Source of the DNA: Candidatus Omnitrophota bacterium
GTDB taxonomy: Bacteria > Omnitrophota > Gorgyraeia > Zapsychrales > JBDRMG01
Assembly: GCA_043812495.1 (NCBI GenBank)
Contig: JBDRMG010000008.1
Location: 1,516-65,515, forward strand
Direction of reading: 5' to 3'
Length of the DNA stretch: 64,000 bases
How positions within the stretch are numbered: position 1 is the first letter of the stretch; each line of letters starts with the position of its first letter. Below the pieces are notes generated by a model that saw only the letters and a list, made by a program, of their open reading frames with translations, did not search any database and was not told the DNA's origin. The position numbers were made by a program, and so were the translations under genes. This document shows, one piece after another, positions 1 through 64,000 of the stretch.

Positions 1-656
1 TCAAAATCGGAGAAAATATCGCTAAGCAATTCGCGAAAGAATTTGAGATGAGCGCCGACACCGAACTCAACGCAAAAGTAGCGCGGATCGGCCGTCGCCT
101 TACCGATATTTGCGACCGCAAAGAACTGGTCTATATCTTTCGGGTTATCAATGAAGACAAAGTGAATGCCGTGAGCCTGCCCGGCGGCTTTATTTACGTC
201 TTTCAAGGACTCATCGACCACGTGGAGACGGATGATGAACTGGCCTCTGTCATGGCTCATGAAATCGGGCATATCACAGCCAGACATGCCATAAAAAAGC
301 TGCAGAGCCTCTATGGCTATACGTTCTTAAAGCTTCTTACGATTCAGACACAAAGCGCGGCACTTTCCCAGGGCCTAGACGCCGCGTTTGCAACAGCCTT
401 CACGGAATATTCTCTGGAAGACGAATTTCTTGCCGATAAACTTGCGGTTAAATATCTTCAAGAAGCAGGGTATGATCCTCGGGCGGTCGTGACCTTCTTA
501 GCGAAATTAAGAGAGATACAACAAAAAGAACCTTCCAGGCCATTGAGCTATTGGCGGACCCATCCTTATATCACCCAGAGAATTTCTGCGGCCAATCAGG
601 TCCTGACCGGCCGATTAGAATTTAAAGATTATATTAACCTTATGGGGGAACAATGA
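1..656 (+). CDS. M48-family zinc metallopeptidase (BepA/YfgC-like), 5'-truncated at the window edge
   Basis: Frame 3 is open from position 3 to the listed ORF. HEIGH zinc motif (AHEIGHITARH). Stop at 654-656. Confidence 0.8.
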   Translation, partial: KIGENIAKQFAKEFEMSADTELNAKVARIGRRLTDICDRKELVYIFRVINEDKVNAVSLPGGFIYVFQGLIDHVETDDELASVMAHEIGHITARHAIKKLQSLYGYTFLKLLTIQTQSAALSQGLDAAFATAFTEYSLEDEFLADKLAVKYLQEAGYDPRAVVTFLAKLREIQQKEPSRPLSYWRTHPYITQRISAANQVLTGRLEFKDYINLMGEQ

Positions 657-1114
657 TGAGCCAATCGATTTGTCAACGAACAATCGTCGCAAGTTTATGC
701 CTTTTGATCCTTACGTCTTGCCATAAGGCCACAGAAAGCACGAATCGGGTATGTTTGGGGGGCCGTTGCTTTGAAGTGGAACTCGCTAGAAAACCAAAAG
801 ACATGATACGCGGTCTGCAGTTTCGAACATCCTTAGGGGGAAATGAAGGCATGCTTTTCATCTTTCCGACAGAAGGGGTTCATGAATTCTGGATGAAAGA
901 TACGCTGATTCCTCTGGACATGGTTTGGTTGGATAAGAACAAAAGGGTGATCGAAGTGGTTCGCGATCGCCCGCCTTGTTTGAAAGAACCTTGCCCTGTG
1001 TTCGGACCACGGGCTTATTCGAAATATGTCCTTGAAGTGAACGCAGGAACCATGCAGCCCTTGGGCGTAGAATCGGGCGACCAGGCTGTCTTTCATCTGA
1101 AGGACGGCGAATAG
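653..1114 (+). CDS. DUF192 (COG1430) domain protein, secreted or lipoprotein-like
   Basis: Signal/lipobox-like N-terminus (LCLLILTSC). Conserved DUF192 core (LARKPKDMIRGLQFR...MLFIFP...EFWMKDTLIPLDMVWLD). ATGA start overlaps the upstream stop. Confidence 0.7.
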   Translation: MMSQSICQRTIVASLCLLILTSCHKATESTNRVCLGGRCFEVELARKPKDMIRGLQFRTSLGGNEGMLFIFPTEGVHEFWMKDTLIPLDMVWLDKNKRVIEVVRDRPPCLKEPCPVFGPRAYSKYVLEVNAGTMQPLGVESGDQAVFHLKDGE

Positions 1115-1201
1115 GGTGTTTGTTTTGTGCGCATCCTGCTATCTGAGCAAAATGATGCTTTAAATGGTAGAATCGACTCGGTGTCAATGTTAGAATAAAT
1201 C

Positions 1202-2695
1202 ATGACTATCCGCCTCGACATTTTTAATTACCATCATTATACGTTTAATCCTTATTTCACCCCGCCTTTTCTTGTTGCCTGCCTTGTTTTGTGTTTGGGT
1301 TTCTTTATACTGAGTCTTGAAAAGAAATCCCCTTTAAACCGATCGTTTCTTTATTTTTGTTTGAGCACCGCCTTGTATCTTCTCGGGCAGTCTTTTGTTT
1401 TGTGCACAAAGTTTTTTCCAGCGATTCTTTTTTGGTCCCATGTGATGTATACGGGGCTTATTTTTATGTCTGTAACGATTTTCCATGTTTCCGTAGCCCA
1501 CACCGATCGCTTTGACTGGGAGAAGCGCTCCGTTATTTTACTTTATTGTCTGGCTTTACTTCTCTGGATTCTTCTTTTGGGCGGAAGGTGCATGACGGGT
1601 TTTCGCCAATATCCATGTGGTTATTGCGTTGATGCCCCCTGTATTTTGTCTGTGCTTCTGGTGTTTCTCTTGCTTGCCTTGACGCTGGGTATTATAAATC
1701 TGATCAGTTATTATCGATATGCGACAACTAGACGGGCACAAAAAAGAACAGTCAATTTGATGGTGATTTTTGTTTTTGCGGGTTTGAGTAGCGTTGATGT
1801 TTTGCAAAGTTACGGGATTAAAATTTATCCCCTGGGGTATGTTGCCATTTTATGCGTTGTGTTTGGCATCACCTATTCGATTGTTAAATATCATGCCTTG
1901 ATGTCAGAGCGCTACGCAAAGGAGCTCAAACGAGAAGTGGATAAAAAGACCCAAGAATTATCACAAACGATTGCGCAGCTCAAAGCGACGCAGGTTCGCC
2001 TTTTGGAAACGGGAAAAATATCCGCCATGGCCTCTTTAAGTGCAGGGATTTTGCATCAGATCACCCAGCCGATTACGGCCATCCACGGGCTTGTCAAATT
2101 CATGAGAAAAGAGATGAAGGAGACGGACCCCTTTTTGAAGCCAGTCAAAATCATGGACGAACAGACCGCTTACTTAAAGGATATGCTGGAAGATTTGATG
2201 GAGTTGATTCGCCATAGACAGATCAAAAAAGGCACCGTGGATGTCAACTTTTGTCTTAAGAAGACGCTGGAACTTTTGGCGGATGAATTGAGGATTCGCC
2301 GCGTCGATCTGCAGGTCACTATGGCAGACCATCTGCCGCCTGTTTATGCTGACGCTATTCATTTGCAGCAAATTTTTATGAATATCGTGGTCAATGCCAT
2401 TCAGGCTTTGGGGACATTGCCCAAAGGAGAGACACGTCGGCTCCTTATCGTCTCCCGTATTGATCGCAATGACGGTCAGATCATGGTGGCTTTTAAAGAC
2501 ACGGCGGGCGGCTTAAGTGAAGAGGACCGACAAAGTATTTTTGAACCGTTTTTCTCCACGAAAACAAAAGGCTCAGGAATTGGTCTGGCCCTATGCGAAG
2601 ATCTTATTGCGGAACACGGAGGAACGATTGATGTGCAAAACAAGCTTGGAGAAGGGGCAACGTTTATCGTAAAACTTCCTCCGAAAAAAGAGTAA
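1202..2695 (+). CDS. Sensor histidine kinase with N-terminal polytopic (7TM-like) membrane domain, HisKA and HATPase_c
   Basis: About 230 aa hydrophobic N-terminus, then a coiled coil, an H-box region, and N/G1/G2 boxes (GSGIGLALCEDLIAEHGG). Confidence 0.85.
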   Translation: MTIRLDIFNYHHYTFNPYFTPPFLVACLVLCLGFFILSLEKKSPLNRSFLYFCLSTALYLLGQSFVLCTKFFPAILFWSHVMYTGLIFMSVTIFHVSVAHTDRFDWEKRSVILLYCLALLLWILLLGGRCMTGFRQYPCGYCVDAPCILSVLLVFLLLALTLGIINLISYYRYATTRRAQKRTVNLMVIFVFAGLSSVDVLQSYGIKIYPLGYVAILCVVFGITYSIVKYHALMSERYAKELKREVDKKTQELSQTIAQLKATQVRLLETGKISAMASLSAGILHQITQPITAIHGLVKFMRKEMKETDPFLKPVKIMDEQTAYLKDMLEDLMELIRHRQIKKGTVDVNFCLKKTLELLADELRIRRVDLQVTMADHLPPVYADAIHLQQIFMNIVVNAIQALGTLPKGETRRLLIVSRIDRNDGQIMVAFKDTAGGLSEEDRQSIFEPFFSTKTKGSGIGLALCEDLIAEHGGTIDVQNKLGEGATFIVKLPPKKE

Positions 2696-2767
2696 AATAT
2701 CGAATAAATTCATTTTTTATTTTATAATATTTATGGAAATATTATTATTTCATTTGCTTAATTCCTC

Positions 2768-2874
2768 GCCCCGCTGCTTTCTTGCGAAAGCAGAAAGCGG
2801 GGCGAGGTCAATTCGGCCATGCACTTATGTTCTGCCGACTAATCGTCGGCATCCATAAGTGCAGGCCTCATTGA
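2768..2874 (+). repeat. Modular palindromic intergenic element, copy A (GC hairpin; 5' arm GGTCAATTCGGCCATGCACTTATG; variable inner hairpin; 3' arm CATAAGTGCAGGCCTCATTGA)
   Basis: Seen directly. The arms form a bulged stem of about 22 bp. The element ends 20 nt before the receiver start codon. Four related copies occur elsewhere in the window. Confidence 0.85.
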
Positions 2875-2894
2875 TCAAGAGGAACGAGGAAAGT

Positions 2895-3269
2895 ATGGCG
2901 GACAAGCTTAAGATATTAGTAGTGGATGATAAAAAAGTCATTGGTGATCTTTTTGACTATACCCTGGGCTATCGGGGTCACGAAATCACTGTGGTGGACA
3001 ATGTCCAGAAGACGCTAGAGGCCATCAAAAAAGAAAAGTACGATATTGTTTTCTTAGATATTGTCATTCCGGACACCGATGGCGTCGAAATATTCAAAAA
3101 AATAAAAGAAGTCGCTCCCGACCTTCCGATTGTTATGATGAGCGGTTATTCGGTTGAAGAGAGAAGGAAAGAAGCGATTGAAATGGGCGCTGTTGCCTGC
3201 TTGGTCAAGCCTTTTGAGATGGAGGAAGTCAGAAGAATTATCAAGGGAGTATTAGCGAAAGAAGTTTAA
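2895..3269 (+). CDS. Single-domain response regulator receiver (CheY-like)
   Basis: LKILVVDD...DIVFLDIVIPDTDG...MMSGY...K receiver motifs. RBS GAGGAA upstream. Start ATG 2895 preferred over 2859. Confidence 0.85.
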   Translation: MADKLKILVVDDKKVIGDLFDYTLGYRGHEITVVDNVQKTLEAIKKEKYDIVFLDIVIPDTDGVEIFKKIKEVAPDLPIVMMSGYSVEERRKEAIEMGAVACLVKPFEMEEVRRIIKGVLAKEV

Positions 3270-3282
3270 ATTCTGATTAATC

Positions 3283-3318
3283 AAAAACCCTGCATGATTC
3301 CTCTCTGCAGGGTTTTTG
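3283..3318. terminator. Bidirectional Rho-independent terminator between convergent genes
   Basis: AAAACCCTGCA-(11 nt)-TGCAGGGTTTTT. The hairpin has A-run and T-run flanks on both sides. Confidence 0.7.
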
Positions 3319-3340
3319 CTTTGGACCAAAACAAGGCGTT

Positions 3341-4747
3341 TTATTGATAAAAATTCAGAGCCGCTTCGCCAATCGTTTCCGAAAGCGTCGGATGCGGATA
3401 AATACTTGAGGCAATATCGGACACTTTGAGTCCCTGATCGACGGCGATGACGCCCTGCGCGATCAACTCGCCGGCGCCCACCCCGACAATACCCATTCCT
3501 AAGATTTTCTCTGATTGAGGATCCACAATAATTTTCGTTAAGCCGTCATTGCGCTTAAGCGTTGTGGCGCGTCCCGAGGCCATCCATGAGAATTTTTCTA
3601 TTTTAACTGGACGATTTTCTTTTTTAGCTTGAGTTTCAGATAAGCCGCAGGTCGCGATTTCGGGATCCGTAAAGACAACCGCCGGAATAGTTCGAATCCG
3701 TGCAACGTTGGTCTGACCGGCGATCACTTCGACGGCCATGCGCGCTTCAGCCGATGCTTTGTGGGCAAGCATGGGCGGACCTGTAACGTCACCAATCGCA
3801 AAAATAGAAGGGTCGTCGGTTTGGCATTTCTCGTTGGCTTTGATAAATCCGTCTTCATCCATTTGTGCTTGCGTGTTTTCTAATCCACAATGCTCCGTGT
3901 TGGGTTGCCGACCGACCGCCATCAATATTTTCTCGAACTCTTCTTCTGTCGTTTCTTTTTTCTCATTTTCCCATTTGGCACAAAGGCTGTTGTCTTTCTT
4001 ATGAATATCAATGAGTTTTGCTTGAAGATGTAGCGTTTTAAAAGTTTTATGTAAGCGTTTTTGTAAAACAGCCATCAAATCGGAATCTATACCGGCTAAC
4101 CATTGGCCGGTCATTTCTATAATCGTGACTTGCGATCCCAGGCGGGCATAAACGGTCCCGAGCTCAAGACCGATATAGCCGCCGCCTACAACCAGAAGGG
4201 TACGGGGAATATCATTGAGCTGCAAGGCTGATTGAGAATCAAGTAGGCAAGAAGAATCCCTTTTGATCCAAGAAGGCATGATTGGACGGGAACCTGTAGC
4301 GATAATGGCTTTGTCGAATGAAAGTTTTTCTTCGCACCCATCAGATTTTCTAATGAGAAGTGAAGACGAATCAAGAAAAGAGGCCTCCCCTTGGATGAGC
4401 GAGATACCCTGTTTTTTGATCAAATGATGAAGTCCGGCATATAATTTCTGAATGACGCTTTGGTTCCAGCTTCTGAGCTTTGCCCAATCGAGCTTTGCAG
4501 AGAATTCAATTCCAAAATCATTCGCCTCTTTAGATTCTGAAAGTAATTTGGCCACATGCAGTAAGGCCTTGGAGGGAATGCAGCCTTCATGAAGACAGAT
4601 GCCCCCGACCTTTTGGGCTTCAATCAGTGTGACATCGACTCCAAATTTGGCTGCTTGCAAAGCCGCTGTGACGCCGCCTGGGCCGCTTCCGATAATCGCA
4701 CAAGATGTTGTTTTTTTCTGCATCGTCTTGATGAATTTTTTAACCAC
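3341..4747 (-). CDS. lpdA: Dihydrolipoyl dehydrogenase-like class I pyridine nucleotide-disulfide oxidoreductase
   Basis: GxGxxG FAD motif (IIGSGPGG). Redox-active disulfide GGICLHEGCIPSK. NAD-binding GGGYIGLE. C-terminal dimerisation His-Pro region. Confidence 0.75.
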   Translation of the reverse strand: MVKKFIKTMQKKTTSCAIIGSGPGGVTAALQAAKFGVDVTLIEAQKVGGICLHEGCIPSKALLHVAKLLSESKEANDFGIEFSAKLDWAKLRSWNQSVIQKLYAGLHHLIKKQGISLIQGEASFLDSSSLLIRKSDGCEEKLSFDKAIIATGSRPIMPSWIKRDSSCLLDSQSALQLNDIPRTLLVVGGGYIGLELGTVYARLGSQVTIIEMTGQWLAGIDSDLMAVLQKRLHKTFKTLHLQAKLIDIHKKDNSLCAKWENEKKETTEEEFEKILMAVGRQPNTEHCGLENTQAQMDEDGFIKANEKCQTDDPSIFAIGDVTGPPMLAHKASAEARMAVEVIAGQTNVARIRTIPAVVFTDPEIATCGLSETQAKKENRPVKIEKFSWMASGRATTLKRNDGLTKIIVDPQSEKILGMGIVGVGAGELIAQGVIAVDQGLKVSDIASSIYPHPTLSETIGEAALNFYQ

Positions 4748-4876
4748 GAACTAAGTTTGAGAATATTGTATTACGCGTATGAACCAAGCGCAAGGATAAT
4801 TTGGCTATCCTGTTACATTTTTTATATTCAGCGTCTTGTTGAACCCCTTCGGGAAACATGATAGAATTTGAATACT

Positions 4877-5574
4877 ATGAAATCCATTGTCGTGACGCCC
4901 ACCTATAATGAACGGGACAATATCCAATCTTTCATTGAAGAAATTCTCAAAGTCAGCCCCGAATGCCATGTGTGCATTGTGGATGATCGATCTCCGGATG
5001 GAACAGGGCAGCTTGTTGAGGAGCTTTCCAAGAACGACGGACGAGTTCATGTGATTCACCGCACGGGAGAGCGCGGAAGAGGATTAGCGGATTTTGACGG
5101 TATCAGATTTGCGGTTGAGAACAATTTTGATTTTATTATTTCTATGGATGCCGATTTTTCTCATCAACCTTTTTTATTCCAAAGTTTCTAGAAGCGATCG
5201 AACATCATGACATTGTGATTGGTTCAAGGTTGATCCCCGGAGGAAAGATCGCGGGCCGAGGGCTTGGGCGCAATATCGTTACGCAGATGGCCAATCTTTA
5301 TATTCGCCTCATTCTCGGACTAAAAGCCAAAGATTGCACGTCAGGTTTTCGATGTTATAAAAAAGAAGTTTTGAATTCGATTCCTCTAAAGCATATGATT
5401 TCCAAAGGACCGTCCTCTTTAGAAGAGATACTCTACGCGTGCCAGAAAAAAGGTTTTAATATTTATGAAATTCCTATTACGTTTGTTGATCGAAGAAAAG
5501 GAAAATCCAAATTAGACCTTAAAGAACTCCTGAAAGTATTTTGGTCGATTCTAAGAATCCGATTTCAATCATGA
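4877..5574 (+). CDS. GT2 polyprenol-phosphate glycosyltransferase (Dpm1/Ppm1-like), interrupted by an apparent 1-nt frameshift in a T6 run (5170-5175)
   Basis: Frame 2 gives ...VVTPTYNE...VDDRSPDGT...DADFSHQP then a stop. Frame 1 continues with the canonical IPKFLEAIEHHDIVIGSR...GFRCY. One extra T in the homopolymer restores a single ORF of about 232 aa. Confidence 0.7.
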
Positions 5575-7301
5575 AGAAAAGCATGTCTTTCTCAAGCTTG
5601 AGTAACGGCTGGCTCATTGCCCTATTGGTTTTGGCAACATGCTTGGCTTACGGGCGATTTTTGGATAATCAATTTATTTGGGATGATTATCTTGTGCTTA
5701 AAAAGAATTCCTTTGTCCATTCTTGGAAGAATTTTCCTAAACTTTTCAGTCCCGAGTACATTACATCCCCCTCTCAGGTCTATGATGTTGGCAAGAAAGA
5801 TATCGGAGCCGGAGAACTGACCTACCGTCCCGTTTCGACGTTAACGTATTTTATTGAGTTTTCCTTTTGGCAGAAAAACCCCCTTGGGTATCATTTAACC
5901 AATCTTTTTCTACATATCTTAAATGTACTTTTAGTGTTTTGGTTCGTTCGTTTATTAAGCAAGGAACGAATGATTTCATTCGTCGCAGCCCTCATCTTTG
6001 CCCTTCATCCGGTTGGCTCAGAAGTTGTTTACAATATTTCTTTTCGGGAAGATCTCCTCGCATGCTTTTTTTGCCTGTTATCCTTTATTTTCTATATTCG
6101 CCTTGATTTGAAAGAAGGCCTTAAGAAAACGTTTTTCTATTCCCTATCTGTTCTGTTTTATTTTCTAGGCATTTTTTCTAAAGAAATGGCGATCACCTTG
6201 CCTATTCTACTTGTTGTTCACGATATCTATATTGCATTGCCGGGCGGGCGGACTCAATTATTCCAACGGATAAAATCGCGCTATTTCGGCTATATCCTGG
6301 TGACTTTATTTTATCTTTGGGTTTGGTTCTTTCCCATGGCGCGTCATCCGGAAGAAATGATTACTTATCCCTGCGAAAGCCTTTTTCTTAATATCCTAAC
6401 TATGATAAAGGTGTTTGCCAATTATGTATATTGGCTTTTCTTGCCCTTCACGGTTCACGCGACCATTCCTGATGGGGCCTATTTTGTGCGGACAGTTTTT
6501 GCATGGGATGTTCTTCTATCCTTTTTGGTCATCATTCTTTCTTTGATTTATGCGGTCCAAACATTCAAGACAAATCGTACGATTTGTTTCGGTTTGACAT
6601 GGTTTTTCATCGTACTTCTGCCGGTTTCCAATATTCTTCCTATCCAGAATATTATTGCGGCGAGGTATCTTTATCTTCCTATGGTCGGATTTTGTCTCGT
6701 GATCAGTTATTTCTTCTTCGGGATTCTCCTCAAGAGCCAATTTTTGGGAAGAAGTATTTATAAGACAACCATCAAGAGTTCATTGATAGGCCTTATGGTT
6801 TGTTATGTGTTGCTGACCTTTGCCAGAGGCTATACGTGGAGAAATGATATTACGCTATGGAAGGAAATTGTTCGTTTCTATCCTCAGAGTATTAGGGCTC
6901 ATAAGAGCTTGGCCTTTATCTATGCCAATGAGGGTTTTAAGGACAAAGCGATTCAAGAGTATTCTCAAGCCAAGAAATTGAACCCCAATGATGTTGAAGC
7001 CCGCTATGCATTAGGCCAGCTTTTTCTTTTTCAGGGAATCTTAGATAAGGCTCAAGAAGAGTTTCAGGCCGTTATTGAGCGTGATAAAAAAATGGACATT
7101 GCTTATAATAATTACTGCATGGCATTGTATTATAATCAAAGGCAGGATGAATCGATCACGTGTTTCCTCAAGATGATTGAGGAGCATCCGGGCTCTGCAA
7201 AGCCATATGAGAATCTTGGGATGATTTATGAAAAGATGGGTAAGGCCCAAGAAGCCCGAAAGATGCGGGATAAAGCCCGCCAGATAGAAGAGAATAATTG
7301 A
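5571..7301 (+). CDS. Polytopic membrane protein, GT-C/PMT-like, with C-terminal TPR repeats
   Basis: About 11 predicted TM helices, then TPR-like repeats (AHKSLAFIYANEGFKDKAIQEYSQAKKLNPND...). Follows the Dpm1-like GT2. Confidence 0.6.
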   Translation: MKKSMSFSSLSNGWLIALLVLATCLAYGRFLDNQFIWDDYLVLKKNSFVHSWKNFPKLFSPEYITSPSQVYDVGKKDIGAGELTYRPVSTLTYFIEFSFWQKNPLGYHLTNLFLHILNVLLVFWFVRLLSKERMISFVAALIFALHPVGSEVVYNISFREDLLACFFCLLSFIFYIRLDLKEGLKKTFFYSLSVLFYFLGIFSKEMAITLPILLVVHDIYIALPGGRTQLFQRIKSRYFGYILVTLFYLWVWFFPMARHPEEMITYPCESLFLNILTMIKVFANYVYWLFLPFTVHATIPDGAYFVRTVFAWDVLLSFLVIILSLIYAVQTFKTNRTICFGLTWFFIVLLPVSNILPIQNIIAARYLYLPMVGFCLVISYFFFGILLKSQFLGRSIYKTTIKSSLIGLMVCYVLLTFARGYTWRNDITLWKEIVRFYPQSIRAHKSLAFIYANEGFKDKAIQEYSQAKKLNPNDVEARYALGQLFLFQGILDKAQEEFQAVIERDKKMDIAYNNYCMALYYNQRQDESITCFLKMIEEHPGSAKPYENLGMIYEKMGKAQEARKMRDKARQIEENN

Positions 7302-7353
7302 TTTTGAGAATCGATTTACTTTTGAATTTTATGCGGAAGGAGAGATTTGCCTG

Positions 7354-7424
7354 CCTCATCCGCCAATTCTGCCAAAGGCAGAATTGGCGGATGGGTGAGG
7401 TCTCGCCCCGCCTTAGGCGGGGCG
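7354..7424. repeat. Two adjacent GC-rich hairpins between convergent genes (a 17 bp perfect palindrome ATCCGCCAATTCTGCC/GGCAGAATTGGCGGAT and CGCCCCGCC-ttag-GCGGGGCG)
   Basis: Seen directly. Neither hairpin has a canonical U-tract on either strand. Confidence 0.6.
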
Positions 7425-7443
7425 GAAACTCTTTAGAAAAAAA

Positions 7444-7527
7444 TGCCGAAGGTGGGACTCGAACCCACATGGCCGCGAAGCCACACGCCCCTGAAACGTG
7501 CGTGTCTACCAATTTCACCACTTCGGC
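7444..7527 (-). tRNA. tRNA-Leu (anticodon CAG), class II with long variable arm, CCA not encoded
   Basis: Manual fold of the reverse complement: acceptor GCCGAAG/CTTCGGC; D-arm GTG-AAATTGGTAGA-CAC; anticodon stem CACGT/GCGTG with loop TTCAGGG; variable arm of 16 nt; T-arm TGGG-TTCGAGT-CCCA; discriminator A. Confidence 0.85.
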
Positions 7528-7624
7528 TCGTCTTCGCAAAACAGCTTTAGCTCAGTATTTAAAAATTCCGTCTCAGTATACCCGCAAATTATTTTTCTGT
7601 CAATATGGCGTTCTGTCAAACGGA

Positions 7625-7652
7625 TTGCCATCAAATCACTTTATGATATAAT
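7625..7652 (+). promoter_or_regulatory. Sigma70-type promoter candidate (TTGCCA-16-TATAAT) for the AEC transporter gene
   Basis: Hexamers read directly, 12 nt upstream of the ATG at 7664. Confidence 0.45.
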
Positions 7653-7663
7653 ACGACCTAGCC

Positions 7664-8611
7664 ATGTTGCCTATTTCTTTTCAAACACTCTCGGCGGCTA
7701 TTCTGCAAATTCTTTTAATGGGCGCCTGCGGTTATATGCTGTTTAAAAAACGGCTCATCGATGAGGCGGGGTTGGATCTTCTGACGCGGCTTTTGATGAA
7801 TTTCTTCCTGCCGATCTTTATGTTTTATCAGCTGACCCAAAGGTTTCGGTTTTCCGTTTATCCGGATTGGTGGCTGTATCCGGTCTTGAGTTTTATCATT
7901 ACAGCGGTGGCCTTGGTGCTTAGCCGTTTGGTTCTTGCACTTAGCCAAAAAGTGAAATGCCCAAAGGAATTTATCAGCCTTTGTGTCTTCCAGAATTCCG
8001 GTTATATTCCTTTAATTTTAGTAGCGACTCTTTTTGAAGGACAACAGGCGGAAGATTTATTTGTCTATATTTTTCTATTTCTCATCGGCTTTAATCTGAC
8101 GATGTGGTCCCTGGGAACGTGGTTTGTCGCAAGTCAGAAAACGTCAAGATTTCAGATAAGAGAATTCTTTAATCCGCCTCTAATCGCCCTCTTGATCGCA
8201 TTTGGCTTGATTGCCTTAGGGTGGCAGCGTTTTGTGCCGCCGTTAATTCTGAAGCCCATGAAATTATTCAGTCAGTGTGTTTTTCCTCTGGCGATGATTA
8301 TGGTCGGAGGAAATCTGGGGCGCATACAAGTAAACGATATCCGCCCCAAAGAGATCATTCCGTTGGTGCTAACAAAATTGATCTTGCTTCCGCTTTGTGG
8401 CCTAGGAATAATTCTTCTTTTTCGTCTTCAGGGTCCCATGGCGTTTATTCTCATCCTGGAAACAGCCGTTCCGAGCGCGATTTCTTTGTCGATTATTTCC
8501 CGCCATTATCAAGTGGAGGAGTGCCTGATTAATCAGGGATTGCTGTTCACGCATTTAGCGAGCATTGTGACCATCCCTACGTTTCTCTCAATCTATAATT
8601 TGCTCCAATAA
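7664..8611 (+). CDS. AEC (auxin efflux carrier) family membrane transporter
   Basis: Ten-TM architecture. The N-terminal and C-terminal halves are typical of PF03547. Confidence 0.7.
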   Translation: MLPISFQTLSAAILQILLMGACGYMLFKKRLIDEAGLDLLTRLLMNFFLPIFMFYQLTQRFRFSVYPDWWLYPVLSFIITAVALVLSRLVLALSQKVKCPKEFISLCVFQNSGYIPLILVATLFEGQQAEDLFVYIFLFLIGFNLTMWSLGTWFVASQKTSRFQIREFFNPPLIALLIAFGLIALGWQRFVPPLILKPMKLFSQCVFPLAMIMVGGNLGRIQVNDIRPKEIIPLVLTKLILLPLCGLGIILLFRLQGPMAFILILETAVPSAISLSIISRHYQVEECLINQGLLFTHLASIVTIPTFLSIYNLLQ

Positions 8612-8613
8612 AT

Positions 8614-9075
8614 ATGGACCCAAAAAAAATAGCGACGAACAAAAAGGCCTTTCGTGATTATTTTTTTAGCGAAAAATGGGAGTGCGGCCTTGAACTCAAA
8701 GGAAGCGAGGTCAAATCTCTGCGGGCAAGTGAGGTGAGCTTTACCGATAGCTTTGCGCGCGTCGAACAGGGCCAGGTGATTCTTTACAATCTGCATATTG
8801 CTCCGTATCAACAGGGCAGTTATTTTAATCTGGAACCGACTCGACCGCGTCGGCTTCTTTTGCATAAAAAAGAAATCATGAGAATCGAAACTCATATGTC
8901 CCAAAAAGGACTGGCCCTGATTCCGACACGTATTTATTTCAACAGACGTGGCCTTGCCAAAGTGGAGCTGGCCTTGGGCCGCGGCAAGAAGCTTTTTGAC
9001 AAGCGGGAAGACATCAAGAAAAGAGATGTCGACCGCGAGATCAAACGCGCCGTACGGCATCAGCGCAAGCGTTAG
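8614..9075 (+). CDS. smpB: SsrA-binding protein SmpB
   Basis: Conserved SmpB core (NKKAFRDYF...GLELKGSEVKSLR...LYNLHIAPY...RPRRLLLHKKEI...RGLAKVELALGRGKKLFDKR). The tmRNA gene lies immediately downstream. Confidence 0.9.
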   Translation: MDPKKIATNKKAFRDYFFSEKWECGLELKGSEVKSLRASEVSFTDSFARVEQGQVILYNLHIAPYQQGSYFNLEPTRPRRLLLHKKEIMRIETHMSQKGLALIPTRIYFNRRGLAKVELALGRGKKLFDKREDIKKRDVDREIKRAVRHQRKR

Positions 9076-9189
9076 CCCCTCCAAAAGTATTTTTGCATAC
9101 CTGCCTTTCTTCGAGTATAATTACCATAGAAAATAAACTCCTATCCTGCTCTTTTCTATACGCTCAACGCTATACGCTTTACGCTAAGT

Positions 9190-9335
9190 TCGGGGGTGAC
9201 AAGGTCTCGACTCTGCTTCGCCCAAATGTTTTCACGTTGGGCTTCGCAGAGTCTTCACAGGCAATAATAGGCGAAGCAGCCCTACGAAGCTCCCAAACGA
9301 AAGTTTTGGAGCGAAGTGGGGTAAATATAGACTTT
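9190..9335 (+). repeat. Degenerate duplicate of the ssrA 5' end (GGGGGTGACAAGGTCTCGAC) fused to a copy of the ssrA 3'-flank hairpin element
   Basis: 9192-9212 matches the tmRNA 5' end (9354-9375) at about 20 of 23 positions. 9209-9330 aligns with 9754-9860 (CTTCGCCCAAATGTTTTC vs CTTCGCTCAAATGTTTC; CCCTACGAAGCTCCCAAACGAAAG vs GCTCTACGAAGCCAAACGCGAAGG). Confidence 0.65.
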
Positions 9336-9353
9336 TATTGTTCTTTAAAATTT

Positions 9354-9753
9354 GGGGGTGAAAAGGGTTCGACTTAGGTTCGACAGCGTATAAGTGGCAT
9401 GCGGAGGAAGCTTGGTAGGCCTCCTTAATCATCCAAGCACCAAATAAACGCAAAAGAAAACGCGTTATTACTAGCGAAAGCTAGCTCCATTGTTGAGCCT
9501 GTTTTCGCTGGCGAAACAGTCTCAGTTATTCGATAACTGAGCCCTCTTATCAGCAATGCCTGTGGGCTGATAAAAGGTCGCAAGCAGGCTGGTTTCGCCG
9601 GTTGCTTTCACTGGCGGAATAAGACTTAAGAAAGCTGGTCCTGACTACGTTTGTCTGTTTAGAAGGCCAGGATGAGATTCAAAAAATAGACTAAGCATGT
9701 AGAGGCTTATACACTGTAACCCAAGGACGCGAGTTCGATTCTCGCCACCTCCA
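9354..9753 (+). ncRNA. ssrA: tmRNA (ssrA)
   Basis: 5' GGGGGTGAAAAGGGTTCGAC and 3' ...GACTAAGCATGTAG...GGACGCGAGTTCGATTCTCGCCACCTCCA match the conserved tRNA-like ends of tmRNA (compare E. coli GGGGCUGAUUCUGGAUUCGAC ... GACUAAGCAUGUAG ... GGGUUCAACUCCCGCCAGCUCCA). Acceptor pairing GGGGGTG/CACCTCC. Immediately downstream of smpB. Confidence 0.85.
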
Positions 9754-9945
9754 TTCTTCTTCGCTCAAATGTTTCGTCTCCCTTCGGTCGACTGCACGTT
9801 TGAGCTTCGAAGAATAAATTCTGCCGAAGAAGAATGCTCTACGAAGCCAAACGCGAAGGACCCCGATGATATATCGGGGACGAAGCATTTTGGCGTAGTA
9901 GAGCACTATTCCTTTTCAATTCTTTCCATAAGACATAGTTACTTT

Positions 9946-10188
9946 ATGTTCATCGTCTACATCATCACAAGTTTAAAAGACCCTTCTAAACATTACGTTG
10001 GCTTTACGAAAGACTTAGATAGACGTCTTATAGCCCATAATGCTCGAAAATCACTCTTTTCTAGAAAGTACTCTCCCTGGAAGATCGAATCTTATATTAC
10101 CTTTACCGATGAGAGGAAAGCTATAGCATTTGAGAAGTACCTTAAGAAAGGCTCTGGCCACGCCTTCCTTACGAAACACCTTATCTAA
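9946..10188 (+). CDS. Small GIY-YIG nuclease superfamily protein (COG2827-like)
   Basis: MFIVYIITS...HYVGFTKDLDRRLIAHN...FTDERKAIAFEKYLK matches GIY-YIG plus the downstream conserved Arg/Glu. The longer ORF from 9769 overlaps the ssrA flank, so the start at 9946 is preferred. Confidence 0.65.
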   Translation: MFIVYIITSLKDPSKHYVGFTKDLDRRLIAHNARKSLFSRKYSPWKIESYITFTDERKAIAFEKYLKKGSGHAFLTKHLI

Positions 10189-10395
10189 TCTACATCGCTC
10201 AAACAATTTGATTTCTATAAGGTTACAGCAAATTAATTTTAAGAAAATACATTCCACTTCCCTCCCTCTTCGCAAAAAAATCACACCCAGATTCTTAATT
10301 TTCGATATATAATTGAAGGAACTTTTTAGAACTAATATTGGTCTAAATATATAGATATCAAATTAAAAGTCTTATTTCCAAAGGATCCTCAGAAT

Positions 10396-13300
10396 ATGCT
10401 TGAGAAATTTGTACAATATTTTGTCAAACGCCATCTGGTGACCAATCTCATTTTTCTCACAGTCTTTGTCGGGGGAATTTTCTCTTGGCAACAGATCAAG
10501 AAAGAAGAGATGCCGGATGTGACCTTTGACCGGGTAAGTATTTCCGCAAGCTATCCGGGCGCAACCGCCGAAGAGGTCGAACATTTTGTCACCCGCCCTA
10601 TCGAAGAAGCCGTTGAAGGTTTAGACGGTGTGTACCGCGTCACCAGCTCCGCAAGCGAAGGCTCCACAAACGTATCCGTTGAAATCGAGCAGGATTACCC
10701 CAATAAGGACGAAGTTATTACGGAAATCCGTAATGCTGTGTTGGATGTGGATTTACCCGAAGATGTCCGCGATGATCCTTCTGTGCATGTTTTTAAAACC
10801 ACCAAAAGGGCCATTATTGACGTGGCTCTTATTCATACCGGCGTCCATCTTTTGGATGTAAAAACTCGTCAGACTCTGCAGGAATATGGTCATTCCCTTG
10901 AGAATCAATTAGTGAATTTGCCTCAGATCAATAGCGTTAATAGATCCGGATATCTCAAAGAAGAAATTCAAATCAAGGTTGATCCTCAAAAGTTGATCGA
11001 ATACGACATTCCCTTAAGCCAGGTGATCAATGAGGTCAAGAATAATCATGTGCGCCAACCGGCCGGAAATATTGAGGCCAAAAATGAACCCAAAGTCACT
11101 TTGAATGCTCAGTTAGATGACCGGGAGAAGCTTAACAATCTGATTATCCAGGCCGGTTTTGAAGGGATGGCCATTCCTCTCAAAGACATAGCGACTGTTG
11201 AGCGGGGATTTAACCAAAACAAAGAAATTATTAAAGTTGATGGCCATGAGGCGATTATATTCAATGTCGTTAAGAACAGTTCTTATGGTATTCTTGATTC
11301 GATTCATGCCGTTGACCAATTGACTCAACAATATGCGAAACAGCAATTGTCAGGTACCCCCATCAAGATTGTCGTCTTGGATGACGAATCCATTGATGTG
11401 CGCAACCGTTTATCCATCATTGCGTATAACGGCGGAATCGGATTTACCCTTATTCTTTTGACTTTGTTTATTTTTCTCGATAAACGCTCAGGGCTTTGGG
11501 TCGGAATGGGGATTCCTTTTACGATTTGTTTCACTTTGCTTGCCGCAACCATGATCGGGTATTCCATTAATAATATCACCCTTGCCGCGGTCATCATTGT
11601 CATGGGGATGGTTGTGGACGATGCGATTGTTGTGGCTGAAAATATTTCCCGCTTACGAGCGCAAGGAGTCAGTCCTTATGAAGCAACGGTGAAGGGAACA
11701 GCCCAGGTCTTTTTACCTATCGTCGCGAGTATTCTAACGACCTGTATTGCTTTTGTGCCGTTATTCTTCTTTTCGGGCCGGTTCGGCCAGCTCAATAAGT
11801 TTATTCCGACCATCATTTTTCTGATGCTGGGTGCAAGCCTTTTTGAATCTTTAGTTATTCTGCCCGGGCATATGCTCCTTGAGCTTCCCAAATTCAATAA
11901 CCATTTCAGGAAAAAAGAAGTAAGTCTACCAATATCCAAAGCCCATTGGTTCGAGGCCGTTGAAGAGCGCTATGGCCGCTTTTTGAGCCGTGTGTTGCCG
12001 CGTAAACATTTTGTTTTTCTGGCTTTTATTATTTTGCTTGTTGCCTGCGGTTTGATCGCCAAAGCGAAAATGAAATTTAGTATGTTTCCCAACGAGGAGA
12101 CCAGAGAAGTCAGCATTTCCGCTTACGCACCTGAACAGGCAGATCGTTATGAAACAGCAGACTTAACAAGAAAGATCGAAGACGTGATTCGTCCGTTTGT
12201 TGGAAAAGAAGTCGTCGGGATCCGAACGGAGATCGCCCGCAGCCGCCGGGGAGGGGCCGTTGAGGAAAACCGATTTCGTATGAGCGTAGAGATCGTTCCC
12301 AAAGAAAAACGCAGGAAATCCGCGGATCAACTCATTGCTCTATGGAAGAAAGACATCGACCAGATCGAAGGGCTTAATAAGTTAATCATCCAAAAAAGCC
12401 GATGGGGCCAATCGAGCGGTAGCGCCATAGAGATTATCGTTCAGGAAAACGACGATGCCTTGCGGGAGAAGGCCGCAGACACGCTGGCTTCTCTTATGAA
12501 AGAAAATCCAGCCCTGATCAATGTGGAGATTGAACGTCCGATCAAAATTCCGGAATATAAAATCAGCTTGAAACGCGAGAGAGTCAAGCGGTTATCCATC
12601 AGTCCATTGGATATTTCATCGGCCTTTCGCGCGAGCCTGGAAGGAAACGTTCTCTACGAAATACCCAAAGGTGATGAGGAAATCGACGTACGCTTAACCA
12701 TTATTGATGAGGCGAAAACGGATATAGAGAATATTCTGGATGTTCCTGTTGAAAACAGGAATGATTATCTTGTTCCCTTGCGTGATGTCGTTGACATCGA
12801 AGAGACACAGACGCCCAATGCAATTTCCAGGAGAGATGCCAAACGCACAACCGCTGTGTATGCCGATATCAATCCTAAAGCCAAAAAGACGCCGCTCGAG
12901 ATTGCGGTGACACTTGAGCGGGATGTTTTTCCCAAAGTCATTGCTAAGCAGCCGACGACCACGTTGTCATTCGGCGGCGAAATCCAGGATACCAGAGAAT
13001 CCGGGGGTGATTTTAAAAACGCGATCATTCTGGTTTTGTTTTTGATCTTTGCCGTTTTGGCGGTTCTCTTTAATTCTCTGTCGCGACCTTTGATTATCAT
13101 GCTCGCCATTCCTTTTGGCTTGGTCGGCGTGATTTTGGCGTTTTTGTTGCACGGAAAGCTTCTGTTTGGATTTTTTGCGGCCATCGGGGCCTTGGGGCTG
13201 GCGGGCGTTGTCATTAATGATTCCATTGTCATGATTGCCAAGTTGGATAAGGAATTGGCAAACCGGCAGGGCAGAATCTCAAACGAAGAGATCGCCGGTA

Positions 13301-13533
13301 TTGCTCAAACGCGTTTACGCGCGGTGATCTTGACGACCGTAACAACGGTTGTCGGTGTTTTGCCCACGGCTTATGGCTTGGCAGGGTATGATGCGATGCT
13401 CTCCGAAATGATGTTGGCCCTGGCGTGGGGGCTGACTTTTGGGACATTGATTACACTTTTGCTTGTTCCGTGCATCTACAGCTTCATGGAAGATATGCGG
13501 TTTAAAATTCGACAGGTGGTGAGCGCGATATGA
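10396..13533 (+). CDS. RND-superfamily inner-membrane efflux transporter (AcrB/HAE1-like), 1045 aa
   Basis: 12-TM layout with two large periplasmic loops. Conserved TM4 region (VVDDAIVVAENI). Confidence 0.85.
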   Translation: MLEKFVQYFVKRHLVTNLIFLTVFVGGIFSWQQIKKEEMPDVTFDRVSISASYPGATAEEVEHFVTRPIEEAVEGLDGVYRVTSSASEGSTNVSVEIEQDYPNKDEVITEIRNAVLDVDLPEDVRDDPSVHVFKTTKRAIIDVALIHTGVHLLDVKTRQTLQEYGHSLENQLVNLPQINSVNRSGYLKEEIQIKVDPQKLIEYDIPLSQVINEVKNNHVRQPAGNIEAKNEPKVTLNAQLDDREKLNNLIIQAGFEGMAIPLKDIATVERGFNQNKEIIKVDGHEAIIFNVVKNSSYGILDSIHAVDQLTQQYAKQQLSGTPIKIVVLDDESIDVRNRLSIIAYNGGIGFTLILLTLFIFLDKRSGLWVGMGIPFTICFTLLAATMIGYSINNITLAAVIIVMGMVVDDAIVVAENISRLRAQGVSPYEATVKGTAQVFLPIVASILTTCIAFVPLFFFSGRFGQLNKFIPTIIFLMLGASLFESLVILPGHMLLELPKFNNHFRKKEVSLPISKAHWFEAVEERYGRFLSRVLPRKHFVFLAFIILLVACGLIAKAKMKFSMFPNEETREVSISAYAPEQADRYETADLTRKIEDVIRPFVGKEVVGIRTEIARSRRGGAVEENRFRMSVEIVPKEKRRKSADQLIALWKKDIDQIEGLNKLIIQKSRWGQSSGSAIEIIVQENDDALREKAADTLASLMKENPALINVEIERPIKIPEYKISLKRERVKRLSISPLDISSAFRASLEGNVLYEIPKGDEEIDVRLTIIDEAKTDIENILDVPVENRNDYLVPLRDVVDIEETQTPNAISRRDAKRTTAVYADINPKAKKTPLEIAVTLERDVFPKVIAKQPTTTLSFGGEIQDTRESGGDFKNAIILVLFLIFAVLAVLFNSLSRPLIIMLAIPFGLVGVILAFLLHGKLLFGFFAAIGALGLAGVVINDSIVMIAKLDKELANRQGRISNEEIAGIAQTRLRAVILTTVTTVVGVLPTAYGLAGYDAMLSEMMLALAWGLTFGTLITLLLVPCIYSFMEDMRFKIRQVVSAI

Positions 13534-14960
13534 AGAAACGGCCTCTTTTGCTAATTTTTCTTTGTGTTTTTGCGACAGCTAGCCTTGTTACTTACTCTTA
13601 TGTTTCTGCCCAAAATTCATCCGTACAACAAGAAAATGAAAAAAACCTATCTATCCAAGACTTCATTACCCTCGCGACAAAGAATGATACGGCATTTGAA
13701 GAAATTCTTATCGATGCCTTGAAGCTCAATTACCGCAAAGACCTAAACCTGCCGGCCCGTGATCTTGTTTTATCCGTTAAGGGGCAATATGATTTCTTTC
13801 TCAGCCAGGACAGGGAAGACCCGGCAGTCAGCGTATCGTTAAGCAAGCTTTTTCCCTTTACGGGAACGGAAGTCGAAACTTCTTATGGCCTTACTCCTTC
13901 GGCAAGCTCAGATTCAAGGACATCAGAATTTAACCTTCTCATTTCCCAGCCTATTGCCCAGAACGCCTTCGGGGCGGCCACGCGCCTTCAGGACAAAATT
14001 ATCGGCGTTGAAATCGATGTCATACGCTATCAAATCATAGAGGCTTATGAAGATTATTTGGCGACTTTGATTAATACTTATTACAACTGGTACTCGGCGT
14101 ATGAAAATTTAAAGATCAGCGAATCTTCCTATGAGCAAAATGAGAAACTGCTTGAGAATATGAACAAAAGGGCTGAAAGCAAGATTGCCCTGCCCGTTGA
14201 TGTCAATAAAGTCAAGCTGCTTGTTATCGGCAAGCAAGAAAATGTCATTGAGCTAGAAGAAGTTTATAAGAATTCGCTCAATCTTATTTACAAGGCTATT
14301 CGCTACGAAGGCGGTGATGAGCTGATTCCACAGGATCCGTCTGGCTTCCATTTATTTGACATTGATTTTGAGAACGATTACCAAAAGTTTAATCAAGGAA
14401 GCCGTACCTATGAAATCCTAAATCTATTAGAGAAGAAGAGCACTCTGGAAGTTAGCAAGAATGCCGACGGCTTGCTTGTCTCAACAAAACTTTTATTCGG
14501 CTATCAAGTCGAAGGCGATGAATGGCCGATCAAAAACGAAGACAATATGGTTTACGCAGGGATTTCCGTGGAATGGCCGTTTCCCGACCAAGTCGAACGG
14601 GCACAATACGAAACAGCAAAAATTGAACAAGACAAAAGACGTCTGACCAATCAAAACACCTACCTGGAGCTTTATACAACGCTTAAGAATATCCATTTAC
14701 AAATTCAAAGGGAAAAGGCCCTGATCAAGCTCGCCGATGAGAAAATCGGTTTGGCTGAAGCAGTTCTCAAAGACGAATCTCGGAACTATTCCTTTGGGAA
14801 GATTACGCTGAATGACTATATTGATGCCGTGAATAAGGTGGATACCAACAAATTCAATAAGATTCTCCATACCGTCCAGCTCAAGAAACTTCTTTTGGAA
14901 TGGCTTAGGCTAACCGATTCTCTTGTTGATAGAAGCATCCTCAAGAGCTCATCCCGTTAA
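13530..14960 (+). CDS. Outer-membrane efflux protein (TolC/OEP family)
   Basis: Signal peptide. Two OEP-like repeats with coiled-coil heptads. ATGA start overlaps the RND stop. Confidence 0.75.
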   Translation: MKKRPLLLIFLCVFATASLVTYSYVSAQNSSVQQENEKNLSIQDFITLATKNDTAFEEILIDALKLNYRKDLNLPARDLVLSVKGQYDFFLSQDREDPAVSVSLSKLFPFTGTEVETSYGLTPSASSDSRTSEFNLLISQPIAQNAFGAATRLQDKIIGVEIDVIRYQIIEAYEDYLATLINTYYNWYSAYENLKISESSYEQNEKLLENMNKRAESKIALPVDVNKVKLLVIGKQENVIELEEVYKNSLNLIYKAIRYEGGDELIPQDPSGFHLFDIDFENDYQKFNQGSRTYEILNLLEKKSTLEVSKNADGLLVSTKLLFGYQVEGDEWPIKNEDNMVYAGISVEWPFPDQVERAQYETAKIEQDKRRLTNQNTYLELYTTLKNIHLQIQREKALIKLADEKIGLAEAVLKDESRNYSFGKITLNDYIDAVNKVDTNKFNKILHTVQLKKLLLEWLRLTDSLVDRSILKSSSR

Positions 14961-15021
14961 AGAGAATTCCCTCCTTTAGCGATTCAATAAAAAGTTCTCT
15001 AAGAACGTTATAAGAAAAGAC

Positions 15022-15058
15022 TTGACAAATTCCTCAACTGAGACTATATTAGTCTCAG
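15022..15058 (+). promoter_or_regulatory. Sigma70 promoter (TTGACA-17-TATATT) with an overlapping 8 bp inverted repeat CTGAGACT-atatt-AGTCTCAG, a candidate Rrf2/NsrR operator
   Basis: Read directly. The palindrome spans the -10 element, 13 nt upstream of the Rrf2 GTG start. Confidence 0.65.
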
Positions 15059-15070
15059 AAAGGGGAAACA

Positions 15071-15529
15071 GTGGTGAAGCTTATAACCAAGAATACAGAT
15101 TATGCCATCCGGGCTCTTGTGGCGCTGGGTCAGGTGGGCGATGATTATATATCGGCGCGCGATCTTTCTCTTAAGCAGTCCATACCCTATGAATATTTGA
15201 GAAAAATCCTGCAGGTGCTTATTGGTGATGATTTGGTGGAATCTAAGGAAGGCGGAAGCGGCGGCTTCAAGCTGAATCCCAAGGCTCTCAAAATAAAAGT
15301 GACGGATGTCATGCGTATTTTCCAGGGCGATATTCAGCTTTCCGCATGTATGTTCAGAAAGAAATTATGCCCGCATCGCGATCAGTGCGCTCTGCGGGAC
15401 AATATTCAACAGATTGAACGCTCCGTAATCAGGCAATTCGGAAATTTAACCGTTGAGATCTTGATCCAACAAACAAAGAGGAAAGGCTATGAAAAGAAAA
15501 GTGATCAAAATCGACGAAGAAAAATGTAA
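15071..15529 (+). CDS. Rrf2-family transcriptional regulator (NsrR/IscR-like, with three Cys ligands)
   Basis: N-terminal wHTH (YAIRALVAL...ISARDLS). C-x6-C-x5-C cluster (CMFRKKLCPHRDQC). GTG start. Upstream of hcp. Confidence 0.8.
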   Translation: MVKLITKNTDYAIRALVALGQVGDDYISARDLSLKQSIPYEYLRKILQVLIGDDLVESKEGGSGGFKLNPKALKIKVTDVMRIFQGDIQLSACMFRKKLCPHRDQCALRDNIQQIERSVIRQFGNLTVEILIQQTKRKGYEKKSDQNRRRKM

Positions 15530-16205
15530 CGGGTGCGGCGAGTGCATACCCGATTGTCCGGAAGGGGCCTTAAAGATCGTCGACGGAAAAGTTAAACTCA
15601 TGAGCGAATCCCTCTGCGACGGACTCGGCGCTTGTGTGGGGCGGTGCCCGGTGGGCGCATTAACTATTGAAGAAAGAGACGCCGAGGAATTTGACGAAGA
15701 AAAGGCTCAGGACAATATGGAAAAAATGCACAGCGATCCCTCTCATCAGACGTCACAAGCCCATCAGGGTTGTCCCGGGATGATGGCTCGTCAGTGGCAG
15801 GACAACAAATCGCAAGCCACCGCTACCGTCCAAGGCGGTTCCGCGTTACGCCAGTGGCCGATTCAGCTGAAATTATTGAATCCGCACGCACCCTATTTTC
15901 AGGACGCGGAGTTAGTGATTGCGGCCGATTGCGTTCCGTTCAGTTTTGCCAATTTCCACGAACGGTTTCTCAAAGGTAAAATCTTAATCATTTTCTGCCC
16001 CAAGCTTGATTTTGCCCATGAGGAGTATGTCCAAAAATTAACGGAAATCATCAAAAGCAACAACATTAAATCCCTGACGACCGTCCATATGGAAGTTCCC
16101 TGTTGTAACGGCACAACGGTCTTGGCCGAAGAGGCCCTAAAAAGTTCCGGGAAAAACTTAATTCTCAAAGATTACACCATATCTCTTCAGGGGGAGATTA
16201 TCTAA
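15489..16205 (+). CDS. 2x[4Fe-4S] ferredoxin-domain protein with a C-terminal Cys-containing domain of unknown function
   Basis: [12 protein letters not shown] and [12 protein letters not shown] ferredoxin motifs. C-terminal CPKL...VPCCNG. Confidence 0.6.
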
Positions 16206-16215
16206 AGGAAATTCT

Positions 16216-17853
16216 ATGAGCATGTTTTGTAACCAATGCCAGGAAACAGCAAAGAATACAGGATGCACCGTCAAAGGAATATGCGGAAAGGATGAGCGTA
16301 CATCCAATTTGATGGATTTGCTCACTTTTACTCTAACGGGTTTATCGCTTTATGCGGAGGAATCCGAAAAGCCGTTAGACCGTAAGTATGGTATTTTTGT
16401 CACGCAAGCACTGTTTGCCTCAATCACCAATGTCAATTTTGACGAAGAGAGGATTATCGCACTTATCCAGAAATCGTTGTTTTTGAGGGAAGAGCTTAAA
16501 AATCAAATCCTATGGACTCATAAAAATGAGCTTCTCCCGCCAGCCACGTGGACTGCTAAGTCGAAAGACGAATTCTTAAAGAAAGCAAAAGAAGTCAGCC
16601 CTATGTCTTTTGATCAAGATGAAGATGCGCGCTCCTTAAAATCCTTAATTCTCTATGGCTTAAGAGGGATAGCCGCATATGCAGATCACGCGGCTATCCT
16701 TGGGTTTTATAATGACCAAATTTTCTCCTTTTTCTTTAAGGCCTTAGCTGCCTTGCCCAAAACAATTCCCATCGATGAATTAACGAAAATGGTCCTTGAA
16801 ACCGGGGATATTGCCGTTAAGGCCATGGCTCTTTTGGACGAAGCCAACACATCGACCTACGGCCACCCGGAAATCACAAAAGTCAATATCGGCGTGCGCA
16901 AAAATCCAGGAATACTAATTTCCGGTCATGACTTAAAAGATATGGAAGAGCTCTTGAAGCAGACCGAAGGAACGGGTGTGGATGTGTACACGCACAGCGA
17001 GATGCTTCCGGCCAATTATTATCCGGCCTTTAAAAAGTATAAACACTTTATAAGCAATTACGGAAGCTCATGGTGGAATCAAAACAAAGAATTTGAATCC
17101 TTCCATGGGCCGATTTTAATGACAACCAATTGTATTACACCGGTCAAAGAATCCTACAAGCATCGTATTTTCTCAACGGGAATGGCCGGTTATCCGGGCG
17201 TCAAACATATCCTTGATCGAGAGGACGGAAAACAAAAAGATTTCTCAGAAATCATTGCGCTGGCAAAGACTTGTCCACCGCCTCAAGAATTAGAACAGGG
17301 AGAAATCGTCGGAGGATTTGCCCATCATCAAGTTTTGCAATTGGCGGATGACATTGTTCGGGCCGTTCAATCGGGGGCTATTAAACGGTTTGTCGTCATG
17401 GCCGGTTGCGATGGCCGTCACGCAACGAGAAATTATTTTTCTGAGGTTGCTCAAGGATTGCCCAAAGATGCGGTGATTTTAACCGCAGGATGCGCCAAGT
17501 ATCGTTATAATAAACTTAATTTGGGACATATCAACGGTATCCCGAGGGTCCTGGACGCCGGACAATGCAATGATTCTTATTCCCTAGCCCTTATTGCTTT
17601 AAAATTAAAAGAAGTGTTTGGTGTTAACGATATTAATGAGTTACCCATTTCTTTTGATATTGCGTGGTATGAGCAAAAGGCGGTCTGCGTACTTTTGGCT
17701 TTGCTCTCGCTGGGTTTTAAAGGAATCCGATTGGGTCCGACATTACCGGCCTTTGTATCGCCAAATGTATTGAAGGTTTTAGTAGAAAAGTTTGACATAA
17801 AACCCATACATAATGCTCGAGAGGACGTCGAGGCTATAATGGCGGGACGTTAA
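16216..17853 (+). CDS. hcp: Hydroxylamine reductase / hybrid-cluster protein
   Basis: N-terminal [23 protein letters not shown] Cys motif typical of Hcp. Length 545 aa. Conserved hybrid-cluster Cys/His/Glu positions towards the C-terminus. Confidence 0.85.
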
Positions 17854-17932
17854 GTTTTTTTCTAAAGGAAGTTATCTGGCCGAAAGAGGCGGCCGTACAA
17901 GTACCCATAGGATCAAAACAACAAGGAGGTTA

Positions 17933-18397
17933 TTGATGAAACGGATTTTTATTATTGGTTTAGCTATTTTGTTTATTAGCGGTTTCCCTCCTTTTATCAT
18001 GGCACAGAATGATGACAGTCCAATGAAGGATCAGGGCATGATGATGGTCCCTATGACGAGCGGCGCAGGTATGATGGGTGAACAGGGCATGATGGGGCAG
18101 AAGAAGATAAAAGGAATGCACCCGATGGCCGGCATGATGATGAAGGCCATGACGGAAAAAACCCTTGTCCCAACCGAAGATGGAGGCGTTATCGTTTTAG
18201 TGGGCAATAAGTTAACGAAATATGACAAGAATCTTAATCTTGTCAAGGAAGTCGAAATAAAAGTCGATACCGAAGCCATGCGTCAGAATATGATGGATAT
18301 GATAAAAAACTGCCCCATGATGAAGGGCATGATGATGAATGAAAGCGCAACATCCGATCAGCCCGGTGATGAAGGGGCGCCGACAACCGGCAAATAA
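17933..18397 (+). CDS. Secreted methionine-rich protein (Met-rich repeats; possible Cu(I)/Ag(I)-binding or oxidant-sink periplasmic protein)
   Basis: Signal peptide. About 25% Met in clusters (GMMMVPM, GAGMMGEQGMMGQ, MHPMAGMMMKAM, CPMMKGMMMNE). Strong RBS AAGGAGG. Confidence 0.6.
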   Translation: MMKRIFIIGLAILFISGFPPFIMAQNDDSPMKDQGMMMVPMTSGAGMMGEQGMMGQKKIKGMHPMAGMMMKAMTEKTLVPTEDGGVIVLVGNKLTKYDKNLNLVKEVEIKVDTEAMRQNMMDMIKNCPMMKGMMMNESATSDQPGDEGAPTTGK

Positions 18398-18414
18398 TAA
18401 GAATTATAGCGATC

Positions 18415-18443
18415 CCTGCCTGTGAACAGGCAGGGATTTTTTT
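18415..18443 (+). terminator. Rho-independent terminator (CCCTGCCTG-tgaa-CAGGCAGGG followed by T7)
   Basis: Read directly after the Met-rich gene stop. Confidence 0.8.
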
Positions 18444-18497
18444 ATTGGAAGTATGCAAAAAAGAAAGCTAGAATGATAGAAATATCTCAGCTGGAAT

Positions 18498-18686
18498 TTT
18501 CGGATATTATTCTACTTTGCATAAGCAATGAAAATGATGGTATATGTCCTTCTTCGTCCGCCATTGTTTCGTTGGCGGACTCCGAAGGATTCCTCCATAG
18601 CCTTGGCGAAGGAGAACTTCGTAGAATATTCTCGTTGGAGTAATTTTCCGAAGCCTATACCGTTGCTTGCTATTGGTAAGGCGAAG
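18498..18686 (+). repeat. Structured intergenic repeat family 'R', copy 1 (contains an internal partial tandem duplication)
   Basis: Shares TATTCTACTTTGCATAA..CTTCGTAGAATATTCTC..CCGAAGCCT.TACC..GGCGAAGGAGAATA with 52932-53050. Copy 1 has an extra unit of about 70 nt. Confidence 0.8.
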
Positions 18687-18735
18687 GAGAATAGGATAAG
18701 TTCAAGTAATCTATGCAGATCCATAAGGGGGTTTT

Positions 18736-19479
18736 ATGAAGAAGTTCATGACCTGGCAGGTCGGTTTAGGGTTGGGTTTGATCGCACTTTCGGCAACGGT
18801 TTATTTCATTCATTACCTTATTTTCAGAGACGCCCACCATATTTTTATTTATCTCGTTGGAGATATTGCCTTTGTATTCTTAGAAGTTTTAATGGTGGCG
18901 CTCGTGATTCACGAATTGCTTATCCATCGGGAAAAGCAGTCTTTGCTTCATAAACTTAACATGGTCATCGGAGTATTTTTTAGTGAAGTCGGAACGCATT
19001 TGCTCAAAACCATAACAGGTTTTATGGCTGAATCTTTTCAGGCGGATAAAGATTTGATTGTAACCAAGGACTGGTCAGAAAAAGATTTTTACAAGAAGAC
19101 CAAGCAATTTAGAGACTATGCTTTTCCGATCAAAAGCGAACACGGCGATTTGATATCCTTAAGAGATTTTTTGATAGAAAAAAGGCCGCTTTTGGTCAAT
19201 CTCTTGGAAAATCCGAATCTTTTAGAGCATGAATCTTTCACGGATTGCCTATGGGCGGTGTTCCATTTGGCCGAAGAACTCTCCTTCAGAAAAGATTTCG
19301 GACAATTACCCGAAACAGATTATCAGCACCTCTCCGGAGACATTCAAAGAGTCTATAGGGTCCTGATTGTCCAGTGGTTGTCCTATATGAAACATCTCAA
19401 GGACGATTATCCGTATCTGTTTTCCCTTGCCGCGAGGAGAAATCCTTTTGACAGAAATGCTTCGATTGTTATTCATTAA
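18736..19479 (+). CDS. Hypothetical membrane-anchored protein (2 N-terminal TM helices plus a soluble domain)
   Basis: ORF with RBS-like GGGGG upstream. I recognise no motif. Confidence 0.5.
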   Translation: MKKFMTWQVGLGLGLIALSATVYFIHYLIFRDAHHIFIYLVGDIAFVFLEVLMVALVIHELLIHREKQSLLHKLNMVIGVFFSEVGTHLLKTITGFMAESFQADKDLIVTKDWSEKDFYKKTKQFRDYAFPIKSEHGDLISLRDFLIEKRPLLVNLLENPNLLEHESFTDCLWAVFHLAEELSFRKDFGQLPETDYQHLSGDIQRVYRVLIVQWLSYMKHLKDDYPYLFSLAARRNPFDRNASIVIH

Positions 19480-19483
19480 CTTT

Positions 19484-19570
19484 TCAATGAGGCCTGCGCT
19501 TATGGATGCCGCGCCCGCCATTGATTCAGTGGCGGGCGGGGCAGAACATAAGTGCATGGCCGAATTGACC
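19484..19570 (-). repeat. Modular palindromic intergenic element, copy B (minus orientation; inner hairpin carries the CCCGCCCGCCA/TGGCGGGCG module)
   Basis: The reverse complement reads GGTCAATTCGGCCATGCACTTATG-ttc-[hairpin]-tc-CATAAGCGCAGGCCTCATTGA. Confidence 0.8.
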
Positions 19571-19617
19571 CAGCACTAATTTTGTAATCCTATTGACATG
19601 CAAAAATTAGTGCTGGG
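19569..19617 (+). promoter_or_regulatory. Perfect 15 bp inverted repeat CCCAGCACTAATTTT/AAAATTAGTGCTGGG whose 19 nt loop contains TTGACA; candidate operator/promoter for the MarC-family gene
   Basis: Read directly. A related half-site motif, CGCTAAATTTT-aga-AAAATTAGCG, lies inside element copy C (44503-44525). Confidence 0.5.
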
Positions 19618-19708
19618 ATAAAACAAATGCTATTATTATTTCCTTATTTACTTAAAAAATAATGATTAAAAAGCTAATGCATAAGACAAACGAAAGGATG
19701 AGATTACG

Positions 19709-20293
19709 ATGACAAACATTTTTCTAGCCTTTATTCCCATTTTTGTCGCGGTTGACGCCATCGGCGTTCTGCCGATTTTTATTAGCCTGACACAGGGATA
19801 CCAGCCTGAAGAAAAACAAAAAGTGATCCGACAATCTTTGTATACGGCTGTGGCCCTTGCTTTTGGTTTCATTTTCTTGGGAAAAATAATCTTTCGTTTT
19901 CTCGGTATTACCATGAGCGATTTTATGGTGGCGGGAGGATTAATTCTTTTTTGTATCGCTATACTCGATTTGCTGAGACCCGGCAAACAAAGACGCATGC
20001 CTCCCAAAGAACTGGGTGCTGTTCCTATCGGAACACCTTTGATTGTGGGACCGGCGGTTCTGACGACATCTCTGATGATTGTCGACCAATATGGCGTGAC
20101 GGCGACCTTGATTTCCGTTTTGTGCAATATTTTCTTAGCCGGGCTGATTTTTCAAATGTCCGAAAAGCTTATAAAATTTTTGGGTCAGGCCGGCGCAAGA
20201 GCTTTATCCAAAGTCACCATGCTTCTTCTGGCTGCGATTGCTGTGATGATGATTCGTAAAGGGATCTTCGGCATCTTGAATGCCGGCGGTTAG
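19709..20293 (+). CDS. MarC-family (UPF0056) integral membrane protein
   Basis: Six-TM profile. N-terminal FIPIFVAVDAIGVLPIF is typical of the MarC family. Confidence 0.7.
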   Translation: MTNIFLAFIPIFVAVDAIGVLPIFISLTQGYQPEEKQKVIRQSLYTAVALAFGFIFLGKIIFRFLGITMSDFMVAGGLILFCIAILDLLRPGKQRRMPPKELGAVPIGTPLIVGPAVLTTSLMIVDQYGVTATLISVLCNIFLAGLIFQMSEKLIKFLGQAGARALSKVTMLLLAAIAVMMIRKGIFGILNAGG

Positions 20294-20436
20294 AGCATAT
20301 TCTGATCAAGTAAGATTTTAAATAAAGATTTAAATCTAGGAATACCTTTTCAACCTTTTATCTTGTTTTGAAGCATTTACGGAGTTAAAATAAAATATAG
20401 TTATTTTTGTAGATATCAAAGAAAGGGACAAAAATC

Positions 20437-21501
20437 ATGGTTCGACCTATCAAGATGATCTCCAAAACGCTTGGGTTACCGCCCGGAACACCTGTTTTGG
20501 TTGGAAATGAAAGAATCGGAAAAGCAAAAATTACGGTTTTTGACTATGATGCGGCCAATGTCGAGGAGAAAGAAGCCAAAACCGTCGAAGAATGCTTTCC
20601 CTTTAAGGACAAGCCCAGTGTGACCTGGATCAATGTGGATGGAATCGGAGATGTGGAGACGATTGAAAAAGTGAATGAGCATTTCGGCATTCATCCTCTT
20701 GTCTTGGAAGACATTCTGAACACTACACAGCGTCCGAAAATGGAAGACTTCGAGGATTATATTTTTATTGTCCTGAAGATGATCCATTTTGAAGGCAAGA
20801 CAGATGAAGTTATTTCCGAGCAAGTCTGTTTGATCGTTGGTCCAAATTATGTGATTTCTTTTCAAGAAACTGAAGGGGATCTCTTTGATCTTATACGGGA
20901 CCGTATCCGGCAAAACAAGGGCCGTATTAGAAAAATGGGTGCGGATTATTTGGCTTATTCCCTCATTGATGCGATCGTGGATGGTTATTTTGTCATCCTT
21001 GAGAAACAAGGCGATGAGATCGAGAATTTGGAAGAAGAATTACTCAAAGGAGCCGAGCCCAAGATGCCTCAGGAGATTCATCAACTGAAACGGGAAATGA
21101 TTTTTTTGCGCAAACACATCTGGCCGTTGCGTGAAGTGATTAACGGGCTTCAGAAAAGCGAAGTCGAACTCATCAAGAAGGCGACAAGTTTTTATTTACG
21201 CGATGTCTATGATCACACAATTCAGATCATTGACACGGTTGAATCATTTCGCGATATGCTCTCCGGCATGCTCGATATTTATCTTTCCAGCATCAGCAAC
21301 CGCATGAACGAAGTCATGAAAGTCTTAACGATTATAGCCACCATCTTTATTCCGCTGACCTTCATCGCCGGTGTTTATGGGATGAATTTTAAATATATGC
21401 CTGAGCTAGAGTGGCGCTGGGGTTATTTTGGTGCCTTAGGCCTGATGGCTCTTGTCGGGATTCTCATGCTCAATTTTTTCAGAAGGAAAAAGTGGTTGTA
21501 G
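20437..21501 (+). CDS. corA: CorA-family Mg2+/Co2+ transporter
   Basis: C-terminal two TM helices with YGMNF signature (GVYGMNFKYMPEL). Cytoplasmic N-terminal domain. Confidence 0.85.
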   Translation: MVRPIKMISKTLGLPPGTPVLVGNERIGKAKITVFDYDAANVEEKEAKTVEECFPFKDKPSVTWINVDGIGDVETIEKVNEHFGIHPLVLEDILNTTQRPKMEDFEDYIFIVLKMIHFEGKTDEVISEQVCLIVGPNYVISFQETEGDLFDLIRDRIRQNKGRIRKMGADYLAYSLIDAIVDGYFVILEKQGDEIENLEEELLKGAEPKMPQEIHQLKREMIFLRKHIWPLREVINGLQKSEVELIKKATSFYLRDVYDHTIQIIDTVESFRDMLSGMLDIYLSSISNRMNEVMKVLTIIATIFIPLTFIAGVYGMNFKYMPELEWRWGYFGALGLMALVGILMLNFFRRKKWL

Positions 21502-21615
21502 GAAAATCTTAGTGTTATCCCTTCCTTAAAGTTTTCTCCGATTCACCCCTTTCGACAACAGATATATTGTGACCCCTTAGAACACTGATGTCGTTTTTTT
21601 GCCATCAAGTTATAG

Positions 21616-21714
21616 CTAGTGCCGCCCCAACTAAATATGCTGAATATGCTCTATCTGATCTAAAGGCAGGAGGAGAGATGAATAATACGCAAAAGAAAGT
21701 TGGGGCGGCACTAG
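21616..21714. repeat. Perfect 17 bp inverted repeat (CTAGTGCCGCCCCAACT/AGTTGGGGCGGCACTAG) enclosing 65 bp
   Basis: Read directly. The loop carries a 15-codon micro-ORF with a good RBS (AGGAGGAGAG-ATG). Confidence 0.7.
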
Positions 21715-21800
21715 CCGTTGATTGATCTTATTTTAGCTTTATTTTACTTGATTTTAAGCTTATAATAATCTCAAAATCTTGTTAATATTAATATGAATTT

Positions 21801-23663
21801 ATGAAATCTGCCAAAAATCAGAAAAATTTCTGGGTCATCTTTCTTGCTTTAACCATCCTTTTTTTCCTTATCAAATACCAGGGACCGCAGGTTATTCGCA
21901 CCCTCTATCAAAACAATTCCTTCCAGACCCTTGACAGACTCACCAGAGCCAAGGGCCCCCACTCCCTGGATTATTATTTGGGTCGGACGGATGATGTTTT
22001 GTTTGGTCCATTAAGTTCTCTGGTTTCCGGCCTAGTTCTTTTGGGTTTCTCTCTCGCGTATCTGCAAAAATCTCAAGCTTTAAAATTTGCACTCGCCATT
22101 TTCGCTTATCTTCTAATTACCCGCCCAGAAATTCTTTTTTACCCTCCTTATGGGGATGCTGTCACGGGAATATTTTTTGACGTGATATGGATTGCCCGGC
22201 ATTCGTTTGATTACATCGGGTTATTCCATCAAAATAATTTCGGCGTCGGCGCGCCCCAGGCGTATCCTATTTCTCTTTTTCCGAGTTTTCTGGCCTTCCT
22301 GATGCAAGTAACCCCAACAACAAAAACTTTTCTTATAACAACACACTTAGTTATTTTTTTGATGGCCGCAGGCGCCGTATCCTCTTTTCGAGAAGTCTTG
22401 CGAAAAACATTTGATGAAACGATTGCCATTTTTGGTTCGATGATTCTTTTGGCGCTTCCGCTTTTTCAATGCATGGCCGAATTGATCAACCAGGAAGTGG
22501 CCTGCCTTTTTTTTGCTATTCTTGCCGTTTACTTTCTGTTTCTAAGAAGTTTGGGAAGAGCCATGCTGTTTTCGGCCCTATCGTTGCTTGTTAAAGCGCC
22601 CGGGGGAATAACTTGTTTTGCGATGTCCTGGGCGGGCATCCTTATGTTTTTAACGGAAAAAGACAACAAGGGTCGTATGAAAACTTTGCTGTGGGCCATC
22701 GGAGCAGCTGTTTTTGTTATGACCATGTTTCTTATCAGGCGATGGCGGACCGGAGAACACATGATTGATACAACCAATGTGACGGGATTTCTCATTGGCT
22801 GGAAGAATATTTCAGGTTTAGTGACATTTTGGATTTTTCTCGCCGTGGTTGTCTTTTTTATCATTCAGAGCATTATGGAGTGGCGAAAACGACCTGACAA
22901 TCAAAGGAGACTTGCCTCTTTTATCCATGAGCATCAGCCTGTTTTGATTGTCGGTTCGGTTGTCATTCTTTGGTTTGGTCTTTATGTTAATTTCCTGGTG
23001 ATGATTGACCGATACAAGTTGTTATTGGCGCCGTTTTATATAGTTTTCTTGATGTATGTTTTTACGCCTGTCATTAAAGATCAGAAAAGAATTCAGAAGA
23101 TTTTAATGGCTGTCATTGTTATTTTTCTTCTTTCTTCCCACGGTCATATCGGACAAAGGACCTTCGCTAACGGCTATTACAGCGGTTTTGAACGCAGCCT
23201 GGAATACCGTAACAATCTCAAAATGGCCATGCGGGTTACAAAGGAGATCGAGAACAATTATTATCCGGGGTATACGATTGCCGCGCCGTTTGTCATTGCG
23301 CATATGCTTAATTTTTCCGAGATTGGTTATGTAGATCAACCGCTCAATGTCGTTATGTACGGGATGAACAGCCATTTTAAAGGCATTGATATCTTTAAAG
23401 GTTTAAGCCTCATGAATATTGAAAAGACCGTTTGGATTGGATTCCCGGATTATTTTCTCAATGAACAAATCCCATATCCGATCGGTCCCGGCGACCAGAT
23501 AATCAAAGAAATAGAAGTCGGGGATCGGAAAGTGGCACTTTTTAAAGGCGGTTATGCCATCGAAAGGATGAGATTGCTGGTTATGCTCAAGCAGAGAGGC
23601 GTGTTAGATAAATTTATCCAGAGAGCGAAAGAACATCAAGCAAAATCAAAAGGAACCCGATGA
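21801..23663 (+). CDS. Large polytopic membrane protein (about 13 TM), possibly a GT-C-type glycosyltransferase
   Basis: Hydrophobicity pattern only. The genomic context is sugar-nucleotide genes. The function call is weak. Confidence 0.45.
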   Translation: MKSAKNQKNFWVIFLALTILFFLIKYQGPQVIRTLYQNNSFQTLDRLTRAKGPHSLDYYLGRTDDVLFGPLSSLVSGLVLLGFSLAYLQKSQALKFALAIFAYLLITRPEILFYPPYGDAVTGIFFDVIWIARHSFDYIGLFHQNNFGVGAPQAYPISLFPSFLAFLMQVTPTTKTFLITTHLVIFLMAAGAVSSFREVLRKTFDETIAIFGSMILLALPLFQCMAELINQEVACLFFAILAVYFLFLRSLGRAMLFSALSLLVKAPGGITCFAMSWAGILMFLTEKDNKGRMKTLLWAIGAAVFVMTMFLIRRWRTGEHMIDTTNVTGFLIGWKNISGLVTFWIFLAVVVFFIIQSIMEWRKRPDNQRRLASFIHEHQPVLIVGSVVILWFGLYVNFLVMIDRYKLLLAPFYIVFLMYVFTPVIKDQKRIQKILMAVIVIFLLSSHGHIGQRTFANGYYSGFERSLEYRNNLKMAMRVTKEIENNYYPGYTIAAPFVIAHMLNFSEIGYVDQPLNVVMYGMNSHFKGIDIFKGLSLMNIEKTVWIGFPDYFLNEQIPYPIGPGDQIIKEIEVGDRKVALFKGGYAIERMRLLVMLKQRGVLDKFIQRAKEHQAKSKGTR

Positions 23664-24670
23664 ATAAAACCGAGAAGAAAATATGCGTGACGGGTGGGGC
23701 AGGTTTTATCGGCAGCCATTTGGTCGAACGATTGATCTTATCGAATCATCATGTCATTGTGGTCGATAACTTTTCAACAGGTCGTTATGAGAATTTACCA
23801 TTTCGGAAAAACTGTAAAAACCTATCAATCATCAATGCGGATGTGGCAGATCCTGACAAAATGATTAATTGTTTTAAGGGTGTAGAAATTGTTTTTCATT
23901 GCGCGGCGTTGGCCGATATTGTTCCTTCGATCGTTCATCCCGATCGTTATTACCGGTCCAACGTGACCGGGACTTTTTGCGTGGCTGAGGCCGCGAGAAA
24001 GGCGCAAGTCAAGAAATTTATTTATACAGCCAGCTCCTCTTGCTATGGGATCGCAACAAATTTACCGACGAAAGAGAGTGATCCGATCGATCCTCAATAT
24101 CCTTATGCGCTAACCAAATATTTGGGCGAGCAAATTACATTTCATTGGGGAAAGGTCTATGGACTGCCGGTTGTTTCTTTACGGCTTTTTAATGTGTACG
24201 GTCCGCGTTCGCGAACCTCCGGAACCTATGGCGCTGTGTCCGGAGTTTTTCTGGCTCAGAAACTGGCCGGAAAGCCCTATACGGTCGTGGGGGACGGAAC
24301 ACAAACGAGAGACTTTATCTATGTCTCTGATGTCGTCGAAGCATTTCTTGCGGCCGCTTTTTCTGATATCAAAAATGAAATTTTCAATGTTGGCTGCGGA
24401 AATCCTCAAAGCGTTAATACGCTTGTATCGCTTTTGGGCGGAGAGAAAGTCCATATTCCCAAACGGCCGGGTGAGCCTGATTGCACGTGGGCCGATATCG
24501 CTAAAATTAAAAATAAGCTGGATTGGCAACCCAAAATTTCTTTTGAGGAAGGTATCGGGAATATTCTTCAGCATATTCAGGATTGGCGCAGTGCTCCGGT
24601 TTGGACGCCGGAGAAAATCGAAGAAGCCACCAAAGATTGGTTTACATACCTAGCAAAGGAAAAGCCATGA
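23660..24670 (+). CDS. NAD-dependent sugar-nucleotide epimerase/dehydratase (SDR family)
   Basis: GGAGFIGSHL Rossmann motif. YxxxK (YALTKYLGE). ATGA overlap with the upstream stop. Confidence 0.8.
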   Translation: MNKTEKKICVTGGAGFIGSHLVERLILSNHHVIVVDNFSTGRYENLPFRKNCKNLSIINADVADPDKMINCFKGVEIVFHCAALADIVPSIVHPDRYYRSNVTGTFCVAEAARKAQVKKFIYTASSSCYGIATNLPTKESDPIDPQYPYALTKYLGEQITFHWGKVYGLPVVSLRLFNVYGPRSRTSGTYGAVSGVFLAQKLAGKPYTVVGDGTQTRDFIYVSDVVEAFLAAAFSDIKNEIFNVGCGNPQSVNTLVSLLGGEKVHIPKRPGEPDCTWADIAKIKNKLDWQPKISFEEGIGNILQHIQDWRSAPVWTPEKIEEATKDWFTYLAKEKP

Positions 24671-26202
24671 ATAAAGATGTCTTAAAAAAGATTAAAAAAA
24701 TTCAGCAGCTGGCGGATATCGTCGCCCATTGCAAACGGCAAGGCAAGAAAGTTGTTCACTGTCATGGGGTGTTTGATCTCTTGCACCCTGGGCACTTAAA
24801 ACATTTTGAGTCCGCCAAGAAAAAAGGCGATGTATTGGTTGTCACCGTGACGCCGGATGAGCATGTCAACCGGGGGCCGGGACGGCCGATTTTTAATCAG
24901 GATCTGCGCGCCGAAAGCATTGCCCATCTGGCCTGTGTCGATTTTGTGGCGATTAATGAATGGCCTACAGCGGTTGAGGCCATCAAAACCATACGGCCCG
25001 ATTTTTATATTAAGGGCAGCGAATACGCGATCAAAGAAGATGACGTCACGGGGAAAATCTTTGATGAAGAGGAAGCCGTCAAAAAAGTCGGCGGGCAATT
25101 GGATTTTACCGATGATATCACGTTCAGCTCCACATCGATTATCAATGATCTTTTGGCTCCCTATCCGGAGGAAGCCCAGGATTTCCTCAAAAGTCTAAAA
25201 AAACGCTACAGTACCGAAGATATTATACGTTATTTGCAGGGTGTTCGATCAGTTAAAGTGCTTGTGATCGGTGATGTGATTATCGACGAATATCATTATT
25301 GCGTCGGCATGGCCAAGACACAGAAAGACAATATCATCGCGACTCGTTTTATTTCAGCCGAACAGTTTGCCGGCGGCGTCTTGGCGGCGGCCAATCATAT
25401 TGCCGGTTTTTGTAAAGACGTAACGCTTTTAAGCTGTATCGGGACAGGGGAGAATTACCAACCCTTTATTACCGATCGCCTGAAACCCAACATACAGACA
25501 AAGTTTTATCAACGCAAAGATGCCCCGACGGTCGTTAAACGCCGTTTTGTAGATAAGAATTTCTTAACAAAACTTTTTGAAATATGTTATTTGGACGATC
25601 TGACGATGCTGCCCACTTCTGTAGAAAATAAAATCTGCGATTATCTTCGCAAGAATCTCAAGAAATTCGACATGGTTCTTGTGGCGGATTTTGGCCACGG
25701 AATGATCACGCCTAAGATCATTAAAATTTTATGCGAAAAGGCAAAGTTTTTAGCTCTCAATGTCCAGACCAATAGCTCCAATATCGGGTTTAATCTTGTG
25801 CCGAAATTTCCTCGTGCCGATTATATCTGTATTGATGAACCTGAATTGCGCTTTGCCTGCCATGACCGGTTTTCCAAACCGGAAGATTTGGTTCTGAAGA
25901 TCACAAAAAAAATGAAATGCGATCACATGATCATTACACGGGGACACCGGGGCGCGCTGACGTATTCCAAGAAAAAAGGATTTTCGCAGATCCCTGTTTT
26001 TTCAAAAGAAGTCATCGACCGCATTGGGGCCGGAGACGCTTTTTTCTCGATTACTTCGCCATGTATTTTTAAGGGTGTGCCTACAGAGGTTGTGGGCGTT
26101 ATCGGAAATGCGGTAGGAGCCATGAAAGTTCTTATCGTGGGTAATCGGGCCAGCGTTGAACCGGCCCCGTTACTCAAATACATAGGGACATTATTGAAAT
26201 GA
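24666..26202 (+). CDS. Bifunctional heptose 1-phosphate adenylyltransferase (N-terminal) / PfkB-family heptose 7-phosphate kinase (C-terminal), HldE-like with swapped domain order
   Basis: N-terminal HxGH nucleotidyltransferase motif (VVHCHGVFDLLHPGHLKHF). C-terminal ribokinase-like domain with DRIGAGDAF. Start ATG 24666 overlaps the epimerase stop. Confidence 0.7.
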
Positions 26203-26768
26203 ATTATTTTAAAGAGCTCATCGATTTATGTCAGCATATTACGATCAATGATCAGAAGGGGAGGCCCTTGTTGATCGAAAAGGCCTTTGACAGAACAGTC
26301 CAGATGATTATGGACCACAAAAATAAAGGCAAAGTTTTTTTGATAGGAAACGGCGGCAGCGCGGCCATTGCCAGCCACACCATGACGGATTTTATCCGTA
26401 ATGCGAAGATTCCGGCCATGGCTTTTAATGACGCCGCTCTTTTGACATGCATGTCCAATGATTATGGATACGAAAAGGTTTACGAAAAGCCCATTGAAGT
26501 TGTCGTCAAAAGAGGAGACGTGCTGATTGCGATCAGTAGCTCGGGAAAATCGAAAAATATTATCCGGGCCGTCAGAGCCGCACAGAAGAATAAGGCGCGC
26601 GTTATTACTCTTTCGGGGTTCAACCGGAACAACTATTTGAGCAAGCTCGGGGAAATCAACTTCTACGTTCCTTCCAGCTCTTACGGGTTCGTCGAGTCCA
26701 TACACTTTCTCATCTGCCACTGCATTGTTGATACTTTGATAGCGAAAAAGAAAAGAAAAAATGGATAA
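26199..26768 (+). CDS. gmhA: Phosphoheptose isomerase (SIS domain)
   Basis: LIGNGGSAAIASHTMTDF and AISSSGKSKNI SIS motifs. Confidence 0.8.
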   Translation: MNYFKELIDLCQHITINDQKGRPLLIEKAFDRTVQMIMDHKNKGKVFLIGNGGSAAIASHTMTDFIRNAKIPAMAFNDAALLTCMSNDYGYEKVYEKPIEVVVKRGDVLIAISSSGKSKNIIRAVRAAQKNKARVITLSGFNRNNYLSKLGEINFYVPSSSYGFVESIHFLICHCIVDTLIAKKKRKNG

Positions 26769-27828
26769 GTTCAGAATCGACAGCCATAAGCTCACGTATC
26801 ATGTCCAGCGCGTCCATGATTGGTTGAATGGAAAAAACATTTATCCGGTGTATATAGAAATCAGCCCTACGGGCGCGTGCAACCACCGCTGTATTTTCTG
26901 CGGTTTAGACTTTATGGAATACAAAGCCCGGTCGCTTGATACGGCCCTATTGAAAGAACGTTTAAAAGAATTGGGCGAACTTGGCGTCAAAAGCATCATG
27001 TACGCCGGCGAAGGTGAGCCTTTCTTGCATCGAGACATCGTCGAGATCATTCAGCATACGAAAAATTCCGGAATAGATGTCGCGGTCACAACCAACGGCG
27101 TTTTATTTTCAAAAGAAAAAGCCGAAAACTCACTTGGGTATATGGAATGGATTAAGATCGGCATCGATGCCGGAACTAAAGAAACCTACGCGAAAATTCA
27201 TCGATGCCGAGAACAAGACTTCGATCGCCTCATTGAAAATATGAAAGAGGCTGTCCGGATTAAACGCAAAAGCGGTTACTCTTGCGCGATCGGCGCTCAG
27301 GCTTTGCTTTTACCCGACAATCAAAAGGAGATGGTGGGTCTCGCCAAGCTTATCAAAGATATTGGATTAGACTATCTTGTCGTCAAACCCTATTCTCAGC
27401 ATCCGCAGAGCAAAACCAAACAATATAGTGAGATTAAATATGACGACTATGGCGGGCTCGAAGAACAATTATCTCAGCTTAAGTCGGACAAGTTTCAAGT
27501 GATCGTGCGTATCCATACCATGAGAAAATGGGATGATAAGAAAAAAGAATATGAATGCTGTCTCGCACTTCCGTTTTGGTCGTATATTGATGCGGGGGGA
27601 AATGTCTGGGGCTGCAGCGTATATTTAGGGGATGAACGCTTCTTTTACGGCAATATCAATGAGCAGTCTTTTAAAGAAATATGGGAATCACAAAAACGTG
27701 TTGATTCACTACGCTTTGTTCAAGAGAAGCTCAACGCCTCAACGTGCCGAGTGAATTGCCGCATGGATGAAGTGAATCGTTATTTGTGGGAGCTAAAAAA
27801 CCCTCCCGACCATGTGAATTTTATATAA
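26761..27828 (+). CDS. Radical SAM enzyme with C-terminal Cys-rich auxiliary-cluster (SPASM/twitch-like) domain; paralog of 34473-35771
   Basis: CNHRCIFC (Cx3Cx2C). C-terminal Cys pairs (ECCLALP...GCSVY...STCRVNCRMD). Shared terminal motif KNPPDHVNFI. Confidence 0.75.
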   Translation: MDKFRIDSHKLTYHVQRVHDWLNGKNIYPVYIEISPTGACNHRCIFCGLDFMEYKARSLDTALLKERLKELGELGVKSIMYAGEGEPFLHRDIVEIIQHTKNSGIDVAVTTNGVLFSKEKAENSLGYMEWIKIGIDAGTKETYAKIHRCREQDFDRLIENMKEAVRIKRKSGYSCAIGAQALLLPDNQKEMVGLAKLIKDIGLDYLVVKPYSQHPQSKTKQYSEIKYDDYGGLEEQLSQLKSDKFQVIVRIHTMRKWDDKKKEYECCLALPFWSYIDAGGNVWGCSVYLGDERFFYGNINEQSFKEIWESQKRVDSLRFVQEKLNASTCRVNCRMDEVNRYLWELKNPPDHVNFI

Positions 27829-27844
27829 GAGTAAATGAAAATTG

Positions 27845-27992
27845 TTTTGGTTCTGGTGAGTTGGTAACGTTGGAGTCTTGTTGTGGTTATGGTTTTAGGT
27901 GTCGTTTAGAACAGAAATAATGATTTTAACCAAAACAACAACTAAAACGACAACGAAACACCAACGTTACCGATACCAAAAACGAAAACAAC
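27845..27992. repeat. Long imperfect palindrome: a GT-rich arm of about 63 nt and an AC-rich arm of about 65 nt around a 20 nt centre
   Basis: The arms are about 75% reverse-complementary and share a GGTAACGTTGG/CCAACGTTACC core. Strongly strand-asymmetric in composition. Confidence 0.7.
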
Positions 27993-28024
27993 TTTATAGG
28001 TTTTTGGAAAACCCTTGAATTTGA

Positions 28025-28543
28025 TTGGAGGAAAAAATGAAGAGAGCTGTCATTATTACAGCCACAAATTTTCAGGATGAGGAATTTACCTATCCGTATT
28101 ATCGATTACTGGAAGAGGGTTTTGCGGTTGATGTGGCCACGCCGGATAAAGCGCCGGTTTGCGGCAAATACGGCGTCCCGGCCCGACCCAACAAAGATAC
28201 AAAAGAATTGAAGGTCTCCGATTACGATCTTGTCATTCTTCCCGGCGGATTTGAAGCTCCGGATCGCCTGCGTATTCGTCCGGAAGTTTTGGCCTTCGTC
28301 AAAGAGATGTTTGAGACCAAAAAGATTGTGGCGGCCATCTGCCACGGACCCTGGATTTGTATTTCCGCGGGAATCCTCAAAGGGAAGAAGGCAACGGGGT
28401 ATATGTCCATCGCCGATGATATCAAAAATGCCGGCGCGACTTATATGGAAGAGGATGTTGTGATTGACGGAAATCTGATTACATCTCCGCACTATCGCAA
28501 TAACGGCGATTTTATGAAAGCCGTTCTCAAAACCATCAAATAA
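28025..28543 (+). CDS. DJ-1/PfpI-family protein (class I glutamine amidotransferase-like fold)
   Basis: Nucleophile elbow AAICHGPW. Confidence 0.8.
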   Translation: MEEKMKRAVIITATNFQDEEFTYPYYRLLEEGFAVDVATPDKAPVCGKYGVPARPNKDTKELKVSDYDLVILPGGFEAPDRLRIRPEVLAFVKEMFETKKIVAAICHGPWICISAGILKGKKATGYMSIADDIKNAGATYMEEDVVIDGNLITSPHYRNNGDFMKAVLKTIK

Positions 28544-28546
28544 ATG

Positions 28547-28700
28547 AGCCCCAAGGGAATTTCTATCGATGGGGCTCACCCTGAGCAAGCCCAAAGGGCG
28601 AGCCGAAGGGTCTCTTACTAGGGATCCTTCGACTCCGCTCCGACTAGGGTCGGAGCTTCGCTCAGGATTTCGGGGTCGAAACACCACGACCCCTCAAATA
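28547..28700 (+). other. GC-rich multi-hairpin intergenic segment (candidate structured leader or ncRNA)
   Basis: Nested stems: GAGCCCC/GGGGCTC; CCTGAGCAAGC/GCTTCGCTCAGG; CCGAC-tag-GGTCGG; GGGGTCG/CGACCCC. Local GC is much higher than in the flanks. Confidence 0.4.
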
Positions 28701-28701
28701 A

Positions 28702-31380
28702 ATGATCTATTTGTTATCTAATAAAGGGACGAAAACAAAGTACCAAGCCAAGAAGCGCAAGGTCAAGGATTCGCGCGTTGATGCGTTCGACGACACCCAA
28801 ATCCCGCCCTTTAGGGCGGGGAAACGGGCGCCGCTCAGCATCAACCCTGAGCAAATCCCGGCCTTTAGGCCGGGGTGCGTCGAACGGGTTGATTACTCCA
28901 AGGTGATTGTCAAAAAACCCTGGGGCTATGAGTATTTGGTTTTTCAAAATGATTATGTGGCGATATGGATGCTGCAAATTATTCCGCAGCGTCGAACATC
29001 CATGCACTGCCACCCAGCCAAAAAGACCGGCCTCATTGTGTTATCCGGAAAAGCCAAACTCCATCATGTGGACGGCGCCCTTGAGCTCGACACCCTAGAT
29101 GGCGTCATGATCGACCCCGGAGTATTTCATTGCACCGAGGCCTTCAATCCTTATCCTTTAACACCTCAATCGGAAAACGGGATCTGGGTTATGGAAATTG
29201 AATCACCACCCATGAAAAGCGATTTGATCCGCCTGGACGATGCTTATGGCCGCAAAAATGAATCCTACGAAGGCCAAAAACATATGGTGCATGAACCGGC
29301 CAAGCGGCTTGAGTTTTCTGTTCCATCAAAGACAAAAATTAGCCATAAGAAATTTTTTAATTGTGATTTCAGTATTCGCCAAGGGTCCTTTAAGACAGAG
29401 CGTCCGCGCGACCATGCCCTTATTTCTGTGATCGGGAAAAATGCACGCGCCAAAAGCAATAATCCTTACTTAAAAATCGGCGCTTTAACAACATTCAAGG
29501 AGTTTGAGAATAAGACACGCCAGGAGGATTTAGGTTCTTATACTTTTCTTGTGATCGAAAGAAAAGAGCAGGTGATGAAGGTTGCGGATTATGTTTTTTC
29601 ATCCATCGCCGAGCTTGGCATCAAACAGGTTTTTGCTGTTTCAGGCGGGGGCGCGATGCATCTTGTGGATTCGCTCGGCCGCCATCCCAAATTGGAATAT
29701 ATTGCAACCTATCATGAGCAAGCGGCCGCGATGGCGGCTGAAGCTTACGCTCGCCTGTCTGATACACCAGGGGCTGCACTTGTGACATCAGGCCCCGGCG
29801 GAACAAATACCATCACCGGTGTTTGTGGGGCGTGGATTGATTCGATCCCTACGATTTTTATCTCGGGGCAGGTGACAACAGATACGCTTTTGCGGAAAAT
29901 GGGCCTGCGTCAATTCGGCATCCAGGAGGCGGATATTGTCAGTCTTGTAAAGCCAATCACAAAATATGCCGTAACGGTGACCGATCCAAAAACAATTAAA
30001 TATCATGTGCAAAAAGCTATTCATCTGGCGACGAGCGGCCGGCCCGGTCCGGTGTGGTTAGATATTCCGCTTGATGTGCAAAGTAAACTCCTTAACATTG
30101 ATGAACTGAAATCCTTTACGCCAAAGAAAGACACGCTGTCTTTGCAAGGCAAACAACTCAAAAAAGAAACCGCCAAAGCGCTGGCCCTTTTGAAAAAAGC
30201 CAAGCGGCCCGTTCTTATTAGCGGCTACGGTGTCCGCCTGGCTAAGGCAACAAATGAATTTCAAAAGCTTTTGACATTACTCAATATTCCCCTTGTGTCA
30301 TCGTGGACGTCGAGCGATCTTGTAGATACAAAACATCGGCTTTATGTGGGTCGAGGCGGCATTATGGGTGAGAGAGCCGCGAATTTTGCCGTGCAGAATG
30401 CCGATGTGCTTTTGATTATTGGCTCAAGGATGTCCATTCCTCAAGTAGGCTATAATTATCGCGCCTTTGCCCGCGAAGCCAAAAAGATTGTTGTGGATAT
30501 CGACAGTGTTGAATTAAAAAAGAAATCTCTGAAACCCGATCTTGCGATTCGTACCGATGCCAAAGATTTTATTGCGGAGTTAACACGTCAGTTTCAAAGT
30601 ACGCGCGTAAAACTTGGAAACAACCAATGGCGCGCAAAATGCCAAGGATGGAAAAAACGCTATCCGGTCGTTTTACCGGAGTATCGACAAAATAAAAAAG
30701 GTGTGAACTCATTTTATTTTATCGATGTCCTTTCGAAAAAATTAAAAAAGGACGCCATTGTGGTCACCGACATGGGAACAAGTTTTACCTGCACCATGCA
30801 GACCTTTAAGGTGAAAAAGGGCCAGCGTCTTTTTACCTCAAGCGGACACGCCTCCATGGGATTCGGACTTCCCGGGGCGATCGGGGCTTGCTTCGGCAGC
30901 GGTCGAAAAAAGGTCATTTGCGTGAGCGGAGACGGCGGTTTACAGATGAATATTCAGGAATTACAAACCCTTATTCATTATCGCCTGCCCGTCATTTTAT
31001 TCGTCTTGAACAACCAAGGATATCTGACGATCAAGCTGATGCAGCAAAATCATTTTGGGCGATATGTGGGTTCGGATGCCGGAAGCGGTGTGAGTTTTCC
31101 TGATATCGTCAAAGTGGCGCGGGCCTATGGTATCCGTGCGACAAAGATCAGTAATCAAAAACAATTACGCGGAAAGATCGACAGAATATTGGCCGAACGC
31201 GGACCGTTTGTCTGCGAAATTGTTATGCCCGAAGATCAACCGTTGATTCCAAGGGTCTCATCGCTCAAGAAACCAGACGGCACGATTATCTCACGGCCCC
31301 TGGAGGATCTCTACCCGTTTTTGAGCCGCGAAGAATTTGCGAAAAATATGATAGTCAAACCTTTTGAACCACTCAAATGA
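28702..31380 (+). CDS. Fusion protein: N-terminal cupin domain and C-terminal thiamine-diphosphate-dependent enzyme (acetolactate-synthase/YerE-like fold)
   Basis: Cupin core (WGYEYLVF...MHCHP...GLIVLSGKAKL). TPP-enzyme N-terminal domain (VFAVSGGGAMHLVDSL). TPP-binding GDGG...NN motif (VSGDGGLQMNIQELQT...VLNNQGY). The real start is probably near 28880, not 28702. Confidence 0.7.
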   Translation: MIYLLSNKGTKTKYQAKKRKVKDSRVDAFDDTQIPPFRAGKRAPLSINPEQIPAFRPGCVERVDYSKVIVKKPWGYEYLVFQNDYVAIWMLQIIPQRRTSMHCHPAKKTGLIVLSGKAKLHHVDGALELDTLDGVMIDPGVFHCTEAFNPYPLTPQSENGIWVMEIESPPMKSDLIRLDDAYGRKNESYEGQKHMVHEPAKRLEFSVPSKTKISHKKFFNCDFSIRQGSFKTERPRDHALISVIGKNARAKSNNPYLKIGALTTFKEFENKTRQEDLGSYTFLVIERKEQVMKVADYVFSSIAELGIKQVFAVSGGGAMHLVDSLGRHPKLEYIATYHEQAAAMAAEAYARLSDTPGAALVTSGPGGTNTITGVCGAWIDSIPTIFISGQVTTDTLLRKMGLRQFGIQEADIVSLVKPITKYAVTVTDPKTIKYHVQKAIHLATSGRPGPVWLDIPLDVQSKLLNIDELKSFTPKKDTLSLQGKQLKKETAKALALLKKAKRPVLISGYGVRLAKATNEFQKLLTLLNIPLVSSWTSSDLVDTKHRLYVGRGGIMGERAANFAVQNADVLLIIGSRMSIPQVGYNYRAFAREAKKIVVDIDSVELKKKSLKPDLAIRTDAKDFIAELTRQFQSTRVKLGNNQWRAKCQGWKKRYPVVLPEYRQNKKGVNSFYFIDVLSKKLKKDAIVVTDMGTSFTCTMQTFKVKKGQRLFTSSGHASMGFGLPGAIGACFGSGRKKVICVSGDGGLQMNIQELQTLIHYRLPVILFVLNNQGYLTIKLMQQNHFGRYVGSDAGSGVSFPDIVKVARAYGIRATKISNQKQLRGKIDRILAERGPFVCEIVMPEDQPLIPRVSSLKKPDGTIISRPLEDLYPFLSREEFAKNMIVKPFEPLK
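28797..28875 (+). repeat. Two tandem 24 nt hairpin repeats CAAATCCCG(C/G)CCTTTAGG(G/C)CGGGG separated by 30 nt, upstream of the cupin domain
   Basis: Read directly. They lie inside the annotated 5' extension of the 28702 ORF and are probably leader sequence rather than coding. Confidence 0.6.
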
Positions 31381-32945
31381 GACACTCTATGAAATATAAG
31401 AAACGAAAATTCGATAGTGTTTGTTTGGTGATGAACTTAAAGTCGGACCAGGTCGCGATTGCCAAAGAAGATATTGCGTCCGGCAGCATTCTTATTCATG
31501 AGGGCCGGACCGTCAAAATAAAAAAAGATATTAAAAAGGGCCATCGCTTGGCTATGAAAGAAATTCCCAAAGGAGAGTATGTACGGCAATACGGCCATCC
31601 TTTTGGATGCTCCAAGGGTATTCAAAGCGGAGAGCCCATTACGATTGCGAATATCAAAAACGTTTTGCCGAGACAAAATCTAAAGGATTTTAAGAAACCC
31701 GCACAAACACGATACCAAAAGGATCTTGTGAAAAAGGCCTTTGCGGGGTATGTAAGAAAAAACGGTGCGGTTGGAACACGCAATTATTATTTGATTGTTC
31801 CCACGTCAATGTGCGCGAGTGAAACAGCGCTTCAAGTGGCGCTCACGTTACAGGCGGATAAGCGAATTTCAAAAAAGCATTCCTCGTTTGACGGAATTGT
31901 GGCGATTCCTCATACAGAAGGGTGCGGGTGCGATTCAGGGTTGTCGATCGAGAGGCTCCTGCGTGTTCTCAAAACTTATATCGCGCATCCCAATGTCGGC
32001 GGTTGTCTCATCATGGATTTGGGATGCGAGCAGACCAATTATGAAAAGGTTCACCCTTACCTTAAAAAACTTGTTAGCCAAAAGATCAAGCCGATTGATT
32101 GGGTCAGTATTGAGGAGTCCGGCGGGATTACGGCCGCGCGAAAAAAAGCCGAAACGCTTATTCGAAAACGTCTCCCCCAGGTTATACGACAAAAGCGCCA
32201 GGCGTGTTCTCTCGGAAAATTAATTGTCGGAACCGAATGCGGCGCCTCCGATACGTTTTCCGGAATCACGGCCAATCCCCTGATTGGGTATGCGGTCGAT
32301 CAAATCATATACGCCAAAGGCTCAGCCATTCTCTCGGAGATTCCGGAAATGGTGGGAACGTTTGACATGTTATGGCCGCGCTTTCGCAGCCTGAAAGCGG
32401 CGCGTAAATTTCAGAAGATCATGAGTTGGTATGTGACATTGGCCAAAAAGCTGGGAACAACACTTGAGGCCAATTTGGTCCCCAAAAATGTCGAAGTAGG
32501 GCTCATCAATAATTATATCAAAAGTTTGGGAGCCGTGATCAAAGGAGGCACAACGGTTATAGAAGATGTTCTTGAGTATGCAGAACCCCTAACGAAACGA
32601 GGCCTTCATATTATGCAAGGTCCGGGCAATGACCTTGAATCCGTTACGGGAATCGTTGCTTCGGGGGCTAACCTCGTATGTTTCTCGACCGGCCAAGGGA
32701 CACCGACCGGTAGCGCGATTTGTCCTGTCATCAAAATTGCATCGACGAATTCTATTTTTAAAAAACTTTCCAAGGATATTGATTTCAATGCAGGTCAATT
32801 GCTTCAAACAAAACCAAATTTGGAAACTTTAGGGTGCGAGTTGCTTTCTTTGATGATTAAAGTCGCCTCCGGTCAGAAGACATGCAGTGAAAAATTAGGA
32901 CAACGACAATTTCAAATATGGACAGCCGGCAAGTTGCCGCTGTAA
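31377..32945 (+). CDS. SAF-domain sugar-acid dehydratase family protein (UxaA/GarD-like)
   Basis: N-terminal SAF-like beta-clip (DQVAIAKEDIASGSIL...GHRLAMKEI). C-terminal dehydratase-like domain. The exact substrate cannot be assigned. Confidence 0.55.
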   Translation: MRHSMKYKKRKFDSVCLVMNLKSDQVAIAKEDIASGSILIHEGRTVKIKKDIKKGHRLAMKEIPKGEYVRQYGHPFGCSKGIQSGEPITIANIKNVLPRQNLKDFKKPAQTRYQKDLVKKAFAGYVRKNGAVGTRNYYLIVPTSMCASETALQVALTLQADKRISKKHSSFDGIVAIPHTEGCGCDSGLSIERLLRVLKTYIAHPNVGGCLIMDLGCEQTNYEKVHPYLKKLVSQKIKPIDWVSIEESGGITAARKKAETLIRKRLPQVIRQKRQACSLGKLIVGTECGASDTFSGITANPLIGYAVDQIIYAKGSAILSEIPEMVGTFDMLWPRFRSLKAARKFQKIMSWYVTLAKKLGTTLEANLVPKNVEVGLINNYIKSLGAVIKGGTTVIEDVLEYAEPLTKRGLHIMQGPGNDLESVTGIVASGANLVCFSTGQGTPTGSAICPVIKIASTNSIFKKLSKDIDFNAGQLLQTKPNLETLGCELLSLMIKVASGQKTCSEKLGQRQFQIWTAGKLPL

Positions 32946-33047
32946 CGGAAGAAGGAATCAATACAAAGGTCATCACTCCTCTGAGCTTCTCAAATTGAAT
33001 CATCTTTTCAGAGAGAGTTCACCAAACTTAAAATACCTTTTCTATTC

Positions 33048-34457
33048 ATGAAAATATTGTTCACGAACTCACCTTTACATTTCAGCCACGGACATACGTT
33101 TACTCAACCGGATTGGCAAACCCTCGTCTTGCCGCTTTTAGCGGCGATTGCCGGTGATGAACATGAAATCAAACTTTTTGATAACAACGCATTATTTTTT
33201 GAATCCAACAGAATTCTCTGTGAAATAAAAGAGATGTGTCCTGATGTTGTCGGATTTAGTATCATTGCGGCCAGAGATGTATTCAATACCCTCCAAATCA
33301 TCCAAGAGGTTCGCAAAGAGTATCCAGAATTAAAACTCATTGCAGGCGGACAAGCCGCAACATTTTACGGTCGATTGTTGCTTGAGAGCGGAATTGATTT
33401 TGTAGTTCACGGTGAAGGAGAGATAACGCTCAAAGAACTCATTGGGGCCATTTCTGAGAATGCGCCTGATTATTCAGGGATCCAGGGGATTTCTTATTGT
33501 CGTGAAGGAAATGTTTATAAGACCGCGGATCGTTCCAAGATCAAAAATCTTGATGATTCTCCTTTTCCGGCTATCCATCTGATGCCGCTTCGAAAGTCAA
33601 AATGGTTTCCCGGACGCTTTACCGGTTCAATTGAGACATCACGTGGGTGTCCGTTTGATTGCAATTTTTGCGCCATTACGTCCTTTTGGGACAGAACGTT
33701 CCGCGAAAAATCAAATGAGCGCATTCTCGATGAGATGAAATTTCTTGTTGAAAGCGGACGGTCTCATTTTTATATGGCGGATGATAACTTCGGGATGAAC
33801 ATCAAAAAGCATATTGATCTCTTTGAAAGGATTTTGAAAGAGGGCCTCGATATCCGATTCTTTGCGCAGATGAGAACCGATACTATCGGCCTGCATCCCG
33901 ACATGGTTTCGATCGCGGCCCGGGCAGGGCTATATGGTGCGTTAATCGGTTTTGACACCTATGATCCGGAGACATTTCACCATGTGACAAAAGCAGGAAG
34001 CGTTGAATTAAATATACAGTGCGCAGAGGTGATGAGGAAAAACAAGATCATGATTTTTGGTTCGCATATTTACGGTCTTCCGACGCAGAAAAAACCGCTC
34101 GATTTTGCAAAGACATTTTGGATGGGGCGCAGAAACTCAGATTTGTTTCGCATGCCGCGATTTTCTTTGCTTCCCGGAACAAAAGCGTATGGTCAGATGA
34201 TCACTCAAGAGATGATTGACAGCAAAACCGGCAGCGGAGATTTTAGGTTATTTATTCGACCCGCAAAAGAACAAAAGAAATTTCAGCGCTGGTATGCGCT
34301 CTTTAATTTCCTGAATATATTCCTTCCGGATGAGATTCTCAAAGCCTTTTTTCATCCGAATCGCAATATCAGAAAAATAAAACAGTATGGATATATCAGC
34401 ATTGTGCGGCATAATTTTTATCGGATGTTAAGAACGCTGTGTTTATGCGATATTTAA
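33048..34457 (+). CDS. Cobalamin-binding radical SAM protein (class B, COG1032-like)
   Basis: N-terminal B12-binding Rossmann-like segment. SRGCPFDCNFCAI Cx3Cx2C motif. Confidence 0.75.
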   Translation: MKILFTNSPLHFSHGHTFTQPDWQTLVLPLLAAIAGDEHEIKLFDNNALFFESNRILCEIKEMCPDVVGFSIIAARDVFNTLQIIQEVRKEYPELKLIAGGQAATFYGRLLLESGIDFVVHGEGEITLKELIGAISENAPDYSGIQGISYCREGNVYKTADRSKIKNLDDSPFPAIHLMPLRKSKWFPGRFTGSIETSRGCPFDCNFCAITSFWDRTFREKSNERILDEMKFLVESGRSHFYMADDNFGMNIKKHIDLFERILKEGLDIRFFAQMRTDTIGLHPDMVSIAARAGLYGALIGFDTYDPETFHHVTKAGSVELNIQCAEVMRKNKIMIFGSHIYGLPTQKKPLDFAKTFWMGRRNSDLFRMPRFSLLPGTKAYGQMITQEMIDSKTGSGDFRLFIRPAKEQKKFQRWYALFNFLNIFLPDEILKAFFHPNRNIRKIKQYGYISIVRHNFYRMLRTLCLCDI

Positions 34458-34472
34458 TAAACGGAGAAATCA

Positions 34473-35771
34473 ATGGCACAAAAGAAATCAAAAGCCCCTA
34501 CGCATAAAAAGGGAAAGATCGTCAAAATTCCTCAAAAGATGAAAACCCTCAAGCACGGCGGGCATGTTCTTCGTACAGGCAAACAAATTGTTGACCGCGC
34601 CAAGCTTAATCAAATCAAAGCTAAGTCGAAAACAAGCGCCAAGCAGCCCAACCAATATACGGGCCATACATTTCTCAATAAACCTTTACGATTCCGTTTG
34701 GACAGCCATAAGTTGTTGCATCATCTGGATCGGGTGCTCGCCTGGCAGCGTGGCGAACGGATTACTCCGATCCATATCGACATGGGATTGACAAAATTCT
34801 GTAACGTCGGTTGCATATACTGTATCGGCGTTACGCAGATTATGACTAAAGGAGAGCTGATCGCACGTGAGGCTTTGCTTCGATTAATCGATGATTGCGC
34901 GCGCCTTGGGGTGCGCAGCCTTGCCTTTATCGGCGACGGTGAGCCAACGCTGAACCCCGCTATGTATGATGCCGTTGTGCGCGCAAAGAGTTTAGGGATC
35001 GATGTCGGCATGGCCACCAATGGCATTCTCATCAAAATGGACCGTGCGCACGATCTTTTACGCGATTTGACGTTCTTGCGGATTAATTTAAGCGCGGCTG
35101 AACCCAAGAGTTTTGAAAGAATTCATCAAGCGCCGGGCCGGCAGCTCGACCTTCTGATGGACAAGCTAAAGGCCATGGTGAAAATACGCAAAGAAAACGG
35201 ATACACCTGCACTCTTGGGATTCAGATGGTCTTAATACCGGAAAATTTTGATCAGATCATTAAGCTCACCGAGCTCGGCCGGGACATCGGTGTTGATTAT
35301 TTTCAGATTAAACAATGCTCCGATACGGAATATAAAGAAATCGGCGTTGATTACGGCCAATATCGTAAGGCCGAAAAAGATCTTAAAAGAGCCGAACAGC
35401 TAAGCACAGACAGTTATTTTGTTCAGGTCAAATGGAACAAAATTAACATTGCAGGTGAGACAAATGTGTATAAAGGCGGAATACGCAAATACGATATCTG
35501 CTATGGCACGCCGTTTCTCGGTCAAATCAGCGGGAACGGAAAAGTTTATCCATGTGGCCCATTTTTCTCAAAGGAACGTTTCTTAATGGGCGATATTCAC
35601 AAACAGTCTTATTATGATATCGTCAAAAGCGATCGCTATTGGCAAGTGCACCAGGATATCATCGACAACGTTGACGTTCACTGCGACTGCACCGTGGGAT
35701 GCCGGCAGGACTATATCAATAAATTTTTGTGGGATATTAAAAATCCTCCACAACATGTCAATTTCATTTAG
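34473..35771 (+). CDS. Radical SAM enzyme with C-terminal auxiliary-cluster domain and Lys-rich N-terminal extension; paralog of 26761-27828
   Basis: CNVGCIYC. C-terminal CDCTVGC. Shared motifs DSHKL.HH..RV..W and KNPPQHVNFI. Confidence 0.75.
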   Translation: MAQKKSKAPTHKKGKIVKIPQKMKTLKHGGHVLRTGKQIVDRAKLNQIKAKSKTSAKQPNQYTGHTFLNKPLRFRLDSHKLLHHLDRVLAWQRGERITPIHIDMGLTKFCNVGCIYCIGVTQIMTKGELIAREALLRLIDDCARLGVRSLAFIGDGEPTLNPAMYDAVVRAKSLGIDVGMATNGILIKMDRAHDLLRDLTFLRINLSAAEPKSFERIHQAPGRQLDLLMDKLKAMVKIRKENGYTCTLGIQMVLIPENFDQIIKLTELGRDIGVDYFQIKQCSDTEYKEIGVDYGQYRKAEKDLKRAEQLSTDSYFVQVKWNKINIAGETNVYKGGIRKYDICYGTPFLGQISGNGKVYPCGPFFSKERFLMGDIHKQSYYDIVKSDRYWQVHQDIIDNVDVHCDCTVGCRQDYINKFLWDIKNPPQHVNFI

Positions 35772-35780
35772 CGCACAATA

Positions 35781-37361
35781 ATGGTTTACCGGAACCTAGA
35801 TAATATCCAAACCACAGTTCGCACACCAAAAGTTCTTCTTTTAAATCCACCTGACGATGAGCATTCCTATAAGTTGTTTCGTGCATCGTTTCCGCTAGGA
35901 TTATGTTACCTGGGTACCTATCTTAAAAAAGAGAAATATCAGGTAAAGATTGTTGATGCGAAGGTAGGAAACATTAAGAGAGTCCCATTAGAAAAAGAAG
36001 GAATGGTTAGGGTTGGACTTTCCTTAAATGAGATAGAAAATATTATTAATGATTTTTCACCAGATGTTCTTGGCCTTTCCTGTATTTTTCACACAAATTT
36101 TAATCCTACTTTAGATATCGCGAAATTGGCAAAAACCAAATGCCATATTCCTTATGTTGTAGCAGGAGGGAGCTATGCCTCGGTGGTTCCAAAGAAGATC
36201 ATGGAGTCTCCCTATATTGATTATTTAGTTCTTGGAGAAGGGGAGGTAACATTTGAGAAATTATTACAAAAGTTGTTTAATCCCACAGGCAATCAAGAGT
36301 TGGGCGATTTAGATGGAGTCGTATTGAGGGATAACGACGGCAAAGTTTGTGTAAAAAATAGGACTGAATACATCTCTTCAGATGAGTTTTTTACCCCCAA
36401 TAGAGATTTTCTCCCAGTTGAAAAGTATATAAAGTTTCGAAGCCCTCACAATATCTTATCCCGAGGGCATCGGGCGTTAGAAGTTATCACTTCACGAGGG
36501 TGTAATGCGCGTTGCACATTTTGTTCAGCCCCGTTGTTATGGGGTAAATTCAGAATGAGAAGCGTAAAGGGTATTATCGATGAATTGAAATTTCTCAAAG
36601 AGAAGTACCATATTGATGAGGTTCAGTTCATTGATGATAATCTGACCTTCGATAAAAAAAGAGCGGAAGATCTCTTCCAGCGTATGATAGATGACAAATT
36701 GAACCTTAAGTGGTGCGCTCCCAATGGCATTGCGATACATACTCTCGATGAAAATTTGATACGCTTAATGAAAGAAAGCGGCTGTTATTTGGTTACATTG
36801 GCCATTGAAAGTGGGAGTCAACGCGTACTGACTGAATTAATAAAGAAGCCTTTGTTGTTGGAGAAGGTACACGCAACAGTTAAGCTGTTAAAGAAATACA
36901 AGCTCGCCGCAGAAGCTTTCTTTGTTATCGGAATGCCAGGGGAGACATTTGAAGAGATTAAAAAAACATTTGATCTTGCATTTAAGCTGGGTATATTCAG
37001 GGCACACTTCAGCTATATTACTCCTATTCCGTCGACACCAGTTTACAAGACATATCTAGAACTGAAAAGGCATAATGCATCTGATAGCAGCACTACTGAT
37101 CTTATTGATGAAAGCTGTTTCGATTTTAGATTTCCTGCGATATCAACGAAAGAATGGACTAACAAGCAGCTTAAAAGATATACTTCTATTCTGTCATTTA
37201 AATTTTATTTGAAATTCTTAATTTTAAAACCGCATATTTTTATTAAAGAAGTCAGCCTTATTATTAGCCGTCCAAAGCTCCTTTTGGGATTAATGGTTAT
37301 TTTTAAGGATGTTATTTTAGGAAATCTATTATCTAAAGAAAAGGTCACTGTCAATGAATAA
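35781..37361 (+). CDS. Cobalamin-binding radical SAM protein (class B)
   Basis: B12-binding N-terminal domain. SRGCNARCTFCSA motif. Confidence 0.75.
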   Translation: MVYRNLDNIQTTVRTPKVLLLNPPDDEHSYKLFRASFPLGLCYLGTYLKKEKYQVKIVDAKVGNIKRVPLEKEGMVRVGLSLNEIENIINDFSPDVLGLSCIFHTNFNPTLDIAKLAKTKCHIPYVVAGGSYASVVPKKIMESPYIDYLVLGEGEVTFEKLLQKLFNPTGNQELGDLDGVVLRDNDGKVCVKNRTEYISSDEFFTPNRDFLPVEKYIKFRSPHNILSRGHRALEVITSRGCNARCTFCSAPLLWGKFRMRSVKGIIDELKFLKEKYHIDEVQFIDDNLTFDKKRAEDLFQRMIDDKLNLKWCAPNGIAIHTLDENLIRLMKESGCYLVTLAIESGSQRVLTELIKKPLLLEKVHATVKLLKKYKLAAEAFFVIGMPGETFEEIKKTFDLAFKLGIFRAHFSYITPIPSTPVYKTYLELKRHNASDSSTTDLIDESCFDFRFPAISTKEWTNKQLKRYTSILSFKFYLKFLILKPHIFIKEVSLIISRPKLLLGLMVIFKDVILGNLLSKEKVTVNE

Positions 37362-38148
37362 TACAAACATAAAAGTTTCCGTCATTACGCCAGCTTTGAA
37401 TGAAGAAAAGAATATTAGATTTACGATTGATCGCATTCTGGATGTTTTTGAAAGATGCAATATTTCTGGTGAGATCATTGTCGTCAATGATGGCAGTACG
37501 GATAGGACAGAGGAGCTGGTGGAGGATTTTATCCAAAGCGACTCCCGGGTCAAGGTACTCAAACACGAAACACCGCAAGGCATGGGGGCCTCCTTCTGGG
37601 ATGGCTTCGACCATGCTAAGGGTGAAATCATTGTCGTGATTCCCGGCGATAACGAGAATGATCCGTGGGAAATCCTGCGGTATTACTCTTTGTTAGAGCA
37701 TGTCGATATCGTTATTCCCTTTATTTTTAATCGTGAAGTGAGGCCTTTTTTGCGCAACATCCTTTCTTTGCTTTTTCGCTTGATTATCAATTCAACTTTT
37801 GTTGTCAATTTTAATTACACGAATGGGACAATACTTTACCGGAAGGATATTATTCAGGATGTAAAGTATCGAAGCAGCAGCTTTTTCTTTCAGACAGACA
37901 TTTTGATACGACTTGTTAAAAAAGGATATTTATTTGCCGAAGTTCCCTTTCGTTTAGACATCAGAGAGCAAGGCCGCTCAAAGGCTGTTTCTTTTCCTTC
38001 TCTGTTGCAGGTGATGAAGGGGTATTTTCGCTTAATCCGCGATCTTTATTTTGCCAAAGAAAGTAAGATTAAGGTACGTTTCTCACAAAAATCTGCAACA
38101 GCCAAAAGGCGACAAAATAATTTGATCCAACAGAATCGTAATCAATGA
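37354..38148 (+). CDS. Family 2 glycosyltransferase
   Basis: VSVITPALNEEKNI...VVNDGSTDRTEEL...D-x-D-like GDNEND region. Confidence 0.8.
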   Translation: MNNTNIKVSVITPALNEEKNIRFTIDRILDVFERCNISGEIIVVNDGSTDRTEELVEDFIQSDSRVKVLKHETPQGMGASFWDGFDHAKGEIIVVIPGDNENDPWEILRYYSLLEHVDIVIPFIFNREVRPFLRNILSLLFRLIINSTFVVNFNYTNGTILYRKDIIQDVKYRSSSFFFQTDILIRLVKKGYLFAEVPFRLDIREQGRSKAVSFPSLLQVMKGYFRLIRDLYFAKESKIKVRFSQKSATAKRRQNNLIQQNRNQ

Positions 38149-39641
38149 TATTAATTAATCCCGGTTATAATCGAGAACAAAAACTTGGCGCTTTTTCCCG
38201 ATATGTCCCTTTAAGTGTTCCTATGGGCATTGGATATCTTGCGGCCTATCTGAAAAAGCACGATTGCAAGGTTCAAATAATCGATGAAGAAGTGACGCCT
38301 TTGTCGGATGCGCTTCTTTGTGAATATACAAAAAACCTCGAACGTCCTTATATTTTCGGTATATCCGCGTTAACGGCAGGAATCGAGCGTGCCTACCGTG
38401 TTGCCGATATCCTCAAAGAAAAGTATCCCGAGTGCAAGGTTCTATTTGGTAATGTGCATCCCACTGTTTTGCCAGAAGAAGTTTTAAGCCATCAAAGTGT
38501 TGATCTTGTTGTTCGAGGGGAAGCCGAAGAGATCTTGACCGAACTATACTATCGAATGAAAAACCATCAGGATTATCAAGATATTAAAGGAATCTCATTT
38601 CGCAAAAATGGCCAAATCGTTCACAATGAACCTTCTCCCTTGCCAGATCTTAAAAAAATTCCTCCATTTCCTTATCATCTATTTGAACAGTTCGCCGGTC
38701 AATATGATTTTGGATTTGTAGCGAGCTCTCGCGGCTGTCCGTTTAACTGTATTTTCTGCTCCCAGCGCAGTATTTCGGGCCGACAGTATCGATTTTTTCC
38801 TGCGGACGTTGTTGTCCATTCCATGGAGGAAATTATCTTGAAATACAAACGTTCCTATATTGGTTTTGTCGATGATTTATTCATTATTAATAAAGCCAGG
38901 GTTTTTGAACTTTGCGAAATGATTCGAAAGAAAGGTCTACACAAAAAAGGAATGTTTGACTGTCAGGCACGAGGGGATTTTGTGGATGAAGAGATTCTGA
39001 CCACTCTTAAAGCGTCGGGCTTTCGAACGCTGCATTTTGGCATTGAGACGGCCTCCGAACGCCTGATGAAACTGATCAACAAAAAAGAAACCGTGGCACA
39101 GGTGGTCGGAGGAATTAAACTGGCCAAGAAAATTGGCCTCAGGGTGTCCGGGACTTTTATTTTGGGTCTTCCTACAGAAACTAGAGAAGAGAGACGGGCC
39201 GCTTATCGATTGGCTAAAGAATTGTCCTTGGATTATGTACGTTTTAATAACGCCACACCTTATCCCGGGACGGAATTGTACAATATTGCCGTTAAGGAAA
39301 ATCGTCTCAATCCTGGCAAGAACTGGGAAAATCTTAATGCTTGCGGAACGCTTGTGGAATCACCTTTTAAGGAAAACCCTTTGGCGTACGTGCCACTCGG
39401 CACATCTGAAAGAGTTTTGCGATGCGATATCTTAAAGTATAATCTGTTTTATTCGTTTCGCTTACAGAGCATTATCAAAATCTTAAGAGAAAGAATTGCC
39501 GCCGGCGCCTGGCTGACGCTTCCGGAAAAATGGTATTTTAAGATTGAAGAATGGATCTATTTAATCAAGTTTGCTTTTCGAATTCTATTCTCATTTGGAA
39601 AGGTTTTTCTGTATAGTATTCTGACTATGTTTGAAAGGTAA
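38145..39641 (+). CDS. Cobalamin-binding radical SAM protein (class B)
   Basis: B12-binding N-terminal domain. SSRGCPFNCIFCSQ motif. Confidence 0.75.
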   Translation: MILINPGYNREQKLGAFSRYVPLSVPMGIGYLAAYLKKHDCKVQIIDEEVTPLSDALLCEYTKNLERPYIFGISALTAGIERAYRVADILKEKYPECKVLFGNVHPTVLPEEVLSHQSVDLVVRGEAEEILTELYYRMKNHQDYQDIKGISFRKNGQIVHNEPSPLPDLKKIPPFPYHLFEQFAGQYDFGFVASSRGCPFNCIFCSQRSISGRQYRFFPADVVVHSMEEIILKYKRSYIGFVDDLFIINKARVFELCEMIRKKGLHKKGMFDCQARGDFVDEEILTTLKASGFRTLHFGIETASERLMKLINKKETVAQVVGGIKLAKKIGLRVSGTFILGLPTETREERRAAYRLAKELSLDYVRFNNATPYPGTELYNIAVKENRLNPGKNWENLNACGTLVESPFKENPLAYVPLGTSERVLRCDILKYNLFYSFRLQSIIKILRERIAAGAWLTLPEKWYFKIEEWIYLIKFAFRILFSFGKVFLYSILTMFER

Positions 39642-39645
39642 GAAG

Positions 39646-40170
39646 ATGAGTGTCTTTTTATATGGACTACTGTTGTTTGGTTTGAGTGTTTGTGTGCATT
39701 TTTGTATCTGGAAAATTCACGCGCCAAAAAATCATGCGCGGGCACTCGTTTGGATATTTGTGGGTGTATATTTCATTTCGATACTTCTATTTCTTTGCTG
39801 TCGCGGCACGATGACTCTTTTTGGGGTCGTTTTACCTCAAACAATCCTTAGATATACACAATTTTCTTTTTTGTTTTCTTCTTTGGCTGTTTTTTATGTC
39901 GCCAATTATCCCTCGATCGAAGTAGATAGTCCTTCGATGGTGATGATTCTCGCTATCGCTCAAAAAGGACGTGAGGGACTTGATAAGAAAACTTTTGAAC
40001 AGGACATGAATGATGACATTCTTGTTGTTCCGCGCGTGTATGATCTTCACAAAGGCGGCATGACCTATTTAGAGGACAATCGGTATAAACTCACAACAAG
40101 CGGAAAGTTGATTGCCCGTTTGTTTGTATTTCAGCGGATGCTTTTAGGCAAGAAAGAAAAGGGTGGTTAA
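39646..40170 (+). CDS. Small membrane protein (4 TM plus a C-terminal soluble domain), hypothetical
   Basis: The listed ORF begins with TTG at 39631. The first ATG is at 39646. Architecture is similar to the next gene. Confidence 0.5.
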   Translation: MSVFLYGLLLFGLSVCVHFCIWKIHAPKNHARALVWIFVGVYFISILLFLCCRGTMTLFGVVLPQTILRYTQFSFLFSSLAVFYVANYPSIEVDSPSMVMILAIAQKGREGLDKKTFEQDMNDDILVVPRVYDLHKGGMTYLEDNRYKLTTSGKLIARLFVFQRMLLGKKEKGG

Positions 40171-40176
40171 CGGCTC

Positions 40177-40692
40177 ATGGGAATTGTTCGATATATATAC
40201 TCACCTTTCTTCGGCTTGGCTGTGAGCATTATTGTTCAGGTGCTGATCCTCCGCTTCAACAGCCGTTTTAGCCTCTTGAAATCCATGGTGATTGGGTTTT
40301 TTTGTGGGTTTGCCGGTCTTATGATAATCGACATCGGATATAATGTATCCACCGCTTCAAGAGGAGAGCTCTTATTAAACCTGAATCTCTTTATTTATTG
40401 TCTGTGGGCCAATGTTTATTTTCATTTTGTGAATATGGGGGAAACGGCGCGGCGCATAAGAATTTTAAGAGAGCTTTATGAAGCTTCAGGCGGCCTGACT
40501 TTGGATGAGCTTCTTGAACGCTATAATGCCAAGGGGATCATTGAAAAAAGAATCGAACGATTAGTGCACAATGATCAGATTATTTTTAAGGAAGGGAAAT
40601 ATTATATTAAGAATCGATTATTATGGCTGGTCGCAAAGATGATTATTTCAATGAAGTTCATCTTTCTTGGTAAAAGAAGCGAATTTGATTAG
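40177..40692 (+). CDS. Small membrane protein (4 TM plus a C-terminal soluble domain), hypothetical
   Basis: ORF only. Architecture resembles the preceding gene. Confidence 0.5.
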   Translation: MGIVRYIYSPFFGLAVSIIVQVLILRFNSRFSLLKSMVIGFFCGFAGLMIIDIGYNVSTASRGELLLNLNLFIYCLWANVYFHFVNMGETARRIRILRELYEASGGLTLDELLERYNAKGIIEKRIERLVHNDQIIFKEGKYYIKNRLLWLVAKMIISMKFIFLGKRSEFD

Positions 40693-40705
40693 GCAATAAA
40701 AGAAA

Positions 40706-40765
40706 TCATTTGTCAGCAATAAATTTCAACCAAATCTGCCGGGTTCTCGGTCCGTCAAACTCCAT
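40706..40765 (-). pseudogene. Diverged duplicate of the last 19 codons of yjbQ (encodes MEFDGPRTRQIWLKFIADK* versus the true MEFDGPRTREVWLKFISD*)
   Basis: About 85% nucleotide identity to 40842-40895. The two copies are separated by the 73 nt hairpin element. Confidence 0.7.
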
Positions 40766-40838
40766 TCTTCTTCGCTCTCATGTTTTCACATGAGAGCTCC
40801 GAAGCAATTTCAAACTTTAGAGCGAAGCAGAACCTTTT
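40766..40838. repeat. Hairpin element of the TTCTTCTTCGCTC family, inserted between the true and duplicated yjbQ 3' ends
   Basis: TTCTTCTTCGCTCT...AGAGCGAAGCAGAA outer stem. Inner hairpin GCTCTCATG-ttttca-CATGAGAGC. The 18-mer CTCCATTCTTCTTCGCTC (40760-40777) is identical to 9749-9766 at the ssrA 3' end. Confidence 0.7.
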
Positions 40839-41234
40839 TCAATCTGAAATAAATTTTAACCAAACTTCTCTGGTTCTCGGTCCGTCAAACTCCATCAAAA
40901 AGATCCCTTGCCATGTTCCCAACTGCAGATTTCCGTTCTCCACGATAAAAGTCTGAGAAAAACCCATGAGGCTGCCCTTGATATGGGCATCGGCGTTATC
41001 TTCCGCATGATTAAATCCGAAATCTTGCGGCACGGTTTTCTTCAAGAAATAATGGATGTCCCGCTTGACATCGGGATCCGCGTTCTCATTGACCGTTAAG
41101 GCTGCCGTGGTATGAGGAGAGTAGACGACTAAAATCCCTGAGTCGCATTTTTCCTTGCGAAGATAGTCTTTGATGTCAGGTGTTAAGTCAATAATTTGCT
41201 CTCTTTGGGTTGTTGGAACGTTGAACTTATACAT
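40839..41234 (-). CDS. YjbQ/UPF0047-family protein
   Basis: Conserved UPF0047 segments (GILVVYSPHTTAALTVNEN...DAHIKGSLMG...LGTWQGIFLMEFDGPR). Confidence 0.8.
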   Translation of the reverse strand: MYKFNVPTTQREQIIDLTPDIKDYLRKEKCDSGILVVYSPHTTAALTVNENADPDVKRDIHYFLKKTVPQDFGFNHAEDNADAHIKGSLMGFSQTFIVENGNLQLGTWQGIFLMEFDGPRTREVWLKFISD

Positions 41235-41409
41235 AAATTAATTATATACCTTTTTGAGTAGTCCAAAAAGTTATTTCATAAACTCACAAAAGGTTTAAGA
41301 TGACTATCGGGCATTGTCGGCAGAGGCATCGAATCCGACAAATTCCAATAAAAATATTCAACTTCATGCAAATTTTATATTCGCATTCATCATTTAGTAG
41401 TATAATTTC

Positions 41410-42639
41410 ATGGAATCGAGTACGATTAACGACATGACTCTTATTTCCAGAAAATGTAATTTTGCGATCCTGTCCGTTGTCCTTGTGATCATTGGCTGCC
41501 TTGGCATTGCTGAGAGCGTGATACGCATTCATAATGCCTTTGAGAAGAAAAGAAGAAAAATTTGGATTCCGGATCCTTTCATCGGTTACGTCCACGCGCC
41601 CAACAATGAATTTGTTTGGGAGAATAAATCTCTTGAAGAATTCTCGGTGCACCATAAAACAAATTCCTTAGGCCTCCTGGGCGATGAGATTTCCATTCAA
41701 AAACCTGCCCATGTTTTCCGTATCATCATGCTTGGTGATTCCTTCACAGAGGCCCTGCAGATTGAAAAAGGTAAGAGTTTTTGTAAAAGACTTGAGAAGC
41801 TGCTGAATGAAAATATGGCACCAGGCACGGAAAGGTTTGAAGTTCTTAATGCGGGTGTTTCGGGTTATTCCCCTATCATGCAATACCAATATTATAAAAG
41901 GAAATTGTCAAGGCTTAATCCAGATCTTGTCATTTTGCAAATGTGGACCAATGATGTTTTTGAGGACTACAAGGTCGCTGCGATGAGCGTCTTAGACAAA
42001 GAGGGCCTTCCCACAAAAATCAATCTATTTTTTAATAAGAAGTATATTAATCATTCCGAATCCGCTATCAAAAATTTAAGATTCATCTCGTTCGTTTACG
42101 ATTTAAACAACTTCCTGATGGATCATAGCCGTTTTTATGAATACATGTATGGTCTTTTTGTCAGGCTGAATAAGAATAGTCCGTATAATAAGAAAATGAC
42201 AAGCCAGGTCGAATATGACGACGGTTATCAGTTTTCCGTTATCATGTCCTCTTGTCTTGGAAATCATACCCAAAGAGCCCTTGCCAATACGGAAAAATAT
42301 ATTTTGGCCTTGAAAAGGATCGTCGAGGAGAACGGAAGCCGTTTTTTTGTTTTTTATATTCCTCACGAGGCACAACTTGCACTCGACCATTACAGTAGCC
42401 ACACAACCAGGTATTTTAGCCAATTGCCGGCCGATACCTGTATCGATGATTTTCTTAAAGAAGAAAGCCAAAAACAAAAATTTGAGTTTTTCGATTTACT
42501 AGACACCTTCGAGACTAATAAACAGAAAAAAATGTTTATCGATTATGACGGCCACTTAAATGAAGTGGGGCACGAAGTGGTTGCGCAGGCGTTGTTTAAT
42601 TTTTACCAGGAGCGTGGAAAGGGTTTAGGCGAGAAATAA
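41410..42639 (+). CDS. SGNH/GDSL-hydrolase-family protein with N-terminal membrane anchor
   Basis: GDSF (block I, IIMLGDSFTEAL). Catalytic DxxH near the C-terminus (DYDGHLNEVGH). Confidence 0.65.
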   Translation: MESSTINDMTLISRKCNFAILSVVLVIIGCLGIAESVIRIHNAFEKKRRKIWIPDPFIGYVHAPNNEFVWENKSLEEFSVHHKTNSLGLLGDEISIQKPAHVFRIIMLGDSFTEALQIEKGKSFCKRLEKLLNENMAPGTERFEVLNAGVSGYSPIMQYQYYKRKLSRLNPDLVILQMWTNDVFEDYKVAAMSVLDKEGLPTKINLFFNKKYINHSESAIKNLRFISFVYDLNNFLMDHSRFYEYMYGLFVRLNKNSPYNKKMTSQVEYDDGYQFSVIMSSCLGNHTQRALANTEKYILALKRIVEENGSRFFVFYIPHEAQLALDHYSSHTTRYFSQLPADTCIDDFLKEESQKQKFEFFDLLDTFETNKQKKMFIDYDGHLNEVGHEVVAQALFNFYQERGKGLGEK

Positions 42640-42675
42640 ACAGACCATAGCATTGTGTCCAAAGGAAAAGCTACA

Positions 42676-42712
42676 GGCAACTTGAGAGCAACTTGAGTTG
42701 CCTTATTTTTTT
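42676..42712 (+). terminator. Rho-independent terminator (GGCAACT...AGTTGCC followed by a T-run)
   Basis: Read directly after the SGNH gene stop. Confidence 0.7.
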
Positions 42713-42732
42713 GACCCTAGAAAAGATAGTGC

Positions 42733-42762
42733 TTGACATACCCCAAGGGGGTATGCTATACA
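42733..42762 (+). promoter_or_regulatory. Sigma70 promoter (TTGACA-18-TATACA) with the GC-rich palindrome ATACCCC-aag-GGGGTAT in the spacer; candidate CsoR operator
   Basis: Read directly. The palindrome type matches known CsoR operators (ATACCC...GGGTAT-like). Lies 23 nt upstream of the csoR start. Confidence 0.65.
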
Positions 42763-42784
42763 AGAAGGGAAGGAGGATTGAGCA

Positions 42785-43072
42785 ATGAAAAAACACAGCT
42801 ACCCGGACCATGCCGCGCAGATTGTCTCTTTGAGGCGCATCGAAGGGCAGATCCGGGGGATTCAGAAAATGATTGAGGACAAACGGTATTGCGTCGATGT
42901 TCTCATCCAGCTTCGTTCTGTCGTTAAAGCCATTGGTAGCGTGAGAGAGAAAATATTACGCCGGCATTTGGAACATTGCGTCAAAGATGCCCTTCAAGGA
43001 AAATCCGAAGCCGAGCGGCAGAAGAAAATTGACGAGGTTATCAACCTGTTAAGCAGACACAACGGAGATTGA
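42785..43072 (+). CDS. csoR: CsoR/RcnR-family (DUF156) metal-sensing transcriptional repressor
   Basis: LRRIEGQIRGIQKMIEDKRYCVDVLIQL...HLEHCV. The x-Y-x-C ... H ... C arrangement fits a Cu(I)-type CsoR. Confidence 0.8.
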   Translation: MKKHSYPDHAAQIVSLRRIEGQIRGIQKMIEDKRYCVDVLIQLRSVVKAIGSVREKILRRHLEHCVKDALQGKSEAERQKKIDEVINLLSRHNGD

Positions 43073-43073
43073 G

Positions 43074-44339
43074 ATGAAGAATAAATTATTGCTTCCTATC
43101 TTTTTATGCATGGGCGTTCTTTTTGTTTCTTCGCTGTCCTTCGCTCAAGGGGAGCAACAAGATATTTTAGGAGGATTTGTTCAAGAAGCGCTGGAACATA
43201 ATCCTCGAATCCAAGCAGCGCTTAATCGCTGGGAAGCTGCTCAGTATGCTATCGGACGTGTCCAAGGCCTTCCTGACCCTGTCGCTAGCTACGGGTATTT
43301 CGGGGAAAACGTTCAAACGAAGACAGGTCCCCAAGAGCAGAAATTCGGTTTTTCTCAAAAGATTCCATTCCCGGGTAAGCTCAATCTCAAAGGAAAAGCT
43401 CAAGGTAAACAAGCGCAAATATTGAAGGAACAATATGAAGGAACCCGGCGCGAAGTGATCAAAGAGGTCAAGCTAACCTTTTATGATCTTTATTGGATTG
43501 ATCAAGCTATCCGGGTAACGGATGAAGAAAAGGGCATCCTCGAAAACCTTGAGAGGGTTTCCCGCCGAAAGTATGAAACCAATCTGGCGAATCAACAAGA
43601 TGTCATTAAAGCCCAGGTCGAATTGTCTAAACTCGTCGATAAATTGTACCTTCTTAAGCAAAATCGGCAAAGTCTTCAAGCAAAAATGAAAAGTCTTCTC
43701 AACCGAACAGAGAATTTATCACTCGAAAATATTTCTCAGATTAAGGAACGGGATTACTCGTATACTCTCGATACATTAATGGCTTGGGCTGAGGAAACTA
43801 GACCGGAATTGTTGAGCGCGAATCTGGCGACGGAAAAAGCCCAATTTGAGAAATCATTGGCCCGCATGGATTACCTTCCCGATTTTACGTTTGGCGTAGA
43901 ATATATCGATATCGGCGGAGGCACAACGGCGCTTGCGGATGATGGCCAAGATGCCTGGATGGGTATGGTTTCCGTAAACATTCCTCTTTGGTTTGGCCGA
44001 TTAAATACGCAGCTCAATGAAAAAAAGGCAGATTTGAGAGCCGCGCAGAATTACGCTGACAACGTTAAGAATAGCGTGACATACGAAGTGCAGGATATTC
44101 ATTTTAAAATCCTCGCTTATCAAGATATCGTCACCTTATATGAAACGACCCTTATCCCTCAGGCCCAACAGGCTTTTGATGGCGCGAAAACAGGATATGA
44201 ACGCGGCCGGATCGATTTCCTGAATTGGCTGGATGCGCAGAGAACACTTTTACAGACGTGGCTTGCCTATTATAAGGCCGTGGCGGACTATCATAAATCG
44301 ATTGCTTTCTTAGAAAGAATCGTGGGTCGGGATTTATAA
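43074..44339 (+). CDS. Outer-membrane factor of heavy-metal efflux system (CusC/CzcC-like)
   Basis: Signal peptide. Duplicated OEP repeats. ATGA overlap with the csoR stop. Confidence 0.75.
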   Translation: MKNKLLLPIFLCMGVLFVSSLSFAQGEQQDILGGFVQEALEHNPRIQAALNRWEAAQYAIGRVQGLPDPVASYGYFGENVQTKTGPQEQKFGFSQKIPFPGKLNLKGKAQGKQAQILKEQYEGTRREVIKEVKLTFYDLYWIDQAIRVTDEEKGILENLERVSRRKYETNLANQQDVIKAQVELSKLVDKLYLLKQNRQSLQAKMKSLLNRTENLSLENISQIKERDYSYTLDTLMAWAEETRPELLSANLATEKAQFEKSLARMDYLPDFTFGVEYIDIGGGTTALADDGQDAWMGMVSVNIPLWFGRLNTQLNEKKADLRAAQNYADNVKNSVTYEVQDIHFKILAYQDIVTLYETTLIPQAQQAFDGAKTGYERGRIDFLNWLDAQRTLLQTWLAYYKAVADYHKSIAFLERIVGRDL

Positions 44340-44405
44340 GTTTTTATTGATTACAATGGATCGGAAGGATAATAAGAGAATTATCATCATTTAATTTGCT
44401 TACTT

Positions 44406-44559
44406 CCCCTCGTCCGCCATCGATTTTAGCAGTGGACTCGGGGTCAATTCGGCCATGCACTTATGTTTCCGTCAATTCGATAGAATCGAATTGACGAGAC
44501 CTCGCTAAATTTTAGAAAATTAGCGGACATTATCATTCCATAAGTGCAGGCCTCATGGA
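44406..44559 (+). repeat. Modular palindromic intergenic element, copy C (longest; inner hairpin GTCAATTCGAT/ATCGAATTGAC plus inserted CGCTAAATTTT/AAAATTAGCG module)
   Basis: 5' arm 44442-44465. 3' arm 44538-44559 (CATAAGTGCAGGCCTCATgGA). Ends 14 nt before the cusB-like start. Confidence 0.85.
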
Positions 44560-44573
44560 AAGGAGTATGAACC

Positions 44574-45839
44574 ATGAAGACAAAAGTGATTGTTTTGATT
44601 TTGCTTTGCGGACTCATGACGATGGCACTCTATGGAACAAAGGCGACGGCTGAAAATCCCGAAATCAATTACTATACCTGCGGTATGCATCCCAGCGTGA
44701 AGGTATCCCTCGAAGATTATAATAGAGGAAATCAAAGTTGCCCCATTTGCCATATGAATTTGACACCGGTCTATCAAGAAGCGAGGGTCATGCCGTCGAA
44801 AAAAGAACGGAAAGTTCTTTTTTACCGAAATCCGATGAACCCGAGCATCACGTCCAAGGTCCCGGCCAAGGATGAAATGGGCATGGATTATATTCCTGTC
44901 TACGAAGAAGGGGCACAAGAGACATCGACCCCACAAGCTTACATCGAACGTGTTATGGTTAAAGCTGATCAGGCAAAGTTAGCCGGCATTCAAACAGAAC
45001 CCGTAAGAAAATATCATCTTTTCAAAGAAATCCGAACCGTTGGGACCGTGGCCTACGACCCAGAAATGGCGGTGGCACAGGATGAATTTATTTCGGCTGT
45101 AGCGACCCTGGAAAAAATTCGGCAAGGAAAAATTTCCGATATTACCGAGCGGGCCGAAGCCCTGGTGAAATCCTCAGAAAGAAAGTTGCGTCTGCTTGGA
45201 TTAAACCAGTCCCAAATCGATGAATTGGCGCAGACACGAAGCATTCAAGAAAACCTGATTCTTCCAGAGGAAAAAATGTGGGTCTACGCAGAGGTCTATG
45301 AATACGATTTGCCGTGGATCAGCGAAGGAAACAAGATTACGATGACAACGGCTAGTCTACCTGGAGAAGAATTCTACGGCGTTGTGACATCCGTCAATCC
45401 CGTTGTAAATCCGAAAACCCGCTCCGTGACTCTTCGCGCGCAAGTTGATAATCCGGATTTAAAACTTAAACCCGATATGTATGTTGATGTCGTCGTAAAA
45501 AGCATGTACAAGGGGCCGCAAGGCGAAGAGATGATCCTGGCCGTACCCAAAGAAGCTGTTTTAGATACGGGAACAAGAAAGATCGTTTGGGTCGATGACG
45601 GTAATGGAACCTATGAAGGCCGGGAAGTGATCATCGGCCCGGAAGCTATCGCCATGACAGAGAAGAAAGAAATGGAGGCCTATCCCGTTCTGCAAGGTCT
45701 TCAAGAGGGCGATCAGGTTGTCACAAAAGGAAATTTCCTGATTGATTCGCAAAGCCAGATTACGGGAGTGGCGGCTTCGGCTTACAGCGGGGCGTTGGAT
45801 TCACAAAAGGAAAAGATAGCTCCGGCGCATCAACATTGA
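44574..45839 (+). CDS. RND efflux membrane fusion protein (CusB/CzcB-like) with N-terminal metal-binding motif
   Basis: N-terminal YTCGMHP...CPICHMNL Cys/His motif, then the HlyD-like lipoyl/beta-barrel region. Confidence 0.8.
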   Translation: MKTKVIVLILLCGLMTMALYGTKATAENPEINYYTCGMHPSVKVSLEDYNRGNQSCPICHMNLTPVYQEARVMPSKKERKVLFYRNPMNPSITSKVPAKDEMGMDYIPVYEEGAQETSTPQAYIERVMVKADQAKLAGIQTEPVRKYHLFKEIRTVGTVAYDPEMAVAQDEFISAVATLEKIRQGKISDITERAEALVKSSERKLRLLGLNQSQIDELAQTRSIQENLILPEEKMWVYAEVYEYDLPWISEGNKITMTTASLPGEEFYGVVTSVNPVVNPKTRSVTLRAQVDNPDLKLKPDMYVDVVVKSMYKGPQGEEMILAVPKEAVLDTGTRKIVWVDDGNGTYEGREVIIGPEAIAMTEKKEMEAYPVLQGLQEGDQVVTKGNFLIDSQSQITGVAASAYSGALDSQKEKIAPAHQH

Positions 45840-45880
45840 TTAATAAAGAAAAGGAAATATTATAGCTGCATTTGCTTAAT

Positions 45881-45982
45881 CCCCGCCCGCCATTGATTCA
45901 GTGGCGGGCGGGGTCAATTCGGCCATGCACTTATGTTCTCCGCCATAATTCGTGGCGGATCCATAAGCGCAGGCCTCATTGA
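45881..45982 (+). repeat. Modular palindromic intergenic element, copy D (GC hairpin CCCCGCCCGCCA-ttgattcag-TGGCGGGCGGGG plus arms)
   Basis: 5' arm 45912-45935. 3' arm 45961-45982. Ends 14 nt before the ATG at 45997. Confidence 0.85.
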
Positions 45983-45996
45983 GAGAAAGAATCTTC

Positions 45997-48900
45997 ATGA
46001 TTCATAAAATCATCGAAGCGTGTCTAAAAAATAGATTTTTGGTCATCGCCGCCTTTGTCTTTCTTATCCTCTGGGGTTACTCGTCGATGAGAAATACTCC
46101 CGTTGATGCCATCCCTGATATCGGAGAACTCCAGGTGATTGTTTATGCCGACTGGCCGGGACGCAGCCCGCGGGACGTGGAGGACCAGGTGATTTATCCT
46201 CTCACGACGGGTCTGATGGGGACACCCGGCGTGAAGGTTGTGCGCTCCAGTTCAGCATTTGGATTTGGCCTGGTGAATATGATTTTTAACGAAGGCACAG
46301 ACTACTACTGGGCCAGGACAAGAGTTTTGGAAAGGCTGGATTTTGCCAAAAAAGGCTTGCCGGAAAATGCCGCGGTGACGCTCGGTCCCGATGCGACCGC
46401 CTTGGGCCAAATATTCTGGTATACGGTAGAGGGCGAGGGATACGATTTAGACCAACTGCGTTCCATTCAAGATTGGTATGTGCGCTATCAGCTCAACGCG
46501 GTTCAGGGCGTTTCCGAAGTGGCTTCTGTCGGCGGATACGTCAAACAGTACCAAATCGATATCGACCCGAATAAATTACTTGCCTATAACATCAAGATCA
46601 ATGACGTAATCAATGCCGTCCAAAGGTCTAATATTGACGTGGGGGCGAAGGTTTTTGAAGAAGGGGGCATCGAGTTTATCGTCCGCGGTGTCGGTTTTAT
46701 TAAAAAGTTGAAAGATATCGAAGATATTGTTGTCGGTTCGCAAGCCGGAACCCCCGTTTATATCAAAAATATCTCGACCGTAACTATTGGTTCGGATTTT
46801 CGCCGGGGCGCTCTTGACAAAGAAGGCCAGGAAGTGACCGGCGGTGTTGTATTGATGCGTTACGGAGAAAATCCGTTGAAGGTCATTGAGCGCATCAAAA
46901 ACAAGATCGCGGAACTATCCGTCGGATTACCGCCCGGCGTGAAAATCGTTCCCTTTTACGACCGCACTGGATTGATCCTGCGTTCCATTGGCACATTAAA
47001 GACGGCGCTGATTCAGGAAACTCTGATTACGGTTTTTGTTATTGTCGTCTTTCTTTTGCATTTCTGGGGGAGCGTTATCATATCGATTGTTCTTCCCATC
47101 GGCATCTTGATCGCTTTTATCTTCATGAGGCAGTTTGGGGTGGACGCGAATATCATGTCGTTGGGCGGACTCGCGATTGCCATTGGCGTCATGGTCGATT
47201 CAGGATGCATTTTGGTCGAAAATATTTACAGGCGCATCGCCACAAGGCGTCACGAATTAGGCGTTGAGAAGCTTACCCCCGAGGAGCGGCTGGATGTCTG
47301 CATCGATGCGTCTTCGGAAGTGGGTAAGCCAGTTTTGTTTGCCCTTCTGACGACAATCATCGGATTTATTCCTGTTTTTGTTCTGACGGGCCAAGCCGGA
47401 AAACTTTTTAGACCCCTGGCTTTCACGAAGACCTTTGCCATGGTCGCGGCCGCCTTGATTGCCCTTACGCTTTTGCCGACCCTGTCCTATTATCTCCTGC
47501 GGGGAAAATTGAAACTTGTCGAAGACAATAGGACCACCCGGTTTCTTCATGGGGTGTATCGTCCCTTGATCAGCTGGTCTTTAAAAAACAAGAAGCTCGT
47601 TATTTTTTTCTTTGTCGGCATCATTTTTATCGGTTTGTTATGCGGTTTTCTGATGAAGCAGGAATTCATGCCGCCTTTAGATGAAGGCGATCTTCTTTTT
47701 ATGCCGGTTCTTCTTCCGGGGGCTTCCTTGACACAAGTCATGGATGTGATGAGAAAACAGGACATTATTATCAAAGATGAATTTCCTGAAGTCGAATGGG
47801 CCGTGGGCAAGCTTGGGCGCGCCGAAACATCCACGGACCCCGCGCCCGTCGTCATGATCGAAACCATCATTCATCTTAAAGATAAGAAATTCTGGCGTAA
47901 AGGCATGACGCGGGAAAAACTGATTACACAGATTCAGGAAAAGACGCGGATGCCCGGCGTCAGTCCCATCATGACTCAGCCTATCCGCAACCGCATCGAT
48001 ATGTTGGCGACCGGCATACAGACACCGGTGGGCATCAAGGTTTTCGGGCCCGATTTAAATAAAACCGTCGAGATTGCTATTCAAATCGAGAAAATCGTCA
48101 GCCAGGTGGAAGGGGCCGTTAGTCCCTATGCGGAGAGGATATCCAATAGGCCCTATTATGAGATTGAAATCGACCGGGAAAAAGCGGCTCGTTACGGTAT
48201 TAAGGTCGCGGATATTCAACAGGTGATTATGACAGCCATCGGAGGCATGAATTTGACGACGACCGTCGAAGGACGGGAACGATACCCCGTACGCGTCCGT
48301 TATCTTAGAGAATTACGAGACAGTCCCGAAGCCATGGAGAGAATATTTATTCCGACACAAAGCGGAGCCCAGATTCCATTGGCGCAGGTGGCCACGCTCA
48401 AGAAAACGCCCGGGCCTGCGGTGATCAATGCTGAAAATACGCTGACGTATGCCCGCATTTTTATTAATGTGAATCAGGCCAAAGTCGGCTTGATTGATTT
48501 TGTTGAAAACGCCCAAAAAGCGGTCAAGGACAAAATTGATCAAGGGGAGCTGACGCTGCCGTCAGGCTATTTTGTTTCTTGGTCCGGCCAATTCGAATCC
48601 GAAACGGAATCACGGCAAAGGCTGATTCCTTCGCTTTTGATAGCCCTGGCTGTCATTCTTCTTTTATTATATATGGCTTTCAAAAATTTCAGTTCTTTAC
48701 TTATCCTAGCGACAGGGATTCCCACGTCTCTGATGGGTGGCATTATTTTATTGTTCCTGCTGAGATTCAAATTTTCAACAGCTGTTTGGGTAGGTTTTAT
48801 CGCCCTCTTCGGAGTTGCGACCGACAATGCCGTTGTTTTGCTTTCGACGCTGGACGGATTATTTGGAAAGAAGATTCCTCAAAACGTCGAAGAGATACGG

Positions 48901-49146
48901 CGGACCGTCATCGAAGGCGGATTGCTTAGGGTCCGGCCTGCGATGATGACAACAATGACGACTATTATCGCCCTTTTGCCGGTCATGTTCTCTCGTGGCG
49001 CAGGTTCCGAGATCATGAAACCCATGGCTTCACCGACGGTCGGCGGCCTGGTGACGGCGACATTAGCCAATCTGATCCTTGTTCCGGTTTTATACTGCTG
49101 GATCAAAGAAAGACAATTTAAGCTCATCCAAAGAGAATCCAAATAA
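45997..49146 (+). CDS. Heavy-metal efflux RND transporter (CusA/CzcA-like, HME family)
   Basis: MIHKIIEACLKNRFLVIAAF N-terminus is typical of CusA/CzcA. 12-TM layout with large periplasmic loops. The listed ORF starts at TTG 45979; ATG 45997 is preferred. Confidence 0.85.
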   Translation: MIHKIIEACLKNRFLVIAAFVFLILWGYSSMRNTPVDAIPDIGELQVIVYADWPGRSPRDVEDQVIYPLTTGLMGTPGVKVVRSSSAFGFGLVNMIFNEGTDYYWARTRVLERLDFAKKGLPENAAVTLGPDATALGQIFWYTVEGEGYDLDQLRSIQDWYVRYQLNAVQGVSEVASVGGYVKQYQIDIDPNKLLAYNIKINDVINAVQRSNIDVGAKVFEEGGIEFIVRGVGFIKKLKDIEDIVVGSQAGTPVYIKNISTVTIGSDFRRGALDKEGQEVTGGVVLMRYGENPLKVIERIKNKIAELSVGLPPGVKIVPFYDRTGLILRSIGTLKTALIQETLITVFVIVVFLLHFWGSVIISIVLPIGILIAFIFMRQFGVDANIMSLGGLAIAIGVMVDSGCILVENIYRRIATRRHELGVEKLTPEERLDVCIDASSEVGKPVLFALLTTIIGFIPVFVLTGQAGKLFRPLAFTKTFAMVAAALIALTLLPTLSYYLLRGKLKLVEDNRTTRFLHGVYRPLISWSLKNKKLVIFFFVGIIFIGLLCGFLMKQEFMPPLDEGDLLFMPVLLPGASLTQVMDVMRKQDIIIKDEFPEVEWAVGKLGRAETSTDPAPVVMIETIIHLKDKKFWRKGMTREKLITQIQEKTRMPGVSPIMTQPIRNRIDMLATGIQTPVGIKVFGPDLNKTVEIAIQIEKIVSQVEGAVSPYAERISNRPYYEIEIDREKAARYGIKVADIQQVIMTAIGGMNLTTTVEGRERYPVRVRYLRELRDSPEAMERIFIPTQSGAQIPLAQVATLKKTPGPAVINAENTLTYARIFINVNQAKVGLIDFVENAQKAVKDKIDQGELTLPSGYFVSWSGQFESETESRQRLIPSLLIALAVILLLLYMAFKNFSSLLILATGIPTSLMGGIILLFLLRFKFSTAVWVGFIALFGVATDNAVVLLSTLDGLFGKKIPQNVEEIRRTVIEGGLLRVRPAMMTTMTTIIALLPVMFSRGAGSEIMKPMASPTVGGLVTATLANLILVPVLYCWIKERQFKLIQRESK

Positions 49147-49295
49147 GGATTATTTTCGCAAGAGCGCTTCTTTGCTGTGAATGATCTCCAACTCAAACTT
49201 CATAAGTTGAATGAAATGATGGACACTTTCTTTGTCGCAAGTTAGAATAATTAACTAACAACTCATTTATTGGTCTTTTCCTTATTAATGGAACA

Positions 49296-49378
49296 GTCAA
49301 TAATATTCTCTCTATACGAGAAAGAAGACCTAATATTGACTTCCACCGTTCCTTTAATAAAGAGAAAGTCAATAATAT
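49296..49378 (+). promoter_or_regulatory. Three copies of an operator-like motif (GTCAATAATAT direct at 49296 and 49368; inverted AATATTGAC at 49332)
   Basis: Read directly. The strong RBS CACAAGGAGGG follows. Confidence 0.5.
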
Positions 49379-49454
49379 CCACAAGGAGGGCAGAATAATG
49401 TGCAAAGAAACACCGGACAACGACAAGAAAAAAGGAAAAAATATTTTTGGCAGA

Positions 49455-49550
49455 ATGATGGACAAGCTTGATAAGAAGATGGAAGAAAAGGCCAAGACGT
49501 CCTGCTGCGGCAAGAAAGATAATTCCCAGGGACCTTCATGCTGCAAATAG
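49455..49550 (+). CDS. Cys-rich micro-ORF ([31 protein letters not shown]), translationally coupled to the permease
   Basis: 31 codons. The stop overlaps the permease ATG. An upstream 19-codon ORF starting at 49399 with the strong RBS would fuse to it with a 1-nt change in an A-run, giving a peptide of about 50 aa. Confidence 0.35.
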
Positions 49551-50500
49551 CTACAGACTGGTTGGTGTATTCTGTCTTTCGCCTGGATCCCGCTTCGAGG
49601 CTGGGGGCGAGCATCAATTTCTTTGTTTACGACTCGATTAAAATCCTCTTATTGCTTTTTGTGATGATCGCCTTTGTCGGTTTCTTGAGGTCTTTTTTGT
49701 CCCAAAAAAAAGTAAGGGGCTGGTTGAGTGAGAAGAAATCATTCGGAAACCTTTACGCGTCTTTATTCGGCGCTGTTACGCCCTTTTGTTCTTGTTCGTC
49801 GATTCCCATTTTTCTGAGTTTCTTGAAGGCCGGCGTTCCTCTTGGCATCACTTTTTCTTTTTTGATCACGTCGCCTTTAATCAATGAATACTTGGCTGTT
49901 TTGATGCTCGGCTTTTTTGGATGGAAGATTACCATTATGTACATTATCAGTGGAATTTGCATCGGTGTTTTGGCCGGTCTAATCCTGGGAAGAATGAACC
50001 TTAACCGGTACATTGTCAAAGATATGGTCGCTGCCAATGATCAAGTTGAGGATGGGATGGAATTCAAAGGTTTCTTGCAAAGGATTGCTTTCGGTATGTC
50101 AGAGGCCCGAGATATCGTCAGAAAATTATGGATATGGATTTTGGTGGGTGTTGGCATCGGCGCTCTTATCCATAATTATATTCCCGACCAAGCCGTTCAG
50201 TCGATTATCAGTAAAACGGGAATTTTTTCTGTGCCGCTTGCAACCATTTTAGGCGTTCCGATGTATGGGAGCTGCGCCGCGATTGTTCCCATTGCTGTTG
50301 TTTTATTCCAGAAAGGAATACCTCTGGGAACGGCCCTGGCCTTTATGATGGCAACCGCGGCCCTCAGTCTGCCGGAAGCTATTCTCTTAAGGCGCGCGAT
50401 GAAGATTCAGCTCATCGGGATCTTTTTCGGGATTACAACCTTGGGAATCATCTTCACGGGATATTGTTTTAATTTTCTGCAAAGACTTTTGGTTTATTAA
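49538..50500 (+). CDS. COG0701/DUF318-family permease
   Basis: Two-repeat membrane topology. Conserved FCSCSSIP motif. This family commonly neighbours small CxxC redox proteins. Confidence 0.7.
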
Positions 50501-50501
50501 G

Positions 50502-50870
50502 ATGGGTAAAAATAAGAAGATATTGATTATTGACGACAACGAACAAGACCAAAAGGCTATGACGGTTGCTCTCCGCAAAGCAGGTTATGGTGATATTGCA
50601 TCGGCTCAAAATCAACAGGAGGGAATTCAAAAGACCGCCTCCCTTTGCCCCGCCATTATATTTATTGACGTTGTTTTGGGCAGCGTCGATGGATTCGATG
50701 TCTGCCGGCAGATTAAATCCTTAAACGGTTGCCAGGCGAAAATCATTATGGTCACAGGTCACTTAGATGCCGTTGAAGCATCCAAAGCCAAGGCCTCCGG
50801 GGCCGATGAAATTATTGAGAAGACATTTGGCTTCGCGAATCTGTCCAAAACGATTGAAAGTATCCTCTGA
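50502..50870 (+). CDS. Single-domain response regulator receiver
   Basis: ILIIDD...IFIDVVLGSVDG...MVTGH...K receiver signature. Confidence 0.8.
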   Translation: MGKNKKILIIDDNEQDQKAMTVALRKAGYGDIASAQNQQEGIQKTASLCPAIIFIDVVLGSVDGFDVCRQIKSLNGCQAKIIMVTGHLDAVEASKAKASGADEIIEKTFGFANLSKTIESIL

Positions 50871-50899
50871 TTTTTTTAAAGAATTTATGGTAAATCCAT

Positions 50900-50933
50900 A
50901 GGCAATTCACCAATGTGAATTGCCTTTCATTTT
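50900..50933 (+). terminator. Rho-independent terminator (AGGCAATTCAC-caat-GTGAATTGCCT followed by a T-rich tail)
   Basis: Read directly. Confidence 0.7.
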
Positions 50934-50959
50934 AGAGGTAGAAAGAATTAGGATATTTT

Positions 50960-50988
50960 TTGTATAAAAAAGTCGAAATTGTTATAAT
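50960..50988 (+). promoter_or_regulatory. Sigma70 promoter candidate TTGTAT-17-TATAAT with extended -10 TG
   Basis: Read directly, 30 nt upstream of the kinase ATG. Confidence 0.55.
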
Positions 50989-51018
50989 AGACTAACTAGC
51001 AAAACTTATGAGTCATCC

Positions 51019-52947
51019 ATGACGGGTAAAACAGTCCATAAACTCCGGTTCAAAAATTTCAAGATTCGCCAAAAGCTCATCCTGATCCTGTTGGTCATTT
51101 CTTTGATTCCGCTTTTGGCCGTCAGCATCTATAATTTCTACTACGCAAAATCAGAACTTGAAAAGAAGGCCATTGACCGACTGAAGGCCGTAACCCTGGC
51201 GCGGGAAGCCCATATCAATCACTTCATCCAATTGCGGCAGGAGCAAGCCAAGCAAATTGCCGGCGGTTTTTTGCCTCGTCAGTTAAGAGAATCCGGCCTC
51301 AATGATCCGGAAATTGTTCGCGGTATCCAGGCTGATATTAATGCCGCTTTCTACGATTTAAATCTGGAACCCTCCGGATATTACAAAAATATCGATCAGA
51401 AGACAGACATTGAAATCATCGGCATATGGGATGTTCTCGGGACGATCATCGCCAATACCAACAGAGACCTGATCGGGAAAAAAATGCCCATTGAATATAT
51501 GCAGAATGTCTATAAACAGGGGACATTTTTCGGAGGGCTTGAGAAGGATCCTCTGACCGGAAAGAATTTCTTAATTATCTTAGAACTGATCCGCAATTGG
51601 AGAACAAATGAAATCGTGGGGGCTGTTTCATTAAAGATCAGAGCCAAGACGCTTAATGAAATCACAACCGCCGGAGAAGGCTTAGGCCAGACCGGCGAAA
51701 GCTATATTGTCGATAAGCATTACCGTATGATCACGCCGTCGCGTTTTGCGGATAATGCAATTCTCAAGCTTAGCGTTAAAACCGAAGGGACCCGGGCCTG
51801 CTTTCGGCAAACCAAAGCACCCACCCTCTACAAGAATTATCGGGATACCTTAGTCTTGGGCGTCCAAAGATATCTGCCGGATGAGGATTGGTGTCTTGTA
51901 ACGGAAATTAATGCCAACGAGGCCTTTGCGACGACAGAGGCCCTGCGTAACCGGACGCTCGTGATCGGAGGGCTTTTTCTTTTTGTTATTTTATTCTTGA
52001 CCTATAAAGCCACAGAGTCTTTTGTCCAGCCTATTATCAAACTGCGCAATGCCTCGAGTCAGGTGGCCCAGGGCGATTATGATGTTGTGCTTCATGAAGA
52101 TAGCCAGGATGAAATCGGAGAGCTCTCTAAAGTGTTCAATGAAATGGCCAAAAATCTAACCGCTTTCAAGTCGGAATTGGAAGAAAAAAACAAAGAGCTT
52201 TTTAAGAGCCTTGCGGTATCCACTCAACAGAAGAAGGAATTAAAGAAAGTCAACCAGGAGCTGGATAGTTTCGTTTATACGGCCAGTCATGATCTTCGCG
52301 CACCTTTGCGCGGCATTGCTTCCTTCGCCACTTTCTTAGAAGAAGATTACAAGAACAAACTTGACGATGAAGGGAAAGGCTATATTGACGAAATTCGAAA
52401 AGGCGCGACCAAAATGAACGCCCTCATCGAGGACTTGCTGTCCTTGTCCCGTATTTCCCGCATCAAGAATCCTTACGAAGATGTGCCGATCAGGCCATTG
52501 ATTGATTCCGTCTTGGAGCGCATCAAAGTCGATATCCAAAAGGAAAAAGTCCGCTTGATCATTGCGGAGAATTTGCCGACCGTTTACTGCGACCGCATTA
52601 AGATGGCCGAGGTGTTCTTGAATCTCATTAACAATGCGATCAAATTTTCCTCAAAAAACAACAAAGACCATCCTCAGGTGGAAATTGGCTATATGGCTGA
52701 GGATGACCATCATAAATTTTTCGTAAAAGACAACGGTATCGGGATTGATCCCAAATACCATGAACAAATATTCGGTATCTTTAAACGCTTACATACGGAC
52801 AAGGAATATGAAGGAACGGGAGCGGGTTTAAGCATTATTAAACGCGTAATCGATGATCACCACGGCAAAATTTGGATCGAATCGAAACTCGGACAGGGCG
52901 CCGCGTTCTTTTTTACGATCCCCAAGAATTTATTCTACTTTGCATAA
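51019..52947 (+). CDS. Sensor histidine kinase with periplasmic Cache-like domain, HAMP, HisKA and HATPase_c
   Basis: Two TM helices flank a periplasmic domain of about 270 aa. H-box SHDLRAPL. N, G1 and G2 boxes. Confidence 0.85.
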   Translation: MTGKTVHKLRFKNFKIRQKLILILLVISLIPLLAVSIYNFYYAKSELEKKAIDRLKAVTLAREAHINHFIQLRQEQAKQIAGGFLPRQLRESGLNDPEIVRGIQADINAAFYDLNLEPSGYYKNIDQKTDIEIIGIWDVLGTIIANTNRDLIGKKMPIEYMQNVYKQGTFFGGLEKDPLTGKNFLIILELIRNWRTNEIVGAVSLKIRAKTLNEITTAGEGLGQTGESYIVDKHYRMITPSRFADNAILKLSVKTEGTRACFRQTKAPTLYKNYRDTLVLGVQRYLPDEDWCLVTEINANEAFATTEALRNRTLVIGGLFLFVILFLTYKATESFVQPIIKLRNASSQVAQGDYDVVLHEDSQDEIGELSKVFNEMAKNLTAFKSELEEKNKELFKSLAVSTQQKKELKKVNQELDSFVYTASHDLRAPLRGIASFATFLEEDYKNKLDDEGKGYIDEIRKGATKMNALIEDLLSLSRISRIKNPYEDVPIRPLIDSVLERIKVDIQKEKVRLIIAENLPTVYCDRIKMAEVFLNLINNAIKFSSKNNKDHPQVEIGYMAEDDHHKFFVKDNGIGIDPKYHEQIFGIFKRLHTDKEYEGTGAGLSIIKRVIDDHHGKIWIESKLGQGAAFFFTIPKNLFYFA

Positions 52948-53050
52948 CCAATGGAAATAATAGTATCTGCTTCGTAGAATATTCTCCTCGGAATAATTCT
53001 CCGAAGCCTGTACCATTATGTTCCATTAGTAAGGCGAAGGAGAATAAAGG
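52932..53050 (+). repeat. Structured intergenic repeat family 'R', copy 2
   Basis: Aligns with 18498-18686 apart from a deletion of about 70 nt. The first 16 nt overlap the last codons and stop of the kinase gene. Confidence 0.8.
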
Positions 53051-53106
53051 AAAAAGAGAAGCATACTGAAGAGAATCCTTCATCATAAAAATAAGAAAAT
53101 TGTCTT

Positions 53107-53583
53107 ATGACCCCAGACGCAAACAAGGAACCGATAAAAGATTTTCCCCTGGACATTCTCCTGGTGGAGGATAGTGAAGCGGATATCATCATCACCAAAA
53201 GGGCTTTTAAGAACGCAAAATTAAAGAATAACCTTTTCATTGTCGGCAATGGCCAAGAGTGTCTTGACTTTGTCCGCCATGGGGGCGCTTATCAAGACAA
53301 ACAAAAATATCCGCGACCGGACCTTATTTTTCTCGATGTCAATATGCCCAAGATAGATGGGTTTAGCGTCTTAGAGGTCCTCAAAGAAGAAGAACGAACC
53401 AGGACGATTCCCATCATTATGCTGACAGGATCAAAAAATGAAAGCGATATTATGAAAAGCTATATGCTGGGCGCCAACAGTTTCATTCAGAAGCCCGTAA
53501 CTTATGAAGAATTTGTCGAGATCATCGATGGATTCAACTTTTATTGGCATAGAATTAACCGATTACCTCAGAAAAATCAATAA
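53107..53583 (+). CDS. Single-domain response regulator receiver (158 aa)
   Basis: ILLVEDSEAD...LIFLDVNMPKIDG...MLTGS...K. Confidence 0.8.
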   Translation: MTPDANKEPIKDFPLDILLVEDSEADIIITKRAFKNAKLKNNLFIVGNGQECLDFVRHGGAYQDKQKYPRPDLIFLDVNMPKIDGFSVLEVLKEEERTRTIPIIMLTGSKNESDIMKSYMLGANSFIQKPVTYEEFVEIIDGFNFYWHRINRLPQKNQ

Positions 53584-53594
53584 GAGGCGAAACG

Positions 53595-53960
53595 ATGGCC
53601 GGAAAAATATTACTTATTGATGACAACGAACAAGATCTCAAAATCATGAAAAGGTATCTGAGCCCCCTTGGTTTCGATGAAATCTTAATGGCCGAAACCG
53701 GAGAGCAGGGCCTTGAGCTGGCCAAGACCGAGCAACCGGACATTGTCATCACGGATACGCAAATGCCGGGGGTGGACGGATTCGAGGTCTGTCAGAAAAT
53801 CAAGGAAGCCGGTTTAGAAAGCAAAGTGATCATCATCACCGGACACATTGATGCCGTGGATGCGGTCAAAGCCATAAAAATGGGAGCCGCCGATTATTGC
53901 GTTAAAACAGATGATTACGATTTTCTCTTACAAGCTGTTAAAGGACAAATGTCCGCGTAA
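53595..53960 (+). CDS. Single-domain response regulator receiver
   Basis: ILLIDD...IVITDTQMPGVDG...IITGH...K. Confidence 0.8.
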   Translation: MAGKILLIDDNEQDLKIMKRYLSPLGFDEILMAETGEQGLELAKTEQPDIVITDTQMPGVDGFEVCQKIKEAGLESKVIIITGHIDAVDAVKAIKMGAADYCVKTDDYDFLLQAVKGQMSA

Positions 53961-54007
53961 ATTTTACAAGACTTTAAAGAAGAAATAGTTAATTCTTATT
54001 TGCTGTA

Positions 54008-54044
54008 CCCAGCCCGCCGTTGAATCAATGGCGGGCCTCATTGA
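54008..54044 (+). repeat. Modular palindromic intergenic element, truncated copy E (GC hairpin GCCCGCC-gttgaatcaat-GGCGGGC plus the terminal CTCATTGA)
   Basis: Shares the hairpin module and the 3' terminus of copies A-D. Ends 12 nt before the receiver ATG. Confidence 0.65.
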
Positions 54045-54056
54045 AAGGACAAAACG

Positions 54057-54422
54057 ATGATTAAAAAAATTCTCATTGTCGAAGATAATGAAGTGGATCG
54101 AAAATTGATGCTGCGAGCCTTGATCAGCGCCGGTTATGCGAATGATATCTACGTAGCTGACTCCGGAGAGAAGGGAGTCGAACGATTTAAGGACAATAAG
54201 CCGGATGTCGTCGTTTTGGATACGGTTTTGCCGGGCATGGATGGCTTCGAAACCTGCAAAAGGATTAAAGATATCGATCAGAACGCGAACATCATCATCT
54301 TGACCGGTGAGATGGGCGCATTAAACCGTGAAAAAGCCAAAGAAGCCGGCGCCAATGAATATATCGCCAAAGGCTTGAACTATGCCGCCCTCAAAGATGT
54401 TTTCTGTAAAATCAATCAGTAA
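54057..54422 (+). CDS. Single-domain response regulator receiver
   Basis: ILIVEDNEVD...VVVLDTVLPGMDG...ILTGE...K. Confidence 0.8.
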   Translation: MIKKILIVEDNEVDRKLMLRALISAGYANDIYVADSGEKGVERFKDNKPDVVVLDTVLPGMDGFETCKRIKDIDQNANIIILTGEMGALNREKAKEAGANEYIAKGLNYAALKDVFCKINQ

Positions 54423-54677
54423 TTTTACCTTCAAGATTATCAGCTTGTTCCCGCCTTATTATTTATATTGATTGTCCCAAGATTTGCCTAACTGTCTGCC
54501 CTACTAAAAGAAGGCAAATTTTATTCAAAAAGAAAAAATGGAAATTTTTGGCATTATATTCTATAATACTAATTCTTATATTGATTTATAGAGATCATAA
54601 TGTTTATTCCTAACTTCATAAGTGGCAATATGTTTAAGCTTTAGAGAAAATATACTAAATAATCGGGAAGATGCAAA

Positions 54678-56810
54678 ATGGCCAAGAAAGCTGAAAAAGA
54701 ACAAACCTTTGAAAAGATCAATCCGCATCATCAAGTCAGCATCGAGAATGTCAGTCCACAAGTCGATCATGGCAGGTTTCCGGCGAAACGCGTTGTGGGT
54801 GAAAAAGTCACGGTTCAGGCCGATATTTTTGTAGGCGGTCATGATGAGGTTAGCGCGCGATTGCTGTATCGCAAGGCAGATGAAAAAGACTGGCATATTG
54901 TGCCTATGACGTTTCTTTCAAATGATATATGGCAGGGAGAATTTACTATCGAAGAGCAACTTTCCTATTGTTTTACCGTGCAAGGATGGGTGGATCATTT
55001 TCAGACGTGGCAAAAGGATTTGCGCAAAAGGTTTGAAGCCCATCAAGATCTCAAGGTCGAGCTTCTGATCGGCATAAAAATATTGGAAGAACTGATCCGG
55101 GATCATAAGGGAGACGGTCCGGGAAAGATCAGGAAATTTGTTAAAGCTATCCAGGATGCTAAGGATATATCCAAGGCCGCATCTTTAGCTCTTGAGAGGG
55201 AACTGCTTGATTTTGCTAGAAGCATTCCGGATGAAAAAAGCCTTGTGACTTATGGAAAAACACTCGAAATCATTGTTGACCGACCCAAAGCCCTCTTTAG
55301 CACGTGGTATGAGTTTTTTCCTCGCTCCTTCGGGACGGACGGACGGCATGGAACATTTAAAGATACTGAAAAAATTTTGCCCGAAATTGCCCGCATGGGT
55401 TTTGACGTTGTCTATTTGCCCCCGATCCATCCGATCGGAAAAACGCATCGAAAAGGCAAGAATAACTCACCCTCTTGCTTGCCTCAAGATCCGGGAAGCC
55501 CCTGGGCGATTGGCTCAAAAGAAGGCGGCCATAAAGCCATTCATTCTCAATTAGGGACTATGAAGGATTTTCTGCATTTTGTTGACCGCGCGAAAAGTTT
55601 TAATCTTGAAGTGGCTATGGACCTGGCCTTTCAATGTTCTGCGGACCATCCGTATGTAAAAGAACATCCCGAATGGTTTAAGAGGCGGCCGGACGGAACT
55701 ATTCAATTTGCCGAGAATCCGCCCAAAAAATACGAAGATATTTATCCTTTGAATTTTGATACGCAAGATTGGGAATCGCTTTGGCAAGAGCTCAAGAGTA
55801 TTGTGGTGTTCTGGCTTGAGAAAGGCGTGCGTATTTTTCGCGTTGATAATCCGCACACCAAACCCTTTGCCTTTTGGTCATGGTTGATCAAGGAAATAAC
55901 GAAAGACTATCCTGACGTGATTTTTCTCTCCGAGGCCTTTACGCGGCCCAAGGTCATGCAGCAGCTGGCCAAGCTGGGTTTTCATCAATCGTATACTTAT
56001 TTTACTTGGCGTACGTCTAAATGGGATTTCACCCAGTACATGAACGAATTGACAAAAACAGAAATAGCCGATTATTTCCGACCCAATTTCTGGACCAACA
56101 CACCCGATATCTTGGCCTATCATTTTCAGTATGCGGGCAGGCCTATGTTTGTCGTTCGCTTTCTTCTCGCCGCGACTTTGTCATCCAACTATGGTCTCTA
56201 TGGACCGGCCTTTGAGCTCTGCGTGAACGAGCCCGTCGGAGGCAAAGAAGAATACCTTTATTCAGAGAAATACGAGCTTAAGAAATGGAATTGGGATCAA
56301 GAGGGAAATCTAAAAGATCTTATCGCGCACATTAATCAAATCCGAAAAGAGAATCCGGCCTTACAGCAGACGTGCAATATTCAATTTTGTGAGATTCCTA
56401 ACGGTGCCCTTTTGTGTTATCTCAAGAGCGATGATAAAAAAGAGAATCTTCTTCTGATCGCCATCAATTTGGATTGTTATTGCACGCAATCGGGTTGGGT
56501 GCGAATTCCTCTGAGTGAATACGGATTAGATGCGTCCAAGTCCTATAAAGTCGTAGATCTCATCACAAAAGATAAATACATCTGGCACGGAGAATGGAAT
56601 TATATTCAGCTCAATCCCTTTATCATGCCGGCCCATATTTTTCGTATAGGAAGAATACAGAAGAATAATAGAAGGACATTAACGTGCCTTATCGAGATTC
56701 AAAACTCAGCGATGATCCCCAATGGTATAAAGATGCCGTTATTTACCAGACGCATGTCAAATGCTTTTATGACAGCAACGGGGACGGTATCGGAGACTTC
56801 AAAGGTCTAA
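54678..56810 (+). CDS. glgE: Alpha-1,4-glucan:maltose-1-phosphate maltosyltransferase GlgE (GH13_3); 3' end uncertain
   Basis: N-terminal domain typical of GlgE (VSPQVDHGRFPAKRVVGEKV). GH13 catalytic regions (FRVDNPHTKP, EAFTRPK). The last 40 or so residues are non-conserved and overlap the treS start by 127 nt. Confidence 0.75.
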   Translation: MAKKAEKEQTFEKINPHHQVSIENVSPQVDHGRFPAKRVVGEKVTVQADIFVGGHDEVSARLLYRKADEKDWHIVPMTFLSNDIWQGEFTIEEQLSYCFTVQGWVDHFQTWQKDLRKRFEAHQDLKVELLIGIKILEELIRDHKGDGPGKIRKFVKAIQDAKDISKAASLALERELLDFARSIPDEKSLVTYGKTLEIIVDRPKALFSTWYEFFPRSFGTDGRHGTFKDTEKILPEIARMGFDVVYLPPIHPIGKTHRKGKNNSPSCLPQDPGSPWAIGSKEGGHKAIHSQLGTMKDFLHFVDRAKSFNLEVAMDLAFQCSADHPYVKEHPEWFKRRPDGTIQFAENPPKKYEDIYPLNFDTQDWESLWQELKSIVVFWLEKGVRIFRVDNPHTKPFAFWSWLIKEITKDYPDVIFLSEAFTRPKVMQQLAKLGFHQSYTYFTWRTSKWDFTQYMNELTKTEIADYFRPNFWTNTPDILAYHFQYAGRPMFVVRFLLAATLSSNYGLYGPAFELCVNEPVGGKEEYLYSEKYELKKWNWDQEGNLKDLIAHINQIRKENPALQQTCNIQFCEIPNGALLCYLKSDDKKENLLLIAINLDCYCTQSGWVRIPLSEYGLDASKSYKVVDLITKDKYIWHGEWNYIQLNPFIMPAHIFRIGRIQKNNRRTLTCLIEIQNSAMIPNGIKMPLFTRRMSNAFMTATGTVSETSKV

Positions 56811-59800
56811 CCGAGAAACTCGATTACTTAGAGAGCCTCGGCATCAATGCCCTTTGGCTTCTTCCTTTTTATCCGTCGCCGCTGAAAGATGATGGCTATG
56901 ATATCGCGGATTACTTCAATGTTCATCCGCAGTATGGAACACTGCGCGATTTTAAGGAATTCCTCAGAGCGGCCCATAAACGCGGGATTCGCGTCATCAC
57001 CGAACTCGTCATCAATCATACGTCTGACCAGCATGCGTGGTTTGCGCGCGCCCGGACCTCAAAACCCAATTCCTCTTTCCGCAATTACTATGTCTGGAGC
57101 AACACGCCGACCAAATTCAAGGATGCGCGGATTATTTTTAAAGATTTCGAGAAGTCCAATTGGACATGGGATCCCGTGGCCAAGGCCTATTTCTGGCACC
57201 GGTTTTATTCTCACCAGCCCGATCTAAACTTTGATAATCCTCAAGTGCAAAAAGAAATTTGTCGCATGGCCGATTTCTGGCTGGGGATGGGTGTCGATGG
57301 GCTGCGCTTAGACGCGGTGCCTTATCTTTTTGAACGCGAAGGAACGAATTGCGAGAATCTTCCCGAGACGTATGAGTTCTTAAGAAAGCTTCGTGCGCAC
57401 ATCGATCGGAAATTCAAAAACAAAATGCTCTTGGCTGAGGCCAATCAATGGCCGGAAGACGCGAGCGCCTACTTTGGAGCTGGCGATATCTGCCACATGG
57501 CCTTTCATTTTCCTTTGATGCCCCGCATGTTTATGAGCATGCAGATGGAAGACCGTTTTCCGATCGTTGATATTTTGGAGCAGACCCCGCAAATATCCCC
57601 CACAAACCAATGGGCGATTTTCTTAAGAAATCACGATGAGCTGACGCTCGAGATGGTCACCGACGAAGAAAGAGACTACATGTACCGTGTCTACGCCAAG
57701 GACCCTTTGACCAAAATTAATTTAGGTATTCGCCGGCGCCTGGTTCCCCTTTTGGGGAATAACCGCAAGAAAGTAGAGCTGATGAATATCCTTTTATTTT
57801 CTCTTGTGGGCAGCCCTATTATTTATTACGGCGATGAAATCGGTATGGGAGATAATTATTATTTGGGTGACCGCAACGGTGTGCGCACACCCATGCAGTG
57901 GAGCCCGGATAAAAATGCGGGTTTCTCCAAGGTCAATCCGCAGAGTCTCTATTTGCCCGTCGTGATCGATCCCGAGTATCGCCATGAGGCCGTCAACGTT
58001 GAGACGCAAGAAAGCAATTTGTCGTCTTTGTTATGGTGGATGCGCCGCGTGATTGGTATCCGTAAAAAATTCAAGGCGTTTAGCCGGGGAAGCTTGGAGT
58101 TTCTTTTTCCGGATAATCCCAAGATTTTAGCCTTTATCCGCAAGCACGAGGAAGAGACAATTCTTGTTGTCATCAATCTATCGCGCTTTTCGCAGGTGGC
58201 TGAGTTTGATCTTTCGTCCTACGCCGGTTTTGTGCCCCAAGAAATCGTCAGCAATAATAAATTTCCAGTGATCCGCAAAACGCCTTATGTGCTCACCTTT
58301 GGTCCGTATGATCATTTTTGGCTGACCCTCAAGAAAGAAAAGCGCGTGGCCTCCAATCATAAGAAGGCCGACATTCCGACATTGAAAGTGAAAGGCGAAT
58401 GGAAGAATCTTTTTAAAGATCCTCTCATCAATAAGCTGACCGACGATGTCCTGCCGCAATACCTTAAAAAATGCCGATGGTTCAGCCGAAAGGCCAGCAC
58501 CATCCGCAGCATTCGCATTGTGGAGAAGATTCCCTTAAGCGGACTCGACAGCTTTTTGCTGTTGCTTCGCGTCAGTTTTAATGAAGGCCTTCAGGACCAA
58601 TACTTTCTGCCGATTTCTTTTCTGCCGAAAGAAAAATTTACTTCGATGATGCATGAAGCGCCCCAAAGCGTTATCGTTCAGTTGCAGGCAGATACGCAAG
58701 AGGGAATTTTATGTGATGCGATTTATCATGAAGAATTCCGCAAGAGACTTTTAACATTGATCTTGCAGAAAAGAAAAGTCAGAACAGATTTCGGTGAACT
58801 CATTTTTTATCCGGGAAAGAAAACAGCCGGCCTTTCGCCGGAGCAAATCCTTCAGGAACCCTCTCAATTGGTCAAGGCCGAACAAAGCAATACGTCCGTT
58901 ATTTATGGCACGTCATTGATTCTCAAGCTTTATCGGCGTATCGAAGAAGGTGTTAATCCCGATTTAGAAATCACCCGTTATCTGACGGAAAAGACAAAAA
59001 TTTCTCATATTTCACCTTTTTTGGGAGCCATCGAGTACCGCACGAATAGTTCACAGCCTATGCTCATCGGGCTCTTAAGCGGATTTGTCGTAAATCATGG
59101 CGAAGGGTGGACCTATGCCCTGGATGAGTTGGGACGTTATTATGAACGTTTGTTGTCTTTGGGTGAGAAGATCAATGAATGTCCTGCGCTTCCCTTGTCT
59201 TTGCTGGATGGCGATTTGAGTCAGCTGTCGCAACTTTTTGCGCAATCTGTCGATGCTATGTATCTGGAGATGATCCGACTTCTGGGGCGTCGCACGAGAG
59301 AGCTCCATGATGCCTTAGGGGCTGAAACGTCAGATAGTTATTTCACGCCCGAAAATTTCTCGACATTATATCAGCGTTCGGTTTATCAATCGATGCGTTC
59401 TCAGGCGAGACGGGCCTTTCAGACATTATCCCAAAGTCTTAAGATGATCCCTAAAGATTTGCGCAAAGAAGCCAGCGACCTTCTCCCGTTAGAAAAAGAT
59501 GTCATGCGCTGTTTCCAGAGAATTCTTCAAAAGAAGATCGGCGTTCAGAAAATCCGTATTCATGGCGATTATCATCTGGGCCAGGTTCTGTTTACCGGAA
59601 AAGATTTTACCATTATCGATTTTGAGGGAGAGCCGATTCGCTCTCTGAGCGAGCGACGGCTCAAAAGAACGTGTTTTCGCGATATCGCGGGCATGATCCG
59701 CTCGTTTCATTATGCGGCCTATAGCGCCCTTTACCTTCGCTTTCATAACAGCCCCAAGGATATTGAACTTCTCAAGCCTTGGGCCGAAGTGTGGTATTTT

Positions 59801-60031
59801 TATGTGAGCGCCGTATTCTTACAAGCCTATCTGGAGAATGCCGAACAGACAAGCTTTTTGCCTAAAGACAAAAATGACACGGAAACATTATTATCGTTGT
59901 TTCTTTTGGATAAAGCTATTTATGAATTGAATTACGAGCTCAATAATCGTCCGGATTGGATCATGTTGCCGATTGAAGGAATCCGACGACTGGTTGGGAA
60001 CTTCCTTGCCAAGGAACAACTTACGAAATAA
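56684..60031 (+). CDS. treS: Trehalose synthase fused to maltokinase (TreS-Pep2/Mak)
   Basis: N-terminal GH13 TreS regions ([29 protein letters not shown]; [10 protein letters not shown]; EANQWPED). C-terminal kinase with [10 protein letters not shown] and [14 protein letters not shown] start with GAAGGA RBS. Confidence 0.8.
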
Positions 60032-60048
60032 ACGAAAGGAATCGCTTT

Positions 60049-62043
60049 ATGGCTAAGTCAGCAAAGAATAGAGAAAATCCGAAAGATCAGACCCAAATCC
60101 TTGATCCTGTCATTTACGGCAAAAGCCTTATTAATGAACATGATATTTATCTCTTCAAGGAGGGCAGTCACTTTGAGCTTTATAACCATTTGGGCGCTCA
60201 TGTGACATCGTTTGATGGGATCAAAGGAACCTATTTTGCTGTCTGGGCCCCCAATGCCGAAAGCGTTTCTGTCATTGGTGATTTCAACGGATGGAATCGG
60301 GATTCGCATAAACTAGGCGCGCGATGGGATTCCTCAGGTATTTGGGAAGGTTTTATTCCTACCATCGGCAAAGAACAGATTTATAAGTATTTTATCAAAT
60401 CCAACCATAACGGATTCCAGGTGGAAAAAAGAGACCCGTTTGCTTTTTACAGCGAAATTCCGCCGAAAACAGCTTCTGTAACCTGGGATTTGGAGTACTC
60501 TTGGGGCGACGAAGAATGGATGAAGAATCGCCATAAATACAATGCGCTCAATGCCCCTATTTCCGTCTATGAAGTTCATTTGGGTTCATGGCGACGCGTT
60601 ATCGAAGAAGGAAACCGCTCCTTAACGTACCGGGAGCTCGCCAAGCATCTTGTGGATTATGTCAAAAAAATGGGATTTACCCATGTGGAATTTTTACCCG
60701 TGATGGAACATCCGTTTTATGGATCATGGGGATATCAAAGCATCGGATATTTTTCTCCGACCTGCCGCTATGGCAATCCTCAGGATTTTATGTATCTGGT
60801 TGACCTTTTGCATCAAAACGGCATCGGTGTTTTCTTAGACTGGGTTCCGTCGCACTTTCCGTCAGATGAGCATGGCCTTGTGTATTTTGACGGCACGCAT
60901 CTCTTTGAGCACGCGGATCCCAAGCAAGGATTTCATCCTGATTGGAATAGCTATATCTTCAATCATGGGCGCAAGGAAGTGAGAGAGTTTCTCATTTCAA
61001 GCGCGTTTTTCTGGCTGGATAAATTCCATGCGGATGGATTAAGGGTCGATGCGGTCGCGTCCATGCTTTATTTGGATTATTCACGCAAAGAAGGGGAATG
61101 GATTCCCAATCAGTACGGAGGCCGAGAAAATCTGGAAGCGATGGAGTTCTTAAAAAGATTAAATACGTCTGTGTATGAGCGGTTTCCCGATGTCCTCATG
61201 ACGGCTGAGGAATCCACCGCTTGGATGGGAGTTTCGCGTCCGACCTATCTCGGTGGGCTTGGCTTTGGCATGAAATGGAATATGGGATGGATGCATGATA
61301 CCCTCAAATATTTTGGCGAAGACCCGGTTCATAGAAAATATCACCACAATGAATTGACGTTTAGCTTTATCTATATGTTTACGGAAAATTTCTTGATTTC
61401 CCTGTCTCATGATGAAGTGGTTCACGGAAAAGGCTCGCTCTATGGAAAAATGTCAGGAGACAGTTGGCAGAAATTTGCTAATTTGCGTCTTTTGATGGGC
61501 TATATGTACGGCCATCCTGGAAAGAAATTGTTGTTTATGGGCGGAGAAATCGCGCAATGGTCCGAATGGAACCATGAGGGGAGTCTCGATTGGCATGTCT
61601 TGGATTATTTATTTCATCGGGGGCATCAAAAATGGATGCAGGATCTGAACCATCTGCTGCGAAGTGAAAATGCTCTACACGAATATGATTTCTCATTCCA
61701 GGGATTCCATTGCGTCGATTCCAGTGACTGGGAACAGAGTGTCATCACGTTCTTGCGCAAAGGCAAAGATCCGGACGATCAAATATTGGTTGTTTGTAAT
61801 TTCACCCCTATGGTGCGCCATCGTTACCGCATCGGCGTTCCCCAGGCAGGCTACTGGAAAGAATTGCTCAATAGCGATGCGATCGAATACGGAGGAAGCG
61901 GAGTCGGCAATATGGGCGGCCAAGAGACCTTACCGGTGCCGTCACACGGATTTTATTATTCCGTTTCTTTGACATTGCCGCCCTTAGGCATTATTTTCTT
62001 AAAGCGGTCCAATCCTAAAAATAAGATGGAGATCATCGCGTGA
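60049..62043 (+). CDS. glgB: 1,4-alpha-glucan branching enzyme (GH13_9)
   Basis: CBM48 N-terminal region ([21 protein letters not shown]). GH13 regions ([12 protein letters not shown]; catalytic EESTAW). Confidence 0.85.
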
Positions 62044-64000
62044 ACAAATACATCTGTATCCACGGCCATTTTTATCAGCCCCCTCGAGAAAATCCCTGGC
62101 TCAATGAAGTCGAGCCACAAATGTCGGCGTATCCTTATCATGATTGGAACGAGCGCATTTCGGCGGAATGTTATGCGCGCAATACCGCCTCCAGAATCCT
62201 GGATGCGGAGAATAAAATCGTTGATATTGTGATCAACTACTCCAAGATCAGTTTTAATTTTGGACCGTCGCTTCTCTCCTGGATGCAGCGTAAAGATCCG
62301 AAAATTTATGAAGCCATTTTAGATGCTGACCGCATTAGTCAAAAGAATTTCTCCGGACACGGATCGGCCCTCGCTCAGGTGTACAGTCATCTGATTATGC
62401 CTTTGGCCAGCAGCCGGGATAAGCGTACGCAAGTTTTGTGGGGCATCAAGGATTTTGAATACCGTTTCAAACGCTTCCCCGAGGGTATGTGGGCAGCTGA
62501 AACAGCCATAGACTTAGAAACCCTTGATCTGATGGCTGAGTACGGAATTAAGTTTACGATCCTTGCGCCTCATCAAGCCAAACGGTTTCGGATCATCAAT
62601 GATGCTAAATGGACAACTTGTGATGGCCATGCCATTGATACGCACCGGCCCTATTTGTGCCGGCTCCCTTCCGGCAAGACGATTTCGATTTTCTTTTATC
62701 ATGGTCCGATTTCTATCGCTGTTGCGTTTGAAGGACTCTTAAGAAACGGAGCGGATTTTGCCCATAGAATTATCGGAAGCCTGGACCACGAACCCAAAGA
62801 ACCGCAATTGGCGCACATTGCGACTGACGGCGAGTCTTACGGCCACCATCATAGATTCGGGGATATGGCCTTGGCCTACTGCCTTCATCATATTGAATCC
62901 AAGCATCTGGCCCGCGTCACTATTTATGGGGAATATCTGGAGAAATTTCCGCCGACCCATGAAGTGGAAATTTACGAAAATAGTTCATGGAGCTGTGCGC
63001 ATGGGGTGGAACGCTGGAGAAGTGATTGCGGGTGCAATGTGGGCTCCCATCCGCGATGGAATCAAAAATGGAGAGGGCCCCTGCGCGAAGCCTTGGATTA
63101 CCTGCGGGACCAGCTGATTACTCTTTTTGAAAAGGAAATAAGTTCCTACACAAAAGAGCCTTGGCATTTACGCGATAGTTATATCGATGTGGCCTTGGAT
63201 CGCAGCACGGAAAATGTCGAGCAGTTTCTGTTAAGAAGCACGCATCGGGGGATTTCTGAGGATGAAAAGATCAAGGTCTTAAAGCTTCTGGAAATGCAGT
63301 ACAACGCCATTTTAATGTATACGAGCTGCGGTTGGTTTTTTGATGATATTTCCGGTATTGAGTCTAAGCAAATCATTCTCTATGCCGCCCGCGCTCTTCA
63401 ACTGGCCAGGGAAATCACAGGCATCGATCTGGAACCGGATTTTCTAAAGATTCTGAAAAAAGCCCAAAGCAACGTTCCCGATTTAAAAAATGGGGCTTTG
63501 ATTTACGAAAATTATATTCGGCCCTCGCAGGTTGATCTTTTGCGTGTGGGCGCCCATTATGCGGTGACCGCTTTGTACGAGGAATATCCTGAAAACACCA
63601 AGATGTATTGCTATACGGCCAAAAGCGATCATTACGACCATCGGGAGGCGGGACGATTGGAAATGTCCCTTGGCCAGGCGATGATCAAATCCGATGTCAC
63701 CTGGGAGAAGCAGCATATTTATTTTGTAGCTCTGCATTTCGGGGATCATAATTTTATCTGCGGGGTCGAATATTTTAAATCCCAGGAAATCTTTACTGAT
63801 TTAAAAGAAAAGATTATGGCGACTTTTCTCGCAAGCAACGTGCCGGAGACGATCAATCTCATCAGCCAGCATTTCGGCCCGCATATTTATTCCCTGCGGC
63901 ATTTGTTTAAGGAAGAACAGCAAAAAGTACTCAATAAGGCTCTGGAATCAACGATGAGCGAGATTGAAGCGTCGTTTCGGCAGATTTACGAGCATCACTA
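62040..64000 (+). CDS. Glycoside hydrolase family 57 protein, 3'-truncated at the window edge
   Basis: Frame 3 is open from GTG 62040 to the window end and is not in the supplied ORF list. GH57 region I, HGHFYQP. Catalytic-nucleophile region [13 protein letters not shown]. Confidence 0.7.

What the first reader, a model, noticed from the sequence alone, without database searches (positions are those of the whole stretch)
21801..40692. About 19 kb tailoring cluster rich in radical SAM and B12-radical-SAM genes, built around an ADP-heptose branch; candidate novel modified-sugar or glycan pathway
One co-directional block holds the following. Seen directly: a 13-TM membrane protein; an SDR epimerase; an HldE-like adenylyltransferase/kinase; GmhA; two paralogous radical SAM enzymes with C-terminal auxiliary Cys clusters (shared DSHKL..H..RV..W start and KNPP(D/Q)HVNFI end); three class-B cobalamin-binding radical SAM proteins (Cx3Cx2C motifs at 33.6, 36.5 and 38.7 kb); a cupin fused to a TPP-dependent ALS-fold enzyme; a SAF/UxaA-like dehydratase; a GT2; DJ-1/PfpI; and two paralogous small membrane proteins. 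From established knowledge, GmhA and HldE make ADP-D-glycero-beta-D-manno-heptose. Class-B radical SAM enzymes typically C-methylate or rearrange unactivated carbons (GenK, Fom3). YerE-type TPP enzymes add C2 branches to keto-sugars. Radical SAM enzymes with auxiliary clusters oxidise or deaminate sugars (BtrN, DesII). By inference, the block makes a heavily C-modified heptose or higher sugar for a glycoconjugate. The gene combination does not match any pathway I know, and the genes overlap tightly (ATGA overlaps), which implies one operon. No RiPP precursor peptide is evident, so a RiPP cluster is less likely.
Basis: partly seen in the sequence, partly recalled or inferred. Interest (0 to 1): 0.8.

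Follow-up and report, generated by a model that had tools for sequence, protein, structure and literature searches.

The report
Radical-SAM-rich branched heptose surface-glycan operon
A 19 kb operon in an uncultured Omnitrophota bacterium appears to make a heptose-type sugar, add a carbon branch, remodel it with five radical enzymes and attach it outside the cell membrane; its core is shared by many phyla but matches no studied pathway.

Summary
Window 21801-40692 holds 15 co-directional, mostly overlapping genes with the predicted domains. I make three corrections:
- The HldE-like protein has its domains in swapped order.
- No GmhB phosphatase is present.
- The two small membrane proteins are only distant paralogues.

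New findings:
- The "13-TM protein" has a GT-C glycosyltransferase fold.
- The GT2 belongs to the polyprenyl-phosphate class (DPMS/GtrB/ArnC) but has no membrane anchor.
- The ThDP domain is closest to the ketone-accepting YerE-like enzymes JanthE and PpYerE.
- PfpI, cupin and ThDP form a tightly conserved triad in at least eight phyla (58-71% identity).
- The triad often sits beside the swapped HldE-like gene, a GmhA-like gene and the 355-aa SPASM radical SAM gene.

One Omnitrophota relative keeps 13 of the 15 genes in order. The B12-radical-SAM set varies between relatives. No radical SAM gene reaches any curated family cut-off or resembles a solved enzyme closely.

Best reading: an NDP-heptose is given a ThDP-installed branch, tailored by radical SAM enzymes, loaded on a polyprenyl phosphate and transferred by the GT-C enzyme. 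The chemistry is inferred, not shown. I rate it a new variant of a known kind, of moderate to high interest.

The parts
21801..23663 (+). 620-aa GT-C-fold glycosyltransferase, expected to use a polyprenyl-phosphate-linked sugar donor. The family is restricted to Omnitrophota.
   Evidence: No Pfam or NCBIfam hit. AF2 model: pLDDT 89, pTM 0.91. The top 32 Foldseek PDB hits are all GT-C enzymes, including ALG9, PglB, ArnT, STT3, AglB, DPY19, Emb, PMT and PimE. Only 37 homologues were found; every one that carries an organism name is Omnitrophota. Some sit directly upstream of a 308-312 aa GT2. The stop codon overlaps the next gene's start.
23660..24670 (+). Extended SDR of the NDP-sugar 4-epimerase type.
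   Evidence: Pfam Epimerase 2e-61. Best NCBIfam hit is GalE at 187 bits (cut-off 262); HldD scores 127 (cut-off 275). It has SSS...Y149xxxK and lacks the TDE dehydratase motif.
24583..26202 (+). HldE-like bifunctional nucleotidyltransferase (N-terminal) and PfkB sugar kinase (C-terminal), in swapped order. The probable start is ATG 24667, giving 511 aa.
   Evidence: NCBIfam scores: HldE 160 bits (cut-off 521), rfaE_dom_II 103 (cut-off 181.5), rfaE_dom_I 103 (cut-off 345). The family is 501-511 aa in full-length members, and clustered in 24 related loci.
26199..26768 (+). GmhA-like SIS-domain sugar-phosphate isomerase.
   Evidence: The 13 best PDB hits are all phosphoheptose isomerases, up to 88 bits (the last two are DiaA). 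Both catalytic-region His residues are kept, and an Asp aligns where I recall GmhA's catalytic Glu65 (my reading of the alignment). NCBIfam GmhA models score 107-108 bits (cut-offs 209-276).
26761..27828 (+). Radical SAM/SPASM enzyme of 355 aa (rSAM355), part of the widely conserved core.
   Evidence: Pfam Radical_SAM + SPASM. CNHRCIFC motif at residue 40. Best PDB hit is BlsE, at only 36.5 bits. Present at 35% identity or more in 25 of 46 cupin-ThDP loci.
28025..28543 (+). PfpI/YhbO-subfamily DJ-1 protein. The probable start is ATG 28037.
   Evidence: TIGR01382 scores 157.5 bits, above its cut-off of 139. It lies beside the ThDP gene in 41 of 46 loci.
28702..31380 (+). Fusion of a PMI-like metal cupin (residues about 65-190), a subdomain of about 100 aa, and a YerE/JanthE-like ThDP carboligase (residues about 290-890).
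   Evidence: HxH...H is invariant in the cupin; HEQ and GDG...NN are invariant in the ThDP part. More than 120 homologues share 61-72% identity.
31377..32945 (+). UxaA/GarD-family (GD_AH) acid-sugar dehydratase. Its start overlaps the ThDP gene's stop (ATGA), so the two are probably translationally coupled.
   Evidence: Pfam GD_AH_C 1.5e-83. NCBIfam galactarate dehydratase scores 261 bits (cut-off 731). The ATGA overlap is shown. It is adjacent to the ThDP gene in many relatives.
33048..34457 (+). Class-B (B12-binding) radical SAM enzyme, 469 aa.
   Evidence: Pfam. Best PDB hit is TokK at 70 bits. Orthologues at 61-69% identity occur only in L012 and L030. It is absent from the closest relative, L088.
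34473..35771 (+). Radical SAM/SPASM enzyme of 432 aa (rSAM432), paralogue of rSAM355.
   Evidence: Orthologues at 64-74% identity occur in L088, L010, L011, L006, L009, L012, L030 and L035.
35781..37361 (+). Class-B radical SAM enzyme, 526 aa.
   Evidence: Pfam. Best NCBIfam hit is the Sden_1168 P-methyltransferase family at 277 bits (cut-off 575). Best PDB hit is AprD4 at 59 bits. Absent from L088.
37354..38148 (+). GT2 of the polyprenyl-phosphate glycosyltransferase class, 264 aa, with no transmembrane segment.
   Evidence: Best PDB hits are DPMS 5mlz, GtrB 5ekp and ArnC 9bhc. No hydrophobic segment was found.
38145..39641 (+). Class-B radical SAM enzyme, 498 aa.
   Evidence: Pfam. NCBIfam hits ApyD, HpnJ and BchE score about 167-173 bits, all far below their cut-offs. 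The best PDB hit scores 95 bits. L088 has a 72%-identical orthologue.
39631..40170 (+). Small membrane protein with N-terminal TM helices and a soluble C-terminal domain. The probable start is ATG 39646 (174 aa).
   Evidence: No Pfam hit. TM prediction. It co-occurs with the GT2 in L088, L010, L011, L081 and L013.
40177..40692 (+). Small membrane protein, a distant paralogue of the previous gene.
   Evidence: hhalign probability 93%, E 3e-7 over 133 columns. BLASTP finds nothing.

Best explanation
The block is one operon with four modules.

1. Sugar supply. A GmhA-like isomerase and a swapped-order kinase/nucleotidyltransferase turn sedoheptulose-7-P into an NDP-heptose. The phosphatase step is encoded elsewhere in this genome; relatives carry a HAD gene at this position. 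An SDR of the 4-epimerase type adjusts the stereochemistry.

2. Carbon branching. The UxaA/GarD-type dehydratase makes a 2-keto-3-deoxy acid. The YerE/JanthE-like ThDP domain decarboxylates that acid and adds the fragment to a keto form of the sugar. The keto form is produced by the fused PMI-like cupin, by the SPASM radical SAM enzyme rSAM355, or by both. The always-adjacent PfpI protein has an unknown helper role.

3. Radical tailoring. The second SPASM enzyme and three B12-dependent radical SAM enzymes methylate or rearrange unactivated carbons.

4. Delivery. The anchor-less GT2 loads the sugar onto a polyprenyl phosphate. The two small membrane proteins anchor the GT2 or flip the lipid-linked sugar. 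The GT-C enzyme then transfers the sugar to an acceptor outside the cytoplasmic membrane.

What is shown: gene content, protein folds, family relationships and co-occurrence across genomes. What is inferred: every chemical step.
For: Operon layout: overlapping starts and stops, with unrelated flanking genes.

Sugar module:
- The best family and PDB hits are all heptose enzymes.
- In relatives the same genes sit beside a HAD phosphatase and, in six loci, a GT9 heptosyltransferase.

Branching module:
- JanthE and PpYerE are the top solved relatives.
- YerE-like enzymes add 2-oxoacid-derived units to ketones. ErwE prefers 4-hydroxy-2-oxoacids (PMC12247030).
- The GD_AH gene overlaps the ThDP gene's stop codon.
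- In L003 an enolase-superfamily (MR_MLE) gene lies next to PfpI and no GD_AH gene is present; the same family occupies that position in L015. Such enzymes include acid-sugar dehydratases (my knowledge).
- The PfpI-cupin-ThDP triad is present in 41 of 46 loci. The cupin is a separate gene in several Pelagibacteraceae loci, so the fusion links two proteins that also work as neighbours.

Delivery module:
- The membrane protein has a GT-C fold.
- The GT2's best hits are DPMS, GtrB and ArnC, but it has no TM segment.
- The pair of small membrane proteins co-occurs with the GT2 in five other loci.
- Homologues of the GT-C protein sit next to 308-312 aa GT2 genes in other Omnitrophota.

Conservation: L088 keeps 13 of 15 genes in order at 38-82% identity.
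Against: - The heptose genes score far below the curated cut-offs, and the HldE-like domain order is reversed.
- No GmhB phosphatase lies in the block.
- The SDR looks like an epimerase, not a 4,6-dehydratase. The source of the ketone acceptor is therefore unproven.
- The cupin matches only generic metal cupins, and its model is of moderate quality (pLDDT 68).
- The GD_AH gene is present in only about 9 of 46 cupin-ThDP loci, so its donor-supply role cannot be universal.
- The role of PfpI is unexplained.
- The B12-radical-SAM genes vary between relatives, so they are accessory.
- The acceptor and the product are unknown.
- Many related contigs are truncated, and ORF calls in GC-rich loci are noisy.
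Confidence: 0.55

Rival explanations
1. The pathway is the same kind, but the sugar is not a heptose. The SIS isomerase, PfkB kinase and nucleotidyltransferase would activate a different ketose phosphate, such as a hexose, an octose or another keto-sugar phosphate. The ThDP enzyme might then act on a sugar phosphate rather than a sugar nucleotide.
For: All three genes fall far below the curated heptose cut-offs. The domain order is swapped. The nucleotidyltransferase domain's best PDB hit is ethanolamine-phosphate cytidylyltransferase. An Asp aligns where I recall the catalytic Glu of GmhA. The cupin's only family signal is the type II phosphomannose isomerase cupin; I recall that this type acts on sugar phosphates.
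Against: The best hits of all three genes are still heptose enzymes. Relatives add a HAD phosphatase, which completes the four-activity heptose set, and GT9 heptosyltransferases.
Confidence: 0.2
2. The block makes a diffusible small-molecule natural product, for example a nucleoside- or aminoglycoside-like antibiotic built on a high-carbon sugar, rather than a cell-surface glycoconjugate.
For: The radical SAM genes resemble AprD4, TokK, CysS and BlsE, all from antibiotic pathways. The core spreads across phyla at 58-71% identity, which suggests horizontal transfer. Heptose-derived antibiotics such as septacidin exist (PMC9978623, listed).
Against: A GT-C transferase and a polyprenyl-phosphate-type GT2 lie inside the operon. 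No aglycone, NRPS, PKS or resistance genes are present. Relatives place the core beside NeuB/DegT/PglD and GT9 surface-glycan genes.
Confidence: 0.12
3. The block is two or more independent units that merely lie side by side. One would be an ordinary heptose/GT-C envelope module. The other would be a separate radical-SAM cluster with a different, non-sugar substrate such as a lipid or a cofactor.
For: The B12-radical-SAM complement differs between relatives, and many relatives carry a quite different tailoring set: a SAM methyltransferase, a short-chain SDR, 630-690 aa B12-radical-SAM genes and a HemN-like gene. The NCBIfam hits include hopanoid (HpnJ, HpnR), BchE and 'lipid biosynthesis B12-rSAM' families.
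Against: Every one of those hits falls far below its cut-off. No lipid, hopanoid or tetrapyrrole genes are present. The genes overlap across the module boundaries. rSAM432, the GT2 and the small membrane pair co-occur with the heptose and ThDP genes in Omnitrophota, Scalindua and Nitrospinae loci.
Confidence: 0.1
4. The block is a RiPP cluster. The SPASM and B12-radical-SAM enzymes would mature a ribosomal peptide, which is then glycosylated.
For: SPASM and class-B radical SAM enzymes are common peptide maturases. The NCBIfam hits include ApyD, StsB, WgkB and PapB.
Against: No plausible precursor ORF lies in any gap. There is no leader peptidase and no RRE domain, and no exporter gene lies inside the block. 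All RiPP-family scores are far below their cut-offs. Sugar-nucleotide genes are the consistent neighbours.
Confidence: 0.03

Closest known systems
YerE-type branched-chain sugar pathways (yersiniose; ErwE; MMAR_2332 for caryophyllose), and the orphan enzyme JanthE
   Same: It has an ALS-fold ThDP enzyme whose best solved relatives are JanthE and PpYerE. It lies among sugar-nucleotide genes in a likely envelope-glycan setting. A 2-oxoacid donor is plausible.
   Different: Here the enzyme is fused to a PMI-like cupin and always paired with a PfpI protein. The acceptor is probably a heptose, not a 3,6-dideoxyhexose. No 4,6-dehydratase is present. Five radical SAM enzymes accompany it.
ADP-heptose pathway of Gram-negative LPS core (GmhA, HldE, GmhB, HldD)
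   Same: It has a SIS isomerase, a PfkB kinase, a nucleotidyltransferase and an SDR epimerase. The best hits of the first three are heptose enzymes.
   Different: All scores are below the equivalog cut-offs. The domain order is reversed. GmhB is not in the block. The SDR resembles GalE more than HldD.
Arn (ArnC/ArnE/ArnF/ArnT), Gtr (GtrA/B/C) and eukaryotic DPM1-DPM2/3 systems
   Same: A polyprenyl-phosphate GT2, a pair of small related membrane proteins and a GT-C transferase lie in one locus.
   Different: The GT2 lacks the transmembrane part found in ArnC, GtrB and archaeal DPMS. The small proteins carry a soluble domain that looks like a winged helix (by eye only) and match no Pfam family. 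The GT-C family is restricted to Omnitrophota.
Radical SAM sugar-tailoring enzymes (BtrN, DesII, BlsE, AprD4, GenK, Fom3)
   Same: SPASM/twitch and class-B architectures are encoded next to sugar-activation genes. BlsE and AprD4 are among the best solved hits.
   Different: The similarity is remote (36-95 bits). No orthology was found. Having five such enzymes in one surface-glycan operon has no characterised precedent that I could find.

Membership tests
ADP-heptose pathway | A GmhA sedoheptulose-7-P isomerase that scores at equivalog level | tested here: not met
   It scores 107-108 bits against cut-offs of 209-276. Even so, the 13 best PDB hits are all GmhA and both His residues are conserved.
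ADP-heptose pathway | A bifunctional HldE with the kinase N-terminal and the adenylyltransferase C-terminal | tested here: not met
   It scores 160 bits against a cut-off of 521, and the domain order is reversed.
ADP-heptose pathway | A GmhB phosphatase | tested here: not met
   None lies in the block. A HAD gene occupies this position in L001, L004, L010, L011, L018 and L019.
ADP-heptose pathway | Production of ADP-D-glycero-beta-D-manno-heptose | not testable with these tools
   This needs enzyme assays or LC-MS.
YerE-like ThDP carboligases | A three-domain ALS fold with the catalytic Glu and the GDG...NN ThDP motif | tested here: met
   Pfam TPP_enzyme_N, M and C are all present. H338-E339-Q340, G743/G745 of the GDG motif and N770-N771 are invariant in the alignment.
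YerE-like ThDP carboligases | Closer to characterised YerE-like enzymes than to acetolactate synthases | tested here: met
   JanthE scores 465 bits and PpYerE 296 bits. True acetolactate synthases score about 264 bits or less.
YerE-like ThDP carboligases | Addition of a 2-oxoacid-derived unit to a keto-sugar | not testable with these tools
   This needs biochemistry.
Class-B (cobalamin) radical SAM | An N-terminal B12-binding domain plus a CX3CX2C radical SAM core | tested here: met
   All three proteins have both.
Class-B (cobalamin) radical SAM | Orthology to a characterised member such as GenK, Fom3, HpnJ/R, BchE or TokK | tested here: not met
   Every NCBIfam score is far below its cut-off. 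PDB hits score 95 bits or less.
SPASM radical SAM | A radical SAM core plus a C-terminal Cys-rich SPASM domain | tested here: met
   Pfam Radical_SAM and SPASM are present in both proteins.
GT-C glycosyltransferases | A multi-helix membrane fold shared with ArnT, PglB and ALG enzymes | tested here: met
   The AF2 model has pLDDT 89. The top 32 Foldseek hits are all GT-C enzymes; the first 21 have probability 1.00.
GT-C glycosyltransferases | A catalytic acidic residue in the first extracytoplasmic loop | tested here: inconclusive
   The PPYGD motif (P115-D119) is invariant or nearly so. Its position in the membrane topology was not established.
Polyprenyl-phosphate GT2 (DPMS/GtrB/ArnC) | A GT-A catalytic domain most similar to this class | tested here: met
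   The top seven PDB hits are DPMS, GtrB and ArnC.
Polyprenyl-phosphate GT2 (DPMS/GtrB/ArnC) | A C-terminal membrane anchor | tested here: not met
   The 264-aa protein has no hydrophobic segment.
RiPP cluster | A precursor peptide gene | tested here: not met
   No plausible short ORF lies in the gaps.
Phosphonate cluster | A PEP mutase | tested here: not met
   No EDKxxxxxNS motif occurs in any frame of the window. This is a crude motif test only.

The most novel reading that the evidence does not exclude
The PfpI, cupin and ThDP proteins, together with the SPASM radical SAM enzyme, form a previously unrecognised carboligation system that several phyla share and that has probably moved between them by horizontal transfer. 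It would build a new class of long-branched, C-methylated higher-carbon sugars from heptose without using oxygen. Omnitrophota, anammox Planctomycetota, Nitrospinota and others would display these sugars on their surfaces through a lipid-carrier route. That route would use a new kind of split polyprenyl-phosphate glycosyltransferase: a soluble GT2 plus two small membrane subunits.
Probability: 0.3. Interest if true: 0.8.

Novelty: new variant of a known kind. Interest (0 to 1): 0.62.

Why it matters
- The core module has relatives in 532 stretches from species-representative genomes, and its N-terminal domain alone matches 867 protein clusters. It spans Omnitrophota, Planctomycetota (including Scalindua), Nitrospinota, Lentisphaerota, several Proteobacteria, SAR11 relatives and DPANN archaea. 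No member has a known product.
- It offers a physiological context for JanthE-type ThDP enzymes, whose natural substrates are unknown (PMC12188165).
- It supplies several uncharacterised radical SAM and B12-radical-SAM families that probably act on sugars.
- It hints at unusual surface glycans in uncultured, mostly anaerobic lineages. Such glycans could affect host or prey recognition, phage adsorption and biomarker chemistry.

Tried and rejected
- RiPP reading. No precursor ORF lies in the intergenic gaps. Rejected as the main reading.
- Phosphonate reading, prompted by the 277-bit hit to the Sden_1168 P-methyltransferase family. No PEP mutase motif occurs in the window and the score is below half the cut-off.
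- Hopanoid, bacteriochlorophyll or ladderane-lipid reading. Only sub-threshold radical SAM hits support it, and no companion genes are present.
- Riboswitch or leader RNA upstream of the operon. No Rfam match at gathering or E-value thresholds.
- Consensus promoter and terminator scans were uninformative.
- An exact-sequence look-up of the window's ThDP protein found no contig. The source was identified through the homology search instead.
- Profile search of the cupin N-domain against PDB sequences gave one weak generic cupin hit.
- Four literature searches for heptose, radical SAM, ThDP and Omnitrophota combinations found no description of this cluster.
- A 20-mer from the 158-nt insertion had no exact match in metagenome contigs.
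- My greedy ORF caller picked antisense ORFs in some loci, for example opposite the PfpI gene. I therefore based the co-occurrence counts on tblastn.

Full report
**Observation**

Window 21801-40692 carries 15 + strand ORFs.
- an extended SDR epimerase;
- a CTP_transf_like + PfkB bifunctional protein;
- a SIS protein;
- two Radical_SAM + SPASM proteins;
- a DJ-1/PfpI protein;
- a protein with a weak cupin/PMI signal followed by TPP_enzyme_N/M/C;
- a GD_AH (UxaA/GarD) dehydratase;
- three B12-binding + Radical_SAM proteins;
- a GT2;
- three proteins with no family hit.

Seven junctions are 4-11 nt start/stop overlaps; four are exact ATGA overlaps, and a fifth appears if the HldE-like gene starts at ATG 24667. 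Only three gaps exceed 100 nt. The two SPASM enzymes are clear paralogues (32% identity, E 8e-73). The flanks are unrelated: CorA, MarC, a hybrid-cluster protein with Rrf2, and RND efflux systems. The source is a Candidatus Omnitrophota MAG.

**Corrections to the observation**

- The HldE-like protein has its nucleotidyltransferase first and its kinase second, the reverse of HldE. Its likely start is ATG 24667, which gives 511 aa, within the 501-511 aa range of full-length family members.
- No GmhB-type phosphatase lies in the block.
- The two small membrane proteins have no BLASTP similarity. They are related only at profile level (hhalign 93%, E 3e-7).

**The unannotated proteins**

The 620-aa membrane protein gave a confident AlphaFold model (pLDDT 89, pTM 0.91). 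Its top 32 Foldseek hits in the PDB are all GT-C glycosyltransferases, including ALG9, PglB, ArnT, STT3, AglB, DPY19, Emb, PMT and PimE. These enzymes use polyprenyl-phosphate-linked donors on the outer face of the membrane. The family has only 37 homologues; every one that carries an organism name is Omnitrophota. In two other genomes it sits directly upstream of a 308-312 aa GT2.

The window's GT2 is most similar to DPMS, GtrB and ArnC, the polyprenyl-phosphate glycosyltransferases. It is only 264 aa and has no hydrophobic segment.

The two small proteins have N-terminal TM helices and a soluble C-terminal domain. They accompany this GT2 in L088, L010 (Scalindua), L011, L081 and L013. By analogy with ArnE/F or DPM2/3, I infer that they anchor the GT2 or flip the lipid-linked sugar. 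This was not tested.

**The ThDP protein**

Residues 290-884 match the YerE-like enzyme JanthE best (8rph, 465 bits), then PpYerE (5ahk, 296 bits). True acetolactate synthases score lower. JanthE's natural substrate is unknown (PMC12188165). YerE-like enzymes couple 2-oxoacid-derived units to ketones, and ErwE prefers 4-hydroxy-2-oxoacids (PMC12247030).

The N-terminal 290 residues form a metal cupin with invariant HxH...H, followed by a subdomain of about 100 aa. Their only family signal is the cupin of type II phosphomannose isomerase. Fold hits are generic cupins.

This N-domain matches 867 representative protein clusters. Most are stand-alone proteins of about 250 aa; a minority are fusions of about 840-885 aa. 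In several Pelagibacteraceae loci the cupin is a separate gene near the ThDP gene. The fusion therefore records a functional link between two proteins.

**Conservation**

The fusion protein has more than 120 homologues at 61-72% identity. A scan of species-representative genomes found 532 relatives. Full-length fusions at 58-68% identity occur in:
- Omnitrophota;
- Planctomycetota (Scalindua, Phycisphaerae, Sedimentisphaerales, Pirellulales);
- Nitrospina;
- Lentisphaerae;
- Desulfuromonadales;
- Nitrosomonadaceae;
- Gammaproteobacteria.

A more distant full-length fusion (44% identity) occurs in a Pacearchaeota MAG (L045).

Among 46 loci that carry the cupin part, neighbours at 35% identity or more were found as follows. 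These are lower bounds, because many contigs are truncated.

| Neighbour | Loci out of 46 |
|---|---|
| PfpI | 41 |
| rSAM355 | 25 |
| HldE-like | 18 |
| GmhA-like | 15 |
| SDR | 9 |
| GD_AH | 9 |
| rSAM432 | 9 |

Relatives often add a HAD phosphatase between rSAM355 and PfpI. Six loci add a GT9 heptosyltransferase, and one lies next to legionaminic/pseudaminic-type genes.

Two tailoring sets alternate between loci. One is the window's set: GD_AH, rSAM432, GT2 and the small membrane pair. The other comprises a SAM methyltransferase, a short-chain SDR, 630-690 aa B12-radical-SAM genes and a HemN-like enzyme.

The closest relative, L088, keeps 13 of 15 genes in the same order at 38-82% identity. 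It lacks the 469- and 526-aa B12 enzymes and adds a xylose-isomerase-like TIM-barrel gene. The block is therefore a unit within this lineage and a mosaic beyond it.

**Heptose assignment**

The GmhA-like protein's 13 best PDB hits are all phosphoheptose isomerases. It keeps both His residues, and an Asp aligns where I recall GmhA's catalytic Glu. The kinase domain's only sugar-specific PDB hit is the heptose-7-P kinase HldA. The best NCBIfam hits are HldE, rfaE_dom_I/II and GmhA, but all fall far below their cut-offs. The SDR has an epimerase-type S...YxxxK triad and no dehydratase TDE motif. I therefore call the sugar an NDP-heptose with moderate confidence. The nucleotide is undetermined.

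**Mechanism (inferred)**

The proposed steps are these:
1. Sedoheptulose-7-P is isomerised, phosphorylated, dephosphorylated by an enzyme encoded elsewhere, and nucleotidylated.
2. The SDR epimerises the sugar.
3. A ketone is generated, by rSAM355 (following BtrN/DesII logic), by the cupin isomerase, or by both.
4. The GD_AH dehydratase makes a 2-keto-3-deoxy acid.
5. The ThDP domain decarboxylates that acid and adds the fragment to the ketone, giving a branched higher sugar.
6. rSAM432 and the three B12 enzymes methylate or rearrange unactivated carbons.
7. The GT2 loads the product onto a polyprenyl phosphate, and the GT-C enzyme transfers it outside the membrane.

The GD_AH start overlaps the ThDP gene's stop codon. 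In L003 an enolase-superfamily (MR_MLE) gene lies next to PfpI and no GD_AH gene is present; the same family occupies that position in L015. Both points fit the donor-supply role proposed for GD_AH. PfpI passes its subfamily cut-off (157.5 against 139), but its role here is unknown.

**Comparison with known systems, and novelty**

No radical SAM gene reaches any curated equivalog cut-off. Their solved relatives are remote: BlsE 36.5 bits, TokK 70, AprD4 59 and 78, and an unnamed protein at 95. Literature searches found no description of this gene combination.

The general logic is known: nucleotide-sugar tailoring, YerE-type branching and delivery through a lipid carrier and a GT-C enzyme. The new elements are the PfpI-cupin-ThDP triad, the swapped HldE-like protein, five radical SAM enzymes in one operon, and an anchor-less GT2 with two small membrane partners. 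I rate it a new variant of a known kind, with interest 0.62.

**Caveats**

All the chemistry is inferred from homology and gene neighbourhoods. ORF calls in GC-rich loci were noisy. Co-occurrence was measured on only the 80 best loci.

Noticed in passing
window 28533-28705: A 158-nt GC-rich, highly structured insertion (RNA fold -87.5 kcal/mol, z -8.6) separates the PfpI stop codon from the cupin-ThDP start codon. It is flanked by a 15-nt direct repeat, CC(A/C)TCAAATAAATGA, which duplicates the stop/start junction. In relatives the two genes are nearly contiguous (1-6 nt apart). It looks like a MITE-like insertion with a target-site duplication. It has no Rfam match, and a 20-mer from it has no exact match in metagenome contigs.
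   Followed up: partly
window 28798-28875: Two in-frame copies of a 24-nt unit lie inside the non-conserved N-terminal leader of the cupin-ThDP gene. Each copy contains the palindrome CCCG(C/G)CCTTTAGG(G/C)CGGGG. They encode QIPPFRAG and QIPAFRPG, and account for most of the roughly 34 extra residues compared with the 855-865 aa homologues.
   Followed up: partly
window 27863-27971: An imperfect inverted repeat with 51-nt arms (73% complementary) fills the gap between rSAM355 and PfpI. Many relatives carry a HAD (GmhB-like) phosphatase gene at exactly this position, so it may be a scar of gene loss.
   Followed up: partly
window 21616-21715: A long, essentially perfect inverted repeat (17-18 bp: CTAGTGCCGCCCCAACT / AGTTGGGGCGGCACTAG) with a loop of about 65 nt lies upstream of the operon. 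The fold z-score is -4.3. The loop holds a GGAGGAG ribosome-binding site and a 15-codon mini-ORF (MNNTQKKVGAALAVD) whose 3' half forms the right arm of the stem. It could be a leader-peptide attenuator or simply the CorA terminator. It has no Rfam match.
   Followed up: partly
L042, L043, L052, L063, L068 (marine Alphaproteobacteria and a DPANN archaeon): These loci carry a tandem arrangement: a cupin-ThDP fusion (28-39% identity to the window protein), a second cupin-less ThDP paralogue (43-50%), and then PfpI.
   Followed up: no
L069 and L074 (other Omnitrophota): A different heptose cluster combines the same SDR, HldE-like and GmhA-like trio with what look like pyruvate-dehydrogenase-type E1 alpha/beta genes (judged by eye from the sequences, no family search), a cupin-less YerE-like ThDP gene, several further SDR-like and methyltransferase-like genes (also unchecked), and in L074 a B12-radical-SAM gene. 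This suggests a family of doubly branched heptose pathways in this phylum.
   Followed up: no
window 9354-9756: A tmRNA gene (Rfam 170 bits). The tag peptide predicted by ARAGORN is unusually long and atypical (EPSYQQCLWADKRSQAGWFRRLLSLAE) and may be mis-called.
   Followed up: no
window 10396-14960 and 43074-49146: Two separate RND efflux systems lie either side of the cluster region, one about 7 kb upstream and one about 2.4 kb downstream. Each has an AcrB-type pump and an outer-membrane factor; the downstream one also has an HlyD-type adaptor. A Rrf2 regulator, a ferredoxin-like gene and a hybrid-cluster protein lie at 15071-17853, which is consistent with an anaerobe.
   Followed up: no

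Follow-up and report, generated by a model that had tools for sequence, protein, structure and literature searches.

The locus described here raises the question of why a metagenome-assembled Candidatus Omnitrophota genome carries, between two genes of a sugar-pathway operon, a long palindrome with one GT-rich and one AC-rich arm. An earlier note on this DNA had reported the palindrome and had suggested a decayed MITE, a long hairpin RNA or processing site, or a replication or recombination structure. We analysed the element within the window, that is the whole stretch of 64,000 nucleotides (64 kb) under study, and in comparison with orthologous loci. The palindrome and its two neighbouring genes comprise the following features.

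26761-27828, + strand: upstream gene, a radical SAM enzyme with a SPASM domain (domain annotation and homology)
27838-27913, no strand assigned: left arm, GT-rich, resembling a degenerate GTT or hexamer repeat and pairing with the right arm
27863-27873, no strand assigned: perfect 11-nt core GGTAACGTTGG, which includes the self-complementary hexamer AACGTT
27914-27920, no strand assigned: minimal loop of 7 nt between the innermost arm ends
27921-27995, no strand assigned: right arm, AC-rich, with a period-6 autocorrelation of 0.57
27961-27971, no strand assigned: perfect 11-nt core CCAACGTTACC, partner of 27863-27873
28037-28543, + strand: downstream gene, a DJ-1/PfpI family protein of 168 aa (domain annotation; identical to P0121)

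The spacer from the radical SAM gene to the DJ-1 gene (27829-28036) holds a single long imperfect inverted repeat, at the site where the earlier note had placed it. In a gapped alignment of the left arm with the reverse complement of the right arm (27838-27913 versus 27921-27995), 56 of the 77 aligned positions match (73%), with an identity of 77% over the outer 60 columns and of 59% over the inner 17. The repeat search returned an ungapped inverted repeat of 51 nt (27863-27913 and 27921-27971; 73% complementary, 7 nt apart), and the outer pairing of 27838-27852 with 27981-27995 continues in register. The centre of the palindrome, approximately 27894-27940, is weakly paired and allows alternative pairing registers. 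The arms had been drawn 20 nt apart, which is correct for the segments chosen; the pairing extends further, up to the 7-nt loop.

The element is 158 nt long and AT-rich (~36% GC). The pairing of a GT-rich with an AC-rich arm was confirmed, with 84% G+T in 27845-27907 and 86% A+C in 27928-27992, and so was the core shared by both arms. A composition unlike the rest of the window had been claimed as well. Scanning in 40-nt windows, we found this to be true for the AC-rich stretch of the right arm, the sole one of at least 85% in the 64-kb window, but not for the GT-rich stretch, as GT-rich stretches of at least 85% are present in five other regions. The 18 mismatches between the arms comprise 7 transitions and 11 transversions.

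Because GT-only and AC-only sequences are ~45-50% complementary from composition alone, each arm was shuffled separately. The observed arm alignment score was 32, compared to 11.8 ± 2.2 for arm-wise mononucleotide shuffles and 14.4 ± 2.4 for arm-wise dinucleotide-preserving shuffles; 0 of 2000 reached the observed score in either set. Triplet-preserving shuffles, which served as the control for GTT/AAC-like periodicity, yielded 12.6-13.5 ± 2.3, with 0 of 2000 reaching 32 in each frame. These shuffles rule out (GTT)n/(AAC)n periodicity as the source of the palindrome. The earlier note had left the decision to dinucleotide-preserving controls; since the alignment score lay above all 2000 of them, the palindrome is real, and the long imperfect hairpin is statistically supported. 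Apart from the palindrome at 27838-27995, the 64-kb window contains no inverted repeat of 30 nt or more within 300 nt, and the only match of the spacer in a blastn search against the window was the spacer itself in reverse. Other GT/AC palindromes had been thought worth looking for; the 64-kb window contains no second copy.

According to the earlier note, only the RNA of the + strand would pair. This strand asymmetry is an illusion and no indicator of a strand-specific RNA. The minimum free energy of the hairpin is -53.2 kcal/mol on the + strand and -52.4 kcal/mol on the - strand; folding of both strands thus supported a stable hairpin but not a difference between the strands. Compared with arm-wise shuffles, the + strand hairpin has a z-score of -4.4, and the folding z-scores of the 209-nt spacer are -4.65 on the + and -7.34 on the - strand. 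Mismatches between the arms that give G-U pairs number 4 in the + RNA and 3 in the - RNA, without wobble bias on either strand. As the reverse complement of such a palindrome is a palindrome of the same type, the 5′ arm is GU-rich and the 3′ arm AC-rich on both strands, and the pattern itself arises because the inverted copy of any GT-rich tract is AC-rich. Since the strands fold alike and the mismatches lack a G-U bias, nothing suggests that an RNA of one polarity has been under selection. Folded as single-stranded DNA, the hairpin is weak (-30.8 kcal/mol) and has many mismatches and bulges.

The genes around the element are all located on the + strand, in the order epimerase, HldE-like cytidylyltransferase/kinase, GmhA-like SIS isomerase, SPASM radical SAM enzyme, DJ-1/PfpI, cupin-TPP enzyme, UxaA-like dehydratase, two B12-radical SAM enzymes, a second SPASM radical SAM enzyme and a glycosyltransferase. 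The operon leaves little space between its genes: they overlap or are separated by at most 15 nt, save three larger gaps of 208 nt (the hairpin spacer), 158 nt (directly after DJ-1) and 102 nt. Sequence scans detected no sigma-70-like promoter within 27000-29000, nor did a terminator-like site coincide with the hairpin. An intrinsic (Rho-independent) terminator was also rejected on the basis of its features: the stem is AT-rich, AUAGG precedes the first T run and the scan gave no terminator-like site. Given that the neighbouring genes all run in the same direction and that the surroundings of the spacer showed neither promoter-like nor terminator-like sites, the hairpin is probably co-transcribed in the operon mRNA. 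Two small candidate ORFs overlap the spacer.

27786-27920, + strand: candidate ORF of 44 aa, starting at a GTG within the radical SAM gene and lacking an evident ribosome-binding site
27926-27991, - strand: candidate ORF of 21 aa, antisense

The region 23660-38148 of the window and the loci L001-L006 and L016-L023 represent an uncharacterised sugar-modification gene cluster, in which the module after the radical SAM gene varies (transketolase genes versus HAD-DJ-1-TPP). Homologues of the radical SAM enzyme with 60-68% identity occur in Omnitrophota, anammox Planctomycetota (Brocadiaceae, Scalindua), Elusimicrobiota and Thermodesulfovibrionales.

The contigs with homologues of the two flanking genes were then compared. 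In five related lineages (L003, L004/L006, L016, L021/L022/L023) a HAD hydrolase gene of ~650 nt is located directly upstream of DJ-1, and in the four of them where the radical SAM gene is also present, it sits between radical SAM and DJ-1. The order in L003, L004, L006 and L021-L023 is radical SAM, HAD hydrolase (214-239 aa as called), DJ-1, TPP enzyme, UxaA-like, while L016-L020 lack the radical SAM gene and show the order aminotransferase, HAD, DJ-1, TPP enzyme. The gap from HAD to DJ-1 is 0-31 nt in every HAD-bearing locus compared. In L001 and L002, transketolase genes follow the radical SAM gene after 12-41 nt. A counterpart of the hairpin spacer after the radical SAM gene was found in none of the orthologous loci L001-L006 and L021-L023; in L016-L020, HAD is directly upstream of DJ-1 with no hairpin spacer. 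A tblastn search revealed no HAD homologue anywhere in the 64-kb window (best E = 0.48), and a relocation of the gene within the window was rejected on the same result.

At the DNA level, the similarity to L004/L006 stops at the radical SAM stop codon and restarts at ~28011, ~26 nt before the DJ-1 ATG. This defines two further features.

27829-28010, + strand: lineage-specific segment of 182 nt that interrupts the homology to relatives and occupies the place of the body of their ~650-nt HAD gene
28011-28036, + strand: probable remnant (~25 nt) of the HAD 3′ end, which includes the GGAGG ribosome-binding site of DJ-1

Here, ACCCTTGAATTTGATTGGAGG aligns with ACCTTTGTATTTGAA-GGAG, the last HAD codons (...PLYLKEL and the stop) in L004 and L006, which are followed by the DJ-1 start. 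Tested by dinucleotide shuffles, the 40 nt upstream of the DJ-1 ATG gave p = 0.002-0.004 in comparison with L004/L006, and shuffles for more distant loci gave no significant similarity. Because the homology ends at the radical SAM stop and resumes at ~28011, the 182-nt segment, 158 nt of which are palindrome, takes the place of ~620 nt of HAD coding sequence. Judged from these alignments, the hairpin occupies the exact place of a missing, otherwise conserved HAD hydrolase gene, a point that the earlier note did not contain.

We searched for the source of the 182 nt. The HAD 5′ end is T/G-rich and encodes the FDFDGVL motif, and an ATG 6 nt past the radical SAM stop together with an LV..ES..GFR resemblance seen by eye had given an initial hint that the left arm is a decayed HAD 5′ end. 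This origin was rejected for lack of detectable descent. An HMM of 5 HAD orthologues returned only negative bit scores with the six-frame translation of the spacer, neither the left arm (27835-27913) nor the reverse-complemented right arm (27921-27999) showed similarity to HAD DNA, and DNA alignments to five HAD 5′ ends were not above shuffles (p = 0.6-0.99). In L021, a non-coding spacer of ~175 nt (1674-1850) separates the radical SAM and HAD genes and holds short hairpins in which the AC-rich half precedes the GT-rich one; homology of our element to this spacer was not found.

Rfam gave no match at gathering thresholds. Below threshold, long-hairpin plant miRNA-precursor models matched on both strands with 24-32 bits compared to gathering scores of 117-195, for example 32 bits versus a gathering score of 144. 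Searches by blastn against phage and plasmid collections produced chance matches only. The pattern GGTAACGTTGG-N70-100-CCAACGTTACC occurred at 1 genome locus, 8 metagenome loci and in 0 viral contigs, and upon inspection these matches were dismissed as homologous elements, being unrelated plain palindromes or inverted 9-12-mer repeat arrays. One of them, in Bacteroidales UBA6207 (L007, 3623-3735), is a hairpin with a GT-rich and an AC-rich arm (-78.9 kcal/mol) made of GGTGGTGACGTT 12-mer repeats and their inverse; it is located inside an open frame of 224 aa that has no Pfam match. It came up only through the shared 11-nt core, and we see no tie between it and the window element. Four low-GC (29%) metagenome contigs (L012 395-506, L013 2193-2296, L014 3829-3923, L015 4098-4209) contain inverted GGTAACGTT-like 9-mer arrays flanking an AT-rich centre, within ORFs of 967-1016 aa (L012, L014, L015) or 627 aa (L013). 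A BT4734-like N-terminal domain was detected in the L012 and L014 ORFs, the two that were scanned, and the arrays may represent a replication origin that lies within the gene of an initiator or primase.

The explanation we favour, with a probability of about one half, is that the palindrome is a lineage-specific insertion/deletion scar in an Omnitrophota sugar-pathway operon. The ancestral order would have been radical SAM, HAD hydrolase, DJ-1, TPP enzyme and UxaA-like dehydratase with spacers near zero. In this lineage the HAD gene body would then have been lost, and its place would have been taken by ~180 nt of non-coding filler that consists almost wholly of a single long, imperfect inverted repeat. 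The filler most likely originated when a GT-rich tract of low complexity was duplicated in inverted orientation, by fold-back or template switching; the arms would subsequently have diverged to ~73-77% identity. Such a duplication automatically places a GT-rich arm ahead of an AC-rich one on either strand. If transcribed within the operon mRNA, the element would form a ~55-bp stem that separates the cistrons of radical SAM and DJ-1. RNase III could plausibly act on such a stem, but the stem is presumably a by-product and not a selected device. The absence of a counterpart in relatives, together with the equal folding of both strands, argues for such an incidental structure. Three points speak against the scar: the best homologues found, 68% (radical SAM) and 86% (DJ-1) identical, are too distant to reveal the ancestral spacer and the template-switch step, the left arm is not detectably HAD-derived, and ~55 pairs have been kept despite the divergence, so that the pairing could be maintained.

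The window harbours several other repeats. Between the DJ-1 stop and the TPP-enzyme ATG there is a GC-rich, hairpin-packed segment of 158 bp (28533-28705; -87.5 kcal/mol, z = -9.1) flanked by a 12-15-nt direct repeat CC[A/C]TCAAATAAATGA. When the 158-bp insert and one repeat copy are removed, the sequence reads ...ATCAAATAA/ATGATC (the slash marks the junction), so that the stop codon abuts the start codon. From its sequence, this segment, which has no Rfam match, looks like an insertion with target duplication. That the genome has taken up other recent insertions in its spacers, of which this segment is an example, also favours the scar. A dispersed family is present in four copies in the 64 kb, in both orientations (2800-2874, 19484-19574, 44394-44479, 45870-45982). 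Its copies form nested GC-rich hairpins in which an outer stem TCAATGAGGCCTGCRCTTATGGAT...AACATAAGTGCATGGCCGAATTGA surrounds a variable inner hairpin such as CCCGCCCGCCATTGATTCAGTGGCGGGCGGGG; the family resembles REP or MITE elements and is unrelated to the GT/AC hairpin. A second dispersed direct-repeat pair (18507-18693 and 52930-53046) is 84-88% identical over ~120 nt, and a 48-nt direct repeat occurs at 40718-40765 and 40848-40895, with its copies 130 nt apart. A near-perfect palindrome of 37 nt (7357-7393) is located just upstream of a tRNA gene (7444-7527), and a full-length tmRNA gene was found at 9354-9756 (170 bits). The hairpin spacer was unrelated to the dispersed repeat families of the window.

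These repeats bear on the possibility that the palindrome is a decayed non-autonomous foldback or MITE-like element, inserted at the radical SAM/HAD boundary in association with the HAD deletion. We consider this doubtful, even though a foldback-decay origin gains some plausibility because the genome accumulates short hairpin-forming elements in its spacers: several such dispersed repeats exist in the same genome, and an insertion with flanking direct repeats is located directly downstream of DJ-1. Furthermore, the radical SAM 3′ end is a boundary of variable gene content (transketolase genes versus HAD and DJ-1). The decayed MITE of the earlier note holds as far as the terminal inverted repeats are concerned, since the entire element is an inverted repeat (56/77), but it fails on copy number and ends. 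It is present once in 64 kb and shows no similarity to the other repeat families there, its arms are only ~75% matched, and no convincing target-site duplication exists at its ends. The flanks read ...TTTATATAAGAGTAAATG/AAAATTG...CAACTTT/ATAGGTTTTT, with slashes marking the element ends, and the sole sequence common to both flanks is the hexamer TTTATA, which on the left is located 12 nt outside the arm. The core pattern identified no related element in the genome, metagenome and viral collections searched, and the blastn matches in phages and plasmids were due to chance. An inverted duplication is favoured over foldback decay because the stem is continuous to the centre, the element is single-copy and lacks a target-site duplication, and the arms are of low complexity. 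Alternatively, the stem-loop may have been recruited or kept after the HAD loss for a function between the cistrons, as an RNase III site, an mRNA-stabilising barrier or for the tuning of DJ-1 translation. RNase III can act on a stem of ~55 bp, so the length of this stem would be sufficient. The RNA structure is stable (-53 kcal/mol; z = -4.4 for the hairpin with arm-wise shuffles, z = -4.65 for the spacer), the stem-loop resides inside a co-directional operon without promoter-like or terminator-like sites in or around the spacer, and the AC-rich arm is ~45-110 nt upstream of the DJ-1 ribosome-binding site. However, the minus strand folds equally well, the mismatch spectrum is without wobble bias, no Rfam family matches, and relatives possess no counterpart, having either no spacer or the HAD gene at this place. 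A conserved structured cis-regulatory RNA found no support in the orthologous loci, which contain no homologous spacer. We regard a function of this kind as rather improbable. Still less likely, in our view, is an uncharacterised Omnitrophota foldback element or structured RNA, seen here in its first copy and selected as a processing or stability hairpin.

A role at the DNA level is very unlikely, whether as a cruciform, as a palindrome bound by a protein, as a site of replication or recombination or as an attC-like site of an integron. The palindromic architecture and the perfect 11-bp core with AACGTT are compatible with it, and the 11-mer core pattern did pick up the inverted GGTAACGTT-like arrays, in ORFs of ~1000 aa in L012, L014 and L015. 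Against this, the element is positioned inside an operon and carries a single core copy in each arm instead of an iteron array (64-kb window), its single-stranded DNA fold reaches just -30.8 kcal/mol with many bulges, GC skew does not switch apart from the arms themselves, and no replication-initiator, integrase or recombinase gene is located nearby in the annotated region of 17.9-38 kb. The replication or recombination structure proposed earlier is thus disfavoured by both the operon position and the weak DNA hairpin. An integron attC was rejected in addition: the arms read TGGTAAC and GTTACCG, not RYYYAAC and GTTRRRY, and the context is a conserved biosynthetic operon. Hardly credible at all is a small cysteine-rich RiPP precursor peptide as the substrate of the adjacent SPASM radical SAM enzyme. 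The SPASM domain of that enzyme and the CC and CxC motifs in the two candidate ORFs might suggest it, but the richness in cysteine, glycine, valine and phenylalanine is a direct outcome of GT-only sequence. Moreover, the + strand ORF shows no evident ribosome-binding site, its counterpart on the - strand runs antisense, no peptide gene follows the radical SAM gene in the six orthologous loci examined, and this gene belongs to a conserved sugar-modification cluster and not to a RiPP cluster. The spacer contains no credible small ORF, and the RiPP reading is disfavoured already on these grounds.

Under the insertion/deletion scar that we prefer, the hairpin would mark the exact site at which a HAD phosphatase gene was lost from an uncharacterised sugar-modification operon. 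The operon affected is widespread, occurring in Omnitrophota, anammox Planctomycetota and other lineages. The hairpin itself matters little beyond the Candidatus Omnitrophota genome studied here, and nothing shows a function. Given closer genomes, the site could exemplify the natural birth of a hairpin at a deletion junction. If a selected hairpin were true instead, it might separate the expression of the heptose-activation genes located upstream from that of the DJ-1, TPP-enzyme and dehydratase genes after the phosphatase loss.

Several known systems invite comparison. Like REP/BIME, ERIC, Correia, RUP and BOX sequences, MITEs and foldback elements, the palindrome is short, non-coding and located between co-transcribed genes, where an mRNA hairpin is possible. 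All these families are multi-copy, usually with defined termini or target-site duplications, and REP is GC-rich, whereas the window element is single-copy in 64 kb, has ~36% GC and no target-site duplication, and is without relatives in the collections searched. With the RNase III or stabilising stems of polycistronic bacterial mRNAs it shares a long imperfect double-stranded stem between cistrons; known stems of this type recur in relatives, and their effect on the RNA has been demonstrated, whereas the one in the window is absent in relatives and predicted only. A further parallel is provided by template switching, which has been reported to create hairpins de novo (PMC8794818, PMC10710096, PMC5453318). 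The likeness of the window element to template-switch quasipalindromes lies in a reverse-complement copy beside its source with a stem continuous to the loop, in the restriction to a single lineage and in a site that also carries a deletion. Documented events are usually short and proven with a close outgroup, whereas the arms in the window measure ~76 nt and are ~25% diverged, and the relatives compared lack the whole spacer. We class the element as an instance of a familiar type of feature, a quasipalindrome that is specific to one lineage and located at a rearrangement junction.

What the first reader, a model, noticed from the sequence alone, without database searches (positions are those of the whole stretch)
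28702..31380. Cupin-TPP enzyme fusion, a candidate branched-chain sugar synthase
Seen directly: one continuous ORF with no internal stop joins a sugar-isomerase-type cupin to an acetolactate-synthase-fold TPP enzyme with an intact GDGG...NN motif. From established knowledge, YerE-type TPP enzymes attach two-carbon branches to 4-keto sugar nucleotides, and RmlC/FdtA-type cupins epimerise or isomerise those intermediates. A covalent fusion of the two is unusual. It could instead be a fusion artefact if a stop was lost.
Basis: partly seen in the sequence, partly recalled or inferred. Interest (0 to 1): 0.5.

Follow-up and report, generated by a model that had tools for sequence, protein, structure and literature searches.

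The report
Cupin fused to YerE-like thiamine enzyme
One real 892-residue gene joins an uncharacterised metal-type cupin domain to a complete thiamine-dependent carbon-carbon ligase of the sugar-branching (YerE/JanthE) kind; the fusion is widespread in uncultured bacteria and marks an unstudied three-gene cassette (DJ-1 + cupin + thiamine enzyme) in sugar-modification clusters.

Summary
Window 28702-31380 (+) is one 892-codon ORF: an N-terminal cupin module (res 63-290) runs without a flexible linker into a complete ThDP enzyme (res 291-892; catalytic Glu and GDG-X24-NN intact).

It is not an artefact. At least 119 other 90%-identity clusters carry the same full-length fusion (61-72% identity), as do 33-34 of 80 species-level genome loci from several phyla. 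The source is a Candidatus Omnitrophota MAG.

It is not IlvB. It scores below every acetolactate-synthase cut-off, the window has no ilv genes, and the best solved relative is JanthE, a YerE-like enzyme (39% identity, end to end).

The cupin is not RmlC/FdtA-type. It is a PMI/Cupin_2-like barrel with invariant His102/His104/His143 and no curated family model. In 78 of 80 loci this cupin is fused or adjacent to a ThDP enzyme, either JanthE-like or E1-type. A DJ-1/PfpI gene lies nearby in 68 of 80.

The window's cluster holds heptose-activation genes, an SDR, five radical-SAM enzymes, a GT2 and a UxaA/GarD-like dehydratase overlapping the fusion's stop codon.

Best reading (inferred): a bifunctional enzyme that isomerises or epimerises a keto-sugar nucleotide and attaches an acyl branch. 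It is a new variant of a known kind, and biochemically untested.

The parts
28702..31380 (+). Whole fused gene, 892 aa plus stop (P0121; NCBI name 'MAG: thiamine pyrophosphate-dependent enzyme [Candidatus Omnitrophota bacterium]')
28702..28761 (+). N-terminal leader (res 1-20). The MI... start is shared with relatives, and res 2-12 model as a beta-strand.
28762..28887 (+). In-frame insertion (res ~21-62), absent from all relatives and modelled as disordered. It carries two 24-nt palindromic repeats (28798-28821 and 28852-28875) and a third hairpin between them.
28888..29283 (+). Cupin barrel plus the conserved ESPP..DLVRL.D.YGR...YE segment (res 63-194). Family-invariant residues are K72 P73 W74 G75 E77, H102, H104, K107, H143, E165, E167, R177, D180, Y189, E190.
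29284..29571 (+). Second beta-rich subdomain (res 195-290). It is confidently modelled, variable in sequence and has no structural match. It ends where unfused cupin proteins end.
29575..29913 (+). ThDP enzyme N-terminal (PYR) domain, res 292-404. The catalytic Glu E339 is at 29716-29718.
30172..30582 (+). ThDP enzyme central domain, res 491-627. This is the FAD-binding region in JanthE. JanthE P293 and Y297 are conserved as P580 and Y584; JanthE Y268 is M555 here.
30769..31221 (+). ThDP enzyme C-terminal (PP) domain, res 690-840. GDG is at 30928-30936 and NN at 31009-31014, with 24 residues between them.
31222..31377 (+). C-terminal tail (res 841-892; ...PLIPRVSSLKKPDGTIISRPLEDLYPFL...). It aligns with JanthE but falls outside the aligned regions of the AHAS matches. 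R851 corresponds to the JanthE hotspot K567.
28025..28543 (+). DJ-1/PfpI family protein (172 aa; passes the TIGR01382 cut-off). It is the most constant neighbour of the cupin across 80 loci.
31377..32945 (+). UxaA/GarD-family (GD_AH) sugar-acid dehydratase homologue. Its ATG overlaps the fusion's stop codon by 4 nt. The same arrangement occurs in L013, L014, L017 and L103.
21801..23663 (+). 620-aa multi-span membrane protein with no family hit. It is conserved at the head of the cluster in L103 (612 aa). It may be a membrane glycosyltransferase; this is inference only.
23660..24670 (+). SDR epimerase/dehydratase (336 aa). It is a candidate for making the keto sugar, but it scores below every equivalog cut-off.
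24583..26202 (+). HldE-like bifunctional protein with swapped domain order (nucleotidyltransferase N-terminal, PfkB kinase C-terminal)
26199..26768 (+). GmhA-like SIS sedoheptulose-7-phosphate isomerase homologue
26761..27828 (+). Radical SAM/SPASM enzyme (355 aa), conserved upstream of DJ-1 in most fused loci
33048..39641 (+). Downstream tailoring genes: B12-radical SAM (33048-34457), radical SAM/SPASM (34473-35771), B12-radical SAM (35781-37361), GT2 resembling polyprenyl-phosphate sugar synthases (37354-38148), and B12-radical SAM (38145-39641)

Best explanation
The gene encodes a bifunctional enzyme of a cell-envelope sugar pathway.

Shown:
- It is a genuine, ancient and widespread fusion of two proteins that in many other genomes are encoded by adjacent genes.
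- The first partner is a PMI/Cupin_2-like cupin of an uncharacterised family.
- The second partner is a complete ThDP-dependent carboligase of the YerE/JanthE subclass.
- The gene lies in a cluster with heptose-activation genes (GmhA-like, HldE-like), an SDR, DJ-1/PfpI, a UxaA/GarD-like dehydratase, five radical-SAM enzymes and a GT2.

Inferred mechanism:
- A heptose nucleotide is oxidised or dehydrated to a keto sugar.
- The cupin domain uses a metal held by His102, His104 and His143. It isomerises or epimerises the keto sugar through an enediolate, or does the same to the alpha-hydroxyketone product.
- The ThDP domain decarboxylates an alpha-keto acid and adds the resulting acyl anion equivalent to the sugar's keto carbon. 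This gives a C-branched tertiary alcohol.
- In this cluster the alpha-keto acid may be a 2-keto-3-deoxy acid made by the translationally coupled dehydratase; otherwise it is pyruvate.
- Radical-SAM enzymes then methylate or tailor the sugar, and the GT2 passes it to a lipid carrier.
For: Fusion real and recurrent. Split versions have the cupin stop codon about 10 nt from the TPP start (L009), and split cupins end at the junction. The model shows no flexible linker.

YerE/JanthE affinity: (39% identity over 602 aa, shared tail, GDG-X24-NN, E339). JanthE hotspot residues are largely conserved. JanthE itself sits in a deoxysugar cluster next to donor-forming aldolase genes. According to the literature, YerE-like enzymes take C2-C8 alpha-keto acids and 4-keto sugars (PMC9306805, PMC12247030).

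Obligate cupin-ThDP partnership: 78 of 80 loci, with two different ThDP superfamilies.

Sugar-nucleotide context: here and in relatives.

Donor idea: the dehydratase gene overlaps the fusion here and directly follows it in L013, L014, L017 and L103. An enolase-superfamily gene (MR_MLE, a superfamily that includes acid-sugar dehydratases by general knowledge) occupies the Nitrospinaceae cluster instead.

Cupin chemistry: the structural neighbours include sugar isomerases (PMI, D-lyxose isomerase), the CapF cupin and alpha-keto-acid-binding cupins (KdgF, BacB, AerE).
Against: No biochemistry exists for any member.
- The cupin has no close characterised relative. The best PDB sequence E-value is about 1e-4, so its reaction is a guess. 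Its classical Glu metal ligand is replaced (K107/K108/T109).
- Its top fold match is a 3-His cysteine-dioxygenase-like protein, which leaves oxygenase-type chemistry formally open.
- Characterised YerE, ErwE and JanthE clusters need neither a cupin nor DJ-1.
- The dehydratase is present in only 12 of 80 loci, so it is not part of the core cassette.
- The SDR is below all equivalog cut-offs, so the 4-keto intermediate is assumed rather than shown.
- This window lacks the HAD phosphatase that relatives have.
- JanthE's FAD-stabilising Y268 is Met here.
Confidence: 0.55

Rival explanations
1. Same fused enzyme, but working on free (non-nucleotide) sugar acids and aldehydes. The ThDP domain decarboxylates a 2-keto-3-deoxy acid from the adjacent dehydratase and ligates it to an aldehyde, extending the chain into a higher-carbon ketose or acyloin. 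The cupin then acts as an aldose-ketose (acyloin) isomerase, the reaction PMI-like cupins are known for. DJ-1 handles alpha-oxoaldehyde intermediates.
For: The cupin's only sequence affinity is to PMI-type cupins. Its structural neighbours include free-sugar isomerases and KdgF. The dehydratase family acts on free sugar acids in its characterised members (names; general knowledge). DJ-1/PfpI is a glyoxalase/deglycase family. YerE-like enzymes also ligate onto aldehydes in vitro.
Against: The cassette is nearly always embedded among nucleotide-sugar genes: nucleotidyltransferases, 4,6-dehydratase-like SDRs, glycosyltransferases and flippases. The dehydratase is absent from most loci. The closest characterised relatives act on NDP-keto sugars physiologically.
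Confidence: 0.2
2. The cupin module is not catalytic. It is a structural or regulatory appendage of the ThDP enzyme, for example an oligomerisation or effector-binding domain that plays the part the small subunit plays for AHAS.
For: There is no flexible linker. In a second fused clade the ThDP motif of the fused domain is degenerate and a second intact ThDP gene follows. This shows that members of this family can act as non-catalytic partners.
Against: About 24 positions are invariant across 103 cupins, including a His-x-His...His set at canonical cupin metal positions. The cupin also pairs with an unrelated ThDP scaffold (E1 type), which argues for shared chemistry rather than a shared docking surface.
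Confidence: 0.12
3. The C-terminal part is an ordinary biosynthetic acetolactate synthase (IlvB) for branched-chain amino acids.
For: The top NCBIfam names are acetolactate synthase large subunit, and databases label relatives that way.
Against: Every acetolactate-synthase score is below its cut-off, for example TIGR00118 at 414 against 538. The window has no ilvN/H, ilvC or ilvD. JanthE scores about 200 bits above any AHAS. The context is conserved sugar and radical-SAM genes.
Confidence: 0.02
4. The fusion is an assembly or sequencing artefact, such as a lost stop codon between two genes.
For: The source is a MAG. Split versions exist in other genomes with only a few nucleotides between the genes.
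Against: More than 119 independent full-length fused clusters come from NCBI, JGI, ENA and Logan assemblies. Sixteen of the top 150 clusters at 50% identity are fused, as are 43-44 of 80 species genomes. The alignment is continuous across the junction.
Confidence: 0.01

Closest known systems
JanthE (Janthinobacterium sp. HH01; PDB 8rph/8rpi/8rpj), a YerE-like ThDP carboligase
   Same: 39% identity over 602 residues, end to end. It has the same three domains and the same C-terminal tail. Hotspot residues are conserved or conservatively replaced: P293 as P580, Y297 as Y584, V121 as I407, K567 as R851. It lies in a sugar-nucleotide gene cluster.
   Different: JanthE is a stand-alone 610-aa protein with CDG instead of GDG (PMC12188165). 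Its locus has a DegT/E1-like 3-dehydrase and an aldolase plus acetaldehyde-dehydrogenase pair, but no cupin, DJ-1 or radical-SAM genes. JanthE Y268 (FAD contact) is Met here.
YerE (Yersinia pseudotuberculosis, yersiniose A) and ErwE (Pectobacterium, erwiniose)
   Same: Same enzyme subclass by the literature (PMC12247030, PMC9306805). The logic of the neighbourhood is also the same: genes that make a keto sugar, a ThDP enzyme, and (for ErwE and JanthE) a neighbouring enzyme that makes the alpha-keto acid donor.
   Different: Neither carries a fused or adjacent cupin or a DJ-1 partner in the descriptions I could read. Their acceptor is a CDP-3,6-dideoxy-4-keto-hexose made with E1/E3, whereas here the precursor genes are heptose-type. 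The donor-forming enzyme here would be a dehydratase rather than an aldolase. I had no YerE or ErwE sequences to compare directly.
CapF (Staphylococcus aureus capsule; PDB 2zkl/3st7/4yrd), an SDR-cupin fusion
   Different: The partner domain is an SDR reductase, not a ThDP enzyme, and the cupin is C-terminal. There is no detectable sequence relationship. The second beta subdomain of the present module is absent.
Two-subunit E1-type (alpha-KADH2) ThDP enzymes that branch antibiotic deoxysugars
   Same: Fourteen of 80 loci pair the same cupin and DJ-1 with an E1alpha/E1beta-type ThDP enzyme, and in two of them the cupin is fused to it. The review lists this superfamily as the other one that C-branches sugars.
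   Different: It is a different ThDP scaffold from the one in this window. No cupin partner is described for the antibiotic systems in the texts I could read.
Biosynthetic acetohydroxyacid synthase (IlvB/IlvI/IlvG)
   Same: Same ThDP fold and cofactor motifs, and about 265 bits of similarity.
   Different: It scores below all curated cut-offs, has no regulatory subunit or ilv neighbours, and carries an extra C-terminal tail and an N-terminal cupin module.

Membership tests
YerE-like (JanthE/YerE/ErwE) ThDP-dependent carboligases | PYR - central - PP three-domain ThDP enzyme of the decarboxylase superfamily | tested here: met
   Pfam TPP_enzyme_N, _M and _C are all far above their cut-offs.
YerE-like (JanthE/YerE/ErwE) ThDP-dependent carboligases | Intact cofactor machinery: catalytic Glu and the GDG-X24-27-NN motif | tested here: met
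   E339 (YHEQ); G743-D744-G745, then 24 residues, then N770-N771.
YerE-like (JanthE/YerE/ErwE) ThDP-dependent carboligases | Closer to a characterised YerE-like enzyme than to AHAS or other ThDP subfamilies | tested here: met
   JanthE scores 466 bits and aligns end to end. 5ahk scores 297 bits. The best AHAS scores about 265 bits. No tree was built, and no YerE or ErwE sequences were available.
YerE-like (JanthE/YerE/ErwE) ThDP-dependent carboligases | Encoded in a nucleotide-sugar (envelope glycan) biosynthesis cluster | tested here: met
   The window has GmhA-like, HldE-like, SDR and GT2 genes. Relatives show the same. JanthE's locus is shown.
YerE-like (JanthE/YerE/ErwE) ThDP-dependent carboligases | Catalyses addition of a decarboxylated alpha-keto acid to a ketone (4-keto sugar), giving a tertiary alcohol | not testable with these tools
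   This needs an enzyme assay.
YerE-like (JanthE/YerE/ErwE) ThDP-dependent carboligases | Structural FAD site (JanthE Y268 and P293) | tested here: inconclusive
   P293 is conserved as P580, but Y268 is replaced by M555 (Met in the family consensus).
Biosynthetic acetolactate synthase large subunit (IlvB/G/I) | Score at or above a curated equivalog cut-off | tested here: not met
   TIGR00118 scores 414.4 against 538.35, and every other acetolactate-synthase model shown is also below its cut-off.
Biosynthetic acetolactate synthase large subunit (IlvB/G/I) | Regulatory small subunit and other ilv genes nearby | tested here: not met
   None was found among the ORFs I scanned, which covered nearly all ORFs of at least 150 aa plus a few shorter ones, across the 64-kb window.
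RmlC / FdtA-type nucleotide-sugar cupins | Sequence membership (PF00908 dTDP_sugar_isom or PF05523 FdtA) | tested here: not met
   No hit at E <= 0.01. A separate PF00908/PF05523 gene coexists with the fusion in L002 and L003.
RmlC / FdtA-type nucleotide-sugar cupins | Nearest structural neighbours are RmlC, FdtA or QdtA | tested here: not met
Cupin_2 / type II PMI-like metal cupins | Double-stranded beta-helix barrel | tested here: met
Cupin_2 / type II PMI-like metal cupins | Pfam or NCBIfam score above the curated cut-off | tested here: not met
   PF01050 scores 21.9 against 23.6; PF07883 scores 19.7 against 27.2; TIGR01479 scores 19 against 373. It is related, but no existing model captures it.
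Cupin_2 / type II PMI-like metal cupins | Canonical metal ligands (HxH...E...H) | tested here: inconclusive
   H102, H104 and H143 are invariant. The motif-1 Glu position is K107/K108/T109 instead. A 3-His site is possible. Metal binding was not tested.

The most novel reading that the evidence does not exclude
DJ-1/PfpI + this cupin + a ThDP enzyme form a previously unrecognised, very widely distributed sugar C-branching cassette. It is found in Omnitrophota, Planctomycetota, Nitrospinota, Proteobacteria, Bacteroidota, CPR bacteria and DPANN or other archaea. In this reading the cupin and DJ-1 carry out new chemistry that characterised YerE, ErwE and JanthE pathways do not need. Examples would be preparing the keto acceptor without the E1/E3 deoxygenation system, or rearranging or trimming the acyloin product. 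The cassette can be built on either of two ThDP scaffolds. A sub-clade with a dead ThDP motif would then act as a pseudo-enzyme partner of a second ThDP protein.
Probability: 0.3. Interest if true: 0.72.

Novelty: new variant of a known kind. Interest (0 to 1): 0.55.

Why it matters
YerE-like ThDP enzymes are valued both as makers of unusual C-branched envelope sugars and as rare biocatalysts that form chiral tertiary alcohols. Only a handful have been characterised, all of them stand-alone proteins.

This gene shows that a large, phylogenetically broad group of them works with a dedicated cupin, and usually also a DJ-1/PfpI protein. The partnership is tight enough that the cupin has been fused to the ThDP enzyme repeatedly, and to two different ThDP scaffolds. 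Databases call these proteins 'acetolactate synthase', which is misleading.

Working out what the cupin and DJ-1 do could reveal a new route to branched or higher-carbon sugars in anaerobes. It could also supply new carboligases with built-in substrate-preparation domains, and explain part of the radical-SAM-rich glycan clusters of Omnitrophota, Planctomycetota and CPR bacteria.

Tried and rejected
- Artefact or lost stop: rejected.
- IlvB with ilv neighbours: rejected after scanning nearly all ORFs of at least 150 aa, plus a few shorter ones.
- RmlC/FdtA identity of the cupin: rejected by sequence and fold ranking.
- A specific family for the cupin: Pfam, NCBIfam, and PDB searches with the sequence and with the profile gave only weak generic cupin/PMI hits.
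- Cupin at the C-terminus of longer TPP relatives (P0264, P0295, P0299): not found.
- JanthE's native locus as a possible home of the cassette: it has no cupin and no DJ-1.
- Rfam for the structured region at 28545-28895: no family. Only a tmRNA and a tRNA were found, elsewhere in the window.
- Promoter and terminator scan around the gene: nothing above chance.
- Literature: no paper links a cupin or DJ-1 with YerE-like enzymes. The two most relevant papers are not held, so I cannot exclude that the fusion was noted there: Krug et al. 2024 (an in-silico survey of more than 200 YerE-like clusters) and Lanza et al. 2024 (JanthE).
- The AFDB fold library was unavailable.
- Model coordinates are not exposed, so I could not measure the distance between the cupin site and the ThDP site.
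- The window's own protein could not be located by the contig look-up.
Full report
**1. The observation**

The ORF listing returns a single ORF, 28702..31380 on the + strand: 892 aa, ATG start, no internal stop. Pfam finds a complete ThDP enzyme: TPP_enzyme_N at 292-404, TPP_enzyme_M at 491-627 and TPP_enzyme_C at 690-840, all with E <= 3e-33. It also finds two weak cupin hits at residues 70-153, MannoseP_isomer at 21.9 bits and Cupin_2 at 19.7 bits, both just under their gathering scores.

The ThDP motif is G743-D744-G745, followed by 24 residues, then N770-N771. The catalytic glutamate is E339.

Two refinements follow.
- Residues 195-290 are a confidently folded beta-rich subdomain rather than a linker, and the full-length model shows no flexible linker (pLDDT 81.8, pTM 0.71).
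- The only disordered part is an N-terminal insertion (about residues 16-60) that no relative has.

**2. Artefact?**

No. A full-length search found the identical protein, P0121, named by NCBI 'MAG: thiamine pyrophosphate-dependent enzyme [Candidatus Omnitrophota bacterium]', on a 76.7-kb contig. The other 119 clusters listed (clustered at 90% identity) are all full-length fusions of 835-866 aa, 61-72% identical and covering 92-100% of the query. They come from NCBI, JGI, ENA and Logan assemblies, and the sources name Omnitrophota, Nitrospirae, Nitrospinaceae and 'bacterium BMS3Abin06'.

An exhaustive HMMER scan of representatives at 50% identity shows that 16 of the best 150 carry the cupin N-terminally, at identities down to 35%. 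The fusion is therefore old and diversified.

A scan of one genome per species, using the cupin alignment as query, found 267 genomes that encode the cupin. The best 80 loci were kept. My tally of those 80 is below.

| Arrangement of the cupin | Loci |
|---|---|
| Same fusion, GDG intact (Omnitrophota; Planctomycetota including Scalindua, Phycisphaerae, Sedimentisphaerales and Pirellulales; Nitrospina; Nitrosomonadaceae; Rhodospirillaceae; Geoanaerobacter; Magnetococcales; Lentisphaerae; Gammaproteobacteria) | 33, plus one truncated |
| Second fused clade: ThDP motif degenerate (CEDRG, CEYRG, CEERG or CEGEG in place of GDGG), followed by a second intact TPP gene | 10 |
| Free-standing 220-270-aa cupin gene directly upstream of a separate JanthE-like TPP gene (many CPR bacteria and Bacteroidota) | 20 |
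| Cupin fused to an E1_dh-type ThDP domain | 2 |
| Cupin with an E1alpha-type gene next to it or close by | 12 |
| No ThDP gene within 10 kb (one of these runs off its contig) | 2 |

Split cupins end exactly where the fused proteins pass into the TPP domain. In L009 the two genes are 10 nt apart. This is a classic Rosetta-stone fusion.

**3. What the ThDP part is**

All NCBIfam acetolactate-synthase models match, but each is below its cut-off; TIGR00118, for example, scores 414 against 538.

Against the PDB, the best hit by far is 8rph, with E 3e-138 and 466 bits. The next is 5ahk at 297 bits, and plant and bacterial AHAS reach about 265 bits. [quoted passage not shown] The alignment with JanthE is end to end, 39% identity over 602 residues. 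It includes a C-terminal tail (...KPDGTIISRPLEDLYPFL...) that lies beyond the aligned region of the AHAS matches. The five JanthE positions singled out by mutagenesis map as V121 to I407, Y268 to M555, P293 to P580, Y297 to Y584 and K567 to R851.

No ilv gene was found among the ORFs I scanned in the 64-kb window.

**4. What the cupin part is**

It belongs to a family with no curated model. Only weak similarity to the cupin domain of type II phosphomannose isomerase is detectable: PF01050, and TIGR01479 at 19 bits. A PDB search with the family profile gives E-values of about 1e-4 at best.

The fold neighbours are generic metal cupins:
- the B. subtilis cysteine-dioxygenase-like protein YubC,
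- SbzM,
- the cupin of CapF,
- Thermococcus PMI,
- D-lyxose isomerase,
- KdgF,
- BacB and AerE.

RmlC and FdtA are absent from the top lists. A genuine RmlC/FdtA-like gene coexists with the fusion in L002 and L003.

Twenty-four positions are invariant across 103 family members, including KPWGxE (72-77), H102, H104, K107, H143, E165, E167, R177, D180, Y189 and E190. The His-x-His...His set sits at the canonical cupin metal positions, while the usual Glu ligand is replaced. A 3-His metal site is plausible but untested.

**5. Context**

The window's cluster, in gene order:

| Coordinates | Product |
|---|---|
| 21801-23663 | multi-span membrane protein |
| 23660-24670 | SDR epimerase/dehydratase |
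| 24583-26202 | HldE-like protein with swapped domain order |
| 26199-26768 | GmhA-like isomerase |
| 26761-27828 | radical SAM/SPASM enzyme |
| 28025-28543 | DJ-1/PfpI |
| 28702-31380 | the fusion |
| 31377-32945 | UxaA/GarD-family dehydratase, overlapping the fusion's stop by 4 nt |
| 33048-34457 | B12-radical SAM |
| 34473-35771 | radical SAM/SPASM |
| 35781-37361 | B12-radical SAM |
| 37354-38148 | GT2 resembling polyprenyl-phosphate sugar synthases |
| 38145-39641 | B12-radical SAM |

The closest relative's locus, L103 (71% identical fusion), has the same order in a more compact form. Other fused loci repeat the run radical SAM/SPASM, HAD, DJ-1, fusion, dehydratase, radical-SAM genes, SDR, methyltransferase. 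A Nitrospinaceae locus has an enolase-superfamily gene in place of the UxaA-type one.

DJ-1 is within the fetched flanks in 68 of 80 loci, usually touching the cupin gene. The dehydratase is present in 12 of 80.

E1-type loci show the same cassette among a 4,6-dehydratase-like SDR, a GHMP kinase, further SDRs and a B12-radical SAM gene.

JanthE's own locus, fetched for comparison, reads nucleotidyltransferase, 4,6-dehydratase, DegT/E1-like protein, JanthE, SDR, acetaldehyde dehydrogenase, HMGL/DmpG aldolase, SDR, GT2. It has no cupin and no DJ-1. That matches the published erwiniose-type logic, in which neighbouring enzymes make the alpha-keto acid donor (PMC9306805).

**6. Mechanism: what is shown and what is inferred**

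Shown:
- The fusion is real and recurrent.
- The ThDP domain is YerE/JanthE-like with intact cofactor motifs.
- The cupin family is essentially always partnered with a ThDP enzyme, of either of two superfamilies, inside nucleotide-sugar clusters.

Inferred:
- The ThDP domain adds an acyl group from an alpha-keto acid to the carbonyl carbon of a keto sugar nucleotide. Here that sugar is probably heptose-derived.
- The cupin catalyses a metal-assisted enediolate reaction (isomerisation or epimerisation) on the acceptor or on the alpha-hydroxyketone product.
- In this cluster the translationally coupled dehydratase may supply a 2-keto-3-deoxy acid donor, by analogy with the aldolase pair in the ErwE and JanthE clusters.

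Because the cupin partners with two different ThDP scaffolds, its role is more likely tied to the shared substrate or product than to a protein-specific regulatory contact.

I give this model 0.55. The main rival is the same enzyme acting on free sugar acids and aldehydes, with the cupin as an acyloin isomerase; I give it 0.2. The role of DJ-1 is unexplained.

**7. Comparison with known systems, and novelty**

The protein works like YerE, ErwE and JanthE, and it passes every membership feature I could test for that subclass. The exceptions are the untestable activity and one FAD-contact residue.

It differs from them in three ways:
- the fused, uncharacterised cupin module,
- the constant DJ-1 partner,
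- the heptose and radical-SAM context.

CapF is the nearest precedent for a metal-type cupin fused to another nucleotide-sugar enzyme. I found no paper that links a cupin or DJ-1 with YerE-like enzymes. However, the 2024 in-silico survey of more than 200 YerE-like clusters could not be read.

Verdict: a new variant of a known kind. It is common in metagenomes, mis-annotated as acetolactate synthase, and biochemically unexplored.

Noticed in passing
window 28545-28895 (repeats at 28798-28821 and 28852-28875): Two 24-nt copies of CAAATCCCG[C/G]CCTTTAGG[G/C]CGGGG lie inside the coding sequence. Each forms a hairpin, and the one difference between them is compensatory. A third hairpin (GCTCAG...CTGAGC) sits between them. 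Together they make an in-frame insertion of about 40 aa that relatives lack and that models as disordered. The 158-nt gap upstream is also packed with hairpins, whereas L103 has a 1-nt gap after its DJ-1 gene. Only 5 exact matches exist in the JGI metagenome collection. Two of them (L099, L101) share a longer composite element in unrelated DNA. It looks like a small REP/MITE-like palindromic element tolerated within a protein's N-terminal loop.
   Followed up: partly
L057, L067, L068, L070, L080, L083, L084, L086, L088, L095 (cupin ORFs of about 850-900 aa): A second clade of cupin-TPP fusions has lost the GDG of the ThDP motif in the fused TPP domain (it reads CEDRG, CEYRG, CEERG or CEGEG). 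A second, separate TPP gene follows directly downstream in each. This may be a pseudo-enzyme partner forming a heteromer with the intact ThDP protein.
   Followed up: partly
L074:5264-6982, L081:8928-10556; also L054, L055, L058, L060, L063-L066, L069, L072, L073, L076: The same cupin family is fused to (2 loci) or encoded beside or near (12 loci) an E1_dh-type ThDP enzyme. In the two loci examined in detail (L073, L069) a transketolase-like beta subunit follows and DJ-1 is adjacent. This is an independent link to a different ThDP superfamily.
   Followed up: partly
window 24583-26202: An HldE-like bifunctional protein has its domain order reversed relative to the HldE model (NF008454): nucleotidyltransferase first, PfkB kinase second. 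The same 507-539-aa architecture recurs in related loci (L001-L003, L017, L103).
   Followed up: no
L001:10001-12583: In one 276-kb ENA contig the fused gene is split into three consecutive ORFs (482, 256 and 92 aa). These are frameshifts, so it is either a pseudogene or an assembly with indel errors.
   Followed up: no
L002, L003, L004 (contig ends): Three contigs from different assemblies all end at the same position inside the fusion gene, after 405 codons. This suggests a recurrent assembly break there, from strain variation or a repeat.
   Followed up: no
L005-L008:6684-7064: In the marine split version, a conserved 126-aa ORF with no family hit sits between the cupin and TPP genes.
   Followed up: no
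P0048: A 327-aa relative of the cupin carries a GNAT acetyltransferase domain (PF00583), so this is another fusion partner for the family.
   Followed up: no
window 8614-9075 and 9354-9756; 7444-7527: An smpB gene lies next to a full-length tmRNA (Rfam, 170 bits), and there is a tRNA on the minus strand. These are ordinary housekeeping features.
   Followed up: no
window 54678-63998: A run of alpha-glucan genes: a GlgE-like maltosyltransferase, a large alpha-amylase-family protein, a GlgB-like branching enzyme, and GH57 with DUF3536. It is unrelated to the finding.
   Followed up: no
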